A DNA stretch of 64,000 nt, taken from assembly GCA_001724265.1 (NCBI GenBank), contig MEDY01000205.1, positions 1 to 64,000 of the forward strand. The letters are read 5' to 3'. A program made the translations under genes and the position numbers. Of the stretch, positions 1 through 64,000 are shown one piece after another. Under the pieces are notes generated by a model. It was not told the origin of the DNA and searched no databases. It worked only from the letters and a program-made list of their open reading frames with translations. The first letter of the stretch is position 1; each line of letters opens with the position of its first letter. This stretch comes from Rhizaria sp. SCN 62-66 (lineage: Eukaryota).

Positions 1-111
1 GCGAGCCTCCCTGCGAACAACGTGGGGACGGCAACAAGTGTACGTGTGCCCAAGAGAGCGTATGTGCGGCGCGTGATCCGCGTCGCTAAGCAGACGTTTG
101 GTAGGTCGTTG

Positions 112-170
112 GGTGCCGTTTCTCTGTGGATTTCCTGTGAGAGAGTCCCTTTATGTAAAATCTCGCGCGT
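112..170 (+). repeat. 59-bp dispersed repeat, copy 1
   Basis: ggtgccgtttctctgtggatttcctgtgagagagtccctttatgtaaaatctcgcgcgt matches 42752-42810 at 58/59 positions, same orientation. Confidence 0.9.
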
Positions 171-478
171 TACACGTTTTCAACATTTTGTTATGAGGTA
201 TCGCAAACAAATGTCATTCCACCACAAATTACTTTTTGAAACGTCTCTTTTCACGCTAACTGAGAATGAGTTGTGTGCATGTATTAGATCGTAAAACGTT
301 TTGTTATGAAGGCATGTTTTATTTAATGGTATGTTAACGCGACTGCTTTCTTTAAAATCCGCAGTAGTTTCCTTTGACTTCTGTGACAGTCCTCTAAAAT
401 AGCCTACTCCGCCTCACGTAATTTCTCAGATAGTTATCTGACGACGACTTCAGTGTAGACTTACCTGAACGAAGTTTA

Positions 479-2197
479 ATGGATTTTTCACAATAGCTTA
501 ATGTTGTAGTTGCACAGCTGCGCTCAGGTGACATCTCTGGTGGCACTCTGGCACTCAAAGACCTCTACACCCCGATCTGGCTCGAGTATACGCAATACAC
601 CGCGCTTGTCAGCGTCCCGGATATCACTCCTCTTCTTGTCTCCGCTCGACAGCTAGGACTAAGCAACAAATCTGACGGCGGCACGCTTGTCAATGCCGCC
701 GCTAGCTTGCTGGCCTTTGCGTCGCGCGCCCCTCAGGGCTGCGAGCTTCTCGCTAGTTGCAAGCATCTGTTCAAGCCTCTCTGCCAGTTGATTTCCATCG
801 ACCAGTCCCACGACACGCTCGACTTCACGCTTCTGATCGCCTCCAACCTTCTGCAGAGCACTTTTACCGCAGAGGTGAACCGTGAGCTCGACGCGCACAA
901 CGCTCGCCCCAAGCTCGTTTCACTCTTAAGTGCCATCGTAACTACACACCTCCCGGCAGACAGCGTAACCACTGCCGCGGCGGCCTCCGCGCTCGCCGCA
1001 ATCGCCGCAGCGGACCGCGCCCAGCCGCCCGCTGCTGCCACCACTGACTCATGCTGCTATTTTTTGACTGACAACGCTTGTGACGACTCTTCTTCTCCGG
1101 CGCTGACGAGTGACTAGCTTGCCTGGGCGACGACTCTTGACCACTTGTGCACGATTTTCACCGCGCAAATCACTGTCAATCCCCGCGCTTATCGCCCCGA
1201 CGAGCTGACCCCGTTGCTGCGAAACGTGCTTCCGCGCTACACGTTCTGTCGCGTTGTCCTGCCCGTTGGTTACTTCCCCGCGCGCTGCATGCTGACACTT
1301 AATGCACTGTGCTGCGCCAACAGCAATGTTTGCGCTGTTGATAGTGCGACCACCGTGTCATCGCCGTCGCCCGCGGCCGAGCTTGCGCTAAGTGCCGAGT
1401 TTGAGTGCGTCCTCTGCCACATCCTCGCGCAGAGGCCGCTGACTAAGAACGCTTTGGAGCTGCTTGCCACCGTGACGCGCTGCTGCGACGCTGCAGTGCT
1501 CGAGAGAGTCTTCACAACTCCACGCTTGGCGCGCCTCGCTGGGTTTTACGACGGATTTCACGAGAAAAAACATCACGAGCTTTTCTTTCAAGCACTGGGA
1601 CAGCTTGTCGAAGCGTCGTCTACGCTGCGTGACCGTGTGTGCGAGGCCAAGATCCTCGAGCGCTGTCTCGCGCACGCCGCGCCGGTTGTTGATGGCAACA
1701 ACAGCAGCGCCAGTGATAAGGATCGCTATTTTCAGACTTGTCTCCTGGCGTCTCAACTAGCTCTATCTGCCGGTACATTCCTGTCGCGTTTGCTGCGGAT
1801 CGCTGACGACAAGCCGGCAATGGCGCGGCGGCAGTTTGATGCAGGCGCAGTGCGGCTGTACACGCGCGCGCTGTCGGTCGTTGCGCAGGGCCACGGCAGC
1901 GCGGCGGGCATCGGATGCGCGCTGGCGGGGCTGCAGCAGCTGATTGAGCAGGGGGACACCGAGCCCGACCCGCGAGGTGCGCGGGCCGCGGAAAGCGCGC
2001 CGCCGCCGCGCAACGCGTTTGCGGGCGCGTTTCTTACCTCAGGGGGGCGGGAGATGCTCGAGACGCTCCACCGGGCCCCGCGCATCAAGGAGGGAGCGAG
2101 CGAGGAGCTGGAGAGCCTGCGCGCGCTGCTGATCAAGATGGCTGTGATCCGCAGCAAGCGGCCGCAGGGCGTGCAGCCGCGCGTGAAAGCTACGTAA
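479..2197 (+). CDS. Divergent importin-alpha-like armadillo-repeat protein (~572 aa; in-frame TAG at 494-496 and 1115-1117 read as sense)
   Basis: ATG 479 (preceded by in-frame TAA at 419), ORF 707..1117 and ORF 1145..2197 are all in one frame, separated only by TAG; ends TAA. Importin-alpha-like segments: LVNAAASLLAFAS (cf. QFEAAWALTNIAS), FFQALGQLVEASSTLRDRV (cf. WALGNIAGDS..CRD.V), LAGLQQLIEQG...NAFAGAFLTSGGREMLETL (cf. LEGLENILK.G...N.....IEE.GGLDKIE.L). Confidence 0.7.
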
Positions 2198-2813
2198 TGG
2201 GGGAACTCAAGAATGAGCTTTCAAATGACACATTGGTCTGAATGATTACTCTGATTCGTACGCTCTGATTCGTACACAAGAGATTAACAATGGAACACAA
2301 TGTATTGCAAAATTAGCTCTGAGAAAATACGTACACCTTCTGGATACACAATTTCAATTCTAAGGATCAACAAGCGTTACTAAATAGGAATAACTGGCGT
2401 GCGAAATATCAGTCCGAAGATTGAATGGTCATCGAGGAGTGAAACTTTCTCTTAAAGGACCAAGCATGTGTAGCGCGGTAGCCATAAAACAAATAAAAAG
2501 CTAGCCATGCTAGTTTTCAACACGCAGATGAACCGTCAGCTCGCAAATGGGATCAACCAATAAGCCAATAGTCTTTTCAGAACAAGCAAAGAGTGCCACA
2601 AAAGAACACACACATTTACAGATTGGGAAGTGCACGGAGGATGCGGAGCCAGTTGGGTCAACAGACACAAATACTTTCGAACCCTCTGTGTAAGTTTTGT
2701 TTGACAGGTTCGAAAAAAAATTTAGAAAAAAATATCTCATAACCACACAATGAAAGAAAAAAAGAACGGTCGGTCACTCGAGTGTGTGAGTCAAGTTGCT
2801 GCCTGCCACGCGC

Positions 2814-5800
2814 TTACTCTTGCCGGTGGTACTCCGGCTTGATGTGGCTTGGCAGCGGCATCGGCGCCCGCAGTGATGTCTGGGCACCGCTCTGCTCGCC
2901 GTTGCCATTGTTGCTGTTGTTGTTATTGTTGTTACTTCTGCCCGCCACAGACGCGGAGGCCTCGCGCTCCTGGTACGCGAGTGCGGACCGCGTGCCCATG
3001 ATCGGCACGCCGCCCGTTGGCGCGGGCAGCGCCGGGATCGCCGGCGCGCGCGACGGGTCGTGCGTCGCAGTATGGGCGCCCGCCGCAGAGCCGTACTGCT
3101 GCGGCGGCTGCGTGTTATACGCGTGCGCCGGCGGGATCGGCGGCGGCGCGGCGCTTGTGCGCGCGCTCGTGCTCGCCAGAGGGGGAAGTGGCGGCGGCGG
3201 GGCGGGCACTGGGGGGCCCGTGTGTGTCGCATACGTGTCCTGCGTCGGCGACGGCGCCGGCGACGGCGCCGGCGACGGCGAAGCATACACAGGCGCATCG
3301 GGGGCGGGGGCAGCGGGAGCGGAAGGAACGGGCGGCGGAGGCGGCATGACAACAGCTGAGGACGGCGCGGGCGGAGCGACAGGAGCGTAATCCGCAGTGT
3401 CGCCGCCGTAGTAGTGGTCATCTTCAGTGCCGTTGCCCACGGTGTACGGAGCCGGGTACGGCGCGGACGGGACCGCGGGGAGGCGCGGCGCCACGGGCTG
3501 CGCTGGCGAGCTCGGCGCGGAGCCGACGGCCTGGTACGCCGTGGCGGCCTGGTACGCCGTGGCGGCCGAGCGGCCGATCGGCGTCATCTCCATCTCAACG
3601 GCGGCGGGCGAGTTGGCGGGAGAGTTGGCGGGGAGCGCGTTCCAGCCAGAGGACGAGCCCTGGAGTGCGGTGGCGCCAAAAGGTGAGCCTGTAAAGCTGT
3701 CGTTGGAGCTGTACGGGTCGCCGCTGCCGCTGCTGCTGTGAGGACCGTAGGGGCCGTGGGGCCCGCTGGCGACGCGGACGGCGACGGCGCCGTCGTTGTC
3801 GTTGTTATTGCCATTGCCGGCGCCGCCGGTGTGCACGGTGTCGAGAGCGAGGTCAGCAGCGACGTGCTTGTGGCCCCTGCCGGCGCCAGAGCCGGCGAAC
3901 ATCTCGATGGCGCTGTAGACCGTCAGGTTGTCGTCAGGAGTCGACTTGGAGGCAGGGCCCTTGGGCTTGCCGCCGCAGAAGCAGTGGGACAGGATGATGA
4001 GCACAAATGCCTTGACGCAGATACTGATCGGCTTAAAGATGAAGATTTCGAGCACGTTCGAAATCGCAGACGCCTGTAGCCACTGCTTGGTGTTGTCATT
4101 CTTCTTCATGTCGAGCTGGACACCATAGACTAAGATCAGCAGCACGAGAACAATGACGTAGATCCAGAGCAGCACGAAGCCAAAGAGACGCACGCCGAGC
4201 GGGAACGACCACGACTCGCGAAACCAAACCATGAACAAATCATAGTCGATGTGCACAAGCAGCCGTAACTGGTTGCGCAACTCGCGCTCGTCACGGACAC
4301 CGCGGGCGTTCTCAGGGATTAACGCATTGCCAGGACCATGAGTCCAGCCACCGGCCTGCGCAATCGAGTGCAACAGAACGCGCTCGTCTTCGTCACTGAT
4401 GACGGGGTTGCGCTTCATGCGGTGCTCGTTGCGCGTCGCGTACTGCGGCTCACTGATGCGGTTCGTGTACTGCAGCTGCGCCACGTGCTCTGCGTAGCCG
4501 TAGATTGCGGACTTGAGACGGCCCTGCTGAGAGCGGCCGAAGAGCAGACTGATGAGAATGCCGACAGGGATAAGGATGGCAGCAGAGATAACAGAGGTGA
4601 CAATCGTACTGAAGCTGACGCTGCCGTCCGCGCTGCCAAAGAACAGCGCGTTGATCATGTAACCTGTGAGCACAAGCACAAAGCCCGCGGTGACGCGGCC
4701 AACCGAGGAGAACGCATTGGTGTCATAGCGTATCAGAACCGAGAGCCAGAGGTGATCGTGCTTAAGCAAGTGGCGCAGGAGATCAATCCAGCGCTCCATG
4801 AAGGCCATCTTCTCCACGCCGTGATCCGGGTTGCGGCGCGCGGTGGACGGCAGCGAGGCTGACGTGTCACCCGTGACGGCGTCCCACTGCTTGCGCTGCG
4901 GGTCGCTCCACTCGCCGTGGTAGTGGCGCAGCGCGCGCGCGTCCATGCGGCGGTCGATCATAGCAGCGACAAAGGCGAAGAACAAATAGGCCACGAACCA
5001 GACGCCGCACGTGATGAGCGGCAGAGGGTGCGCCTTGATGTTGGACCACGTGAGATTCTTGAAGTCGTTCACGTCGAGTGTGTTGAACTTGGGCAGGAAG
5101 TGGTTTAAGTCGAGTCGAACGCGGAACAGAGTCAGGTGCGTGCACTGGCACGTCGTTGTGGTATTGGTGCTCGAGACAGAGACAAGCTTGCAACCCTTAG
5201 TGCTCCACTTGCCGCCGACACCGTTCGCGTTGGCGTCCCACCACTCGCACGTGAAGCTGACGTCTGGCCATGTCGGCTTTGCATGCGGCACTTCAAGTGT
5301 GAAATACTCGTCTTCAGCAGCGGCCAGCATGGCAAACGGCCGTCCGGCGTCGTAATACGCGCCGGAACCGCCGAGATTGAAGCTGATGTGCTCCTGCACA
5401 GGCACCGTGACGCCGTCGCCCACAGCCACGTCGGTCACGTTCGCGAGCGTACGGTTGAACACGGTAAAGGCGAGCAGCGGCGACGACTGCGAGCCGTTGA
5501 GGTAGCTCTCCGTCGCCATGCCGGCGAGGTGGAAGAGCGCCGAGTCCTCGACCATGGCCATGACGACCTGCAGCGCGCTGGCGTTGAGGTGCTGCAGCGA
5601 CGGCGGCAGCGTCACGCGCGCCGTGACAGGCTCGCCCTCGCTCTCGGTCGGCATGCGCGCCTCGATCGCATCGGGCGCGTGCAGAGTCGCGATCGCCTGT
5701 GAAACGACGGAAATCCCGCCGAAGACGAGGGACGTCGCGGCCTGCCCCACCGCCTGTTGCGCGAGCGAACCCATCGCCAGGACGTTCATCTGTTGCGCGA

Positions 5801-8800
5801 TCGCGTTGACCACGCCCGCGGCCTCCTGTTTCAGCGCGAGCAGTTCCGCACCCTCTGTCGTGTTCGAGGCCGCGGAGCCCGCGACGGGGAGCGAGGTGTT
5901 GTGGTTCAGCGCGGCGAGCTCGGCGGCGAAGGCGTCTATGACGACCTGCGTGGCTACGAGCGCCGAGTCCGCTGTGGCCGTGGACATGCCCAGGAAAGCG
6001 TCGCGCGACGCCAGCGACGACGTCTGCACCACAAGCGTGTGCAACGCCTGCGTGCGCGTCGCGCGGTCCAGCTGCGTGCCGTCGGCACATAGCTGCGTGA
6101 GCAGCTCGATGGCGACCTCGGAGTAGCCCGCGTTCTGCGAGAACTGGTTGTGGTCCTGCTCCGTCTCAGCGGAGGAGCCCTCGGAGTCGACGAGGGCGGC
6201 GGCTGCGCGGCGCGCGTCTTGTGAGATCGTGAGCATCTCGGCAACACCGCGGATCGCCTCGAGCAGCCGCGCGCGGAACGCCGTCTTCCCGGCCGCCGTA
6301 ACCGAGACCGCGGCGTCCTCGAGCGCGTCGGTGATGCGCAGCGTGCTTTGGCTCACGGCAGCGATGTCCGACACGGTGACGGCGTCGGTCAGCGTCGCGA
6401 ACAGCGCCTCGATATCCTCCGCGGTCGCGCCGTCGGCGGCGAGTGTGGAGAACAGCTTCGGCACCGCGCCGGTGGTTATCTCGCCCTCAGCAGGATCGGC
6501 AGAGGCGGGCGCCTCGAAGGGCACCTCGACCTCGACACGCGTCTGCGCGCCCCAGATGTCGGTGATGTACACCTCGATCGCGCGCGCGTAGCCGTCGACG
6601 GCGTGGCCCGCGCGCAGCGTCGCCTCTAGCGAGGGCTGCGGCAGCGCCATACCGATTTCGACCCAGTTGCTCTTGACGGCGCCGCGGAGCACGCGCTTAG
6701 ATTCGGCGTACCAGTGGTACGTCAGCGGCAGGTCCTCCACATCGTCTTCCCAGCCGCTGCAGCGCAAAGTGAAGGGCACGTTGGAGCGCGCCTCGGTGAC
6801 GTTGGCCGCGAACACGGGCGCACAGCTGCCGGAGCGTGGGGGTGAGTTGATGCTGAAGGACGCGTAGGAGGAGACGAGCTCTCCTGGCAGCGCGGCAACG
6901 GGAAGGTCCTGAATCTCGGCCTGCGTCGGCAGCACAGTACCGTTGTTGGGGAAGAGCGAGAGGCGGAAGGTGTACGCGACGCCGGGCACGAGCTTCTCAC
7001 CCGATAAGGCGAGAGTGTAAACGAGGCCGCCCGAGCCGTCGCTGGCGGGCGACGCCGCCTGGAAGAGGATCAAACCGGCCTCGTTGAGATTCGCGTTGCG
7101 CGTGTCGCAGCTCCACAGCACGCGCGGTCTGTACCTCTCCGTCGCGGCGGGGTCGCCGGCGGACAGACGCGCCACCACGGCCGTCATCACGATCGGGTTC
7201 TGCTGCAAGATCTGACTGCGCCCGGGGGACGACACGGCGACACTGTACTCCGGATCGTCGATCGTGAGGTCCACGCGCGCGCTTACCGTGACCGGCGCTC
7301 GCTCGCTGCCCTTGCTCACGGTTACTGAGAACAGCATCACCGTGGTTAACACGTCCGCGCTCTCCAGAAACGAGCTCGCGAAGCGCACTTCGACGCTCGA
7401 CAAGTTGGTGAAAGTGCCGTTTGCAAAGCACGGCTGCGCCGCGTTAGACGCGTCCACGCACGACCAGAGGTACGTTAAGCCGTCGTACTGCGAGGTCCCT
7501 CCGGCCGGGTTGACGTCTGGGTCGCGGGAGAGCGCGGCCGAGAGCACGAGTTCCTTGGACGCGCTGTGGACCTTGCCGCCGCCGGAGATGACAGCGCGCA
7601 GCGCGGACGCGGTAACGGTAATAGAGACTTCGTCCGAGTTCGTGTAGGGCGTGTTGCCCGTGACGTCGGTGACGTTGACGCGGAAGACGTAGGGCGCCAC
7701 ACGCGGCGGCATGGCGTACGCGCGCACGCGCAGGGACGCGAGATTGCCAACGAACTCAACGCCCGTCTCGCCGACCTGCGTCCAGATGTAGCTGATGTTC
7801 GTGCCCACGGTCGCGCCCTCGCACAGCGAAACGCGCGAGATGAGCGCGTTGACGAGCACGTTGCGCGTTGGGACCACCGAGAGCGTCTTGCTGCCCGCGA
7901 TCGCGATCTGTGGCAGCTCGGAGTAGGCGCGCGAGACAGTGATGCTCGTCGTCGCGGTCTGCCCGTACCACGACTGCAGCTCGAGCGTGAACTTGACCGT
8001 TCCGCCAGGCGGCAGAATGTCGTTGAGGTCCTCGCCCAGCGGCACCGACAGCGTGGGGATGTAGTACGGGGAGGAATCTGATAAGAAGGGCTTCCCGTCG
8101 TCGCGCAGACCGTAGGTGCGGGTGATGTAGTCCTGCAGCGCGAAGTCGTCGCCGTCAGAGTGCCACGTGTGTGCGAACGCGAGGCCGCCGCTGTTGGCGC
8201 TGGCCACGGACGACAGCGACAGCGCGTCGCACACGCCCAAGCGCGCGGGGCCAGTGACGACGGGCACCGGCGTGGTCATCGTGTCGGGCAGCATAACGAT
8301 CATGTGCGTCTCGGGGAGATACAGTGCCGTCGCGTTCTCGGCGAGTGTGCTGCCTGTGCGGATGACGCCGCCCTTGATGATCACTTCGTCGCCCGCACGC
8401 ACGGTGAAGGACGCGCCGAGCATGATGGTGAACGTGGACGGGGTGGACCACGCGCACTGCACGCCAGAGCCGGGGGAGTGGTTGGAGAACCCGGAGAGAA
8501 CGATGTTACAGTTGGCCTCAGATGCGGGTGTCGTGCTGCGCGGTTGCTGCGTCGGCGCTTCAAACAGCAGTTCGACGCTGCTCATCGACGGTGTGAAGCG
8601 CGCGATGGTGGGCATCGGGAATGGCTGCGCGGGCGGGGCGGGCGCGGTGTATTTCCCGCGCGCGCCGCCGTAGAAGAGGTACTTGTTCGCGACCGTGAAA
8701 GCGTCCGTGCCGCCGCTGAACGGGAAGTTCCGGTTCAGCAGCAAATGGTGGCCGTTCCAGTCGTCAGACGCGTCGAGCGGTGCCTCAAGCGTCCAGTAGC

Positions 8801-11800
8801 CTCCCATAGTCATGTAGCGCTGTGGCAGGCCGGCGCCGGTGGGAAGCACGGCGAACAAGTGACCCACGAGTGCCGAAGGAGTCATTTGCATCGCGAATTG
8901 TGACTCGGTGGCATCCTCCGCCTCGAGATCCAGCAGCGCACCCTGCCACTCCACCGCCCGGTTGGCCTCGAGAGACTCGATCACGGGGTCGCCGCGCGCG
9001 ATGCTGTTGCCGGCGCCGTAGGCCAACTTAGCCCCCGCGAGAGACGCGCTGGTGGCCGTAGACGCGCCGGCGAGCTGTGCGATGCCGAACGTCGTCGTGT
9101 TGATGCTGAACATGTCGTTGGCCGCAGCGACGCCGTCGGCGCTTGCGTCGGGCAACACGCTAAAGCGCAGCTGCGGACGGAGATCAGTCTGCCAAACCTT
9201 GCCGTTGGTGCCGCCGACGAGTGTGTTGCGTGAGCGGATGGACGTGAAGGCGACAAATTGGTCGTTAGCGACGTTTTCTGACGGGGATGCCCACGCTAAA
9301 TGCTCGCGTTCGCGGTTAAAACTGCCCGCGATGGGCACCGTCTCAATAATGACGACGAGGCTGACGTGAGGCGCATCCATGACCGCAAACGTACCGCTGA
9401 AAGTCAGTGTCAGCGTGGTGCCGTCGGTGGCCCAGGAGGTAGGTGTGGTATCCATCGAAGTTGACGCCGTCGCCGCGACGGAATACAGGTCATTGACCCA
9501 GTCGGACACGAAGGCAAGCCGCGCGTTGACACGGAACATGGCGCCAAAGTACGCATCCACGGGCAGAGCAAAGTAGAGCGTCAGGGAGCGCAGTTGCAGT
9601 CCGTCTTCCAGCCCGACGCTGGTTAGCAGCTCGCGCGGCACCTCCGTCGCAAGCCACGCCTTGTCGGTGTCGTGCGGGTAAAACGGCGGCAGCACGTCGA
9701 GCGCGCCCGCTGACGGGTAATACACCGAGCGCGAGAGCATAACGGGCGTTATGCGGCGGAACAAGTCCACCGACGCGCCTTGTGCAGTGAGGCCGCCGTA
9801 GCACACGATGGCGGAGCCCGCGGTGGGGAGCACGTCGCAGGAGTGGCCATAGCGCGAGCCCATGGTGTATGGCAGAGTGGCAAAGTTGGGTGCGGTGACC
9901 GTGCCGGTGGATTTGACTGAAGAGCCCGCGCGGAGCGTCCATGTCTCGAACTCGGCGTTAAAAACCCAAATGTCGTCCAGTGCGCCCGCAGCGCCGACCC
10001 CGCCGATGACCCAGAGCTCGGTGCCGACGGTCAACATCTGCGTGCGCGCGCGCGCCGAAGGGCAAAAGTCCTTGAGCGACTTGGTGGTGTTTAGAGGGGA
10101 AGAGAGTGAGATGAAGTTGGGGACTGTGACAGCGCAGCCGATGTACTCCCATGTGATGGAACCCGAGTCACGTGTGCGGAAACGCCAAATGTCGGCCAAA
10201 TATTGCAGGCCGTCCACGCTGGGCTTCATGCCGCCGTACAAGTACACGTACTCGACTCCGGAGATTGTAATCGCGGCCATCGAGTGAAACGCGCGCGCAC
10301 CGGGGGAACCTGTGGGGTACACTCCGTCCGAGCGGCGCGCGTGCCCTGTCATGTTGTCAACATCCACGGAGCCGACGAGCGTGGGCGGGATGCGCGCGGT
10401 GGTGCGGGCAGGCGCAGGGGTCAAGATCTCCGGCTGCGGCGCCACGCTCTGCTGCGAGGGCCACAGCCGCCACAGCCGGTCGTAGACGTCGCGCGCCATC
10501 ATCAACTCGCCGGTGTAGTAGATACCGCCGTGCAGGAACAGGCGGTCCACCGTGGGCGCGAAGACAAGCGCGGCACCGTAGTAGCTGCCGATCGAGACCG
10601 CGGTGCCCGTGAAGACGGATGTACTGTCGGCGCCGTTGGGCGGCTGGTGTACGATGACGGCCGCGCGCGTCGCGTAGCTCACAGCGGCGATCGTGCCCGC
10701 AAGAAAATGGCGGTTGATGCTCTCCGCGCCGCCGCCGCCAAAGAGCACGGTGTCGTTCTGCGGGAAACCGAGCATGCCGGCCGCGATCGAGGACAGTCCG
10801 TGGGCAACGGCGTTGGCGGTGTGGATACGCGACGCAGTGAGGATGGACGAGCCGTTGCTCTGTACAATTGCAGCCGCGCGCAGCGGCGAGCACAGCGGAT
10901 CCGTCGCGTCGGTCTGACACGCGCAGGGCGCCGAGATGGACACGTTGTTCGGGAGCGCACCGTTGCGGCAGGGGATCCCGCGAATGGCCGAGGGGGGCGC
11001 GTAGGTGTACCGCGTGAGCTCGCAGTGCTGGCCAAAATACCCGGCGGGGCAGCGGCAGGCGTAGAACGACGCGCCCTGACCGGCATCGAGCGCGCCGGTG
11101 CAGTTGTTGACGAGGTCGCGGCAGAGCTGGCACGTGCCGCCGTTGGCGCACGGGTTGTTGCGGCAGCTGTCGGTGCCGAGCGAGATCGGCATATCGTGCA
11201 CAGTGTACGACTGTGTGGCAGCGAACGGGTAGATCTCGGTTGCCATCGGCGGCTCGCTCAGCTGCCGCAGACCGGTGGTGCGGACCATCAGCGAGGCGGG
11301 GCGCGCGTAACCAGTGTCGCGGGAGGCCAAAGACGAAGGAATGAACGTCATTTGACCGCCGAGGATGGGAGAGCGCACGAAGTTGCTCCACGAAAACGCC
11401 GCGGGCTCCCTCGTGTTGTTGAGCTCGTCGATCCAAATCCACGCCGCGACGGCCGTGCCTTCTTCGTGTTCGGGCGCCCACTGGTAGTCATTTGACTGCC
11501 AGAAGATGTCGTGCAGCTGCCGCGCAAAGACCGCGAACGTCGACTGCAGCGGCGCGCTGAGTCCGTCCTCGCGGAGGCCGACGCCGTCGCTGATATACAA
11601 CAACCCGTCGGCCGCGGCGGCCATCGATGCGGCGGCGCGCGCGCCGGGCCACTGCAGCCGCGAGGGCGCGCCGGCGGTTTCGCGGCGGTCGGCGCGGTGT
11701 GCGGAGACCGTGGTCGCCCAGGTCGTGGGGCCGGAAAGATAGGCCCACTGGTTCCTGAAGAAGTCGAAGACCCAGAGGTCGGCCATGTAGGCAGGGCGAG

Positions 11801-14800
11801 GGATCGAGGTCATCCCGGTGGAGCAGTAGAGACTGCCGCCGAAGAGATAGAGAACCTCGTCGCCGCCGTCGGCGGAGAACGCAAGCGACGCGCCCACGCG
11901 CGGACCCGGGTTGTAAAGGGCGCCGAACTCACCGGGCGCGCCAAAAATGGGCATGTATTCGCCACTAGGCAAGTCAGGGTAACCCGACATCAGCGCCCAT
12001 TGCAGCGAAGACGGTGTGTTGTCGTTGAGAACGCACCACAAGTCGGTGTTGATGCCGTCGCCGCGGCCCGGGTAGTTGACCTGCTCGCCGGAGTAGATGC
12101 ACGCGCGCGTGGCGGAAGCGGCGCGGCCAAAGTGCTGGCGCGAACCGGGGTGGTTGTTGGCACTGAAATTGCCGTGGCCAGTGTGGAGAGCGGAGTAGGC
12201 GCCGGAAACGGGGAAATCACTGAGCAAATGGTTCGGACCTGCCGTCTGCCACGTCTTGTTCGCGACAGCAAAGGCCCAGATACCGGGCGGCGCGACGAAG
12301 CTTTCCATGTAGACGTACAGAGTCTCGCCGTCGACCGAAAACCACGCCAGTGCGTCGTGTGACGGCGGCGGCTGCGCCGCGGTGAAGTACTTGGGGCCGT
12401 CAAGAGTGGGCACCATGCCCGAGTCAAAGTGGATAAAATCCGTGACACCGGACAACGTCTCGATTTCGCGGTAGTTTTGCAGTGCGAACGACACCGAAGA
12501 GAGCCTCGAGTAGACTGTGCTCGACGCCATAGCGCCGTCGACCGCGATGCCGCCGTACGTCCACACGCGTCCGTCGGCAGGATGCACGGCCACCGCGCTG
12601 AACGGCAGCTGCACATGCGTCAAGAAGGTATCCGAGATGCCCGTGGCGTGTGCGGGGGTCAGAACGCGGCGGCGCTCAGTCTCGCCAGCGCCGCTGCAGG
12701 TCCCGCCCGTGCGGTAAGGCTTGCAAGAGCAGTAGTAGCCGCCGGCGCCCGGCACGCACGTGCCCGTCGTGGCGTTGCAGCTGGAGGTCGTCGGGCACAT
12801 GTTGCCTTGGGTCTCGAACAACGCGCCGTTGTGTGCGCCCGGGTACGCGAAGTACTGTGTGTACAGCGACGAACCGGGGATAGGAGTGATTTCGAGCTCG
12901 GTGTGCATAATACGCGGGGACGTGCCGACGCAGGTCGCGGCCTGGGGCGCAGTGCTGTCAGTGCAGATGGAAACCAGGTCAACCGACCACAAGTCGTCGA
13001 GGCCCAGGTAGCGGTTATACTCGAAAAGCGCGGTGGCCTCCCCGGTGGCGACGGCGGACATGGACCGGATGTCGTCGGCCCACGTCGGGTGCAGCGAGTA
13101 GCCGCCGTGGATGAAGAGCGTCGCCACAAGCGCTTTGCTGTCGACCGCGACGTCCGTCGTGGTAGGGATCGCCAGCACGGGCTGCAGACGCGCGCCCAGC
13201 CAGTGCCCCGGGTTGGAGGCCAGCAGCGCGCGCGACGCATTATTGCTCAGCGGCAGTGCGGTGCGCGCGAGGGGCGTGGCGAAACCATACACCAACTTCC
13301 AAAAGGCGGTGGAGCGTTCAAACACCCAGAGGTCGTCGAGCTGCGGCGAGCCGAAGATGTCGCGCGACACTGGCGGCAGAGTCTGCAGCGACGCCGGCAT
13401 CCGCGAGCGCAGCAAAAGCACGGGCCGTTGCTGGTACCGCAGCCAGGGGCCAACGACGTCGGTGTTCGCAACGGGGACGCCACCGCGGATGTAAGATAAG
13501 CTGGTGTTCGCGTCCTGTGCTTCCATGTCGACGGCAAACTGTTGGAATGTGTTGAGATCGGGGGAAAAGAACGTGAAGAGGTACTCGATGTGAAGAAACA
13601 GCAGCAGGTTACGGGTCCCCACGACGGGCGTTGCCGCGGGCAGTCCGTTGTCACGCGTGGCAGAACTGAGCGAGAGGAAGGAGTCCGTCTCCCAAACGTT
13701 GGGATTGAACGTCACAGCGTTGCCGTGAGCGCGCGCTGCGACGGCCATGGTTTCGAGCCACGCAGGGGTGTGTTTCGCTTCGTTAATCTCGCTGAAGTCA
13801 ACAAACTGGAGCAGTGCGTGGACACGGAAGCTCGCGGACTCGTACCATTCGGGGACAGCGCTGTAGCGAGAGAGCTTTAGCAGCACTTCAAGCGAGTTGA
13901 GAGGCGCGTTAAAGTCAATCCCGGCGGTCGTGAGCTCAGCTTCTGTGTACACAAAGGCGTGCAGACCGACAGCATTTTGCTCTGTGGGCGCGTTAAAGCG
14001 TCCGACAATCGGCAACGTGAAAGGAGCGAGTGCAACAGTCTGCGCCAGCGACAGCGATTCGGGGCGCAGCCCTGCGCGCGTGATGTAGTAACCGGCAGCG
14101 TGTCCGCGTCCGCCGAAAACGACGATGTCTCCGTTGGGCGCGACGTTCATCGCGTGGAAAACGCGGCCACCGGGGTGCTCAAGCGCCGCATCCTGCGACA
14201 GTGCGATGCGGGGGATACCGCGGCCGTTGGCGGCGCCTCGGACCGCCGGAGAGTCGATCCATGTCCAACTCAAGATGCCGTTTTGGATCTCCAGACGCCA
14301 GAGGCCGCCGTGCAGGGACGAGTCGAGCCTGCGGTCGGCGGCGTTGGAAATGTAGGGAATATCGCCGTCAACGGCCGCGGGCGGCAGGCGTGCACCGCCG
14401 AAAACGATAGCCTTGAAGATACCTGCCTGATGGTTGTAGAGCTCGATGGACATTGCAGCGTAGGCCATAGCGCCGGGCCCGTTGTGCGATTCGCGCCCCA
14501 CCGACGGGATTGCAAACTCCGGCGCAGTGGCGATCGTATAACCCACGGATTCGTTGGTACGCAGGTACAAATCGACGCTATCCCCGGAAATACGGATATC
14601 ATACACGTGGTCCATCTCAAAATACGCGTTGCGCCCCGTATGCTGCATCTTTGTGGGCATCACCAGACCGCCAAACAGCACCAGTTGGTTGTCATACGCG
14701 GCGAGACTCGCGCCCGCCATAGGCGGGAACGGAGTCAGCGCGCCGCCAGTTGCGGGCCGGACCTTAGCATAAGTCACCCCGTGGTGCCAGGCCCACTGGC

Positions 14801-16901
14801 GCGTCTCAAGCGAAAAGCTCCACAAGTCGTTGAAAAAGGCCTGGAGCTCGGCGATTGCCTTCCGCTCAGAGAGAGGCATTGTCGCGCCGCCCGCGAGCCA
14901 GAGGAGGCGCGTGACGGGGTCGTACGCCAGCGCCGCGGAGTGGCGGGCCGCGGGACGCAGCATGGGGTAGCGCTGTCCGATCGCGAGGCCGCTTTCCTCG
15001 TTGTTCGGCAGCCCGGCGGGGAGGTTCTCCAAACCGGGGTCGCCGTGCAGCAGCGTCGTGGTGTTGCCGACGACGTCAAACATCCACAGATCGGACAGCA
15101 ACGGCGGGATGTCGGCCGGGGACGTGTCTGGCGTGACGGCCATTCCGCCGAACCAGAACACGAGCTGCCCCGAGGTCACCGGGCTGACCCCGCCTATCAC
15201 GGGCGCCGCGGCGGGGGACGTGGCGATCGCGTGCAGAGTGCGGGGGCGCACGCGCGGGGCGGGCGTGGCGGGCGAAGAGTCCAGCGCCATGAAGGGCTGC
15301 AGTGTGTGTGACGCCAGCCGAGGCGGGACAGAGTTCTTGTCTTCCGGGGTGATGGTAAAGGACCGCTGCGCGGCGAATTTGCCCTGCCAGTTGAACGTGG
15401 TGGCCGCGATGGGGCGCGCCCTCGAGACCGGGGGCAGCAGGGAAGGAGAGACGGACGGCGTCCCCACTGCGGGCGCGATCAAATCAACGTCAGTTTCGAA
15501 GAAACCGTCCGCGTTGACTGTAATCCCAGAGGGCGGGCTCGGGAGATAGATCATAAGCCGCGCGCGTGCGTATTGATTCGGCAGCTGCGTGCCATGTAGC
15601 GAGAGCGTTTCACCGCGGAAAACGCACTGGCCGGTGGTGAAAAGCGAGTCGAGTGGGGCCGCGCCGTCCCAGGTGACCGTGAGCGCCTGGGGCTCGGTGG
15701 CCGTGGGCACGGCCTTGATGGCGCAGTACGAGCCGGGGTTGCCGCGGTAAAACAAGCCGTTGCTGTCCGTCAGTGAGAGTGTGAGAAGTGACGGAGTATT
15801 GCCACGTACGCCGAACTTCGTGCCTGTCCAGGACACGTTGCCGGCGACCGTGGGCGTGATGGTCTCATTGAGCATGCTCTCGATCACTGTGCGGACGGGG
15901 TCTGCGATTCGCGTGCCTGTGGCGAGCGTCAAGGCGAACGAGAACGCCCTTTCTGTCATCGAAGTGGTCTCGGTGACGGCGCGCCAAGGCGTCTCGCAGG
16001 TGATCATGGCGCCAATGCCTGGTACGGCGTCGGTGGGGGCGGCAAAGTTCATGACGAGCAGTGTGCCATTAGAGCTCCCGTCACGGGTGAGGACCACCTC
16101 CAAACCGCTGTCCAGCGTGAGAGAACACGTGGGAGTTCCGCTGAAGAGGAAGAATGGGTTCGTGTCGATCATCAGCAAAGGCTGGGCGTTGCCGGGGACG
16201 CCGAGCCAGCTGGAGAAGGTGAATCGCATCGACATGGTCGTCGAGGCCTTGCGCTGGTACCGGTCAGCGTAACGGAAAATGCCGCCGTGCGGGAAATCGA
16301 TCGTCGCGTTGGCGGGGGTGAAGGCCGGGCTGCTGATGTTCAAGACGGTGGCGTTGGGCCATGTCAGCCGCGCGGCGAGCCCGCCGACGGACATTGCCGA
16401 TGTGAACGGCGAGACGACGGCAGAGCAAACCAAAGTGACAGGTGCAATCCAGACTCCGCTGTATCGCAAGGTGACGACTTCAGCGTCTGTGGTGGGGGTG
16501 CCGATGATGGTGGAGACGGGCGCGGAGGAGGAGATGCATGCACAGCGCTGGAGTGTGGATGGGATGATAGACGGCACAGCACTTTCATTGTCGACGTGGA
16601 AGATCTCGAGCTTTATCTCGTCATGTTGAGCCGCGTTGAGACCAGAGATGGCGAGCTGGATTTCGATGAAGGAGAGACGCTTCGGGAACTCAGTGGTCAC
16701 GGTGAGATCGTACGCGGCGGAAACACCGTTGCATGCAACTGTGAGAAGCAGGAATGCGGCTGAAAGTGCGAGACTCAGAAGCGAACCAACACGATGCCCC
16801 TTTTGCCGCTGATGTTGACGCCACTGCTGCCAGTCCTGCTGCTGCTGCTGCTGCTGCTGGGGCTGGTAAGCGCCCAGGCGTGGCGGCGACGACGAAAACA
16901 T
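2814..16901 (-). CDS. Giant polycystin-1/REJ-like cell-surface receptor (~4,695 aa): kelch repeats, EGF-like domains, REJ module, GAIN/GPS, 5 TM helices, Pro-rich tail
   Basis: Single uninterrupted ORF ending TAA. Likely start at ATG 16901 (MFSSSPP...), followed by hydrophobic signal LLSLALSAAFLLLTVACNGVSA. Many kelch blades (hhhFGG...DLW.F). EGF-like Cys clusters at ~12690-12800 and ~10890-11170. REJ-like region ~6540-8280. GPS motif CEWWD...WSTKGC...CQCTHLTLF at ~5124-5250. Five hydrophobic segments at ~3990-5030, including the PKD1-family HLWLSV...RVT motif. Confidence 0.88.
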   Translation of the reverse strand: MFSSSPPRLGAYQPQQQQQQQQDWQQWRQHQRQKGHRVGSLLSLALSAAFLLLTVACNGVSAAYDLTVTTEFPKRLSFIEIQLAISGLNAAQHDEIKLEIFHVDNESAVPSIIPSTLQRCACISSSAPVSTIIGTPTTDAEVVTLRYSGVWIAPVTLVCSAVVSPFTSAMSVGGLAARLTWPNATVLNISSPAFTPANATIDFPHGGIFRYADRYQRKASTTMSMRFTFSSWLGVPGNAQPLLMIDTNPFFLFSGTPTCSLTLDSGLEVVLTRDGSSNGTLLVMNFAAPTDAVPGIGAMITCETPWRAVTETTSMTERAFSFALTLATGTRIADPVRTVIESMLNETITPTVAGNVSWTGTKFGVRGNTPSLLTLSLTDSNGLFYRGNPGSYCAIKAVPTATEPQALTVTWDGAAPLDSLFTTGQCVFRGETLSLHGTQLPNQYARARLMIYLPSPPSGITVNADGFFETDVDLIAPAVGTPSVSPSLLPPVSRARPIAATTFNWQGKFAAQRSFTITPEDKNSVPPRLASHTLQPFMALDSSPATPAPRVRPRTLHAIATSPAAAPVIGGVSPVTSGQLVFWFGGMAVTPDTSPADIPPLLSDLWMFDVVGNTTTLLHGDPGLENLPAGLPNNEESGLAIGQRYPMLRPAARHSAALAYDPVTRLLWLAGGATMPLSERKAIAELQAFFNDLWSFSLETRQWAWHHGVTYAKVRPATGGALTPFPPMAGASLAAYDNQLVLFGGLVMPTKMQHTGRNAYFEMDHVYDIRISGDSVDLYLRTNESVGYTIATAPEFAIPSVGRESHNGPGAMAYAAMSIELYNHQAGIFKAIVFGGARLPPAAVDGDIPYISNAADRRLDSSLHGGLWRLEIQNGILSWTWIDSPAVRGAANGRGIPRIALSQDAALEHPGGRVFHAMNVAPNGDIVVFGGRGHAAGYYITRAGLRPESLSLAQTVALAPFTLPIVGRFNAPTEQNAVGLHAFVYTEAELTTAGIDFNAPLNSLEVLLKLSRYSAVPEWYESASFRVHALLQFVDFSEINEAKHTPAWLETMAVAARAHGNAVTFNPNVWETDSFLSLSSATRDNGLPAATPVVGTRNLLLFLHIEYLFTFFSPDLNTFQQFAVDMEAQDANTSLSYIRGGVPVANTDVVGPWLRYQQRPVLLLRSRMPASLQTLPPVSRDIFGSPQLDDLWVFERSTAFWKLVYGFATPLARTALPLSNNASRALLASNPGHWLGARLQPVLAIPTTTDVAVDSKALVATLFIHGGYSLHPTWADDIRSMSAVATGEATALFEYNRYLGLDDLWSVDLVSICTDSTAPQAATCVGTSPRIMHTELEITPIPGSSLYTQYFAYPGAHNGALFETQGNMCPTTSSCNATTGTCVPGAGGYYCSCKPYRTGGTCSGAGETERRRVLTPAHATGISDTFLTHVQLPFSAVAVHPADGRVWTYGGIAVDGAMASSTVYSRLSSVSFALQNYREIETLSGVTDFIHFDSGMVPTLDGPKYFTAAQPPPSHDALAWFSVDGETLYVYMESFVAPPGIWAFAVANKTWQTAGPNHLLSDFPVSGAYSALHTGHGNFSANNHPGSRQHFGRAASATRACIYSGEQVNYPGRGDGINTDLWCVLNDNTPSSLQWALMSGYPDLPSGEYMPIFGAPGEFGALYNPGPRVGASLAFSADGGDEVLYLFGGSLYCSTGMTSIPRPAYMADLWVFDFFRNQWAYLSGPTTWATTVSAHRADRRETAGAPSRLQWPGARAAASMAAAADGLLYISDGVGLREDGLSAPLQSTFAVFARQLHDIFWQSNDYQWAPEHEEGTAVAAWIWIDELNNTREPAAFSWSNFVRSPILGGQMTFIPSSLASRDTGYARPASLMVRTTGLRQLSEPPMATEIYPFAATQSYTVHDMPISLGTDSCRNNPCANGGTCQLCRDLVNNCTGALDAGQGASFYACRCPAGYFGQHCELTRYTYAPPSAIRGIPCRNGALPNNVSISAPCACQTDATDPLCSPLRAAAIVQSNGSSILTASRIHTANAVAHGLSSIAAGMLGFPQNDTVLFGGGGAESINRHFLAGTIAAVSYATRAAVIVHQPPNGADSTSVFTGTAVSIGSYYGAALVFAPTVDRLFLHGGIYYTGELMMARDVYDRLWRLWPSQQSVAPQPEILTPAPARTTARIPPTLVGSVDVDNMTGHARRSDGVYPTGSPGARAFHSMAAITISGVEYVYLYGGMKPSVDGLQYLADIWRFRTRDSGSITWEYIGCAVTVPNFISLSSPLNTTKSLKDFCPSARARTQMLTVGTELWVIGGVGAAGALDDIWVFNAEFETWTLRAGSSVKSTGTVTAPNFATLPYTMGSRYGHSCDVLPTAGSAIVCYGGLTAQGASVDLFRRITPVMLSRSVYYPSAGALDVLPPFYPHDTDKAWLATEVPRELLTSVGLEDGLQLRSLTLYFALPVDAYFGAMFRVNARLAFVSDWVNDLYSVAATASTSMDTTPTSWATDGTTLTLTFSGTFAVMDAPHVSLVVIIETVPIAGSFNREREHLAWASPSENVANDQFVAFTSIRSRNTLVGGTNGKVWQTDLRPQLRFSVLPDASADGVAAANDMFSINTTTFGIAQLAGASTATSASLAGAKLAYGAGNSIARGDPVIESLEANRAVEWQGALLDLEAEDATESQFAMQMTPSALVGHLFAVLPTGAGLPQRYMTMGGYWTLEAPLDASDDWNGHHLLLNRNFPFSGGTDAFTVANKYLFYGGARGKYTAPAPPAQPFPMPTIARFTPSMSSVELLFEAPTQQPRSTTPASEANCNIVLSGFSNHSPGSGVQCAWSTPSTFTIMLGASFTVRAGDEVIIKGGVIRTGSTLAENATALYLPETHMIVMLPDTMTTPVPVVTGPARLGVCDALSLSSVASANSGGLAFAHTWHSDGDDFALQDYITRTYGLRDDGKPFLSDSSPYYIPTLSVPLGEDLNDILPPGGTVKFTLELQSWYGQTATTSITVSRAYSELPQIAIAGSKTLSVVPTRNVLVNALISRVSLCEGATVGTNISYIWTQVGETGVEFVGNLASLRVRAYAMPPRVAPYVFRVNVTDVTGNTPYTNSDEVSITVTASALRAVISGGGKVHSASKELVLSAALSRDPDVNPAGGTSQYDGLTYLWSCVDASNAAQPCFANGTFTNLSSVEVRFASSFLESADVLTTVMLFSVTVSKGSERAPVTVSARVDLTIDDPEYSVAVSSPGRSQILQQNPIVMTAVVARLSAGDPAATERYRPRVLWSCDTRNANLNEAGLILFQAASPASDGSGGLVYTLALSGEKLVPGVAYTFRLSLFPNNGTVLPTQAEIQDLPVAALPGELVSSYASFSINSPPRSGSCAPVFAANVTEARSNVPFTLRCSGWEDDVEDLPLTYHWYAESKRVLRGAVKSNWVEIGMALPQPSLEATLRAGHAVDGYARAIEVYITDIWGAQTRVEVEVPFEAPASADPAEGEITTGAVPKLFSTLAADGATAEDIEALFATLTDAVTVSDIAAVSQSTLRITDALEDAAVSVTAAGKTAFRARLLEAIRGVAEMLTISQDARRAAAALVDSEGSSAETEQDHNQFSQNAGYSEVAIELLTQLCADGTQLDRATRTQALHTLVVQTSSLASRDAFLGMSTATADSALVATQVVIDAFAAELAALNHNTSLPVAGSAASNTTEGAELLALKQEAAGVVNAIAQQMNVLAMGSLAQQAVGQAATSLVFGGISVVSQAIATLHAPDAIEARMPTESEGEPVTARVTLPPSLQHLNASALQVVMAMVEDSALFHLAGMATESYLNGSQSSPLLAFTVFNRTLANVTDVAVGDGVTVPVQEHISFNLGGSGAYYDAGRPFAMLAAAEDEYFTLEVPHAKPTWPDVSFTCEWWDANANGVGGKWSTKGCKLVSVSSTNTTTTCQCTHLTLFRVRLDLNHFLPKFNTLDVNDFKNLTWSNIKAHPLPLITCGVWFVAYLFFAFVAAMIDRRMDARALRHYHGEWSDPQRKQWDAVTGDTSASLPSTARRNPDHGVEKMAFMERWIDLLRHLLKHDHLWLSVLIRYDTNAFSSVGRVTAGFVLVLTGYMINALFFGSADGSVSFSTIVTSVISAAILIPVGILISLLFGRSQQGRLKSAIYGYAEHVAQLQYTNRISEPQYATRNEHRMKRNPVISDEDERVLLHSIAQAGGWTHGPGNALIPENARGVRDERELRNQLRLLVHIDYDLFMVWFRESWSFPLGVRLFGFVLLWIYVIVLVLLILVYGVQLDMKKNDNTKQWLQASAISNVLEIFIFKPISICVKAFVLIILSHCFCGGKPKGPASKSTPDDNLTVYSAIEMFAGSGAGRGHKHVAADLALDTVHTGGAGNGNNNDNDGAVAVRVASGPHGPYGPHSSSGSGDPYSSNDSFTGSPFGATALQGSSSGWNALPANSPANSPAAVEMEMTPIGRSAATAYQAATAYQAVGSAPSSPAQPVAPRLPAVPSAPYPAPYTVGNGTEDDHYYGGDTADYAPVAPPAPSSAVVMPPPPPVPSAPAAPAPDAPVYASPSPAPSPAPSPTQDTYATHTGPPVPAPPPPLPPLASTSARTSAAPPPIPPAHAYNTQPPQQYGSAAGAHTATHDPSRAPAIPALPAPTGGVPIMGTRSALAYQEREASASVAGRSNNNNNNSNNGNGEQSGAQTSLRAPMPLPSHIKPEYHRQE

Positions 16902-17592
16902 CGAGCCGGAAAAGACTAGAGAGCGAGTGGTCTCGTCTGCTCTGCGCTTCAGGGTTGACGTTGACGGCCAAGTAAAAATGACTTCAGGGGAGTGAGAGGA
17001 AAGGGGTACTTCACCCGCTGGAGGTGTGTAGATAACAAAAAAGAAGATATGGGTGCAGTATGAGCTAGGTGACGGAGTGTACACGCTTTGTAATATGGCT
17101 TCGAAACGAAAACATGGGATTGTGGTCAAAGAAAATGTTGATGGAAAGAATTGCCTGTCATGCCGAAGCGAGGTTAGACTGACATTCACGTATAGCTCAA
17201 AAAGGAGCGAGTGGTCGCTAAGCTCGGCGCGTGCAGTCATAAATCGTGAATATCACCTAAACGACAATACCAAACACATAATATTTTGTCCGCTCACGAT
17301 GCAGGACGCGGGGAACACTCACTCGAAAACGCCGCCCCTCCTTGTCGGTGAGCGTACGTCGCGGTTTGCGGCGCGCTGGTCGAAAAAAAAAGATGGCGCT
17401 CAAAAAAGTGACCGTGACGTGAGACTTTAATTTCCGCCCGGATCGTGAGAGAGAGAGGAGCCCCAAAGGAGGACCAAGCTGAGGCTATTTCGGAACTTAT
17501 GTTGCTTCATTCGCATTGCTGCTTTTTTGTCTGGATAGTATCTCATGTTTTATTTTTATTTTGTTTGTTCCCTTTCTCTCCCTGACGGTTAG

Positions 17593-19467
17593 ATGAGTGT
17601 TGTCCGGGCTCTTTTGGTCGTGGCCCTCGCTCTGGGTAGCAGTGTGTCGGCGCTCTCTATGGAGCGCCTCAGCGTCCTGGCTCAGCCCAGTCTGCAGCCC
17701 TCGGCGCTGCTCGAGCTCGGCTCTTTGCTCGCTAACGCTACCGCGGCCACTGCGAACGCGTCTTCGGCGCCCAACAACGGCACCAAGCCCGCCGACAACT
17801 CGACCGCTCCTCCCCCAGCCCAGAATGGCACTGCTGCTCCCCCGGCGCCCGCCAACGGCACCGCTCCTGTGCCTCCCGCGACCAACGGCACCGCCCCCGT
17901 GCCCCCCGCGGCCGTCAACTCCACCGCGCCCACTCCTGGCAACAGCACCAGCGGTAACACCACTGCGCCCCCCGCCCCTGCTGGCAATGGCACCGCGCCT
18001 CCCCCCGCTCCCGCGAACGGCACAGCGCCCGGCCCCGCCGGCAACGCCACCGCGCCCCACGGCAACGCCACCGTTGCTCCCCCTCAGGGCAACGGCACCG
18101 CCCCTGGCGGCAACGGCACCGCGCCCCACGGCAACGGCACCGCCCCCGCTGCCAACGCCACTGCCCCGGTCAACGGCACCAACAACGGCAACCTGACCGC
18201 CCCCATCGGCAACGCCACCGCGGCCGGCAACGGCACCATCGCCGGCAACAACAACACCAACAGCACTGTGCCTGTCAACACGAACCGCACGGGCTCCGAC
18301 CTCATCGCGCCTGTCAAGCCCTCTCGCGGCCCCAAGATCGACTGCCCGATGTGCCAGCTCGTCGCCGGGAAGCCCAACGTCACCGTCTCGCGCAACGCGT
18401 CGCGCATCTCGCTTGACACCTCCTCCGTGACTGTCCGCGCCGAGGCTTACCGCGGCGTGCCGCGCTTCGTGCTCGGCAACACCGCCGACAAGACCGAGTC
18501 GAAGCACGTCATGTCGCTCGAGCGCATTTTCCTCACTTCTGCTAAGACCCTCACTGGCGGCGTGCTGCCCGCTGAGCAGCGCGCGAAGGAGGTCGTGTTC
18601 AAGTCGCTCAACGGCTCCGAGCCCTACACCTGGACGGTCGGCGAGGCCACTACTGTCGCGGATAACAAGGTTGTGATGTACTCGTTCCCGCTCACCGGCG
18701 TCCCCAAGACGATCGGCACTAACACCGGTGCGATGCGCCCGACGATCATCTTCGACAACGTCTTTCTGTCGAACGAGAACGTGACCACCACCAAGTACGA
18801 CTTCAAGGTCGATAACATGAGCGATGACTACTGGAAGGGCGCCCCCAACAACACGCTCTACGAGAGCTTCGTCGCCGTCTTCCACATCCAGCGCCAGGTA
18901 TGTAAAACAACAAATATATGAGAATAACAAAATTTGTTTAAGTATCTCATGCATTTCGCGACTTTTTTCTTTTTAAATTCCACGAAGAATGTGACTTGTT
19001 TGTATTCTCACAACAATTTCCACTTTCGCTCTTTGTCTCTCTTGCTTTGCTTGCTGTAGGACCGTGTCGGCATGGAGGAGAACCCCCGCTCGGAGACCAA
19101 CCGCGTGACCTCTTTGGCGGTCAACCACACGATCCCCGCGCGCCCTGTTGTCGGCGTCGACAGCCGCGGCGAGCAGAACGTCACTCTGTCCACCGTTTCC
19201 TCCGGCGGCATCGACCTTGCGTCGATCGCCACTGCCATTACGGCCTCGGGCAACACCAAGAAGGTCGCCATGCTGCTTGGCCAGGACGTCGACGGCGCGC
19301 AGGCAGTCTATTTCTTCTACGAGCGCTTCGATAAGGCCCTTGTGCACGATCCCTACATGATCCTTAACGCCGCGTCGCTTGATAGCGCCGCTGCGGGCCT
19401 GACCCCGTCATCTTTCCTCGCCGTCGCCGTCGCCGTCGCCGCCGCCGTCGCCACCTTTGTGTTCTAA
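17593..19467 (+). CDS. Secreted, probably GPI-anchored, heavily N-glycosylated surface protein (570 aa; exons 17593-18897, 19060-19467)
   Basis: Signal peptide MSVVRALLVVALALGSSVSA. Pro/Ala-rich stalk with ~25 N-x-S/T sequons. Phase-0 intron 18898-19059 (GTATGT...TAG, AT-rich) joins the two ORFs in frame. Beta-rich domain ending YFFYERFDKALVHDP, then a hydrophobic C-terminus after small residues (DSAAAG). Ends TAA. Strong C-ending codon bias. Confidence 0.85.
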
Positions 19468-20708
19468 GCTCTGAAGCCTGTTGTGCACAAAGCGCAGAGC
19501 AAAGAGACGAGAAAATATAAAGCAGAAAATGTTATGGTGTCTTGGTTGTTGAACTTCGATCTGAGCAGGAGCTATCGCTGTTTATATGCGGAGAGGTGCG
19601 AATGACTGGACATAAGCCTTGCCGCTTTGTGTAGCAAGCGAGTCAGCTGGCTGGTCGTGATGAATGGAAAGTGGAAGGGTGTGAATTGAAGAGCATGCGA
19701 TGCTGCTGATGGTGGTGATGTGTGTAAATGCGTTTAGACACGAAAGGAGCGTATGATTGATTTGTCTCGTCTGATCTCTCTGGCGGTTTGGAGGTGTGTT
19801 TATACGTCATAGCTTCGTTTGAGCGAATTGTCGATCGAAAGAGCTGCGCTGCGCAGCGCAGTTGCCGCTTAAGCAACCTAAACGCGTTGAGTGTATATCA
19901 AATCATTCGTCTGCGTGCTCAATCGACAATAATACAAACTTATCCCCAATTATTCATGTTTTTTACGAGATTAATTGACTCTTAAAACGACTTTACAAGC
20001 TTCATTTTTAGAACATACATGATATATATATATACATACTTGCATATACTAGTACCTATACATGTAAATGTACCAAGATATACGAATATGTTTTGAGGTT
20101 GTCATGTGTTGATTTCCTGCGATATGTTATTTGCAAGCTCGAAATATATTAGCCACTTGAAAGAATGACGAAAATCAAAGACGTGGTTATATCTCAATGA
20201 AAATAATATAATTTGTCAAAATTACGATAGTATTAAAAAACTAAACGGTTTATTTATAAAATACCAATCACAGGTTCATTAGAGCACTCATATCACGGAT
20301 AAATCTTCAATTAAGTAGATTCACGTCGTCAAGTTGTTTAAACACACTCTTCCATTCCATTCATTCCTGGAAAAGCATGTCTAGCTGCCCAAAGCAAGCT
20401 AAGCTCGCTTTGACAAACAAGAAATACCTCGACAACATCTGCTTGTCCACATATACAACATAATAGTCAAAGATAAACAACAAATCAACTATCTTGTAGG
20501 TGCGCACAGTATGTTGAGTTTCAAACACAATTTTGTAACTTGAAATTGTGACTAGCAATCTATGTTTTTGTGTGGATACCATGTGTGTCTTCTATCACAA
20601 GGAAAAAATCAAACATTTCATTAATCGCGCCATCCATCCGCAAACCTTTGTGTTGTTCGTGTCTGAACAGCGACTCAAGATGCATTCAGTATCGAATGTT
20701 ATGTGTTG

Positions 20709-21863
20709 TTAGTTATGCCCGTCGAAGTCACCCTCAAATTCTGCAATGACCAGCCCACGGAACTTATCCCCGTCCTTAGTACGGCAGGCGTCATACAGCC
20801 GGCGCAACGTGACCACAAACGGCCCGTAGTCGGCGTTCACGTCCGACACGAGCGCAACGGCAGGCGTGTCTAGCGTGGCGATGATGGGAGACCAGTGGCC
20901 GCCGATAAGCGCGCGCGCACGGCCCCAGGCTGAGGTCGGCGCGGTGCCAAACAGAGGCTGACGGAGGAAATTCGCAGCGACGCGCACGTTGGGGCGGTTA
21001 GCCTTGGCGATGAGAGCGCAAAAGGCGTCGAAATTGACTGTAGCGCCGTCAACAGGCACGGATTCGACCGACTTCAGCGAAACGCCCGCAGGTAAGAGCC
21101 CGACCGAGCGCGCGACTGCCTCGTGGAGCTGTTTTAACGTCGCTGGACCGGGCATGCGGCGGGTAGGAACGATGGCGGCGCGCGAGATGGAGTAGAGCAA
21201 GGTGTTGACGGTGGCGGGGGCGCAGTAGCCCTCGACGGGCTGGTAGAAGGTGCACTCTTCGACGCGGTCCCAGGGTCCCAGCGGCGCAATACGACGGTCG
21301 ACCGAGTCCGGATCAGGGGCCTCACCCGCGGTGGCGGCGGAGCGCGCGGCGGCAAGAGCGCCCCGGGCGGCGTCGGCGTCAACTAAGCCGCTTTGCTGCG
21401 CGTGGGTAAGCAGGGCAGCGCGGTACGGAGAGGCGGACCACAGACGCCAGATAAGGGCGGAGTCTTTAAACTCGGGGGCGTCGCGGATAACGGGGCGTGT
21501 GGCGTTAAACTCGTGGCCAACCTCGCGGCTGGCGATGTTGCGGACCATGTTCTGGTAGCCGGAGTACGCGAGATAGATCGATAACGCGGCCGGGATGAGG
21601 ATGGTAAGGTTCAACCACCAGCACAGGACAATGTAGCTGAGGACAAAAAGGCCGATAGCGCGGCCGAACATCATGAAGGTAAAGAAAATGGGCCAGATGA
21701 CCTTGTAGGCCTTGGGAAAGAGGTGCTTGTGCTCCACCGGCGCGCGGCCGGCGTCGATGATACGGGTGTTCGTCACCGGCAACAGAGGTTGGAGTTGGAC
21801 CTTGGTGTAGCTGAAGCTCTTCGGACTCAACGGCTCGTCGCCGGTGGCCGCGGGGGAACTCAT
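20709..21863 (-). CDS. Phytochelatin-synthase-like (papain-fold) protein with N-terminal transmembrane helices (384 aa)
   Basis: Motifs YQPVEGYCAPAT (Cys codon 21222-21224), ANFLRQPLFG...GGHWSPI (His 20895-20897), LVSDVN..YGPF.V...RLY.A..T.D...RG (Asp 20841-20843) match the PCS catalytic-domain pattern. Hydrophobic stretch at ~aa 55-103. Ends TAA. Confidence 0.8.
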   Translation of the reverse strand: MSSPAATGDEPLSPKSFSYTKVQLQPLLPVTNTRIIDAGRAPVEHKHLFPKAYKVIWPIFFTFMMFGRAIGLFVLSYIVLCWWLNLTILIPAALSIYLAYSGYQNMVRNIASREVGHEFNATRPVIRDAPEFKDSALIWRLWSASPYRAALLTHAQQSGLVDADAARGALAAARSAATAGEAPDPDSVDRRIAPLGPWDRVEECTFYQPVEGYCAPATVNTLLYSISRAAIVPTRRMPGPATLKQLHEAVARSVGLLPAGVSLKSVESVPVDGATVNFDAFCALIAKANRPNVRVAANFLRQPLFGTAPTSAWGRARALIGGHWSPIIATLDTPAVALVSDVNADYGPFVVTLRRLYDACRTKDGDKFRGLVIAEFEGDFDGHN

Positions 21864-22388
21864 GGCTGCGTGCGGATACGCCGCAAAACAGAGAAATCAG
21901 GAGAGTGTGAGTGTGAGTGTGAGTGTGAATGGGAGTTAGGAAAGCGGGAGGGTCTGGGGGTGCGGTTCTGACCGAGGTTCGGCAGAGATAAAAGCAAGGC
22001 AAGAACGGATCAGAGAAACGTATGAATTTAAGAGCAAACACAAAAAGTTGAGATATTGCAGATTGGTAAGTTGTGGCTCATTTGACGAACAGAGAGCTGT
22101 GTTTGAGCAGCGTCTGAGTCGCCGTTCATTCGCCGAACCACAAGTGCGTAGTGGCGACGTGGGCCGATCGGCGTCATCCTCAAGCAAGGTGACTAATCAT
22201 GCCATAGAGCGTTGCAACGGACTTCCGAGATGAAATAAAGCGGCATAACGCTAGAATAAAGAACCATATACTGTATTATTGTCTTCATAGACAATACTGG
22301 CCCCATCACACGACCTAAAATACTCCCAAAGAAACAAAGAGCGACTTGACAGCTTATATCAATCTTACCCAAGGACACCAAACCCACT

Positions 22389-23897
22389 TCAATCGTCGGC
22401 GAAGGCGTTAAGCTTGGCGCGCGCCTCGGCGGCCTGCTTCGCGCGCGCGAGCCGGTCCGCGACCGTGGACGGCATCGCCGCCACGAGAGAGCTCGCGCCC
22501 CCGGCAGCCGCCTTGACCGTGGTGGCGCCTGCGGTGTCGCCGCGGGTGTAGGCAGCGGCGTACGCCTCGAACGCGGCCTTCTCAGCGCTATTCTTGCCGC
22601 TGCCGCTAGAGACGCCCGTCTCGGACTTGCCGGCCTTGTTGCCGCCGTCCTTCTTGTCCTTCTTATCTTTCTTAGCGTCCTTAGAGTCAGAAGCAGCGTC
22701 AGTGCTAGACTCAACACTCCCCAGCGTAGCGGCGGCGGCCTTGTCGCGGGCCTGCAGCTGCGCGCGTGCGACGGCCATCTTCTCCGCAAACACCTTGGCC
22801 TCGCCCGACGCCTTCTCAGCCGCCAAGAACGCCTTACGTGCGTTTTCGTTGTTCTTGCGGGAGCTAGCACCCTTGCGGCGGGCGACCGAGTAGGCGTGGA
22901 CCTTCTTCCGCATGTCGACCGCCGCCTTGTGCTCAAACGCAGGCGCGCCCTTGGCCTTGGGGATGCGCTCGGCGTTGAGCGCCCAGAGCTGGAGGTGGCG
23001 TGTCAGCTCCGCCCACTTCAGCGCCTCGATGCGCGCCGTCAGCTCGGGCGTCGCGGGCGGGAGGGCGACCGAGAGCTGAACCGTCTTGGCGAGCCCGAAG
23101 TCGCTGTCGAGCGTCGTGTGAGGCATCGTCCCCAGGCAGAGGCGGCGCGCGACGGCTTCGGTGACGATGCGGATGTTGCGCTTGATGTCCTCCGTCATCC
23201 CAGCCGGGTCCGCCGCGGTCAACGCGAAGGGGTTCTTGTTCTCCTTGGCCGCCGCGAGCGCCTGTTGGCGCTGCTCGCGGAGCTTGGCGCGCGCCGCCTC
23301 GGCCGCCGCAGATCCGGGCGGGTACTTGCGGTCAAACTCGGCCTTACGCGCCGCGGCCTCGGCCTGCCGGGCGGCGGCCGCGGCGTCCTTGACGGCTTGG
23401 CGGTCAGCGGCCTCCTTCGCGGCCTGAGACTGGAGCTCAGCAGCGCGGGCGGCGAGGAAAGCCTTCTTGCGCTCGTTGCGCTCGCGGAGAAGCTTCTGAG
23501 CGGCTGTCTCCTCGCCAGCGAGGGCGGCGGCAGCGTCAGCGGCAGGCTTGGGCTTGGACGACTTGGAGGCTGCCTTAAAGTCAGCAGGAGCGGTGGGAGG
23601 GAGGTTGTTGACCTTGCGATCCTTCTTGTCCTTCTTGTCGCTGATGCCAGTCGAGTTGGCCTCCTTGGCAGCCTTCTTGGCGGCGGCGGCCTTGCGGGCA
23701 GCGATGGCGTCCTCGTCCTCGGACTCGGAGTCGGAGGCGACGGGGGCGGCGGCCTTCTTGGACTTCTTGGTGACGGCCTTAATCTCAACCTCAGAGTCGT
23801 CGGATTCGGCGGCGGCGACGACGGCCTTCTTGGAGGCCTTCTTGGCACTTGGCTCGGCGGCGGCGGGGGCGGAGGCGCTGGTCTTGCGAGAAGACAT
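22389..23897 (-). CDS. Lys/Ala-rich charged protein of unknown function (~502 aa), possibly nucleolar
   Basis: Strong coding codon bias begins at ATG 23897 (MSSRKTSAS...). KKA repeats and acidic SDSESED patches, plus a central globular segment. Ends TGA. No family recognised. Confidence 0.7.
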   Translation of the reverse strand: MSSRKTSASAPAAAEPSAKKASKKAVVAAAESDDSEVEIKAVTKKSKKAAAPVASDSESEDEDAIAARKAAAAKKAAKEANSTGISDKKDKKDRKVNNLPPTAPADFKAASKSSKPKPAADAAAALAGEETAAQKLLRERNERKKAFLAARAAELQSQAAKEAADRQAVKDAAAAARQAEAAARKAEFDRKYPPGSAAAEAARAKLREQRQQALAAAKENKNPFALTAADPAGMTEDIKRNIRIVTEAVARRLCLGTMPHTTLDSDFGLAKTVQLSVALPPATPELTARIEALKWAELTRHLQLWALNAERIPKAKGAPAFEHKAAVDMRKKVHAYSVARRKGASSRKNNENARKAFLAAEKASGEAKVFAEKMAVARAQLQARDKAAAATLGSVESSTDAASDSKDAKKDKKDKKDGGNKAGKSETGVSSGSGKNSAEKAAFEAYAAAYTRGDTAGATTVKAAAGGASSLVAAMPSTVADRLARAKQAAEARAKLNAFADD

Positions 23898-24575
23898 CGG
23901 GCAACCTACGCATGCAAAGTAGGTGCAGAGGGAAAAGGTGCAGAGGGACGCGTGTGGAGGCGGTTTGGCGTGGCGGGGGTGGGGCGATGGGGAATAGGGC
24001 GGGGACGGCAATTGACAAGCAGGGGAAGAAGACGAATGAGCGCGACATAAAATACAAAACGACGCACGAGAAGCACCATCAACTTCGTGAATCGCTATTA
24101 AACCCAACTTTACGATGACCACACTGTCCACAGAGACCACGCAATTCACCCTCCGTGACGGCACAGCCAGAGCTTGAACTCGAAGCGAGAGTTCGTGATT
24201 TTTTCGACCGACGAGCGGACGGACGACAGGACGGAGCATCTGCTTGCCGACCGTTTGTGGTGACCGGGTTGGGGGTACAAGGGTGGAGGCGTTTCAATGT
24301 TCACGCGGACTAAGCGACTGTTGTAAGCATTTTGTACTTCATTCACAGGATAGTTTGTGCTTATTTAAGCCTTAGATTACAATTGTGGGATCCAAAACGT
24401 GCACTAATCATCCAGTTCACCTCCGGGCAGAATCCACAGTTTCGACTGAGCGTCGACCTTTCCAACTGCCGCACCCTTTTCCCCACGATTGCCTCGCTTT
24501 ACAGCTCACTGTTCCCGCTTTTTTCTTCTTCCACCACAACCTTTTTGCGGTCGTGCACCGTCTTGTGCCCAGCTT

Positions 24576-27500
24576 ATGTCTACCGACGCGACCGAATCGG
24601 CGGCTGACGCTTCCCTGTCGAGCAAGGCCGCGGACCAGATCCTCGAGGAGCGCCGTAACGCCACGCGCGCGCGCCGCGCCAAGCTCGTCGAACTCGGCCC
24701 ACAGTTCGTGCAGATTATGCGCTTTGGCCAGGGTTTTACGCGCTTTACCCCCAACACCACGGAGGATATCTTTCTGTGGTACGATCCCGAGGACAACCGC
24801 GGCGGCGCGCTCTGCTGGGAACCCCTCGTTGAGTTGACTGACGAACAACGCGCGACCCTCTCCGTGTCTGACCGTGGCATGCTGCAGCCGAAGCAGGTGT
24901 CCGAGGCCAACACCATGCGTCTCTACTCCGTCTCGGACATCTTTATGGGTCGTACCAACGAGGTTTTCCGCGCGCATATGGATAAGGTTCCCAACCCCAA
25001 ACTGTGCATGTCATTCGCCGCCTACGACAACGTGACCCCTCCGCTGCACATCCTGCCTCCGCTGCGCTCGCAGATGGAGACGTGGATCTACGGCATCCAG
25101 CACTTGCTCAAGCAAGACGGCTACGCCTACGTCGAGGCCGATGAGCGGACAGACCGCGCTGAGCAGGCCGTGTTCGAGAAGTACACCGCGAAGCAACTCG
25201 TGCGGCTGATCACTAAGTCTGACCCCGAGGTCGCCGCGCTGCGCATCTCGGCCACACTTACGGCGATGAACCGCGGACAGGCGTTCACTCGCTATTACCC
25301 CGACGGCGTGACGGAGGAGATCAAGCTATTCTACTGCTACGACGGCCACAAGGGCACTCTCTTCTGGGGCCCCCGCAACGCGCCCGAGGGCTACCTCTCC
25401 CTGCGCGCCGTCACCGACATGTGGCTCGGCAAGCACGGGCTGCTGCTGCAGGAGGCCGCCGCGTCGCTCGACTCGGCGTGCTGTGTGACGCTGGCGTCGA
25501 AGCGCGCGGTGCTGGCGCTCGCCGCCCCCACCCGCGACGTCATGTCGCGGTGGGTCTACGGCGTGCACACGCTGCTCACGGCCTCGCCGGAGCTCATCAA
25601 GCAGCTCAACGAGCAGGCTGATGCCGCGTCGAAGACGGACGCGCGCACCCGCACTGCCGCCCGCTCCGCGCAGCAACAGACCAGCAGCCCTTCTTCCGCC
25701 GCCGCCGCCGCCGCTAAGGAGGCCGCCGCCGCCGCTGCTTCTCCTGAGGGCGAGGCTGCCCCTGCCGAGGCCGCTGCTGAGACCGCTGCTGAGACTGCTG
25801 TTGATCCTGAGGCTGAGGCTGAGGCTGCGAAGGCTGCGACAGCCGCCGCCGTGGCGTCCGGGGAGCTCGACGCCGCGGCCATGCTCGCTGCACTGCAGTC
25901 GCGCGGCGCCAACGCAAATGCGGGCGCCGCGGTCTCCGCGGGCGACAACAACAACGACGAGGACGACGACGCTGACGATGACGCCGACGCGGTGGCCGCG
26001 GCGGATGAGATCGAGGCGGAGATGTCGCGGATCGAGGCCGAGATGGAGCGCGCGCGCCACCGCAAGCAGCTCATTGAGAAGGCCCGCAAGGAGGCCGCCG
26101 AGAGGGAGGAGGCGGCGAAGAACTCGGTTGCCCAGGCTGGGTCAGCCGCCACCGACGCCCTCGCTCAGGCCAGGTACGCTCCACACTTTTACTTAGAAGA
26201 CAATATTATTACTTTGTTAAACAGTTATTTTTATTTGTTCGTATTTTTCTATGGACTTTACGTGTATTTCCTTCAGTTTCATTGCATCAGTGCACTATCT
26301 CACGGATATCAATTCCATTTTGTTTGTTTTACATAGGGCTATGCGTGAGGCAATGCTCGCCCGCGCCGCCGAGGCCGAGAAGGCGATGGCCGCCGCTGCC
26401 GCCGCGGCCACCGCTCTGGCCGCCGAAGACGCCGCCAAGCGGGCTTCCGCCGCCGCCGAGGGCGCTGGCGCTGGCTCTGACGATGATGACGACGACGACG
26501 ATGACGACGACGACGACGACGCGTCCGGCGAGGATATGGACGATGCGGCCGATCTCGCCGCGCGCTCCCGTGGCCGCGGCCGCCGTCTGTCGCTGTTCTC
26601 GGCGCTTGAGCTCGATGACGACGTCCGCTCAGCGCTCACGTTTGGCGAGGAGGATTTCCTCTTTCAGGTACGCTTTTTTGTTGTTGTTATCTCTTCTATA
26701 GAGGCGTCATAGGGAAGTATTCTTTCATATTTCTTTTGAAATTTGCAATTTAAATCGACTCGTTTAGTTTTATTCTTACACTTTTTATCTTCATGACGTA
26801 TGCTACTTTGTGTTGTTTTCGTTAAAGGAGGGCAAGTCGACTGCTGTCGCGCGCACTCGTGAGCACGTCGGCCAAGACGACGACGACGACGACTCCAACG
26901 CCGCCGCCGCCGCCGCCACCGCCGCTGCCGCCGCTTCTGCCGCCGCCGAGGCCGAGGCTGACGCTGAGACTGAGGCTGTTGACGAGGTTGACGCCGAGGC
27001 CGAGGCGGAGACCGGTCACGCCGCCGCCGCCGGCGCTGAGGGCGATGCGGGCGCGAGCCTCATGGACTGGACGTCGCTGCGATTTGACGGCAGTACCGCC
27101 GCGCCACTGCAGGAGTACGAGTCGCCTGATGCTATGATGGCTGCGGCTGACCTCGATGGCGTCGCTGAGGAGGCCGTCGAATACCAGGTACGCTTTTATC
27201 CTGACGTAGTCTTCACTATTCAACGTGATTTAATTATATTTTAATGTGATTTTATATTGGTAACTAGTATTGTTTGTTTTTGTTTTGTTACACTCACACC
27301 AACACCTTTGCGCTCTATTGTACATTCTTGTTTCCACAGGAGGAGGAAGGCGAGATCGTCGGTGACGACCACGACGCCGCCCCCGCCGCCGCCGCTGCCA
27401 CCGCCGCCGCTACCCCCGCCGCCGCTTCCCGCGGGTCTCTGGCCGCCCCCGCCGCCGCCCGCGCCGCCCCCACAACCCCATCTCGCGCCGCGGCCGGTGC

Positions 27501-28194
27501 CCGCACTTCAGTCACCGGTTCGACCGCCGCCGCTCGTACCCCCCTGTCCAGCCGCCCGTCCGCCGCCGCGGCCGCGTCGGGCTCTGCGGCGCGCCCCGGC
27601 ACCGCCACGCGCCCCGGCGCCACCGCCACCACGCCCGGCGCCGCCACCGCGCGCCCTGGCACTGCCACGCGCACTCCTGGTGCCGCTGCCGCGACCGCGA
27701 CTGCGAAGCGCACCGTCCCCGCCTCCCCCGCCCCCAGCGCCGGCGCCGCTGCCGGCGCCGCGGTCACCCCGAGCGCCGTCCGCAAGCCCGCTGCCGCCGC
27801 AGGCGCGGGCGCCGCGGTGACTCCCGCCGCCCGCAAGCCTCTGGGCTCGGCCGCCGCCACCCCCGCCGCTGCTGCCACCCCGACTGCCCGCAAGCCTGTC
27901 GCGGGCGCCACCGCCTCCGCCGCCGCCACCCCCACCGCCGCCGCCATGCGCAAGCTTTTGAGCATGCCCTCTTCCGCCGCGTGCGCTGTCGCTGTGTCCG
28001 CGCGTAAGCCCACCGCTACTGCTGCTGCTGCCGGGGCTGCGGCGGCGGCGACGCCGGGCGCTGCCGCACGCAAGCCCACTACCGCTGGCGCTGCTGCTGC
28101 TGGCCCCGCCGCGGGAGTGACGCCGGGGTCTGTGGCGCGCAAGTCGACTGCCACGGGCACTCCGGGCGCCGCCACGCGCACCGCACCGAAGTGA
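24576..28194 (+). CDS. Tandem PH-like domain protein with acidic linker and basic Ala/Thr/Pro repeat tail (exons 24576-26173, 26337-26667, 26828-27187, 27340-28194)
   Basis: Two internal repeats of G..FTR....E.I.L.Y....G.L.W...L..V.D...G...C......L......W.YG resemble PLC/Num1-type PH domains. Three AT-rich introns, all starting GTACGCT and ending TAG/AAG/CAG, join four ORFs in consistent phase (2,0,0). Ends TGA. Confidence 0.82.
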
Positions 28195-28475
28195 AGCCGC
28201 CAGGGATTCCGCGCTGGGAAGTTAAGCCGCCACGGCGAGGACTATGGCCACGGCAGACAAGTGACCAGAGATGCACCTTTGACTGACTGACTGACGACTG
28301 ACGACTGCTGCTGCCGCTGCTGCTGCTGCTGCTGTCTGTGCTATGTATGTGTTGTTTGCTGTGGTTGAACGTGTCAACGTACGACGCAGAATGCGCGCGT
28401 TTGATATGTGTTAAACTCTGAGCGACGATAACGACTTACAGTAGTACAGTCCATAGCAGCGAGGCTCTTGCGTGC

Positions 28476-28514
<39 letters not shown>

Positions 28515-28978
28515 ACGTTTTCTTGATGATTGCTACCTGGCTTGTGCGTGTGTGTGTTTTTCTCTTTCTTTTTCAGTCTTTCTGCCGTTGTGTATGTGTG
28601 TGTGTGTGTTGTTGTTTTTTCCCTTTTGTTTTGATTACGACTGACATTTGTTTTTGCGCTATCTGATCAGAGTCGAGTCGAATCAATATCATCAATCACA
28701 TCAACAACCCCAATTATAACTAGAGACAGTGCTTTGTCATTTTCTTCTTGTCAAGAATCATTTTGCGCAACACACCAGCTTTCCTTGTTTTATTCCAATA
28801 CTACTAATAATACATACTCTCTACATTTATATAATACAAACGTACACAATTCTCATTTTGTATTTGCCATTTCAGATAACATCTCGCTAAATATCATTGC
28901 ACGCACAACTAGTAGCATGGTCTTTTTGATTTCAACTTAGCTTTTGGATTTAAGCAGCTTTTTCTTGTTTTGTTAAGC

Positions 28979-30189
28979 TTACAAGAGACGCGGCTTCTTT
29001 TTGAACCGGTTCGCAGTAACTGTGGCGCGCGCAAGCCTATCGCGCTCCGCCAGCCGAATAGCCTCCGCCTCAGCGTTCGCCAGTGCAGCCGCCTCCGCCG
29101 CCGCGGCTTCGGCCGCAGCAGCAGCAGCCGCGGCTGCTGCGGCGGCGGCAGCGGCAGCGGCAGCGCGCTCCTGCTGCCCCAGAGCGCTATTGCCAGCACA
29201 ATTTGCACCGGCACGACTCCCGCTACTGCTGCTGCTGCTGCTGTTGTCGTTATTATTTCTGGAATTGTCGACGCTATTGAACCCCATCATGCTGTCGTTG
29301 AACGGATCGTTGTTAAAATCATCATTGTTGTTATTATTCTGATCATAATCGTCGTCATAATCGTCGTCGTCATAGTAATCTTGGCTGTTTTTGCCCAGTC
29401 CGCGCTTGCGGCTGCGATCTGACCTCGCACTTTCCCCTTTACTCCCTTTAACACCACTGCGCGTGGTCCTATTAGCATCCCTATCGTCGTCGTCGTCGCT
29501 CTCGTCGCTGTCACCGCCGCCATCGGCGCTGATTTTGCCGTTGTTACCGCCGCCACCGCCGCCATCCGCGTCTTTGTCGACTCCAGAGTCTAAACACCGC
29601 CGCTGCCGACTGCGGGCGACGCTCCGCACCGCCACCGCGACCGCATTCACCGCCGGACCCAGTGCGCCGCCGCGGCGGGCTGCCTCAGAGCACAGCCTCT
29701 GAGCCTGCTCCACGGGGCCTTGCTGTGCCTGCAACGTGCGGGCATGGTTCCGAAGCTACTTCCGCGCCGCGTTTGACAGAGTCGCACTCGCTGAGTTGGC
29801 AGCGTTGGATTTGGTCGAGGGCGTTGCGGTCGCAGTTTTGGTCTGACCGGAAAAGTTGCCTTTCCTCTCAACAGTGACGTCAATCGCATTGCTATCATCA
29901 TCATCATCGTCGTCATCGTAATCGTTCTCGTCGGTCAGCATGCCCAAATTGCCGGTGACTGCCACGATCGCGGCGTTGGCCGTCGAGAGCACCACCGCGG
30001 CTGCGGCGGTAGCGGTGTCGGCCGCTTCCGTCGCCGCGGCGGCGGAGGCGCGCAGAGGCGTCCATAACAGCAGACGCAGCGCCAAAGCGGCGGCGGCGGG
30101 CGCGAGGGGCGCGCAACGAAAGCCCCACGTAATACCACCTCCGCCACCGCCACCGCCGCCGCCACTGCTGCTGCTGCTGCTGCTGTTGC

Positions 30190-30229
<40 letters not shown>

Positions 30230-32080
30230 GGTATTTGTGTTTGTGGTGGCGAGGGGCCGCGAAGAGGCGCACAGTGACAGAACCGACTGGGAAGCATCGT
30301 TATCGATGCCACCAAGGCCGAGCCCAGAGCCGGAGCTAGAGCTAGGATTAAAGCTAGAGCCAGATGCAAGGCGATTACTGCTGTTGCAGTTGCTGCTACC
30401 GCGATCGTCGCTGGCACTGTCGACGCTGCTGACGCTCTCGGTGGCGAAAGAGTAAAGCCTCTCAACGGAACTCACATTGCTACTGTTACCACTACTCGCA
30501 ATGCTGCTGCTGCTGCTGTTGTTGTTGTTGGTGCTCGAAGGATTACTCCCGCCCGCGGCAGTCAGACCGAGGCGCGACGGCGGGGGGAACAGGGCGCTGC
30601 GGATGCTGCGAATAATCGCGTCCGCGGGCGTGTTTGACGGCGTCGCCGGCATGTAAACACCACGTTCGATTGATAGCACTGAGGCGCGGCAGCGACGTAG
30701 CCAAACACGCTCTAGGTCAGTCACCAGCAACAAATACCCACTGTTACCACTCGCATTACCACCGCTGCCGCTGCTGGCGCTGTGACCAGGAGTGTTGTTT
30801 TTGATGTTTTTGAATGCGACGAATTTGGCAAGTAGAGTCTGGCGCAAGGGAGGGAAATCGCAGAGGCCGCGGCGGCGCTCTCGGATCGCCACGCCGCGGG
30901 CAGCCGCCTCCGCGACGACAGCGGAGACGGCTGCAGAGGTCGTATCACTGCTGGCTCCCATAGCCGCAGTGAGGTTGTTGCCGTTATCGTTCGCGTTGCT
31001 GTTGTTGTTGTCACTGCTGTTGTTGTTGTTGCTGCTAAAAATGGCGGCGGCTGCAAGAGCGTCTGCTGCGGCTACAGCCTCAGGCCACAGCGTCACAACA
31101 CACTCAGAAAGAATCCCACTGGCACTGGCGATGGCACTGGCGCTGGCACTTGCATCGTTTTCGCAGTCGGCGGCATGCAAAGTGACCGTTTTGGTCAGCC
31201 CCGGTTGCGCCAGCGCCAGCGTGCGCGCCAGTGCCGGCGAGACCTCATCGACGCCCCGTTGCGCGGGCGGGACGGGCCCGCGGAGCCACTGCGCGGCGCG
31301 CGGGGCCCAGTAGGCGCGCGCGGCGGCGGAGGCGGCGGCGGTGCCAGAGGCGAGCGCGCGTAAAGCGGCGGCGTCGTCCAAACTCTGAGAGAAACTCGCA
31401 CCTGCTTCCATGTCATTCATTGCGCTCGCACACGCAGTTGCAGCCGCAGTCGAGCTAGAGCTAGAGCTGGAGTTAGAGTTAGAATGAGCCGCTGGAGGAA
31501 TAGTACTCGCGCTGTTATTGTTATTGCTGTTGCTATTGTGAGTAGATATGTCGTTAAAGAGGCCGCCAGCGTCGTCGTCTGCAAAAAAGGCGTCCAAGTC
31601 GTCGTTCATTGCAGTCTTTTGCGCCGCCGAGAGGTGTGTGTGGTTGTTATCATCATTCACCGCCGCCGCGAAATGAGCGGACGAATCGTTACTTGGGTCA
31701 ACGTCGGCACTCGGAGCATTCTCCGCCGCTGCTAAGCTTTGCTGCTGCTGTTTGGCGGCGGCAGCGGCTGCAGTGGCGGCTGCGGCGGCGGCGCGGGCGG
31801 CGGCGCGCTCGGCAGCAGCTTCGATAGCAACAGCGGCGGCAACGGCTCCTTCAGTAGGCGGGGCAGTGCACAGTAATGACAGCTGCTCCTCAGCCTTTCC
31901 CCCGCCGCCGCCGCGGTAGTGGATCGCGGGCAGGCGCGGGAGGCGGAGGCGTTCGCCGGTGGCCGGGACGTCACGGGCGTGGCTGCCGAGAGCGAGGGAT
32001 AGAGACGGGGTGAAGTAGCTCGGCAGCTCCACCCACGCGACTGCGGAGAAGAGCCGCAGCTCCTCGGGGGTCAAACTCAT
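28979..32080 (-). CDS. NHEJ1: XLF/Cernunnos-like non-homologous end-joining factor with large low-complexity insertions (~1,033 aa; in-frame TAG at 29756-29758 read as sense)
   Basis: XLF motifs in the expected order: AWVELP (cf. AWLQL), LLAKF (LLAKV), GYLLLVTDLERVW (GYALLVSDLQQVW), WGFRCAP (WNFHC), LLLWTPL (HLIRPL). ORF 28979..29734 is in the same frame beyond one TAG and ends KKKPRLL-TAA, resembling the XLF C-terminal Ku-binding motif (human KRKKPRGLFS). Confidence 0.78.
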
Positions 32081-32461
32081 ACTATACTCAAACAAAAGCG
32101 CAAGACACGGACGAGGCAAAAGGTTGGGCGCAAGGGCCGCAAGGTTTGGGGTGGGGCCGCGAGAGGCTTTGTGACTGAGAGCGGGCACAAGCAGGGTGCC
32201 GTTAGCGAGTGGTGGAGAAGCGAGTTTGAGTCGAAAGTAAGTAACATGTTGTTTTGATGAGGTATAATTATACGAAAATGACAGTCGCTTACTTTTATAA
32301 ATATTTCAATTTTCGACTTTTCCCACGACGGATTACTGCGCGTTCTAAAGCCTTAACCCTTGGACTCTTTCCCCGCCCCACCGCAGACCAGGCAAGTCCA
32401 CACAACCCTTTCTTCGATTCCCCGCGCCCTCACATCGCTTCCCCCGCCGCGCGCGCTCGAC

Positions 32462-34528
32462 ATGCAGCGCTTTCCCGCCGCTGCAGCTCCTCCCACGGCT
32501 GTCCCGCCCCCTGGCACAGCGATGGCCGACGGCACATCGGGCTCCCAGCAGCAGCAGCAGCAGTCTCAACAACAGCCGTTTGATAAGCGGCTGGTTGCCG
32601 CTAATGCCCGCGCAGAGCTGGAGGCTATCTTGGCCAAGGACGCGTTCGGCGGACGCGATGAGATGCACGTTTGGGAGAAGGCGCTCGACAAGACATGGGA
32701 TAAGATCACCGTACGTCAGTCTATCAGTCGCAATTCTATAGCGACACACGTTATTGGACACTGTCTATGTTATGACTTTTCAATTACAAAACTCGTAGAT
32801 TCTGCATCAAACTAAGATAAAACTTGACTAAAGTACACCAATCGCTATAATCTCACCAATTACGTTTTATTTTGCTTCTTTATGTATATTATACCTTTCT
32901 AACTGTCTTAACAACAGGACTCGCTCGCCGCGCGCGCCGACCCAGCAACTTTGCTATCTCTCGCGCGCGCCCGCAAGCAGGCGCTCGACGCGCGCTGCCA
33001 CACCGCCGCAGCCGAGCGTGACATGATCGTCCAAAAGGGTCTTTTGCGCAACTTGGTCGTCATCATGGACTGGAGCGCTTCCAGCGACACCACGGACTAC
33101 CGCCCTTCTCGCCGCGCTGTCGTCAAAGCCGCCGTCGACACTCTGATCCGTGAGTTTTTCGACCAAAACCCCGTCTCGAGCCTCGCACTTATCGCCGCCT
33201 ATAACGTCACCGCTGTGCGGGTGTCCGCGCTCTCAGGCTCCCCGGGCGTCCACACCGCCGCACTCGACAACCCCGAAACGGACTCCTTCCACGGCGGCGA
33301 CTTCTCGCTGCGGAACGCGCTGCACCTCGCGCTCGGGGCACTCCATGCCGTGCCGAGCCACTGCACGCGCGAAGTGCTGCTCTGCGCGTCCGCGCTGTTC
33401 ACCACCGACGCGGACGACATCGAGGACTCGATCGCGGCGCTCGTGCGGGCGCGCGTCCGCGTGTCGATCGTCGGCGCCGGGGCCGCTGTACACGTGTACT
33501 CGCGGGTCGCCGTCGCCACAGGCGGGACGTACACCGTCGCGCTGAACGCGGAGCACTACCGGGCGGAGATCATGCGGCGGGTGGAGCCGTCAGCAGTGCT
33601 CGACACATCACTCCTCCCCCCCTTACCCAACCTTGGCTCGGGCTCTGGCTCTGTGGCTGCGGCGGCGGCCGCGGGGGCGGTGGCGGGAAGGCAATGGGTG
33701 CAAATGGGGTTCCCAGAACGCACAACCGCGAGTTCCGAGCGGCTTTTGTTCTGCGCGTGCCACCTGAAGCCCGTCACCGCTGCCCACGAGTGCCCCCGCT
33801 GCTCTACTATGGTGTGCGAACTCCCCTTCGAGTGCCCCGTGTGCCGTCTCTCGCTGGCCTCAGCGCCGCACTTGGCGCGCTCGTACCACCATTTGTACCC
33901 GTTGCCGGTGTTTGTTGACGTGTCGCACGCTGTTTCGCGCACGAACTCGCTCAAAGCCGCCGCCAAAGCTGCCGCCACTTCCGCCGCTAAGTCCGCCGCC
34001 GCCGCCACCGCCGCCGCTGCCGCCGCCGCGACCGCATCAGGTAGTAATGGCAGTGGCGTTACTGCAGCCGCGGTTTCTTCTTCTGCTGCAGGGGGGCTGA
34101 GGCAGCGCACGGTGCGGGGAATGGGGGCCGCCGTCTGCTTTGGCTGCCAACGGCTGGTGACGCCCGGGCTAGGAGAACTCGTGACCGCGTGTCCCGCGTG
34201 CGGCGGCGTGTTTTGCGCGGCGTGCGACGAGTTTGCGCACGCTGCGCTGCACAACTGCCCGGCGTGCTTGGCTAAGGCTGAGCGGGCGCCGGCATCTGAC
34301 ACAGAGGATGCCGCCGACGACGACGACGATGATGATGATGGAGATGGCAATGACGAGAGTGAGCGTAAGAGCAATACCGACTCCAGGACGAGTGCGAATG
34401 TCAACGTCAGTGCCAAAGCCAGCGCCGCTGCGGGTGCGAGTACGAGTGCGGGGGCGGGGGCTGCTATGGGTGATGGGGACGAGGAAGTTAAGCCGGAGCC
34501 CAAGGTGAAGATTGAGGGTGCAAAGTGA
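32462..34528 (+). CDS. GTF2H2: TFIIH subunit p44/Ssl1 (exons 32462-32710, 32918-34528; alternative ATG at 32522)
   Basis: WE....KTW motif in exon 1. vWA domain GLLRNLVVIMDWS...DYRPSR...EFFDQNPVS. C4 zinc finger CPRC..VCELP.ECPVC.L.L.SAPHLARSYHHLYP. C-terminal CFGC...C..C...FC..CD.F.H..LHNCP. Phase-0 intron 32711-32917 (GTACGT...ctaac...CAG). Ends TGA. Confidence 0.95.
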
Positions 34529-35011
34529 GAATGCGATGCAGTCAATTCTGAGGATGACTCCAAATGAGTATTTCTCTTGTCGTTATTCTCAGTGTAAAGT
34601 GGGTAGATCTTGTCATCAAAATTGAATGCATAATGAACATGTAGTTTTTAGCTCAAGGCGCAAAGGTACTCTATGTGAGCTGTCGTTATAATTCTATGAA
34701 TGAAACGTTCTTTTGATGACGATGGCGTTGATATATGTTGATATATTTAAAGTTTGTCTTTCTTCCCCCACTTTCTGCTCTGACCAACCAATGCGAGCAC
34801 TGTGACAATACACAATAACAACAACAACAACAACAACAACCGTTTCTTCGAACACAAGATGGAAAACAGTAATCACCAGTCAGCACAAGCCGCATGAGCG
34901 CATTCTTACGTATTCAAAGGAGTTTCGAATATATCGACTATGTATTGTTGATGATGATCTAGATAACCTTCTTTGTTCAGCCGACCAGCTTCTGGATCCA
35001 ATGCGGCGCAC

Positions 35012-35726
35012 TCAGTGAGATTCGGCCTTCGCCAGCGCCCGCGCCGCGGCCCTAGCCGCCGTGGCCGCGGCGACGCACTGAGTGACTGTGAGGGCAGAGG
35101 GCGGGAAAGTGACTGTGAGCTCCTCTGCAGCCGTCCCTAACACCCGCGCACTGGTGGTAGTAGACGGCTCCGGTGACTGAAGGCCACCAGAGTCAGCGTC
35201 GTCAGAGGAGGTCGAGTTGGGGTCAGAGCGGGAAGTGAAAAGAGAGATGGGGACGGCGGCGTGTGAGCCTCGCAGGGTGCTGTAGGCCGCTCGGGGGACC
35301 AGTGCGAAGTCGAACGAGATCGGTGGCACTGTACCGGGGACGGATGGAAAGAGGTCCACGTTGGCGGTTGCCGGCGCGGTGGTGAAACCAACCGCCTGTG
35401 AGGAGAGGTCGAGCAAGAGAGCGACGATGAAAGTGAAAGGTGTGTGTGTGACTTGAAGAATAAGTGTGTGGTGGGTATAAGCACTTTAAAGCAATACAGC
35501 GATGAGATATGCGGGCGAGAAAACGTACGGTGTCTGTTTTGGTAGAGTTGATAAGTTCAGGCAGGCTCTGGACGACAGCACGGCGGACAATATTGTCAAC
35601 CTCTGCCATATCTTCCGAGGTCCACCATGAAGGCAGGCTGAGGCGGAACGAGGTCAGCAGCACTGCACCGCCGCCGGCGCCGACGGGGAGCATGTGCGTC
35701 GACATACGATGAAATAAATCTTCCAT
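35012..35726 (-). CDS. Small protein (~193 aa; exons 35726-35529, 35395-35012), weak resemblance to SLX4IP/UPF0492
   Basis: Phase-0 intron 35528-35396 (GTACGT...ctcctcaCAG) joins ORFs 35223..35726 and 35012..35416. SWWTSEDMAEVDNIVRRAV recalls SLX4IP SWFSEQKKEEVCLLLKETI. Ends TGA. The gene structure is well supported; the family call is tentative. Confidence 0.6.
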
Positions 35727-36214
35727 GCGTAAAAATAAATCTAATTGCGCTACTTTTATACGTGTTGTCTGTGTTTTGTAGCGTCATTTGAACATTATGG
35801 TGAAGGGTCTGAGAGCGGGCACAATCGAGCCGTTGGAGCCCGACGGCCAACGTCTTCATCTTTCAACTCATAAAACTCGCTAGAACCTCCGTCAAATTAA
35901 AACTTACCGGGTTTTCAAAGAAAAGTTGTTGTTTCTTACATTGACTCTTTATTATACTGTACAAAACCTTTGTTTGCCCTTTATTTGCGCTCTTTAAGTA
36001 CTCGACAGTCGCACGCACATAACGGATCGAAATTGAGAAACCTTGATAGCCCCCCACACCCCACACTCGCACTCCCTTGCGCATGCACAGCGTTCGTTCC
36101 GCGACCCACGAACTGCTCGACTCCCCTGCGGCATATTCTGTTTCTGCACGCACACGTAACTCCCTCCCGGGCCCTCTCGACTCCCGACAGCCTTCGTCTC
36201 TGCCGCCACCGGCC

Positions 36215-39200
36215 ATGTCCGCCCCCGTCTTCCCAGCGCAGCAGAACGCGCTCGGTCACAACACACCGGGTGGCAGTCTTGCCGCTGCGGCAGTTGCGGA
36301 CGTTATCTCGACCCTTCAGGCTTCTTTATCCGAGCGCGACGCTGAGCTGAACGAGACAGCAGACGCCTTGGCTTCGGCTGAGGAGGGTCTCGCGGCCGCG
36401 CGCGCCGAAGCCGAGGCCGCCTCCGCCGCCGCCGCCGACCTGCAAACCCAGATGGCGGCCGCGTACGACGCGTTGCAGGACGCCGATGACAGCGCCGCGG
36501 CTCTCAAATCCCGCGCAGAGGCTGCTGAAGCGCGTGTGAACGATCTCGAGTCTTCCGCGACTGTGACGGCTGCGACGCTGGACGCTTTGCAGTCCCGCGC
36601 CGCCGCCGCCGACACGCGCGCCGCCGCCGCCGAGGCGCGCTCGGCCGCAACCGAGCATCAAACCGCCTCTGCAGTGGCCTCCGCAGTGGCCGCCGCGAGG
36701 GATGATGAGCGGGAGCGTTCTCGCACCGCAGCCGCCGCCGCTGCCGCTGCGACCGCCGCCGCCAAGGCTGAGGCTGCCGCTGCTAAGGCCGAGGCTGCGG
36801 AGGCCGTCGCCGTCGCCCGCCGCGAGGCAGCGCGCGCCGCCGCCGCCGAGACCGCCGCCGCCGCCGCCACGGCCGCCGCAGCCGCTATTGAGCGCGCTGC
36901 CGCGGATAAGTCCGCCCGCGCGGCCGCTGCTGTCACCGCCGCCGAGGCGTCCGCCGCCGCCGCCAAGGCCGAGGCCGCCGCCGCCGTCCGCGCGGCGACT
37001 GATGACGCCACGACCGCGGTCCGCCGCGCGCGCGCCGAGGCCGAAGCCGCGTTAAGTGAAGCCGCGGCGGCGCGGCGCGTAGGCGACGACCAGGCGGCTA
37101 AACTTACGCGCACCGAGGCCGATGTTGCGAGGCTTTCTGACCAGTTGGCCGCGGCCCGCAACGCGCTGGCGGCCGCAGGGGAGCGTGCTGAGGGAGCTGA
37201 GGCCGCTGCTGCGCGCGCGCGGGCTGCCGCGGCCGCCGCCGCCGACGACGCCGCCGCCGCTGACCGCAAGCGCGCCGCTGCCGAGGCCGCTGTGGCCGCC
37301 GCGAGGCAGAGCGCTGCGGAGGCTCGCTGTGCCGCCGAGGCCGCGGCCAGCGATCGTGATGCCGCTGCGCGGGAGCGGGAAACGGCTGCCGCGGCCGCTG
37401 AGCTGGCGGGGCATGAGGCCCGGGACTGGCAGGCGCGGCTCCGGGGAAGTTAGGCCGCGGCCGCCGCTGCGTTGGACGCCGAGGCCTGCAAGCACGCCGC
37501 CGAGCTGGCCGCCGCAGAAGCCCACGCCGACCGAGCGCGTGCCGAGGCTGAGGCGAGGGCTGAGACCGGCATCGCCGCCGCTGAGGCCGCCGCGGCTCGG
37601 GACCAAGCTGCTCTCTTGGCCGAAGCTGAGGCGCGCGTCACTGCCGCCAAACAGGCCACGGCGGCCGTGGAGAGTCTCCTCGCCGCCGCACAGGCGGAGA
37701 CGGCAGCCATGCGCGCTGAAGTGCTCACAGCGCAGGCCCGCGCCGCCGCTGCGGGCGAGACGGCCGCCGCGGCGGGCGCCGAGGCGCGCGCTCTGGCGGC
37801 AGAGCTCGGAGTCGCCCGTGACGCCCGCGCCGGCGCCGAGGCCCGCGAACAGCTCGCTTTGACTGCGCTTGACACCGCGCGCGCCGACGCCACGGCCGCG
37901 GGGGCGCAGGCGCGGGCTGAGTTAGCTGCGGCGACTGCGGCTGCTGGCCAGGAGCAGCGTGCCTCAGCCGCGCGCGCGCACGCTGCCGTCGAGCACGCGT
38001 TACTCCGCGCGCGCACCGCCGAAGAGGAAGCCGCCGCGCTCAAGTCCCGGCTGCAGCGGGCCGCGGAGGACGCCCGCGAGCGCGCCGCCGCCGCCGAAGC
38101 CGCGGTTCGCGCTGAGCTCGCTGCCCGAGAGCGGGCGTGCGCAGAGGAGTTGCGCGCCGCTGTCGCTGACGCCCGGCGTGAGGGCGAGGCAGCCGCGGCG
38201 CGCGCGCGGGCCGAGGCCGCGGCGGAGGGCGAGCGTGCGCTGACGGCCGCGCGGCGGCTGAGGGAGGAAGACGCGGCGCGGCATGCTAACGAGCTGGCTC
38301 TCGCGCGCGCCGCTGCCGCCGCTGCGGAGGCGAACGCGCGCGCGACCGGGGAGCGCGAGGCCGCCGCGGCGCGTCTGCGGGGTGACGGGGCCCTCTCTGC
38401 GGCGGGCGCGGCACACGCGCGCGAAATCACGGACCTCAGGCGTGCGCAACAAGAGGAAACGCGCGGGCTGCGAGACGCGTTGGCGCGCGCTGAGGCCGCC
38501 GCGGACGCCCGTGCCGATGCTGCCAAGAGGGCTGCGCAGGAGGCGGCGGCGGCGGAGATCTCGCGTATTATCGCGCAGGTCACTGCAGCTCAGCGCGCGC
38601 GGGCGGCTGAGCTACGCGCGGCCGCGTCGGCGGACATCGGCGCCGCCGCCGCCCTCGCCGCCGAGGCTGAGGCGCGCGCGCGGGCCGCCGCGGCCGCTGG
38701 GAACGGGCGGGTTGCTGCTGCTGAAGCTCGGGCTGCCGCGGCCGAGGCCCGCGCTGTCGCGGCTGAGGCCCGCGCTGCCGCGGTTGCGGCGGAGGCGGAG
38801 CGCGCGGCGGGCGAATCTCTGGCGGCGTTTGCGCTGGCGGACAGGGCGGGGCGCGCGGCCGAGGCGCTGGCGGGAGAAGTCGAGCGGCTTGAAGCTGCTG
38901 CTGCGGCGGCGGCGGCTCGGGAGCGCGGCGGCGCGCTAAGGGCCGAGGCGGCGGCACAATGCGTGCAGCGCAAGGGGCAGAGCATGCTGCTGGGCGCGGC
39001 CGAGTCCGCCTTTGCTGCTGCCACAGCCGCTACAGCTGCTACCACGGCTGTTGACACTCTGCACTCTGACGATGAGGCAACTAGTCATGGCCCCTGTGAC
39101 CGTGATGCTGCTGTGGCGTCAGTGGCTCCGTGTTAGAGTGGTAGAAGCTTCGTTTTCAACAATAACTACATCAACAGCACCAACAGCAGCAGCAGCAACA

Positions 39201-40984
39201 ACAACAACAGCAGCAGCAACAACAACAACAAAACTCACTTTGCTGAGGCTAATATGACAGCATCGACTGTGAATGACAAGTCTGGGTCGCATTGCTGCAG
39301 CGATTGCAGTGAGGCGCGGACTTTCATCGCCACAGCGTTTGACCGCAACATCTAGTCCAGCAATATGATCAACAAGCCTGCTGCTGCTGCTGCTGCTGCA
39401 TCATCTGTGCGCAGCTTCGTTGTTGCGCCCCAGTATAAGAACACAGCTCCTGTGCCCATTGTTAGATTTGACTACCCGCCTCTCGATAATGATGATGGGG
39501 ATGACGCGACTGATGAGAACGGTCCAGTGTCGGCGATCTCTGCGACAGCGCTGGCTTCGAAGGCGGATTTTGCGGCATTGGCTGCAACCGAGTCCGCACG
39601 CGCACTGTGTTCCAGGCCGTTGCCTTCGCGCCCTGGCAAGCCGCGTGGGCTGGGCTTGAGTACAGTCAACGGAGGCGATTCGGCTGCAGTCATCAGAGGC
39701 AGCTCGCATTCAGTCAACAAAGAGAACTCGACTCCAGTCAGTAGAGGCGGCTTATAGACTGTCAGTGCAAGCAAGGCCGCCACTCCGGCATCCCACAGGA
39801 CGGCTGCGCAGGCGGGCGACGCCACTGCCGTCCTGAGAGCGGGTTATGCCGATGCTGCTCGGCACAACGCGTGGCCCGCTCAGGATGCACGCGCGCTGCG
39901 GACGAGAAATGCGGACGCGAGGGCACGTGGTTCTCAAGCCGCAGACGGCAACAACCACGCGACTGCTGTTGTGGCTGACCCTCACGACATCCGTGAACCG
40001 TATGCGCCGCAGTCGTTGTGGACGTCGCGGCCACTCATGGCGTCAACGGAAAATGTGGGTTCACAGCACATCGCCGTCGGTAGCGCTCTGCTAGCGGCGC
40101 CTCCGGCACTTCCCCAGCGTCCCAACCGCGGCATTGCGTTGCTGAGTGACTCTAGCACGAGCAACACACGCGCTAACAGCGAGAATAGCGCGGCCAGCAA
40201 CAGGGCGGGCGCTGTTGCGAGCGCAATGACCGCATTGTTCAGTCAAAACAGCCGCAGTCACGTCCCTAGCGCCAGCGTCACGAGCAGCAGCAGCAGCAGC
40301 AGCAGCAGCGACGGCGACGGCGACGGCGACGGCGATAAAGTTCACGTTCTCGATGACATTGATAAGCGCAATGGCGCTCCCCACGACGATTGTGCTAGGA
40401 ATAATAATCGTGGCTCTAGCACTTATAGCGGAGGCTATGCGGTGGGGCGGCGAGTGCGGTTCGTGCGGCCCGGCTCCCCGGTTGATTTTGCGGCGGACAC
40501 TGCACTGCAGCGGCGCGGCGCCGAGGCGTTGGCGCGGTCAATCTCGCTCTTACAGGCCATTGCGGACACTGCGGTCGCTAAAGCGGCGAGGGCCGCGACT
40601 GACAACGGCGCAGAGACTGCTGTTGACGCAGAGGCTGATGACGAGGAGGCTGAGGACGAGGAGGGTGATTATGGCGCTGATGCATGCGATGGAGTTGTGG
40701 TTGAAAAGAGCAGTTTGTATGACAGCATCCAGCCGGCAAAGGCGTACGTTTCTGACCACGAAGATGATGATTATGGCTACGAGGACCGTGCTCATTATCA
40801 AACAACTGCGACCAATCTGGAGGCATTCAGTGGTGACGATGATCGCGCTCAGTATGCTGCGGAGCGGCTCGATTACATGCAGGCTGGCTTGGCTGCGAAC
40901 ACTGGTGACGCTGGGATTGATTTGGTGTACGAGAACAGCAATGACAAAGAGATTGCTGGTCCGTTTTCTTCTCTTTTCACGTAA
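36215..40984 (+). CDS. Very long Ala/Glu/Arg-rich coiled-coil protein with low-complexity C-terminus (~1,589 aa; four in-frame TAG read as sense)
   Basis: ORFs 36077..37453, 37472..39136, 39365..39757 and 39971..40984 are all in the same frame. The only interruptions are TAG at 37451, 39134, 39353 and 39755. Ends TAA, after which composition becomes AT-rich. Start chosen at gccATG 36215 (36083 also possible). Confidence 0.72.
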
Positions 40985-41318
40985 CGCAACATAATAACAC
41001 TTGGCATAAGACGTTACCGCTCTCCGGAGTGACACAATAACGATATTTAGCTGATCTCAGATCCCAATACAGGTTTTTGAAGATACATATACGTACGTAC
41101 AATCATTGCGCGTGTGGAATGACTGTTGTACGCTGCAGCCATACGCACGTTTACTCTTTGTCTTTATGAAAGTATCAGTGTTCGGCAACCAACATGAATT
41201 ATCATCTTGCATGACAACCCGAGAGCTTGTAAATGTGAAAAACGAACACCTGGGACTGCCTGCTCTTAAAACGGAATAATAAATGCTGACAATTTGCATT
41301 GGAAACATCACGTGCTTT

Positions 41319-41882
41319 TTAATGTGGTCGATCAACAATTTTATTGATGTCATGAAGGTTCTCTTCAAAACAATCCGCAGTCGGGAGCAGCTCAGCAAAC
41401 TCCGGAACGCGGGCTGTCAGAAGATGTAGCACACGCACGATCATGGTTACTTGTTTTACTAGATATTTTGTCGCAAAGCCTCCGAAGGACTCAAGAACGC
41501 GCCCTATTTGAGGATGTGTGAAGGCACGGGTAAACATTGTGTCATCGAAGAAAGTTAGGCAATTCCACAGCTTTCGAAGAGGCCTTGTCTCTGAGAGGTT
41601 GACAAGCGGCACAAACTCGTCGCTGGTCATAAAGTTCACACGGTCTCTGGGGCGCAGCGCGTTGTCGACGTAGTCTTGGCCGCTGTCTTTGGCACCGGTT
41701 GCCGGCGATGATTCGTTTCTCGCAACGGCCGTGGCTGCCGGCAGTATCATCGTCGTCGTCACGTTCATAGCCACTACCGGTGTCGTAATGGGTTTGGCGG
41801 TTGTTATCGCTAATGTCGTCGGTGATGCTGTCGCAGCAGAGTAGAAAAAACATCGTTGAACAGGCGTAATTGCGAATGTCAC
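41319..41882 (-). other. Uncertain ORF or gene fragment (Thr-rich stretch followed by a helical-looking segment)
   Basis: 187 open codons with protein-like composition, ending TAA. No convincing start. A possible acceptor (ttttttctactctgctgcgacAG at ~41828) has no credible upstream exon. Confidence 0.3.
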
Positions 41883-42302
41883 TGCAGTAACTCATGCTCG
41901 GTGGGAAACGCTGGATGACGCTGCGCCACAGCGGGACGAACAAGAGCAAAAAATTAGTCATAGTAGGCAATAGTGTGGTTATTTTTACTGAGCTGCACTC
42001 TGAAGCGCCCTTACCACGTTCGTACATATCACACCAAGTGACTTATAGATGTAAACACATGAGTTAGGAGATATGTTTAGGAGCCTTTCCTATATATCTC
42101 TCTGTTACATGGCACTTCAGGACTCGTATAACCGAAGTAGATAAGACTAAGAGCCTTATAAACGGTAAGAGTTGTGTTAATGTTGCTGAACATGTGATGC
42201 AATATTCCTTACGCCTGCATGAGATTACTTCTGTTCGTGAAGTGAGAAAACATTAGTGGGGCGAACAGTCGTGTTAGAAAGACAAAAAAATGCACAGCAC
42301 CA

Positions 42303-42698
42303 TCATGACAAGCCGTAGCCAGACTAACTAAAAGTGATCGTAGTGTTGAAGTTGGGGCTGCATTTCTTTGCCTCGCAACATGCCTCAAAGCATTTCAAGA
42401 CCTTTTCATCAAAGGGGTTAAAATCCTCATCGCTGTCAGTACCCATTGGTCCTTCATCGCCATTTTTGCACGACACCACGCGGCCGATGGGCACGGCACC
42501 ACCAAGCAGACTCGCCGGACACGGCTTGTAAGCGATGAACCACGGCGTGCACGAGGACCTGACTGGGACGACTGAGGGGGGGTAGAACATCACAGTGCCA
42601 ACAGGGTATGTCGTTAGCTTGCTGGACTCGCCGTACACAATGTTGCTCTCGGGAAGTTGCAATGGGTAAGAATTTTGAATTTTGGATGACGAAAACAC
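42303..42698 (-). other. Uncertain Cys-containing ORF or exon fragment
   Basis: 124 open codons to TAG at 42324, or to TGA at 42303 if TAG is sense. No ATG at the 5' end and no recognisable family. Confidence 0.2.
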
Positions 42699-42751
42699 GA
42701 AATGGTGCAGTTCACAGTGTTATTTCGCTTTTTTGAAAGAATGAATACTAT

Positions 42752-42810
42752 GGTGCCGTTTCTCTGTGGATTTCCTGCGAGAGAGTCCCTTTATGTAAAA
42801 TCTCGCGCGT
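42752..42810 (+). repeat. 59-bp dispersed repeat, copy 2
   Basis: 58/59 identical to 112-170 (single T/C difference at 138 vs 42778). Confidence 0.9.
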
Positions 42811-43315
42811 AACAGAGCACAAGGTGGAAATATTGCTATCAACAAGTATGCTGTCAAAATGCAAGGCAAGGACGCAATGAACCAACGAATATTCTTGTTT
42901 TGGCCAGCTGAAGCACTTTGACTTGTGACCACGGTGAACATGGGGAAGTGACGGAAAAGAAAATCATAGTGTATTAACACTGAGACCAGGTGAGAGGGTA
43001 GAAACGGCTTTCTTTCAAAGACAACAGCAAGCTCACAACATCCGTTATTTTGTTTGCGGCTAACATAACCGAACTATACTCTATTCTGGTTATTCAACAC
43101 TTCTACTATTGCAGTCAGCTCGCTTGGTAACACTCTCATTTTTCAGTCTCTAATTCCATCACTTCACCCTTCAACTCTCCTCCTCCCTGCGTCTGCTATT
43201 TGTTCAACCCTACATCACAGAGTTCTCCGTCATCGAAATAACCACACAACACATCTACGCTACGGGTTATCCCATTGATCAAGTACTGCGATACCTTGTT
43301 TGAGCCTGACTAGTG

Positions 43316-46009
43316 ATGTCTGCGAGCCCCCGCAAGAAAGCGGCTCCGTCGTCCAGCGGCGGTCCCAACGTCGAGGCCGAAGCCAAGGCCGCAGGCGCCG
43401 CTGCAGCGCGGAAGATCAAGATGAAGCCCGTCCCCACGGAGGACGACCTTGCCAAGGCGCGCCTGCAGCTTGTACGCGCCCAAGAGCAGAGCAAACACCT
43501 CGCGCGTCTTGTGCAAGAGAACCTCGCTTTGAAGGACATTTCAAGCGAAATCGGCGCCGCGCTGCACACTCAGGTCGCCACCCAGACCTCTATCCTGGCC
43601 GACCTGGACTCCGAGCTTACATCGACTGACAGCGAGGTCGTCTCCACGCAGCAGCACATCGAGGCGCTCATGCGCCAGCGCGAGAACATGCACGCAGCGC
43701 ACGAGACCCGCATGTCATCCCGCCGCGAGCGCCACGCCCAGGCGATCGCGGGTCTTCTGTCTGATCTCAACGATCAACGCGCGCTCTTTGCCGCTAACGC
43801 GGACCTGCGCGCGGAGAAGAAGGCGCTGTACGAGGCGCTCGATGTCGCATCCGCCGAGGCTGCGCGCGCGCGGCACTCGCACCACGTGACGGTCAGCGAC
43901 CGTGAGCACCTGTGCTTGCTCGAGAAGGCGACGCTGCGCCGCGGCATGCTGTCGAAGCTCGCGTCCACCAAGCTTGGGCTGCTGGGCAAGGTCGGCCACC
44001 AGCTGCACACCACGACGCGCCGCGTCACGCTGGAGCACCAGCAGGCGGCGCTCGAGGTCGCCTACCAGTCCGCCGTCGTGGAGAGGGACACGGCGCACTG
44101 CGACCGCGCAGAGACTCGTCTGAGGGCGTTACGGCGCGCGGCTGAGCTCGACCTGCAGGCGCTGGCGATGGCCAAGGACCGCGAGGCTGCGGTGCAGCGA
44201 AGGCTCGCCAAGGAGGCCGTTGTTCTGGCGGCTCTGCAGCGCATGGCTGTAACGCACGACCTAAAAAGCTATAGTGCCTATAAGAAGAACGGTAAGAAGC
44301 TTCCCGCATCCCAGCAACAACAGCAGCAGCGCAGTGCAAATGCGAGCAATGAGCGCAGCGGCGTTAGTAGCGCGAATGGCGATGCGAGTGCGAGCGGCGG
44401 CGGTGGCGCTGGTGGTGGTGTTTCAGATCAGATGTGGCGTGACGTTGGCGAAAGCTTGAATCTCTCGCAGTCAGTCATCAGCAACAACAACAACACCAAT
44501 AGCAGTAACAACCATGGCGACAGCGCTCACGGTCACACTGCCGCCCAGAGTCAGCTGCTTGCGCCGAGTCAATCTCAGACGCTCACAGTCACTCTCGGCC
44601 CCACCACAAACGATTCCTCGACTGCTGACCACCACCATCACTACAACAACAACAACAGCAACAGCAATAGCAATACGGACAGCAGCGGTGACTATTCTGC
44701 CGGCTCACAGTCATTCCGTGGTCTCACAGTCACTGCCAGCAGCGGCAGTAATCCCTCCCATAACAACAACAACAGCAACAAAAACAGTAGTGTTGCGAAC
44801 AACATCAACACTGCGGCGGTGGTCCCCATCAGTGCACGCCGTGTCTCTGCCACTTCCTACGGCTCCGGCGCGGTTGCGACCGCAGGCGTGTTCTCGAAGG
44901 CGAAACTAGCGCGGTGTCCGTACGGGTCGGACGGTGCGCGCCGAATCAACGCCTCGGTCGCCGCAAATACCAACCTGCACCCTCTCGCATCTGTCAACTC
45001 TTACAACAACAATAACAACGCTGCTGTCCAGAACACGATGAATGCTGCTGCGAGCCTGAACGCCGCGAGTGCTAATTCTGCAATGCGCATCGGTAGCGCG
45101 ACCATCGCAGCGACGCCCGCCACCGCAGCCGCAGCCGCTGCCGCCTCTGCTTCCACTGCCATCACCGGCGGCGGCGGCGCAGGACGCGGCAGCAACAGCA
45201 GCACGAGCGGGCTAGCCGGGGTCACGCGCGCTCTCCAGGCCGAGACCGTGACCGTGGCGGGGGAGCTCCGCGCGCTGCTGGAGGCGACGGCGCAGGCGCG
45301 CGGCACGGCGGCGCGGGCGCACGAGGGCGCTCAGAGGCTGCTGCGGCTGCAGTAGGACTCGCTCCGGCTGCTCGAGCTGGCGATGGGTGACGCGTACGCG
45401 CAAGGAGCCGCCGCCGCCGCAGCAGCAGCAGCGGCAGCGGCGCAGACTGGGGGCGATGCTGGGGGCAGCAGCAGGGTCAATGGGGGGGCAGCTGCGGCTC
45501 TCGGGGGACTGGACGGGGCCATTCAACGGGCGGCCGCGGGCGAGCCCGTTTGGCCGCACTCGCACACACACGGACTCGTTTCCACTGCGCGCAACCACAA
45601 CAACAGCAACAACAACGGCGATGACACTCCGAACAACAACAATCTCAGCAACAGCAGTAGTGGTCGCCGGAGTGGTGGCGGTGATAGCCGCGATGCTGAG
45701 GCGGAGGGCGAGGAGTTCGAGGCTGAGCTTGACCGTGCCGTCGCGGCCCCGTTTGACCTCTCTTGGCCCGCGCGCGCCGCCCTCCTGGCCTCCACTGGCG
45801 AAGCCGCCGGAACCGACAGCGGGAGCAGCGATGCCACGACGATGGCGATTATGAGTGAGCGTTCTCTATTGCCCTGGCCGCTCAAACGCGGCGTCCCACC
45901 TAAGCTCTCGATGGTGCGGTTCGGAGACGCCCTGGCGTTGCTGGCGCTACTGTACCATAAGCTGGACGCGACACCGGCGCCCGCGCCGATCAAACGCTCT
46001 GTCGTCTAA
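43316..46009 (+). CDS. CFAP157: Cilia- and flagella-associated protein 157-like coiled-coil protein (~897 aa; in-frame TAG at 45353-45355 read as sense)
   Basis: LEKATLRRGMLSKLASTK...QLHTTTRRVTLEHQQAALEVAYQS matches the CFAP157 core as I recall it (EK.RL+KEM..KI..TK....QL..TT+RTI.EN.Q...EL.YQS). ORF 45383..46009 continues in the same frame across one TAG lying inside an amphipathic helix (RLLRLQ*DSLRLLELAM). Ends TAA. Confidence 0.75.
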
Positions 46010-46118
46010 GTTAACTGCGGTGCACATATGCGAGCTGATGTTGGGCTCAGTGCTGTCTGCTGAGCATAATACTTGGCAAGTTTAAGTTTTAAACTAAAAT
46101 CAATTGATATCTAGACAA

Positions 46119-46161
46119 TACAGTCAGTAATATAAAACCCGGTTTTATATTACTGACTATA
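46119..46161. repeat. Near-perfect palindrome (18-bp arms, 1-nt spacer) flanked by TA; possible collapsed Tc1/mariner-type element
   Basis: agtcagtaatataaaacc (46122-46139) + c + ggttttatattactgact (46141-46158): the arms are exact reverse complements. Context TA-CAGT...ACTa-TA. Confidence 0.7.
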
Positions 46162-46343
46162 CGATGAATTTTATACGATCGAAACAAATGTAATACACTG
46201 AATTCTTTCTTTACATCAGTTTTAGGGCTTCAATGAACATGTTATCAAGATACTACATATATGTACGTATATTATATCTGTATTGTTTCAATCACGATTA
46301 TCTAACGATCGTCACAAAAAAGTGGTTCATCTTTTACAAAATA

Positions 46344-46345
<2 letters not shown>

Positions 46346-46380
<35 letters not shown>
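46346..46380 (+). repeat. (CAA)n microsatellite downstream of the ABI-like gene
   Basis: Uninterrupted caa run in an AT-rich intergenic/3' UTR region. Confidence 0.85.
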
Positions 46381-46381
<1 letters not shown>

Positions 46382-46458
46382 CTTCAAACCAAGATCTCTT
46401 GGGGCGAAGTCGCACCTAGACTCAATTAAGTACCTTGATTGTCTACTTCGGAGCGTAC

Positions 46459-47082
46459 TTACTGCGGCGGCGGGGGCGGGGGCGCGCGCATGGTTCCGAA
46501 CGGGCTCGGCGGCGGCATCATTCCGCCAGCTCCAGCGCCAGGAGTCATCGGCGGCGGCGGCGGCGGGCGCATCGTCCCGAACGGGCTCGGCGGCACCGCT
46601 CCGTGCGGCGGCGGCGGCGGCGGGAAAGCGCCGCCGGCCGTCGGGGAGAGCGCGGCCGACGGCGGCGGCGGCGGCATGGACGGCGCGCGGCCCAGCGTCG
46701 GCGGCGGCGGCGGCGCAGCGACAGTGGAGAAGCGGCTCGGCGGCGGCAGGCGCGGGGACGGGACGGCGCCGGCGGGACCGCTGCCGCCGCCGTTGCCGGG
46801 GGAGGTGGCGAAGGCGGCTGCGAAGGCAGAGGTAGGGGACGCGGCGACGTTGGGCGGGGGCGGCGGCGGGGAAGTAAATGACGAGGACGGGGAGACGGTT
46901 AGAGTGGTAGCGCCGGCGGGGGCGGGGGGCGCGGCCGGGGGGGTCATGGGCGGCGGGGGAGTGAACACCGGCGCTGCCGCCGCCGCCGCCGCCGCTGCCG
47001 CAGCAGCTTGCGCAGCAGCAGCGGCGGCTTCGGCCTCCGCATGTGCCTGAGCTTGAGCCTGCGCCTGAGCATAGGCCTCAGC

Positions 47083-47127
<45 letters not shown>

Positions 47128-48213
47128 GTAAGCATAAGCAGCCTCGGCCTCAGCCTGGGCCTGAGCTTGAGCCTGCGCTTGCGCCTGGGCTTCGGCCTCC
47201 GCAGCAGCGGCAGCAGCGGCGGCGGCGGCGTGCTCGTCCTCCTCTCTCTCATGGTAGGTATCAGGCACCGAGACGGGCGCGGCTGCACTCGACGCGTGCG
47301 AGTACGCCCCCGCCCCCATACTATGGCCGCCGTTGCCGGGGGCCTGGAGAGCGAATGAAGGCGTGGGGGGCGCATTAGCGGCGCCGAGGCGCGCACCGGC
47401 CGAGGGCACAGGCGGGATACTGAAGTTGCCCGATGGGGAAAGCGGGTTGAAAGCTGCCGGCGGGGCGTTGTTGAATGAGGGGGAGGAGAGGAGACCAGGC
47501 GGGGGGCGCGCACCGCCCGCGCCGTACATCGAGGACGAGACCGATGAGGATGACGCGGAGAGCGGCGAGTTGGGAAGCTGGGGCATCGAGGGCGCGGGGC
47601 CGGCGGCGGAGGCGACATTAGCGCCCATCGCGTACAACGAACCGACGCCAGAGTTGACTATAGAGGCGGCGGAGGACGCTGATGCAAAGGCGGGGCCCGC
47701 GGCGGCCGCGGAGACGTCACCGACGCCAGCAAGCGACTCTAGGTCGAGCGGGGCGTGTGTGTAGGGCTTATGCGACAGCAGCACGTTAGCCTGCAGTTCG
47801 TGAGGCGCGGCGGAGACGATCTTCTCTGTGGGGGCCAGAGGGTGGGAGGTGCGCGGGCAAGCGAGGCTGAGGTGCAGGCGCGTGGCGACGCGGGTCTCCT
47901 CGGCCGAGACGCGCGCCGAGACGGCATCGATGCGCCGGGCAACGGCGTCCAAGTCGGCGGACTGGGCGGCGAGCAAAGCAGAGAGGTTGCGACCGGCGAC
48001 GAGGATGGACTCGGCGATAGTAGCACAGGTGTCCTCAATGTATTTGGTCGAGTGGCCGAGGATGGCAGCATTAAGCTCGGAGGGGTTTTGCGCGTGGTAG
48101 TTCATCGAGGAGATGTCCAGAGAGTCGGTCTGGGTGTTGAAGTAGTCGACGATTTGACGCAGGGGCTCCGAGCGGAGCGCCGCGATGGAATTAGTCACTC
48201 CTTCGCGGGACAT
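46459..48213 (-). CDS. ABI: Abl-interactor (ABI)-like subunit of the WAVE/SCAR complex, SH3-less, with polyproline tail (584 aa)
   Basis: N-terminus LRQIVDYF...STKYIEDTCATIAESI...LLAAQ..DL....I..VS.RV.....VA..., then KIV and KPYTHAPLDLESLAGVG, match the ABI WAVE-binding and HHR regions (L..VA.YC...ETK.Y..QSLASVAYQI...LD.Q...; Y.RKPIDY..LD..G). Multiple PPPPP tracts. Ends TAA. Confidence 0.85.
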
Positions 48214-48664
48214 GGTGCTTTAAGCGATTAAAAAGCGGTTCAACCAGTACAAGAATTGCTCAAATAAACGAATTTGAGCCACTTGACGGACGGTGCAACG
48301 CAACCAAAAGGCGAAACTCACCCCCCACCCACGACGACTCTCACTGAGGGAGGCATGCACGAGCCTCAGCCCAGCGGCTTAAATTTCATATCCACCACAA
48401 AAGGTTTTTTAACTACTTGACTTTTCATCTGTTCAAGTTGGTTATACACCATGATATTATCAAAGTAAAATTACATTGCGGTGCAATGAATAGAATCATT
48501 CTTGTTGTTAGATAAATTGTTTAAGGGTATGTATCGTGTTAGATGCACGTATAAAAGTGCTCTTATTTTGTCGTCACAGGTCAATAATGCCATGAATATA
48601 CTTACTATATAGTCAAATTATATGTTTACACAAGTAAAGTGTAGTATGTCCTTGAAAGAGATGG

Positions 48665-49843
48665 TTAGATACGCAACTGCCTAGTCGACGCGGACCTGCC
48701 GGGCATCGAAAGCAGCATCTTCGAGCCACTCTTGGCAGCCTTCTGGTCCTCTTCTTCCTCCTCCTCATCTTCGTTATCGTCGTCATCGTTCTCGTCGAAC
48801 TCTGACTCCGTCTCGCCCTCAGCACCAGCGCTGCCAGTCACAGGTCCCGCGAGACCCATTCGCGCGACGACCGCAGGCGGTACAGGCTTGAGAGCACCCA
48901 TGACCGCGTCCGTCAGGAAAACCTCAGCGTAGCTCGCGCCGTTGCGGCCCACTGTGACCGCGTTAACGTCGCCGAACGCGCCTGCGCGGCCCTCGCGCAC
49001 CGTGCTGTCAGCGCCCAGCGCCACGGTGAGCGCAGTGCGCACCTCGTTTGCAGTCGCGGCCGCGTCTACGAGCCCGCCAGCGTTTGCCTTAAAGCGGACG
49101 CCGCCGACGGTGCCGGCGCCGGTCAGAGGCGTGCAGAGCCGCAGACTGGGGCTGGCAACGGTCGTCGCCAGCGGCTGGCTCAGGGCGGAGAGCGCGCTGT
49201 GCGCGGGGCGTTTGGGACGCGTGGGCTCGACGGCAATGCGGCCCACGGCCACGCCGGCGTAGGACGCGGACGCGAGTGCGGCGGCCAGAGCCGGGAGGGA
49301 AACGGACGACAGCTGCATCGCAGTGTTGCTGTCAGTGATGCTCGCAGTGGCGCCGCTGATGCTAGTGGTATTGTTTTTGATGTTGTTGTTGCTTTCGTCG
49401 TTGTTGTTGGGTTGCGAAGACTGAGTAGAGCTGCGAGAAGATGCGAGATCAATGACATCGTCAGAGTTGAGCAGTGTCTTCGCAGTACTCTTGTTCTTGT
49501 CGTCTTTTCCTTTGTCATCGCTCTTATTCTTGTTCTTATCCTGAGTCTTGGGGGTGTCGTCGCTGTCGGACTCTGTCTCCGAGTCAGCCATAGAAACCAC
49601 CTTCGGGCCAGCAGTCGTGACAGGCTTTGACACTGCATCAACACTCGCGCTCGCGCCCGCACTCGCAGTGGAGCTAGAGCTAGAGCTTGCGTTTTCTTCG
49701 TCGAAACTCGTGAGAGCGCCGTTGACGATCGAGAACGCGCTCTTCGCAGTCTCAGTCGACAGAAGCGCCTCCAAGTGCTGCTGATACATCGCAGTCACGA
49801 GATTCCCAGACTGACTCAGCGTTTGCTCACCGTGCGCAGTGAC

Positions 49844-49878
<35 letters not shown>

Positions 49879-52218
49879 GGGCGACGAGGGCCTTCGAGTC
49901 GTCATCGTTCCAGTCGACGGTCGCCTCAAACTCGGTGGCGTCACCAAGCCTGGCACTACGTTCGCAGAGTCCGTCGCCCTGCAGAGGCAGGGGATTGGCC
50001 AGCCAACGGCTCCACGCCTCCGCGGTCGCGACCAGCCCCTTGCGCGCAGCCTCCGCGGCCTCGGCGCCCGAGATAGACGCCTTGGCGGCGGCGGCGTCCG
50101 CGGCGGCCGCAGCGGCCCTGCATGCGGCCGTCGCGGTCGCAACAGCGGTCTGGGCCTCGACGACGTCATGCTCGGCAGAGACGGCGGCTTGGACCAGAGC
50201 TGGATCAAGCTTGGGCGTAACAGCGCTCTTGTCCTTGCTCGTACCGCCAACAGCTGCCGCGTCATCGCCGTAATCTCCGTCGCCATCAGCGTTCGGGCTG
50301 AGCATTGTGATAGCGTTGGCCGTGGCGGCGGCGGTCACGGCGTCATACTTCTTGACAGCGTCGAGCTGTGTCTGCACTGCAGCCTCGCGCGCGGCAACGG
50401 CGGCGTCAAGCGCACGCAAGTGCTCCTGCGCCGTCAGCTCGCGCGCGCGCTGCGCCGTCTCAAGCCGCGTGACCATGCGGCCTAACTTCTGCACAAAGGC
50501 GTGAAGCGAGAGTGCAACCGGCAGCGGACCACAGTCAACGGCCATTGCCTCAACCAGCGCCAAACTCGATGGTACACGCTCATAGTTGCCCGCGATTGAC
50601 GAAACAAGGCATGTTGGCACTCCACGCGCCTGTGACGGCAGCGCCAGCCGTTGAGACTTAGATAGCGCGAGGTTTCCTACAAACGCGGCGGCAGCGCTGG
50701 CGCTGGCGCTCGCTGCTTGAACAGACTGCGCGCGCGCTCGTGTTGCGACAGCGTTTACGTCGTCAGAAGATGCAGCGGCGCTGTACGTCGTTAGCACAGG
50801 GCACACAGCGGCGGCCGCGTGTGCGATGAAGCGCAGGAAAGGCTGCGGAACTGTCGCGCTAATGCCGTCAATGGCCCTAACGCCATCATCGTTGCCTTGC
50901 TGCAGCGCTTTGATCGCGAGAGCAGCGAGCTCGAAGGGGGGCGCAAAGGTGAGTGTGTCGCTGTCTTGGGGAGGAGCGCGCCATTGCACGGAGGCCAGGC
51001 TCGCATGCGTCGCTTCGAGCAACGATGAAAACGAGGTGCTTAGACGGGGCGTAAGCGCGCGCGGGGGACCGGCGCCGGCCGCGACGGCACCGGTGACATC
51101 TTGGAATGAGTCGATAAGCGCGTTTTGACTCACGGTGACGGCCGGAGACAGAACCTGTGTGACAATGCGATGCTGATTGGGCGGACGGGACACGTTAGTC
51201 TCGGCCGACGGGATGTGGAAAGCCGTCGCCAGAGTATGCGGGAACAGAGACGCCGACGCAATCTGTGACAGGAAATCCCCGCCCATCGGCACCATCGGCC
51301 GCGCTGCGAAAAAGTCGAGCCGCTTCGAGGACTTCGATTGCGACTGCGGCTGGGTATTATCGGCGTGAGCGTTCGCGGTGTACGTGAACGCAGTCGGCAT
51401 CGCAAGCGTGAACAGGCCGGACCGAACAAGCGCTGCAATCGTGCTCTGTCCAACGCGCTCCAGCACGGCAACGGGCGGCTGCTCAGCACCGTGACTGAGC
51501 CCGCCGCCGCGCGCAAGCAGCTGCCAGCGCAATGCGCCGAGCCACGAAGCCTCAGCAAGCGCGTTGCGAACAGGGGACTTCTTCTCCTCTGTAGACGCTG
51601 TTGCTAAAGCCTTCTTGCTGGCGTCGTTGTTTTCGTCATCGCTGTCGAGGTCGAGCGTCGTTGTGCTCTTGCTCGGCTTGCTGGCCTTCTGAAGCTGAGA
51701 CTGCGGCTGAGGCTGAGGCTGATTCTGCGCTTGCCCCAGCGTGCTTTGTGCCAGCTTCCACAGGTCTTGCCTCTCGCGCGCGGCCTTGACGGTGCGCGCC
51801 GTGCGCCCTGTGTAGCCCGCCGCAACGGCCAGCACATGGTCCATCGGCAGCGCGCGCGGGAGCAGGCGATGCCGCCACGCGCGCAGACCCGGATTTAAAA
51901 CCGAGGCAAACGCCACGAGAGTCGCACGACTGCGCGCCACGTTTTCAGCCGTGCTGCCGTTGAACGAAAGCAGCGCGGGCGCGGCCGACAGAGCGGTGCG
52001 GAGACGGAAGCCGCAGATGCCGTGCGTGCCCAAGGCCCTCACAAGCTGCTCGGGCAGTGTGTAAAGCTGGTAATCGCGCGAGGTTGCGGACATCGCGTCG
52101 GCGGCGGCGGCGGCGACGGAAGAAGCCAGGGGCGCGCGCGGGCGCAGTGGCAGCGGGGTCGGGTAGAAGGTATTGCTGTACTTGGGGAGGAACAAAGGCA
52201 GAAGCGTCTGCTGCGTTG

Positions 52219-52255
<37 letters not shown>

Positions 52256-53417
52256 AGGCGGGGAGAAGAGACGCTTGCGGGAAGTGTCGTTGTTGGTCGC
52301 CTCAGCGTTGTCTGCCATGAAAGTAAACGCAGCATTCGTGTTCAAGCTCGTGTTCGCTAAGATCGCGCCAGCGTGTGTGTCAGCCTTCGTCTCATCGTCG
52401 GACTTTGGTGCGAGATTCAGCGTCAGCTCTGAGCTCATTGACGTGAACGCGAACGTCGCCGACGAGAGCCACGACCACGGCTGGAACACATCGGCCACAA
52501 ACGCGCTGCGGGCGAAACGGCTGTTTTGCGCACAGTCGTCGGCGTTGGTGTTGCAGTCCATCCACAGCAGAGGGTGTCGCGGGTCAACGGCTCTTGCGCG
52601 ACGCCACTGGGGCTTGAAAGACTGCGTCGACAGTGCAAGCTTGCGCTGAGTCGAACTCAGCGTCGCAGCTGCACTTGCACTCGAGCTCTCACTGGAGTTG
52701 CTGCTGTTCTTCGCGTCGATACAGTCTGAGTCATCGCTTTGCGAGAGAACATCGAGGCCGAACGCTGCGCGTGTGCGCTCGAGCTCTTCGGCGACCATCG
52801 CGCGGAACACCGCCGCGGCCTCAGCGCGCGCGGCGACAGCTACGTCGCTCGAAGTCGGCCCCAGCGGACCGGCTGCGAACCGCGGCAAGTAGGAGTGTTC
52901 CTGCGACTTGTGGACGTACATCGGAGCAGAGATCGCGTAGGGTTTCGGGAGGAGAGGTGCGACAGGAACCACCGGCACGCAGAGCGATGCGACGCGGCCG
53001 TAGAAAGGAGAATCGGTCGCACCGACAGTTGCCTTGGCGAGAGCGTTCGTGTTGTGCTTGTTGATGACCGAAACTGCGTCGTTGTAGGCAGTGATACGCG
53101 AACTCGTCGTTGCCAGCGGTGGAGTCGTCGCTTCCGCCGCGGCAGCGTCCTTTAAAAGCGCGCTACCCCATGGCGTCTTAGTGATATCGGTCCCCACGTT
53201 ACGCACGGACTCGGACAGCGCGCTGGCGTCCCAACCGGCGCGCGCCGTCACTGTCAACAGCGCGGGCCGCAGCCGCGACAGGGCGCGCAGGCGCGCGCTC
53301 AGCAGCCACGCCTGGCGGCGCACGGCCACGGGAGTCGTGCGCAGCAGCTCAGTGACGGCGGCGGCGACGGCGCGGGCGCTCTCGCTCGGAGTGCTCTTGC
53401 TAGCTGAGGCGTCGATG

Positions 53418-53514
<97 letters not shown>

Positions 53515-56500
53515 GTTATCGTTCATCGCCTTAGACTTAGGCTTAGAGCGCTTCTCGTTCGTACCGATGCTGCTGTTCATGTTGACGCTGTCGGGGATAG
53601 CTGTGGAGAGCAGCAGCAAGTCAGGCAACGACTGCGCGCGCGCCAGCGCCTGTGCAAGCACAGCAAGCGAGTTATCACAGTCACCGTGAGCCCACTGAGC
53701 CATCACGCGCAGGGTCTCGACAGCGCGCGCGACCACGTGCTCGCAAGAGCCCACGTCGCAGTCAGAGTCACATTCAGCGCCATCGGTGGCATAATCGTTG
53801 CGATTGCCGTCTTGCTGCGGTGACTTCTGAGTCGGTGATGACGCGAACGTCTCCCACACACTCGTGCGCGCCAGATACGGCGCGATGCCGGCTGCCGTGT
53901 TCTTGGCACGGTCAGCGGCCTTTGCGGCGTCGTCTTGGCTAGAATCCAGCAGGCTCCTCGGCACCTCGTCAGACCAAGTGACCGTGGCGACCGGGTTCAC
54001 GGCGGCCTGTGCGCAGTCCCAGTCCCAGGTGCAGCGTGAACCAGCCTGGTCGTGAGCATCGCTCCGAGCCTGAGACGGCTTCTTCGTCGACTGGGGCTTA
54101 GACGACCTGCTACCATCCTTGGCAACAGAAACGGCAACTGCATTGGTCTTAGACTTGCTCATAGTCGTAGTAGAGACATTGCCGCGACTAGTGCAGTTGA
54201 TATTGTTCTTAGACGAGTACAAGAAAGCCGTAAGCGCCGACGTCACATCCGCCGCGCCAGTACTCCAGCTCACCGTCACCGCGGTCGGCGACCAGCCTGC
54301 GTACAGAGCGCTGCGCGCATTGCCGATGATGACGCTGATGTCCAACGGCGCGGCCGTGCTGGCGCGAGAGTTGCTGGAGTCGCGGCACGCGCGCACAACG
54401 CGGATTCCGCTCACGGGCTGGTATGCTGTCGCGCGCGCAATTGCCAACGCGGCCACGTCAGCGACATCCACGTCACCACGTGTGTGTGTGTCGGAGCGAG
54501 CGCTGTCCGCGTCAGTCATACGACTCGTGCGAGCGCCACCAGAGACAGCCGACTTGCTTGCTGCAGCAGTGCTGGTTGCGCTGGAGCTGGCAGTAGCGAG
54601 AGACTTGTGGTGAGTCAGCCAAGCTGCTGTGCCGCCGGGGGAAAGCGATTGCGCAGAAAGCACCAGGATGCGTGGATCAACGCTGATCCTGGCGCTTGCG
54701 TCACGGTTCGCGTCACGCTTCACTGTGTTACTGCAGACGAGAGCGACGTCGTCGCTCTCAGCTCCACTCGCGCTCGCACTCGCACTAGCATTAGCGCTGG
54801 CAGCGTCGGCGGCGAGCGCGCTCTTCTTGAACATGCGCTGGATCTCCGGGTCAGAGGGGGCGCGCGCATACGTCGCCGCCATCAGCCACGGCGTCGGCGC
54901 GTGGTCAGTCGTGTAAGGTGTCCACAGCTCAGGCATCAGCGACGCGCTCAGCGCTGCAGAGGTCAGAATGCCGCTGCTGAGCACCAACGTTGGCAGCGAC
55001 GCGCGCACGAACTCACCGTTCGAGACTGCGACAGTAGCGGCAGCGCTGCTGAGATCAGGAAGCATGACGTTGCCAAGCTCATCGAGCACGAGCGTCTTGT
55101 AAGTGGCTGCAGTGGCCATGCGCTTGTGGCGTGCCGCTGCCTTGGCCGCAGCCCGCGCCGCGCGCGCGATACGCTTGCTCTCACGCGCTGGCACAGCAGA
55201 GAGATTCGTGCTCGCACTCGTCGTGTTGAGGTGCGTCACGGCGGCTACGGCGGCCTTCTCGGCGGTCTTGACAGCGGCGGTGGCGTCTTTGTGATCTTTC
55301 GTCGAGCTGATGCCGAGGCCAGGCACGAGAATGCCCGCGAGCGCCGCCGGCGAGCCCACAGTCACCCCCGCCGCGGCCCCCGGGGCGCGCGACGCTGCTG
55401 CTGAGGCCGTCTCGCTGCGCGCGGCCACTGTCGCGTCTGCGGGCGCGAGAGCGGAGACCTCGAAGTGCAGGTACTGAGGCGCGCCATCGTAGAAGGCCGG
55501 AAGCGTCCAGTTGAAGTGAGACGTGGACGCGGCGGACGCGGCGTCAGCGCCGGCGCCGCCAACGTCGAGCGCGGCTTCGAAGTCGATGAACGACGCGTGC
55601 GTGCGCAGGCAGGCGGCCGCGACCGCAGACAGTGCCAGCGTCGATACCGCTCCACCGACGCTGCCACTGCTACTGCTAGCTTCTTTGTGTGGCAGCGGCA
55701 GCAGCAGCGGCGGGAGCAAGATGCCTGCGTCGGTGAGATGGCTCGCGCGCGCTGCGTCAAGCATGCACATGCGCAGCAGACGCGAGCGGAACGCGTCGCG
55801 CACAGGCGGGGGCGGCAGGAAGCATTCGTCATCGAGATGGCCTGCGCGCGAGCGGGAAGTTATGTCACCAGGTGCGCCGAAACCGTCAAGAACGGTGAGC
55901 TCCCAACCAGCAGCGTCGCCAGTTGAGCTCGATACGGTCAGGTCAGCGTTATCGCCGCTCTTGCTGTTGTTGTTGCTTGTGATCAAGACGTCGATGTCAG
56001 CAGCGTGAAGCTTGCAGTCCGCCCATGGCACGGCATCAATGACGGCGGCGAGATGCGTCGGCCGCATGCGCACGCACACGGACTCGCCCGCCTCGGCGGA
56101 AAGCATCGACAGCCAGCGCGCAGAGTCGCTGACAAACGTCGCCGGCGCGGGCGCGAGTGCGTGCGCACACAGAGCGTCGAACGCGGCGCCCGCGGTCTCA
56201 CTATTAGACAGTGCTTGATGTGCTTCGCTCACGCACGCAACGCTCGCAGGCTGGGAGGTTCTACTAGTCTTGCTCTTGCTCAACTTGACGTCACGGCTGA
56301 TGGAAGAGCGCTTGCTTTGCGCCGAGGAAGCAAGCAGAGCGCGTGTGATCCGGCGCGCTAGACGCTCGGCATTGACAGCGGCGACGGCCTCCTCGATGCG
56401 ATTCGCCAGAGCAGCCGCGCGCGAGCTCGCACCGTCGGCCGTGGCCCAGAGCAGAGGGTTCAGGTCCTGAGCCAAGCCTGCCGGCTGGGTCGCCAGCGCG

Positions 56501-59500
56501 GGCACAGCGTACCCCGCGGTGTGCGCGTCGACCTTGGACGTCAGCTTGAAGCCGCCGCTGGAGTCGTCCTCGACCGCCGCCGCCGCCGCCGACACAGTCT
56601 GAGCGGCAGAGTGAGTTGCGGCGTCGCCGTACTTCTTCTTTGTCGCGTGCAAGTCCGCGGTCAGTAGCGCGTCCGCGGGGTCAGTTTCGCCGGTTGTACT
56701 GTCCAGCTTCGCCACATCACGCGCGTAGTCGCCCGCACACAGCGCGGCGTGCCGCGCAGCCGTGAACATCGCACAGCGCGTCCAGTCGCCCTCAGGCCGG
56801 CGCACCGACAGGAAGTCCCTTGGTGTCACGGCGGCGGCCGCGGCGAGGAAGTCGACACGGGTGAGGTACGGAAGCTCGTCCAGAGGCAGCAGCGCGTTGT
56901 CTGCCAGGGAGAGGCGCGCGCGGCGCGGCGGCGGCTGCGCGAAGGGGTTGTACGTCGGCGTCGGCGCGTTTGCGTTTGCAGTCACCGTCGTGGCACCGTC
57001 CTTGCCAGCCGTGCTTGAATCAGCGCCGCTAGGGAGACTGTTGGCATTAGGGTCAAGCGCGGTCAGCGAGTACAGATAAGCGCGCCACGCTGTCTCTGTC
57101 TCAGCCTCATCATCAACGTCGTCATCTTCAGCATTAGCGCTAGAGCTAGAGCTTGCTGTGCTGCTAGAGTTGTTAAAATGAGCAACCGCGTCTGGATTAG
57201 CGCGCGCCCATGCAGCGTACTGCAAGAGCCCGCGCTTATACAGCGCAGTCGCACGCGACAGTGCGCGCCGGAAGCGCGCGGGGCCCAGCACAGAGCGCAC
57301 GGTCGCAATCGCGCCTCCGCGCGGTGCGAACGGCAGGCTCCGGGACACGGCGCGCGAAACTGCACCCGAGCTCGGCAGCGCCGTGGACTGCGCGGCGACG
57401 GAGTCTGCGGTCTCAGCGTCAGAGTCGGAGTCGGACCGTGCCTCTGGGTCTTCTTCTCCTGAGTCCGGATCTGACTCCGAGTCTGCGAGAGCGGGGAACG
57501 GGCAGTCGAAGTGGAGCCGCGCCAGGGCCCTAGTGCGGTCGCGCGCGGCGACGCTAAAGGCACTGCGCAACGCCGCTTCCTCGCTGCGCGTCGGCAGCAG
57601 TGAGAAAACGAGCGTGTCACCATGCTGCGGCCGCACTGACTGCGCCAGCGTGGTGCGCAGTGCGGCCGCGGCGGATGCGCTTAACGGCCCCGCATCGCTC
57701 ACGACGTAACCAACGCTGTCCGAAGCCACCGCTGTCCCTGCTGTGGGCTTGAGGGAGCGGGGGCGGGGAGTCGGGAGGTAGTAGGAGTGAGGCGACGCCG
57801 CACACGGGGTCTTAGCATCACTGCTGCTGCTGCTAAATGCCGCGGGAGGCGGCGTCCTCACGGCCGAGCTGGCAGTGCTAGAACCAACGCGAGTCGGGCT
57901 GAGCGGCGCGGCCAAGCTCGCGGCGGCCGTGGCAGCGGCGGCGGCGGCAGCGTGCGCGCGCGCGGCCCCAGAGAGCGTGCCGTCGCGGGAGCCCGCGTGC
58001 GTGTAGAGTGCGCGCGCCGTCTCGCCCACAGCGGCCGCGTCTACGGCGGCCGCGTCGCTCTCGCCACTGCTGCTGCTAGCGGAGGCCGCGTTGGCGCCCT
58101 CGACGGTGACCGTGAGCGCGGGCAAGAAGGGAGCGAGCGCAGTGTCTAACGCCGTCAACAGACGCTCAGCGCGGGTAAGCACCAGCGCCGCAGCGGCATC
58201 GGTAGACAGAGCGGACGGGTGATCGCTGTTGTAAACGCTGTTGACGAGGGAAAGGAACTCAAGCTGATGCGAGAACATGTGCGCGATGTCGTCGTCGGTT
58301 GCAGCAACAGCACTATTATTCTTTTTGGCACTTGCACTTGTGCTCGCAGCGTTGTTGTTGGCAGTAAAATCGCAGAAGAGCTTGATGCTGCTGATGATCT
58401 GGTGAAGCTCTGCAAGCTCCAGCTCCATCCCAGCCGTCTCAACGCCAGCGCCAGCGCCAGTGCGGCTCTCAAGCTTGACACCACCGTTCGGTTTACTGTT
58501 GGCTTTGCTGCTGCTGCTGCTGCTTAAACTGGTGGCGGCGGTGGTGAGAGCTGCAATGCGGCGCTTGCAGTCGTCCGCGCGCGCCGTGAGGACGGCGCTG
58601 GCTTCTTGCAACGCGTGCAACAAGCGCGCGCGCACAGAGGGCAGCGGCACGAGCACACGCGTCGCGCCCATCCCAGCTACCGCCGCGTCCCCGCGCGCAG
58701 TCGCCGCCGCCGCCGCCGCCGCTGTCACCGGGCTGGTCGCCTCGGCGTCGGCCTCGGCCTCGGCGCGGAGAGTGCGGTGGATGACCGTCAGCGTGTCAGC
58801 GAAAAACTCGCCCCGCGCAGTCAACTGGCCGTGAGCATGACCGTGGGCGTGACCGTGGGCGGGGCTGAGACTGTTGGAGCGCGCGTTGGGACGGAGGGCG
58901 GCGGCGGACCCCAAGAAGCCCCTTTGCAGCAGCAGCACACGCGCACGCAGAAGAGTCGCGGCGAGCGCTGCGCCGTTGTCGAGCGCAGTGGCACCGACGT
59001 AGAACATCTGCTGCGTGGAAGCGTCAAAGAACTTGATGTGCAGTGTCATACGTACTGACTCGGTCGCGCTCGCTGCAGGCGCCTCCGCCGCAGCGGTGGC
59101 AGTGGCGGCGGCAGAGTTCGAGTCGGTGTCACTAGACGGGGGCATGATGGATGGCACGGGCGGCGCCGGGAGACGCTTAGCAACGGCACCAGCGCCATCG
59201 GCATCAGTCATGCGCATCGCACCACTCGAACGAGTGTTGCTGTCACTCTTGGCGAACACGGTAACGAGCGCAGGGTGAACCTTCGCGCCCTCAGCGGCAT
59301 TCGCAGCAAAAGGAGCAGCAGCAGCAGTAGTCTGGGCCGCCGCGTCGCTGTCCGTACCCCAGAGCAAACCGATGTTGATGCGGTCATCCGTCAGAAACAG
59401 CGCGACGTCACCGCGGGTGCCTGGGTGGAGCTTGCGCACCTCGCGCTCGACCTGGGCGACCCCATGCTCCGTCGCGGCTGGCGCGGTCACGCCGGGCTCG

Positions 59501-62500
59501 CAGGCGTCCAGGCCGCGGAGTGCGGCGGAAGCGGAAGGCGCGGGGGCAGGGACGGGGGCGAGAGCGGGCAGCAGAGCCGAGGCCGGACCGAGGCAGGGCA
59601 GCAGTGCGTGCAGGCTCGCCTTGTCCGCAGCAGGAGTGGTCGCAGCATTAGTAGAGGCAGACTGCCCCGCCAAACTGGAGAGGCCGAGCGCAGTTGCGAG
59701 CCCGCGCTCGATGTTGGCGACAGTAGGGACGCTGTTCGCCGTCGAAGCAGTTGCAACAGGAGCAGCAGCAGCAGCCGCAGCACTCTTATCAGCGCTCGCG
59801 TGAGCGTCTGAGATCGCACCGGGCGTGCTAATCATAGTGTACAGCGCCGACCGAGGAGGCACTGGCGCTGCCGCGCTCGAAGTCAGGAAACTCTTGAGGT
59901 TGCTCTGCTGCGGCCCCGTTGCTGCCGCGCCGGTCACAACCGCATTCGCAGCGGCGGCAGCCATTTTGACTGCCTCGCTCGTGATGGCCGCAGTATCGAT
60001 CGCACCTGCCTTGCTTGCGCTCTCATCCACGCGCGCGCCAGCGGCAACGCCAGCGGCAGTGTGAATGCTAGCCTTGGCGCTGGCGTTGGCGTCAGTTGGT
60101 AGCAGGGGCATGAGGCGCCATTGCGAGGCTCGACCGGGAGCGTCCTTGCGTGGGGCTTGGTACAGCAGAGACACGGAGCAAAACGGCGACACTGGCGTCT
60201 GGGCAGCTGGGGGGCCCGCAGCGCTGGAGCCAGAAGTCAGGTCGCGTTGCCTGGAAGTTAGGCCGCCGAGCGCGGTGACGAAGCAGGAGCTGCTGAGTTG
60301 TGCCACGGCAGACGCCTCGAGCAGCGCAACTGCAGCCACCGAGTCCGCGTCAGATTCAGTACACGTGACCGTACTCGTGCTATATGGACCACTGGTATTA
60401 CGGTGCACGGTGTTGTTATTGAGGCAAGCGGCGACCGCGGCGACGGCGGAAGCTGTGGCAAGCGCTTCACTGCCGGGGGCTGCCGACTGCGGCGCGGTCG
60501 CAGCAGCAGCGGCGGCAGCAGTGGCGGCAGACACGGCGACAGGCGCGAGCAGCGAGCGCGCGCAAGGCACAGGCGTGAAGCCAGGCAGAACCAGCCCATT
60601 GCTGTGGGAAATATCACGAGTCACAGCGGAAGCACTTGAGTCAGTATCACTCATGGTGCTGCCGCTGCTGCTGTGCGATTTGTGGTTCGTGTTGTTGTGG
60701 TACGATGCAACCGCTGTGCGCGCAATCCAAGCAAGCGCAAGCGAAGACACGGGCGCAACGGCGTGCGTGCGCGGCGGCGGCGCGTGCGGCTTAACTTCCA
60801 CATCCGCGCTAACCCAGGCGGGGTGCAGTGGCGGCGCGCAGGCAGCCAGCGACGGCGGCGTAATCGCCAGCGCTTGGCCAGAAAATGCCGCAAACTGCTC
60901 TCCAGCTGCTGAGTCAGAAGCAGGAGAAGCAGAAGCAGCAGCAGAGTTGCGGTGCTTGCGGTCGCCAACCGCCATCGCGCGCAGCCCGGCGCGCACGACG
61001 GGGTGCATCAGCGGCGTGAAGCGCGGGACAAGGCTGTCAAAGCCGCCGCCGACGGGGCCGGCGACGAGCGCGGCCTGCGAGATGACGACGGTGCGCTGGA
61101 CCGTGCACGCGACGAGCTGCTGGCGCGCGCGGAGTGCGGCCTCGACGGGGGGACGGCGGAGGTCGCGCATGAGGTGCAGCGGCGGCCGCACGCGCACGAA
61201 TTGCTCTGCCGGCGTGAACGGCGCGGTGATAACGGCGGCGCGCGCGGGGGGAAACTTGCGCTGGGTGGCGGCACCGCCACCGTTGCCGCGGGAGAGGACT
61301 GAACGCGACAGAGAGAAAGACAAAAGCTCTGTAGCCGCAGTTGCGGCGGCAGCAGCAGCGGCGGCGGCGGCAGCGGCAGTAGCAGCTGAGGAGGAGACCT
61401 CAAGAGCGGCGACGGCGGACGACGGCAGAAGAGGTTTATCGCTGCCAACACCACGCGCGCGCACACTCGGATCAACAGCAGCAGCAGCAGTAGCAGCAGT
61501 GCTGGGGTCGACAGGCTCCGTCTTGCCAGCGGCCAGCACCAGCGACGCAATGCTGCGCGCAACGGCGCTAGAAGCACGCGCACTCGTACTCGCGCTCTCA
61601 GCGTCAATGCAAGCGCTGCCAGCGGCGGCGGCGATGAGGGAGGTGCTGAGCGACGACACCGACTGCAGCTGCTGCTGTTGTTGCTGCTGCTGAAGGCACA
61701 GTGCAACAAGCTCAGCGTTGCCACCCGAGGCCACCACCGCCGCAGCCGACGCCGACGCAGTCGCCGTAGCCGTGCCAGTGCCAGTGGCGGTCAGCGACGC
61801 AGACGCAGAGGCAGAGGCAGATGCCGTCGGTGCGCGTGTAGAGATGTGACCGGGGACGGCGGGTGGCGGCGGCACGATGCCGAGACGGCGCGCAAGCGGG
61901 TGAAACACAAATGGATCGCCATCGCCGACGCTGTCGCCGTCGCCGCAAGCAACATTCGCAGCCCTCCTCTCGCCCTTGGCGCCGCCCTCGCTCTTGACCT
62001 CGCTTTTAACCGGAGAGCCGCAGACGCCCGCGGCGGCATTCGCCGCGGCGGAGCTGCAGCCAGCGCCGCGGAGCGCGGCCGCGATTGCAGCCGCAGCCTC
62101 GGCGGGCGTGTCGTCGCAGTAGCGCGTGTGCGAGCGGCGGATGTACATCAGCATATACGCCCCGGTGCCGCTGCGCCTGTTGCCGCCGCCGCCGCCGCCG
62201 CCGCCGCTGTGGAGCCCCCAGTCGTTGGCCACGCCGCCACAGGCCAGATCGCCGCCGGCGAGGGCGGTGGCGGCGGGCTTGAAGGCGTCTGTACCGAAGT
62301 TTGCGTCCACGGCGTCGACTTCGGAGACTGGGGTGACGGAGTCGTCATCGAAGCGCCACCACTGGCTGCGGGTGTAAGCGGGACCGACGACCGGCACGGT
62401 AGCGTCTGCGGGAACGTTATCATCAACATCGTCATCAGAGCCAGAGCTCAAGCCAGACGTTTCGCTCTTGTGTGAGTCGCTCATAGCAGTCTTCTTGTTG

Positions 62501-64000
62501 CTGAGACGAGAGTCAGAGATGTTGTTGTTGATGGCCGCCGCAGCCGCAGCGGCAGCAGCAGCGGCGGCTGTCGCCTTGTCAGCGAGAGAGCTACTCGTGT
62601 CCTTGTCCTTCTTCTTACTCCTGTCGCTGTTCGCATCAGAGTCGCTGCTGCCGTTGCCGCCGGCCTTGCGGAAGGGCGCGCGCGCAAGCTCCGCCGCAGA
62701 GCGCACCGGCAAGATAGGTCGCACAAAGTTATAGTAGTGTCCGCCGTCAATGCCGCCAGAGTGTACTAGCACAGCGTGCAGATCGTACACGAGCGTCTCG
62801 GGAGCGCGCGCGCCGTCAAACGGGTCTTCAGACACCCACACGTCCGATCCACTGGCGTTGGCGCCCTTCGGCCACGCAACAATCACCTCGTTGTCCTTGT
62901 TATTGCCAGTCGCATCGGCGGCGGCGTTTGAGTTCGCCGCTGTGGGGGCAAGCGCAGGAGGCGCAGCGGGCGTCGCGGTGTTGCTGCTGCTGTTGCTGGT
63001 CGCCGCGGCATCGGCAGCGTGCAGCGTGCCAGTGAGCGTGGCCGCGTTCACGGTCACGGTTGTCGTCGCATACTTGAGCTTCTGCTGCCGCTCACGTTCA
63101 GCCCTCGCTTTCTCACCCGTGACGTCGTCATCGGCATGGGTGTCGCGCGCAGCTCCAGGCCCAGCAGCAGCAGCAGCCGCCGCAGCAGCAGCCTCGGCTG
63201 CAGCAACCGCGGCCTGCTCGGCGATCCTCGCCGCGGCGGCCGCGATAAGCGCTAATTCCTGCGACACAAACGGTGCGAGATCGATCGACGTGGGAAACTC
63301 GAACCGGTCGTTGACTTTTTCCATACTATCGCTCATCACATCATACTGGAAGCGTTTGAGCTGGACTTGCAGCACCGGTGGCAGCCGCAGCAGGCGCGCC
63401 GAGCGCCGCATGGCCTGACGGCCAAACTTCTCAGTCTTGATCATGTTGTCGCCGTCCATGACCTCCGCCGCGAGGTACGCCTGCAGAGACTCGGCCAGTC
63501 CACGGTGGCCGCGCACAGCGAGGCTCAGGTCGTAAAAGCGCTGAATGTGCATCGTCCGCAGCGGCACGTTGAGCGCCTCTGAGCAAGTAGCTTCTAAGCC
63601 GCAGAACAGGCGCGCAACGCAGCCCTCGACGACGGAGTCCTGGGTCACGTGTTCCAGCTTATCCAGCAGCAGCCGGGAGAACTCCTGAGCGTCGTGCTGC
63701 GTAAACGCCTCCGCCGTGCCCCAGCCGAACGCGCCGGTGAGTCCGACCGTGCTCGCAGCGGTGCCGGGCCGCGACTGCATCTGGTAGAAGAGCCGCTGCA
63801 TTTCGCGCGCGAACCCGCGGTCGCCCTCGGAAGCGGCGGGCACCGGCGGCAGCAGCGCTCGCAGACGCGCGCGCACGGCGGGCGAAGCACCGCGGACGGC
63901 GGCGTCGAGACGCGCGCGGAGACTGCCGCACGGGTCCGCGGCGCCCGTTTGCTGCGGGGCAAAGTAGACCATCTTGCGAAAGCGGGGGATGTGGAACAGC
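48665..64000 (-). CDS. USP7: USP7/UBP15-like ubiquitin-specific protease (peptidase C19), 5'-partial, >5,000 aa, with an apparent 1-nt frameshift at ~53515
   Basis: Motifs LFHIPAFRKMVY at the window edge, QHDAQEFSRLLLD, FYDLSL, LPPVLQVQLKRFQYD...KVNDRFEFP, His box YDLHAVLVHSGGIDGGHYY (~62730-62787), WWRFDDDSVT, AYMLMYIR, and UBL-like LHIKFFD...YVG and HGDTLVF. The Cys box lies beyond the window. ORF 48665..53329 is reached by reading the repeat as poly-GAT (Asp), and ends RQLRI-TAA, similar to the USP7 C-terminal peptide (AIKI). Confidence 0.82.
53422..53514. repeat. Perfect (CAT)31 / (GAT)n trinucleotide microsatellite inside the USP7-like CDS
   Basis: 93 nt of uninterrupted CAT on the + strand. 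Confidence 0.95.

Follow-up and report, generated by a model that had tools for sequence, protein, structure and literature searches.

In-frame TAG codons in four genes of an uncultured, GC-rich eukaryote from wastewater reactors suggest that UAG is probably read as sense while UAA and UGA remain stops

The DNA studied here, referred to as the window, is a 64-kb metagenome piece with a GC content of 62% from an uncultured, GC-rich microbial eukaryote living in wastewater reactors. Four of its 13 genes contain in-frame TAG codons and all four end with TAA. Gene g1 (326-2197, plus strand) encodes a helical protein without a Pfam family and has a TAG at 1115-1117, where called open reading frames (ORFs) end. 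In gene g2 (28979-32083, minus strand), which codes for a low-complexity protein with a sub-threshold XLF-like match, the TAG is located at 29756-29758 on the minus strand and is also present in a DNA contig. Gene g3 (36083-40984, plus strand), predicted to form an alanine-rich coiled coil, possesses four TAGs, two of them found in polyA-RNA contigs (37451-37453 and 39134-39136) and two in a DNA contig (39353-39355 and 39755-39757). Finally, gene g4 (43316-46009, plus strand), combining coiled coil and low complexity, has a TAG at 45353-45355, where allelic protein records end. All seven sites were placed in frame by frame scoring. The first-pass annotation had listed eight such codons; each of its eight positions does read TAG, but the one at 494 is probably an intron end, which brings the count to seven. 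In the 64-kb window, no tRNA gene was detected with ARAGORN or Rfam, and the gene for eRF1 lies outside of it.

Frames were scored with the organism's own codon usage, in bits per codon. In all 11 segments flanking the seven TAGs, the frame of the gene was the best of the three sense-strand frames, with scores of +0.09 to +0.89 bits/codon; in the downstream segment 28982-29755 an antisense frame scored slightly above that of the gene. Six intergenic stretches gave -0.43 to -0.94 bits/codon in all frames and were clearly unlike the TAG flanks, so the proposed continuation of coding in the same frame is borne out at these seven sites. Over a total of 4,130 codons, the four genes carry seven in-frame TAGs but not a single TAA or TGA. 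As TAA and TGA together occur off-frame in these genes at a density of about 0.03 per codon, the roughly 2,000 codons 3' of the TAGs could not have remained open by chance. Over all gene models (17,787 codons), the absence of in-frame TAA and TGA was confirmed. All seven TAGs are embedded in GC-rich coding sequence; the 100 nt upstream of them have a GC content of 0.53-0.82, and no 5' splice motif GTAYGY was found within 500 nt upstream of any of them. The following base is C, C, G, A, T, A and G, respectively, in line with the earlier claim of varying 3' contexts and indicating that there is no common read-through context.

The situation at 494 is different. The 100 nt upstream of this TAG have a GC content of only 0.39, and an ATG at 326-328 is immediately followed by a GTATGT motif that lies exactly 168 nt upstream. 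A probable g1 intron of 168 nt (329-496, plus strand) would therefore start with GTATGT and end with cacaaTAG, followed by CTT. Two certain introns also end with TAG, at 19057 (GC 0.38, 162 nt) and at 26334 (GC 0.33, 163 nt). Since 494 shares the 5' motif, the length class and the low GC content with the certain introns, it probably marks a 3' splice site, with TAG as the last three bases of an intron rather than a codon. The statement that no AT-rich intron occurs at the sites thus fails at this position; AT-rich introns of 133-207 nt exist in this organism and had been overlooked. Introns also account for the apparent TAG ends of the standard-code ORFs 24450-26336 and 26221-26712, which are located at an intron end or within an intron.

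Termination at UAG was not observed in the window: none of the 13 genes ends with TAG, nine end with TAA and four with TGA, and when the four TAG-containing genes are left aside, five TAA and four TGA remain, as had been reported. AT-rich sequence follows all nine TAA and all four TGA ends. The sample is small, and finding 0 of 13 TAG ends has a probability of 0.12 if TAG use were 15%, of 0.055 if it were 20% and of 0.010 if it were 30%.

The sites recur in sequences from other assemblies. A DNA contig of runs X2/X3 covering 29176-30129 matches the g2 region without any difference, and another X2/X3 DNA contig (39239-40272, 0 differences) contains both 39353 and 39755 of g3. In X5, a polyA metatranscriptome from 2025 produced by another study and represented here by contigs rather than by raw reads, one contig spans 39134 (38866-39157, 0 differences) and another one 37451 (37243-37642, 1 difference, the position of which is not listed). 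PolyA-RNA contigs therefore span two of the six sites compared, 1115 being outside the stretch compared. For g1, a 136-residue ORF called on three contigs ends exactly at 1115. For g4, there are two allelic protein records of 679 residues that differ at a single residue and that both stop exactly at 45353. The TAGs are common to strains that are about 1% apart. Recurrence in other DNA assemblies and in RNA contigs indicates that they are not an assembly slip.

The affiliation of the organism was studied with Ssl1. The best named matches came from land plants, Mamiellophyceae, Klebsormidium and Phaeothamnion, with identities of 32-41%, and one metagenome protein was 48% identical; most groups of eukaryotes are missing from this set of matches. 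A protein atlas yielded nothing narrower than broad eukaryote clusters. A GC content of 62% together with introns of 133-207 nt is presumably not ciliate-like. A metagenome scan with Ssl1 as query gave no matches, and a second one with a profile built from three sequences returned 80 loci, of which only one (L001) belongs to the same organism, being 99.96% identical to 31443-36334 of the window, a region without a TAG site. No contig of a close relative was recovered in these two scans.

Homologues were sought in order to see which amino acid might correspond to TAG. For g1, a word-based search gave no matches, and a full HMMER search retrieved its own two pieces and only two weak matches (E-values of 5e-4 and 7e-4). 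A homologue of 477 amino acids is 31% identical to g1 over 189 residues, all of them downstream of the TAG in the sole part of g1 for which homologues were detected, and it has about 280 residues ahead of the matching part, as does g1 when read through. This homologue, the only one to span a TAG site, is gapped at that position. The search with g4 retrieved only its own 679-residue piece. Hence, in the g1 and g4 searches no TAG was found at a conserved alignment column, and with the spanning homologue gapped at the site, the preference for glutamine expressed in the first-pass annotation is without support. An AlphaFold2 model of g1 was set aside (alignment of five rows, mean pLDDT of 47.5). 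That g2 might encode an XLF homologue whose C-terminal tail follows the TAG is a lead only, as the Pfam XLF match was sub-threshold (E-value 0.097, 13.4 bits), and sequence searches of the PDB with g2 gave nothing relevant.

The distribution of the TAGs is uneven. They make up about 0.04% of the codons (7 of 17,787), and the other nine genes are devoid of in-frame TAG, TAA or TGA in 13,657 codons; at a uniform rate, 5.4 TAGs would be expected there and none was observed (P ~0.005). The genes with TAG have GC3 values of 0.67-0.75, compared to 0.73-0.81 in most of the other genes, all four are fast-evolving, and the TAGs are located exclusively in poorly conserved, low-complexity stretches of these weakly codon-optimised genes. 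That the seven TAGs sit only in four weakly constrained, low-complexity genes had gone without notice; this confinement sets the case apart from the UAG-only codes described so far and would also allow for a reassignment that is leaky instead of complete. Among the strain differences listed in g2-g4, 10 of 16 change an amino acid, and such changes occur on both sides of the TAGs, so that nothing points to purifying selection acting on the downstream parts in particular; the differences listed are too few for a test of selection there. Paralogous copies of the TAG neighbourhoods, sought for the ancestral codon, were not found.

We consider it probable, though not proven by one stretch of DNA, that UAG is read as sense in this organism while UAA and UGA serve as stops. 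As a whole, this reading, already proposed in the first-pass annotation, fits better than any rival tested, whereas its choice of glutamine is unsupported, its count of eight is too high by one and the patchiness escaped it. In such a system, a tRNA would decode UAG and its anticodon would be CUA, because UAA must stay unread, and eRF1 would recognise UAG only poorly. From the low frequency of TAG and its restriction to poorly conserved, low-complexity stretches we infer that decoding may be recent or inefficient, in which case TAG would be tolerated only at places where slow synthesis or the occasional truncation of a protein is nearly harmless; the sparse and patchy use is what a reassignment that is young or inefficient would give. 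An 'ambiguous intermediate' stage is postulated by models of code change, and the described UAG-only codes are already beyond it. A doubtful but conceivable option is that an early, inefficient capture of UAG has been caught at this stage, in a eukaryote lineage of which no near relative has been sequenced, with the codon gone from gene ends, translated, and kept in disordered stretches. Decoding would then be slow or would partly compete with termination, and TAG would persist only in weakly constrained genes.

A sense codon would not be needed if UAG were a weak terminator that near-cognate tRNAs read through in dispensable, disordered protein parts, with no dedicated tRNA(CUA) involved. The great rarity of TAG, its presence in only four genes, all of low complexity and lower GC3, and also the TAG-free gene ends, which bad termination predicts, agree with such leakiness. 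However, g3 would require four successive read-throughs, with a very low yield unless each of them is efficient, and a shared read-through context is missing. We regard a leaky stop as unlikely; the present data do not separate it from full reassignment.

Under the standard code, the seven TAGs would be premature stops, due to recent nonsense mutations or in incipient pseudogenes, and the frames would still be open because little time has elapsed. The fast evolution and poor conservation of the four genes and the lack of TAG in large conserved genes are compatible with this, and with the codon usage of this organism one-step nonsense mutations lead to TAG more often than to any other stop (60-63%), so that seven TAGs out of seven under plain nonsense mutation have a probability of about 0.03, which is not extreme. 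Yet four of 13 neighbouring genes would have to be disabled, one of them by four hits, and no TAA, TGA or frameshift has accumulated in their 4,130 codons. Furthermore, codon bias is undiminished downstream of the TAGs, strains about 1% apart have them in common, g1 would lose its conserved part, and the absence of TAG from the 13 gene ends would be left unexplained. Premature stops therefore appear improbable.

A-to-I editing that converts UAG to UGG occurs in sexual-stage transcripts of some filamentous fungi, and conversion to a sense codon before translation would, as in the fungal cases, affect only TAG and only a subset of genes. The polyA-RNA contig across 39134 is nevertheless identical to the DNA, although contigs can hide a minority of edited reads and the RNA contig across 37451 has one difference whose position is not listed, and four of 13 genes would be far above the frequency in fungi. 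The closest fungal Ssl1 in our search is only 32% identical, which indicates that the organism is not near sequenced fungi, and we judge RNA editing to be very improbable. An assembly or sequencing artefact, for which nothing was found in favour, is hardly credible, as the same TAGs are present in further assemblies and in the RNA contigs of another study and as errors would not give TAG exclusively.

Only a handful of lineages are known to have nuclear codes that give UAG and UAA different meanings, and these codes show that the two codons are mechanistically separable (PMC5304391, PMC11687900, PMC10553269). In the fornicate Iotanema spirale, UAG stands for glutamine and UAA and UGA are stops (Panek et al., 2017; PMC5304391); the same account gives 204 in-frame UAGs in 126 genes, about 8% of the glutamine codons, many of them at conserved glutamine columns, and internal UAG in 348 of 730 contigs. 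As in Iotanema, UAG alone occurs in frame here, never at gene ends, and most genes end with UAA (104 UAA and 15 UGA in Iotanema compared to 9 TAA and 4 TGA in the window). In contrast to what is described there, only seven TAGs in four of 13 genes were found, none at a conserved column in the g1 and g4 searches, in a GC-rich organism whose Ssl1 has no close named match. For Rhizarian exLh (Sainouroidea), the paper reports UAG as leucine, with 56 UAA and 15 UGA stops and 384 UAGs in 71 genes, UAG being the commonest leucine codon in proteasome genes; highly expressed genes are depleted in UAG, from which its authors infer less efficient decoding (PMC5304391). The assignment of UAG to sense, the stops UAA and UGA and this depletion parallel the present case with its patchy TAG use, but here TAG reaches only about 0.04% of codons, and the analysis gave no evidence tying the organism to Rhizaria. 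In phyllopharyngean ciliates, UAG is described as leucine (three TARA MAGs) or glutamine (Hartmannula sinica and Trochilia petrani), with internal UAG in 78-91% of genes and a suppressor tRNA(CUA) in two genomes (McGowan et al., 2024; PMC11687900). There, too, a UAG-only change was mined from metagenome assemblies and UAA is still the preferred stop, whereas the sparse TAGs of the window affect four of 13 genes. Widespread use of UAG across genes, as in these described codes, is thus not seen here. Condylostoma, karyorelicts and Blastocrithidia are described as having context-dependent codes, in which a stop codon is likewise translatable inside genes; the same codon also ends genes in them, unlike TAG in the 13 genes of the window.

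In the literature, supplementary tables aside, we found no described UAG-only code from wastewater or from a GC-rich non-ciliate eukaryote. If UAG is sense here, this would be another independent UAG-only case, in a GC-rich, non-ciliate, free-living eukaryote that recurs in wastewater reactors, and the sparse use of TAG could reveal the first steps of a reassignment. In public protein collections, the TAG-containing genes have already been split by gene callers that apply the standard code.

In the four genes with in-frame TAG codons, namely g1 (326-2197, plus strand), g2 (28979-32083, minus strand), g3 (36083-40984, plus strand) and g4 (43316-46009, plus strand), seven TAG but no TAA or TGA codons interrupt the frame in a total of 4,130 codons. 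These TAGs lie at 1115 in g1, at 29756 in g2, at 37451, 39134, 39353 and 39755 in g3 and at 45353 in g4. The other two frames of the same genes contain 62 TAA, 53 TAG and 185 TGA codons and therefore chance does not explain why the ~2,000 codons that follow the TAGs stay open. When a codon model trained on seven TAG-free genes of the window was applied, the frame of the gene was the best of the three sense-strand frames in every one of the 11 segments that flank or separate the TAGs (+0.09 to +0.89 bits per codon); in one segment downstream of a TAG (28982-29755) an antisense frame scored slightly higher than that of the gene. The DNA between genes, which is AT-rich with a GC content of 0.34-0.45, had far lower scores than coding DNA whatever the frame, with values of -0.43 to -0.94 bits per codon in every frame of six intergenic stretches.

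The first-pass annotation had reported eight in-frame TAGs with no AT-rich intron at any of them. All eight positions do read TAG, but spliceosomal introns exist, and the TAG at 494 is probably the end of one of them, leaving seven. Introns at 18898-19059, 26174-26336, 26668-26827, 27188-27339 and 32711-32917 (plus strand) and at 35396-35528 (minus strand) belong to one type, with a GC content of ~0.33-0.42, a length of 133-207 nt, GTAYGY at the 5' end and YAG or AAG at the 3' end, which is TAG in two of them. Apparent TAG stops of two standard-code ORFs (26334 and 26710) are due to such introns; four exons make up the gene at 24489-28194, and an upstream exon of the Ssl1 gene lies at 32360-32710. 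The genome appears to be intron-poor, with this tight AT-rich intron type set inside GC-rich exons. At 494, GC is 0.39 in the 100 nt upstream, a GTATGT is located exactly 168 nt upstream, immediately after the ATG at 326-328, and splicing out 329-496 (plus strand, 168 nt) yields M-L-N-V-V... in frame. As this pattern matches that of the securely identified TAG-ending introns, 494 was counted as a probable 3' splice site. At the seven other TAGs, the surrounding GC is 0.53-0.82 and neither GTAYGY nor GTRAGT is present within 500 nt upstream. Also, a GTACGC 5' splice motif directly follows the TAA that ends a 584-aa gene (46453-46461, minus strand), so that an intron may lie in the 3' UTR or the final exon may have been overlooked.

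That no gene ends in TAG was borne out by 13 readable gene ends, nine of them TAA (2197, 2814, 19467, 20709, 28979, 40984, 46009, 46459 and 48665) and four TGA (22389, 28194, 34528 and 35012); the TGA at 53299 was left out, as it lies in an ORF overlap across a long ATG repeat where the join is unclear. If TAG ended 20-30% of genes, the chance of this outcome would be 0.055-0.010. Taking the TAG-only pattern together with the missing TAG terminators, how many genes are affected and the absence of other disabling changes, we favour translation of UAG as the best and a reasonably probable explanation.

However, the seven TAGs are unevenly spread, which fits a simple reading poorly. The nine other genes hold no TAG in 13,657 codons, where an even spread would give 5.4 (P ~0.005), and the TTG/CTG ratio is 0.28; the codon counts behind this ratio and the probabilities include ~400 codons that were read in the wrong frame in one gene, and the codon totals (4,130 and 13,657) are corrected for them. 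This ratio suggests that TAG, if it were a settled synonym of CAG, would be ~15 times commoner than observed. All seven TAGs lie within low-complexity, poorly conserved stretches, and their host genes have a lower GC3 and change fast between strains, 10 of the 16 differences listed altering the amino acid. In contrast, described UAG-only codes make wide use of the codon, with 204 UAG in 126 genes (~8% of Gln codons) for Iotanema and 384 UAG in 71 genes for the rhizarian exLh (PMC5304391), and internal UAG in 78-91% of genes for phyllopharyngean ciliates (PMC11687900). Sparse and patchy use would be expected if the decoding of UAG were recent or inefficient, and the exLh authors likewise inferred less efficient decoding from the scarcity of UAG in ribosomal-protein genes (PMC5304391). 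The main variant of UAG translation, weak termination at UAG with near-cognate read-through, is a less likely but still credible account.

True premature stops under the standard code are somewhat less probable again. That only TAG interrupts the frames says less than it seems to, since TAG arises from 60-63% of one-step nonsense changes given the codon usage found here, and seven TAGs out of seven have P ~0.03. However, four of 13 neighbouring genes would be hit, one of them by four stops, with no TAA, TGA or frameshift; the codon bias past the stops is undiminished, and g1 would lose its only conserved part.

Contigs of two DNA runs (X2 and X3), which had identical statistics and were treated as one data set, X2 belonging to the study from which the window probably came, cover 29756, 39353 and 39755 without differences. 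PolyA-RNA contigs from another study and another year cover 39134 without differences and 37451 with one difference, whose position is outside the differences listed. The TAG at 45353 ends two protein records that differ at one of 679 residues, that at 1115 ends a 136-aa record found on three contigs, and a second strain with ~1% divergence is present. At least some TAGs are common to strains and found in RNA-derived contigs. RNA editing, of which minority forms would go unseen in this contig-level comparison, is improbable; an artefact is very improbable, and the TAGs are not assembly slips. Public protein sets (records P0111-P0113, P0116 and P0117) contain truncated pieces of g1 and g4, cut at the TAGs by standard-code gene callers.

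If translation of UAG is confirmed, this would be a further UAG-only code, set apart by how rarely and unevenly TAG is used. In the literature, supplementary tables aside, UAG-only nuclear reassignment was found only in Iotanema, exLh and phyllopharyngean ciliates; UAA and UAG are assigned different amino acids in one oligohymenophorean ciliate, and no GC-rich wastewater organism was among these cases. A preference for Gln had been proposed from sequence context, its sole basis, and is unsupported: homologue searches of the g1 and g4 proteins found none over a TAG column, the alignment of g1 to a 477-aa relative is gapped where the TAG lies, and no paralogous copies of TAG neighbourhoods occur within the window. 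In g2, residues 481-507 of its protein record P0002 give a sub-threshold Pfam match to the XLF N-terminal domain (E 0.097), PDB sequence searches returning nothing, and its basic C-terminal tail is similar to the Ku-binding end of XLF. If this likeness is real, a functional motif would lie 258 codons past the TAG.

The window has a G+C content of 62%, and no Rfam families, rRNA and tRNA included, were found in its 64 kb. It encodes clearly eukaryotic proteins, namely the Kelch and ubiquitin hydrolase proteins described below and a TFIIH Ssl1/p44 subunit (E 1e-47), whose nearest named proteins (plants, Mamiellophyceae, Klebsormidium, a stramenopile and fungi) share 32-41% identity and whose match in an unnamed metagenome protein shares 48%, indicating an uncultured eukaryote without a sequenced close relative. 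Several studies have recovered DNA of this organism from bioreactors, wastewater and activated sludge, one data set being a polyA metatranscriptome, and a contig from a JGI metagenome is 99.96% identical over 4,892 bases. A 4,808-aa protein (2814-17240, minus strand) with several Kelch propellers, REJ and GPS domains has the architecture of a polycystin-1-like receptor, in a protist. The gene at 17593-19467 (plus strand), replaced in the first-pass ORF list by its antisense shadow (17497-18954), encodes a protein that looks secreted, its N-terminus resembling a signal peptide, with a hydrophobic C-terminus and dozens of N-G-T or N-A-T sequons inside a Pro/Ala-rich repeat, probably a heavily glycosylated surface protein. 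At 53299-53590 (minus strand), within ~35 ATG repeats, a 3,557-aa ORF with a ubiquitin hydrolase (UCH) domain and a TGA end at 53299 overlaps the start of a 1,554-aa ORF in another frame; these may be a single gene of ~5,100 aa in which the repeat length is in error or the frame has shifted, or else two genes lying end to end. The 2.3 kb at 41000-43300 have a lower GC (0.43-0.44) and only weak ORFs, among them a 190-codon frame with a TAA end (41319-41891, minus strand); differences between strains, and indels whose length is not a multiple of three, are densest here.

What the first reader, a model, noticed from the sequence alone, without database searches (positions are those of the whole stretch)
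28979..29758. XLF Ku-binding motif lies downstream of the in-frame TAG, giving functional evidence that UAG is translated
Seen: after ...NAARK-TAG the frame stays open for ~258 codons and ends NRFKKKPRLL-TAA. Established: XLF orthologues end in a basic-hydrophobic Ku80-binding motif (human ...KRKKPRGLFS) needed for recruitment to breaks. Inference: stopping at TAG would delete this motif and much of the coiled coil, so selection has kept the downstream segment coding.
Basis: partly seen in the sequence, partly recalled or inferred. Interest (0 to 1): 0.7.

Follow-up and report, generated by a model that had tools for sequence, protein, structure and literature searches.

The report
Protist reads UAG stop as glutamate
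The stop codon inside this DNA-repair-like gene is probably not a defect, because this uncultured wastewater protist appears to read UAG as glutamate throughout its genome while still stopping at UAA and UGA, a version of the genetic code I did not find described.

Summary
A DNA run from another study carries the same TAG. The conclusion that UAG is translated holds, but the XLF argument for it is weak: XLF scores below the Pfam cut-off, the tail lacks the motif's Phe, and the likely dimer helix lies before the TAG. The strong evidence is genome-wide. In about 0.93 Mb sampled, 111 of 111 inferred gene ends are TAA or TGA, and 15 of 15 TAGs after coding sequence read on. The genome has a CUA-anticodon tRNA closest to its own tRNA-Glu. 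Its single eRF1 has T32S, G57S and T58K, and itself carries an in-frame TAG at Glu107 (Glu in 112 of 120 homologues, Gln in none). A kinase hinge Glu is also TAG. Best reading: UAG = Glu with UAA and UGA as stops, in a long-branched cercozoan. UAG is rare, under 1% of Glu codons. Not shown: peptides, RNA across the TAG, tRNA charging. Six literature searches found UAG-only reassignments to Leu, Gln or Ser, not Glu.

The parts
28979..32080 (-). XLF-like gene, probably intronless, 1033 codons plus stop when UAG is read through; start ATG inferred; long low-complexity insertions
29756..29758 (-). in-frame TAG (codon 775 of the gene), inferred to be read as Glu
   Evidence: same bases in independent DNA run X3; residue inferred
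28982..29755 (-). 258-codon segment after the TAG: about 60 ordinary residues, acidic/Asn/Gly low-complexity linker, poly-Ala helix, basic tail
   Evidence: contigs of poly(A) run X6 cover 28778-29082 and 29375-29627 (DNA may be in that library)
28982..29011 (-). C-terminal NRFKKKPRLL, like the XLF/PAXX C-terminal basic motif but without the terminal Phe
   Evidence: motif sequences in PMC4831024; 0 of 111 other ends match
28979..28981 (-). TAA, the true stop; codon score collapses after it
30590..30745 (-). piece of an XLF N-terminal head domain (profile positions 22-75 of 115), below cut-off
29933..30106 (-). predicted helices after the head piece, the likely dimer coiled coil; upstream of the TAG
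   Evidence: pLDDT 45-64, low; placement against human XLF recalled
1115..1117 (+). in-frame TAG inside another gene (frame 500-2197)
37451..37453 (+). first of four in-frame TAGs (also 39134, 39353, 39755) in a 1633-codon frame with no TAA or TGA
45353..45355 (+). in-frame TAG inside a coiled-coil gene (frame 43319-46009)

Best explanation
The organism, a long-branched cercozoan (Rhizaria), uses a variant nuclear code in which UAG is Glu and UAA and UGA are stops. Shown in DNA: UAG is absent from gene ends and present inside conserved domains; there is a tRNA gene with anticodon CUA; eRF1 has changed at its stop-reading residues. Inferred: the CUA tRNA arose from tRNA-Glu(CUC) and is charged with Glu; eRF1 has lost much of its grip on the third-position G (T32S, with G57S and T58K beside it), so the tRNA wins at UAG; a C34 anticodon does not pair with UAA, so UAA stays a stop. 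The XLF-like gene is then an ordinary full-length gene whose codon 775 is Glu and whose basic tail is made.
For: Gene ends: 63 TAA, 48 TGA and 0 TAG among 111 inferred ends; 15 of 15 TAGs after a coding-like run continue as coding, against 0 of 111 TAA/TGA (TAG is 20% of stop triplets in the downstream background, binomial p 1e-11). tRNA: one CUA tRNA at G000:C84 (Rfam 58 bits). Among 27 own anticodon types its best match is Glu(CUC), score 34.0 with 47 of 73 bases equal and no gap; His 25.7, Glu(UUC) 24.9, Gln(CUG) 14.9, Gln(UUG) 8.8. No UUA tRNA was found by pattern. eRF1: one copy found; its in-frame TAG aligns without gaps to human Glu107, a column with E 112, D 7, V 1, Q 0 in 120 homologues; a second assembly, L145, is identical over 1626 bases including the TAG. 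T32 and G57 are invariant in 120 of 120 homologues and T58 in 119 of 120. PMC5304391 says Thr32 bonds the G of UAG and is changed in Iotanema. Residue test at 9 internal TAGs in Pfam domains, summed bits: E 559.1, Q 555.2, K 554.0, S 548.9, Y 541.2, L 538.3, W 535.9; at the kinase hinge site E 47.0 against Q 44.6. A SUV3 helicase TAG faces Asp in the human protein.
Against: No peptide, ribosome or charging data. No RNA contig bridges this TAG. Only two sites discriminate Glu from Gln well (eRF1 107 and the kinase hinge). E is top at 5 of 9 sites and within 0.4 bit at the rest, and the summed margin over Q is only 3.9 bits. One TAG lies where the organism's own ubiquitins have Gln, and several lie in poly-Gln runs. 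The tRNA is one copy and 26 bases away from tRNA-Glu(CUC); U1-A72 and G73 are Gln determinants in bacteria, and eukaryotic Glu and Gln determinants are blank in the review table. Two motif searches for TAG at Walker-B or APE Glu codons found no true site. Only about 2.7% of the assembly was sampled, non-randomly, and two TAGs near gene ends stay ambiguous. One depth-2 contig of run X6 shows two single-base gaps at 29661 and 29666. The genome seems to be assembled from a metagenome (run labels); the tRNA and eRF1 contigs match the window in tetramer use (r 0.95 and 0.91, median 0.93), but co-binning is not proven.
Confidence: 0.84

Rival explanations
1. UAG is a sense codon but means Gln (as in Iotanema and some ciliates), or Glu and Gln ambiguously through mischarging of the CUA tRNA.
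For: A TAG at a Gln column of a ubiquitin-like domain; TAGs in poly-Gln runs; Q is second in the summed score, 3.9 bits behind; amber suppressors often take Gln in bacteria.
Against: Gln in 0 of 120 homologues at eRF1 107; the kinase hinge favours E by 2.4 bits; the tRNA body matches own Glu, not own Gln tRNAs. CAG to TAG is a transition, so TAG will also arise at tolerant Gln sites under a Glu code (inference).
Confidence: 0.07
2. UAG has two meanings: Glu inside genes, stop at some ends or in part of the ribosome passes (an ambiguous intermediate with leaky decoding).
For: UAG is very rare: 7 of 17,498 codons in 14 window frames and 8 of 46,335 training codons, and absent from frames of 4812 and 3566 codons, which suggests slow or leaky decoding. 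One gene ends TAG-TAA and another has TAG 16 codons before TGA. T32S is milder than T32G.
Against: 0 of 111 inferred ends use TAG; a one-copy tRNA and GC-rich codon bias can explain the rarity (inference).
Confidence: 0.06
3. The TAG is a true stop, a nonsense allele, an intron feature or an edited site, and the code is standard.
For: Many TAGs that profile searches reported inside domains proved to be intron acceptors or intronic (12 dropped). Long open frames are common by chance here. Strain variants in this gene show no purifying signal (4 synonymous, 7 non-synonymous).
Against: The eRF1, kinase, E2 and helicase TAGs are colinear with homologues, so no intron fits. The only eRF1 found would be cut in its first domain. 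Four checked introns have GC 0.33-0.52, the 300 bases around this TAG 0.59-0.71, and in-frame GT-AG candidates across it 0.60 or more. Trp, the A-to-I product, scores worst. A CUA tRNA exists.
Confidence: 0.03

Closest known systems
Oligohymenophorea sp. PL0344 code (PMC10553269; passages read)
   Same: UAG = Glu, with CUA tRNAs most like tRNA-Glu
   Different: there UAA is also reassigned (Lys) and only UGA stops; a ciliate with 10 CUA tRNA genes; here UAA is the main stop and one CUA tRNA was found
Rhizarian exLh code (PMC5304391; passages and section 8 read)
   Same: Rhizaria; UAG sense while UAA and UGA stop
   Different: UAG = Leu there; its eRF1 keeps the conserved motifs and has L69A; Leu scores 21 bits below Glu here, so an independent event is likely
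Iotanema spirale code (PMC5304391, PMC9161772; passages)
   Same: UAG only reassigned; eRF1 Thr32 of the GTS motif changed
   Different: UAG = Gln, T32G, a fornicate; here T32S plus G57S and T58K
Phyllopharyngean ciliate codes, Protocruzia tuzeti, Scotinosphaera (PMC11687900; part 1 of 6 and passages read)
   Same: UAG sense with UAA kept as stop
   Different: Leu, Gln or Ser, not Glu
Peritrich and Blastocrithidia codes (abstract start)
   Same: Glu as the new meaning
   Different: both UAA and UAG are Glu; in Blastocrithidia all three stops are sense codons
XLF/NHEJ1 (Pfam PF09302) and PAXX
   Same: weak head-domain match, helix after it, basic C-terminal motif; Ku70-like and Ku80-like genes are in the genome
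   Different: 1033 residues against 299, with large low-complexity insertions; below cut-off; no terminal Phe

Membership tests
UAG-only stop-to-sense reassignment (nuclear) | in-frame UAG at conserved positions of intact genes | tested here: met
   9 colinear sites in Pfam domains after 12 acceptor or intronic TAGs were dropped
UAG-only stop-to-sense reassignment (nuclear) | UAA and UGA, not UAG, end genes | tested here: met
   63 TAA, 48 TGA, 0 TAG of 111 inferred ends in about 0.93 Mb of 34.9 Mb plus the window
UAG-only stop-to-sense reassignment (nuclear) | tRNA gene with CUA anticodon and none with UUA | tested here: met
   CUA found; UUA not found by pattern, which would miss intron-bearing genes
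UAG-only stop-to-sense reassignment (nuclear) | altered stop-recognition residues in eRF1 | tested here: met
   T32S, G57S, T58K, L124M, K130Q against 120 homologues; effect on termination not measured
UAG-only stop-to-sense reassignment (nuclear) | identity of the residue is Glu | tested here: met
   best of 7 residues in summed bits, margin over Gln 3.9 bits; eRF1 column E112, Q0; tRNA closest to Glu
UAG-only stop-to-sense reassignment (nuclear) | UAG present unedited and unspliced in mRNA | tested here: inconclusive
   no RNA contig bridges 29756; poly(A) contigs lie on both sides
UAG-only stop-to-sense reassignment (nuclear) | peptide-level proof | not testable with these tools
   needs proteomics
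XLF/NHEJ1 | PF09302 head domain over the curated cut-off | tested here: not met
   18.3 bits against 24.6; none for the whole protein or in the genome search (whose control also found nothing)
XLF/NHEJ1 | best similarity is to XLF rather than to another family | tested here: met
   only Pfam hit of the 59- and 103-residue pieces; 5 of 5 PDB matches; Atlas leads XLF/XRCC4 at 0.80, lead level only
XLF/NHEJ1 | head fold plus dimer coiled coil | tested here: inconclusive
   single-sequence model, mean pLDDT 44.8; no relatives found to align
XLF/NHEJ1 | C-terminal basic patch | tested here: met
   KKKPR in the last 7 residues
XLF/NHEJ1 | conserved Phe after the basic patch | tested here: not met
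   ends in LL; the Phe precedes the patch as in PAXX
XLF/NHEJ1 | tail binds the Ku80 vWA domain | not tested
   the Ku80-like gene has a 17-codon first exon, so its domain could not be given as one natural frame
Cercozoa (Rhizaria) | groups with named cercozoans in a protein tree | tested here: met
   GRP94 tree of 63 of 120 hits: inside a clade with Paulinella, Norrisiella and Bigelowiella (support 0.99), on a long branch of unnamed sequences; single gene
Sainouroidea | 18S or multigene placement | not testable with these tools
   no named sainouroid among the hits and no 18S reference set; the 18S contig differs in composition from the window

The most novel reading that the evidence does not exclude
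This is a young, still incomplete reassignment, and the UAG at codon 107 of the eRF1 gene is a feedback switch: when eRF1 is plentiful it terminates its own synthesis at that UAG, and when it is scarce the single-copy CUA tRNA reads through. That would be a eukaryotic counterpart of the stop-codon autoregulation of bacterial RF2 (recalled). For it: UAG is very rare, yet it sits in the stop-reading domain of eRF1, and the closest relative found (P0006, 84% identical) has T58K but keeps T32 and G57 and has Val at 107. Against it: at 1 TAG per 2,500-5,800 codons, a 440-codon gene would hold one by chance about 7-16% of the time.
Probability: 0.12. Interest if true: 0.92.

Novelty: new variant of a known kind. 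Interest (0 to 1): 0.78.

Why it matters
UAA and UAG almost always share a meaning, and the few nuclear codes that split them are used to study why. UAG = Glu with both other stops kept was not found in six literature searches, and the search library lacks most subscription journals. It would be a second, different code change in Rhizaria. The genome gives all parts together: the codon pattern, a tRNA derived from tRNA-Glu, and an eRF1 changed at Thr32, the residue also changed in unrelated Iotanema, plus two neighbours. That makes a direct test of how eRF1 tells UAG from UAA, which also bears on amber suppression in engineered cells. In practice, standard annotation would truncate genes of this organism, eRF1 included.

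Tried and rejected
Profile searches flagged many '1 TAG' matches; 12 inspected ones were intron acceptors or intronic and were dropped, including one I first took as paralogue evidence for Glu. A TAG that looked like a terminator (L131) is intronic. Dynein genes gave no internal TAG. ABC, AAA and WD40 searches gave no TAG match. DNA patterns for TAG at Walker-B and APE Glu codons gave 1 and 3 matches against 3 and 1 in controls; the three inspected were not in such genes and the fourth holds an in-frame TGA. A PDB search for the hinge kinase found nothing at E 1e-12. XLF and XRCC4 genome searches were blank with blank controls. Searches for relatives of the head piece gave one spurious repeat protein and nothing. 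The single-sequence fold was too poor for a fold search. Minimum-energy folding of the CUA tRNA recovered the acceptor and anticodon stems only, z -1.5. Four long intron-bearing tRNA calls were treated as spurious and left out of the 27 types. Three of 14 substitutions were left out of the synonymous count (one in the UTR, two in repeat-matching contigs). No complex prediction was run. Earlier findings of the scan held nothing relevant. The eRF1 screen preprint named no T32, G57 or T58 equivalent in the passages searched.

Full report
Observation. The finding lies on the minus strand. The frame 32305-28979 has one in-frame TAG at 29758-29756, then 258 codons ending NRFKKKPRLL-TAA. The likely start is the ATG at 32080, giving 1033 codons with the TAG at codon 775. 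A contig of DNA run X3, from a different study than the possible source run, matches 29176-30129 with no difference, so the TAG is real. Poly(A) run X6 has contigs at 28778-29082 and 29375-29627, after the TAG, but none bridges it, and DNA may be in that library. One X6 contig of depth 2 shows two single-base gaps at 29661 and 29666. An open frame is weak evidence here: 43 stop-free stretches of this length or more lie in the six frames of the window. Codon use is better: it stays coding-like after the TAG and collapses only after the TAA.

Is it XLF? Probably, at about 70% by my estimate, but it fails the formal test. The whole protein has no Pfam hit. Pieces of 59 and 103 residues hit only PF09302, at 18.3 and 17.5 bits, under the 24.6 cut-off. 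The 59-residue piece matches only human XLF chains in the PDB, 5 of 5 at E 0.2-0.4. The Atlas gave XLF/XRCC4 clusters at 0.80, a lead only. No relatives were found, and the single-sequence model is poor. Ku70-like and Ku80-like genes are in the genome. Grundy 2016 (PMC4831024, passages) gives the XLF motif as VKRKKPRGLFS and PAXX as FKSKKPAGGVDFDET, and names a Phe after the basic patch as conserved. The tail here has the basic run, Pro and Arg but no terminal Phe. Such a tail is unusual: 0 of 111 other ends match.

The TAG is not alone. Three other window frames are broken only by TAG, one of them four times: 7 TAG in 17,498 codons of 14 frames, beside 574 GAG and 146 GAA. I sampled about 0.93 Mb of the 34.9 Mb assembly, partly chosen around conserved domains. 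With a codon model and a filter for splice donors, 111 of 111 inferred gene ends are TAA (63) or TGA (48), and 15 of 15 TAGs after a coding-like run go on as coding. An earlier, looser filter gave 9 of 16 continuing, 5 not and 2 unclear. On inspection, the non-continuing cases from a still looser list looked intronic, antisense or untranslated, with two left open: one TAG-TAA and one TAG 16 codons before TGA. Profile searches overstate internal TAGs, since 12 inspected ones were intron acceptors or intronic.

Which residue? The one eRF1 gene found has an in-frame TAG that aligns without gaps to human Glu107. In 120 homologues that column is E 112, D 7, V 1. A second assembly, L145, is identical over 1626 bases. 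A kinase has TAG at the hinge position, where Glu beats Gln by 2.4 bits. A SUV3 helicase TAG faces Asp in the human protein. Over 9 internal sites the summed Pfam bits are E 559.1, Q 555.2, K 554.0, S 548.9, Y 541.2, L 538.3, W 535.9; E is top at 5 of the 9 and within 0.4 bit at the others. Against Glu: one TAG stands where the organism's ubiquitins have Gln, and several stand in poly-Gln runs. CAG to TAG transitions would put them there under either code.

Machinery. One tRNA gene has anticodon CUA (G000:C84; Rfam 58 bits). Among 27 anticodon types recovered from this genome it is closest to Glu(CUC): score 34.0, 47 of 73 bases equal, no gaps, and the same first five acceptor pairs. His scores 25.7, Glu(UUC) 24.9, and the two Gln types 14.9 and 8.8 (Phe and Pro were not in the set). 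No UUA tRNA turned up; the pattern hits that form stems read as Thr, Pro and Lys. eRF1 has T32S and G57S, where 120 of 120 homologues have T and G, T58K (119 of 120 T; the one K is the closest relative, P0006), L124M and K130Q, with E55, NIKS and Y125 kept. PMC5304391 (passages and section 8) states that Thr32 bonds the G of UAG and that Iotanema, with UAG = Gln, has T32G. PMC9161772 (passages) shows its standard-code relatives keep GTS. PMC4698671 (passages) cites G57 as a class-specific site, and PMC4381064 (passages) found T32A lethal in yeast. PMC9976931 (passages) lists no eukaryotic Glu or Gln identity elements, so charging stays inferred. I read no supplements; the eRF1 alignment in the supplement of PMC5304391 may show whether T32S or T58K occur elsewhere.

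Organism. A GRP94 tree (63 of 120 hits kept) places it with Paulinella and two chlorarachniophytes, support 0.99, on a long branch of unnamed sequences. Its ubiquitins begin MSMQIF, which recalls the rhizarian insertion between monomers (PMC12930898, passages), though no monomer junction was seen. Runs that hold the DNA are labelled bioreactor, wastewater and activated sludge. The tRNA and eRF1 contigs match the window in tetramer use.

Comparison. PMC11687900 (part 1 of 6 and passages) lists UAG-only changes to Leu (rhizarian exLh, some ciliates), Gln (Iotanema, ciliates) and Ser (Scotinosphaera), and UAG = Glu only together with UAA = Lys (PMC10553269, passages) or UAA = Glu. Six searches (listings and abstract starts) found no report of UAG = Glu with UAA and UGA as stops, and none of this code in a cercozoan. 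The library lacks most subscription papers. From memory, no NCBI table has this code.

Verdict. The XLF-like gene is one ordinary instance of a genome-wide code change, most likely UAG = Glu (0.84; Gln or mixed 0.07; dual meaning 0.06; standard code 0.03). It is a new variant of a known kind. Interest 0.78. The boldest reading, that the UAG in eRF1 is a feedback switch, has a probability of about 0.12.

Noticed in passing
L146 (G000:C706) 1501-5945: Divergent, AT-rich 18S rRNA gene with four group I introns; the first insertion holds a 176-codon His-Me homing endonuclease (PF05551, E 3e-14). Whether it belongs to this organism is not shown.
   Followed up: partly
L119 (G000:C681) 1-2085: Frame with a duplicated unknown region, a ubiquitin-like domain and a Peptidase_S74 domain; may be a virus-like or mobile element; carries in-frame TAGs.
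   Followed up: partly
window 2817-17252 (-): 4812-codon stop-free frame with Kelch repeats, REJ and GPS domains, like polycystin or adhesion-receptor proteins; no TAG.
   Followed up: no
window 32462-34528 (+): TFIIH p44/Ssl1 gene head to head with the XLF-like gene, about 380 bases between the inferred starts: two DNA-repair genes that may share a promoter.
   Followed up: no
window 53302-64000 (-): 3566-codon stop-free frame with a ubiquitin hydrolase domain and long low-complexity stretches, running past the window end.
   Followed up: no
   Followed up: no
L008 2709-2793 (-): tRNA-Tyr(GUA) with a short intron.
   Followed up: no
P0006 and P0130: Closest relatives found (eRF1 84%, GRP94 86% identical). 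P0006 has T58K but keeps T32 and G57, a possible earlier stage; its code is unknown, and the two need not be the same organism.
   Followed up: partly
window 20712-21896 (-): Phytochelatin-synthase-like domain just under the cut-off (PF05023, E 4e-5).
   Followed up: no
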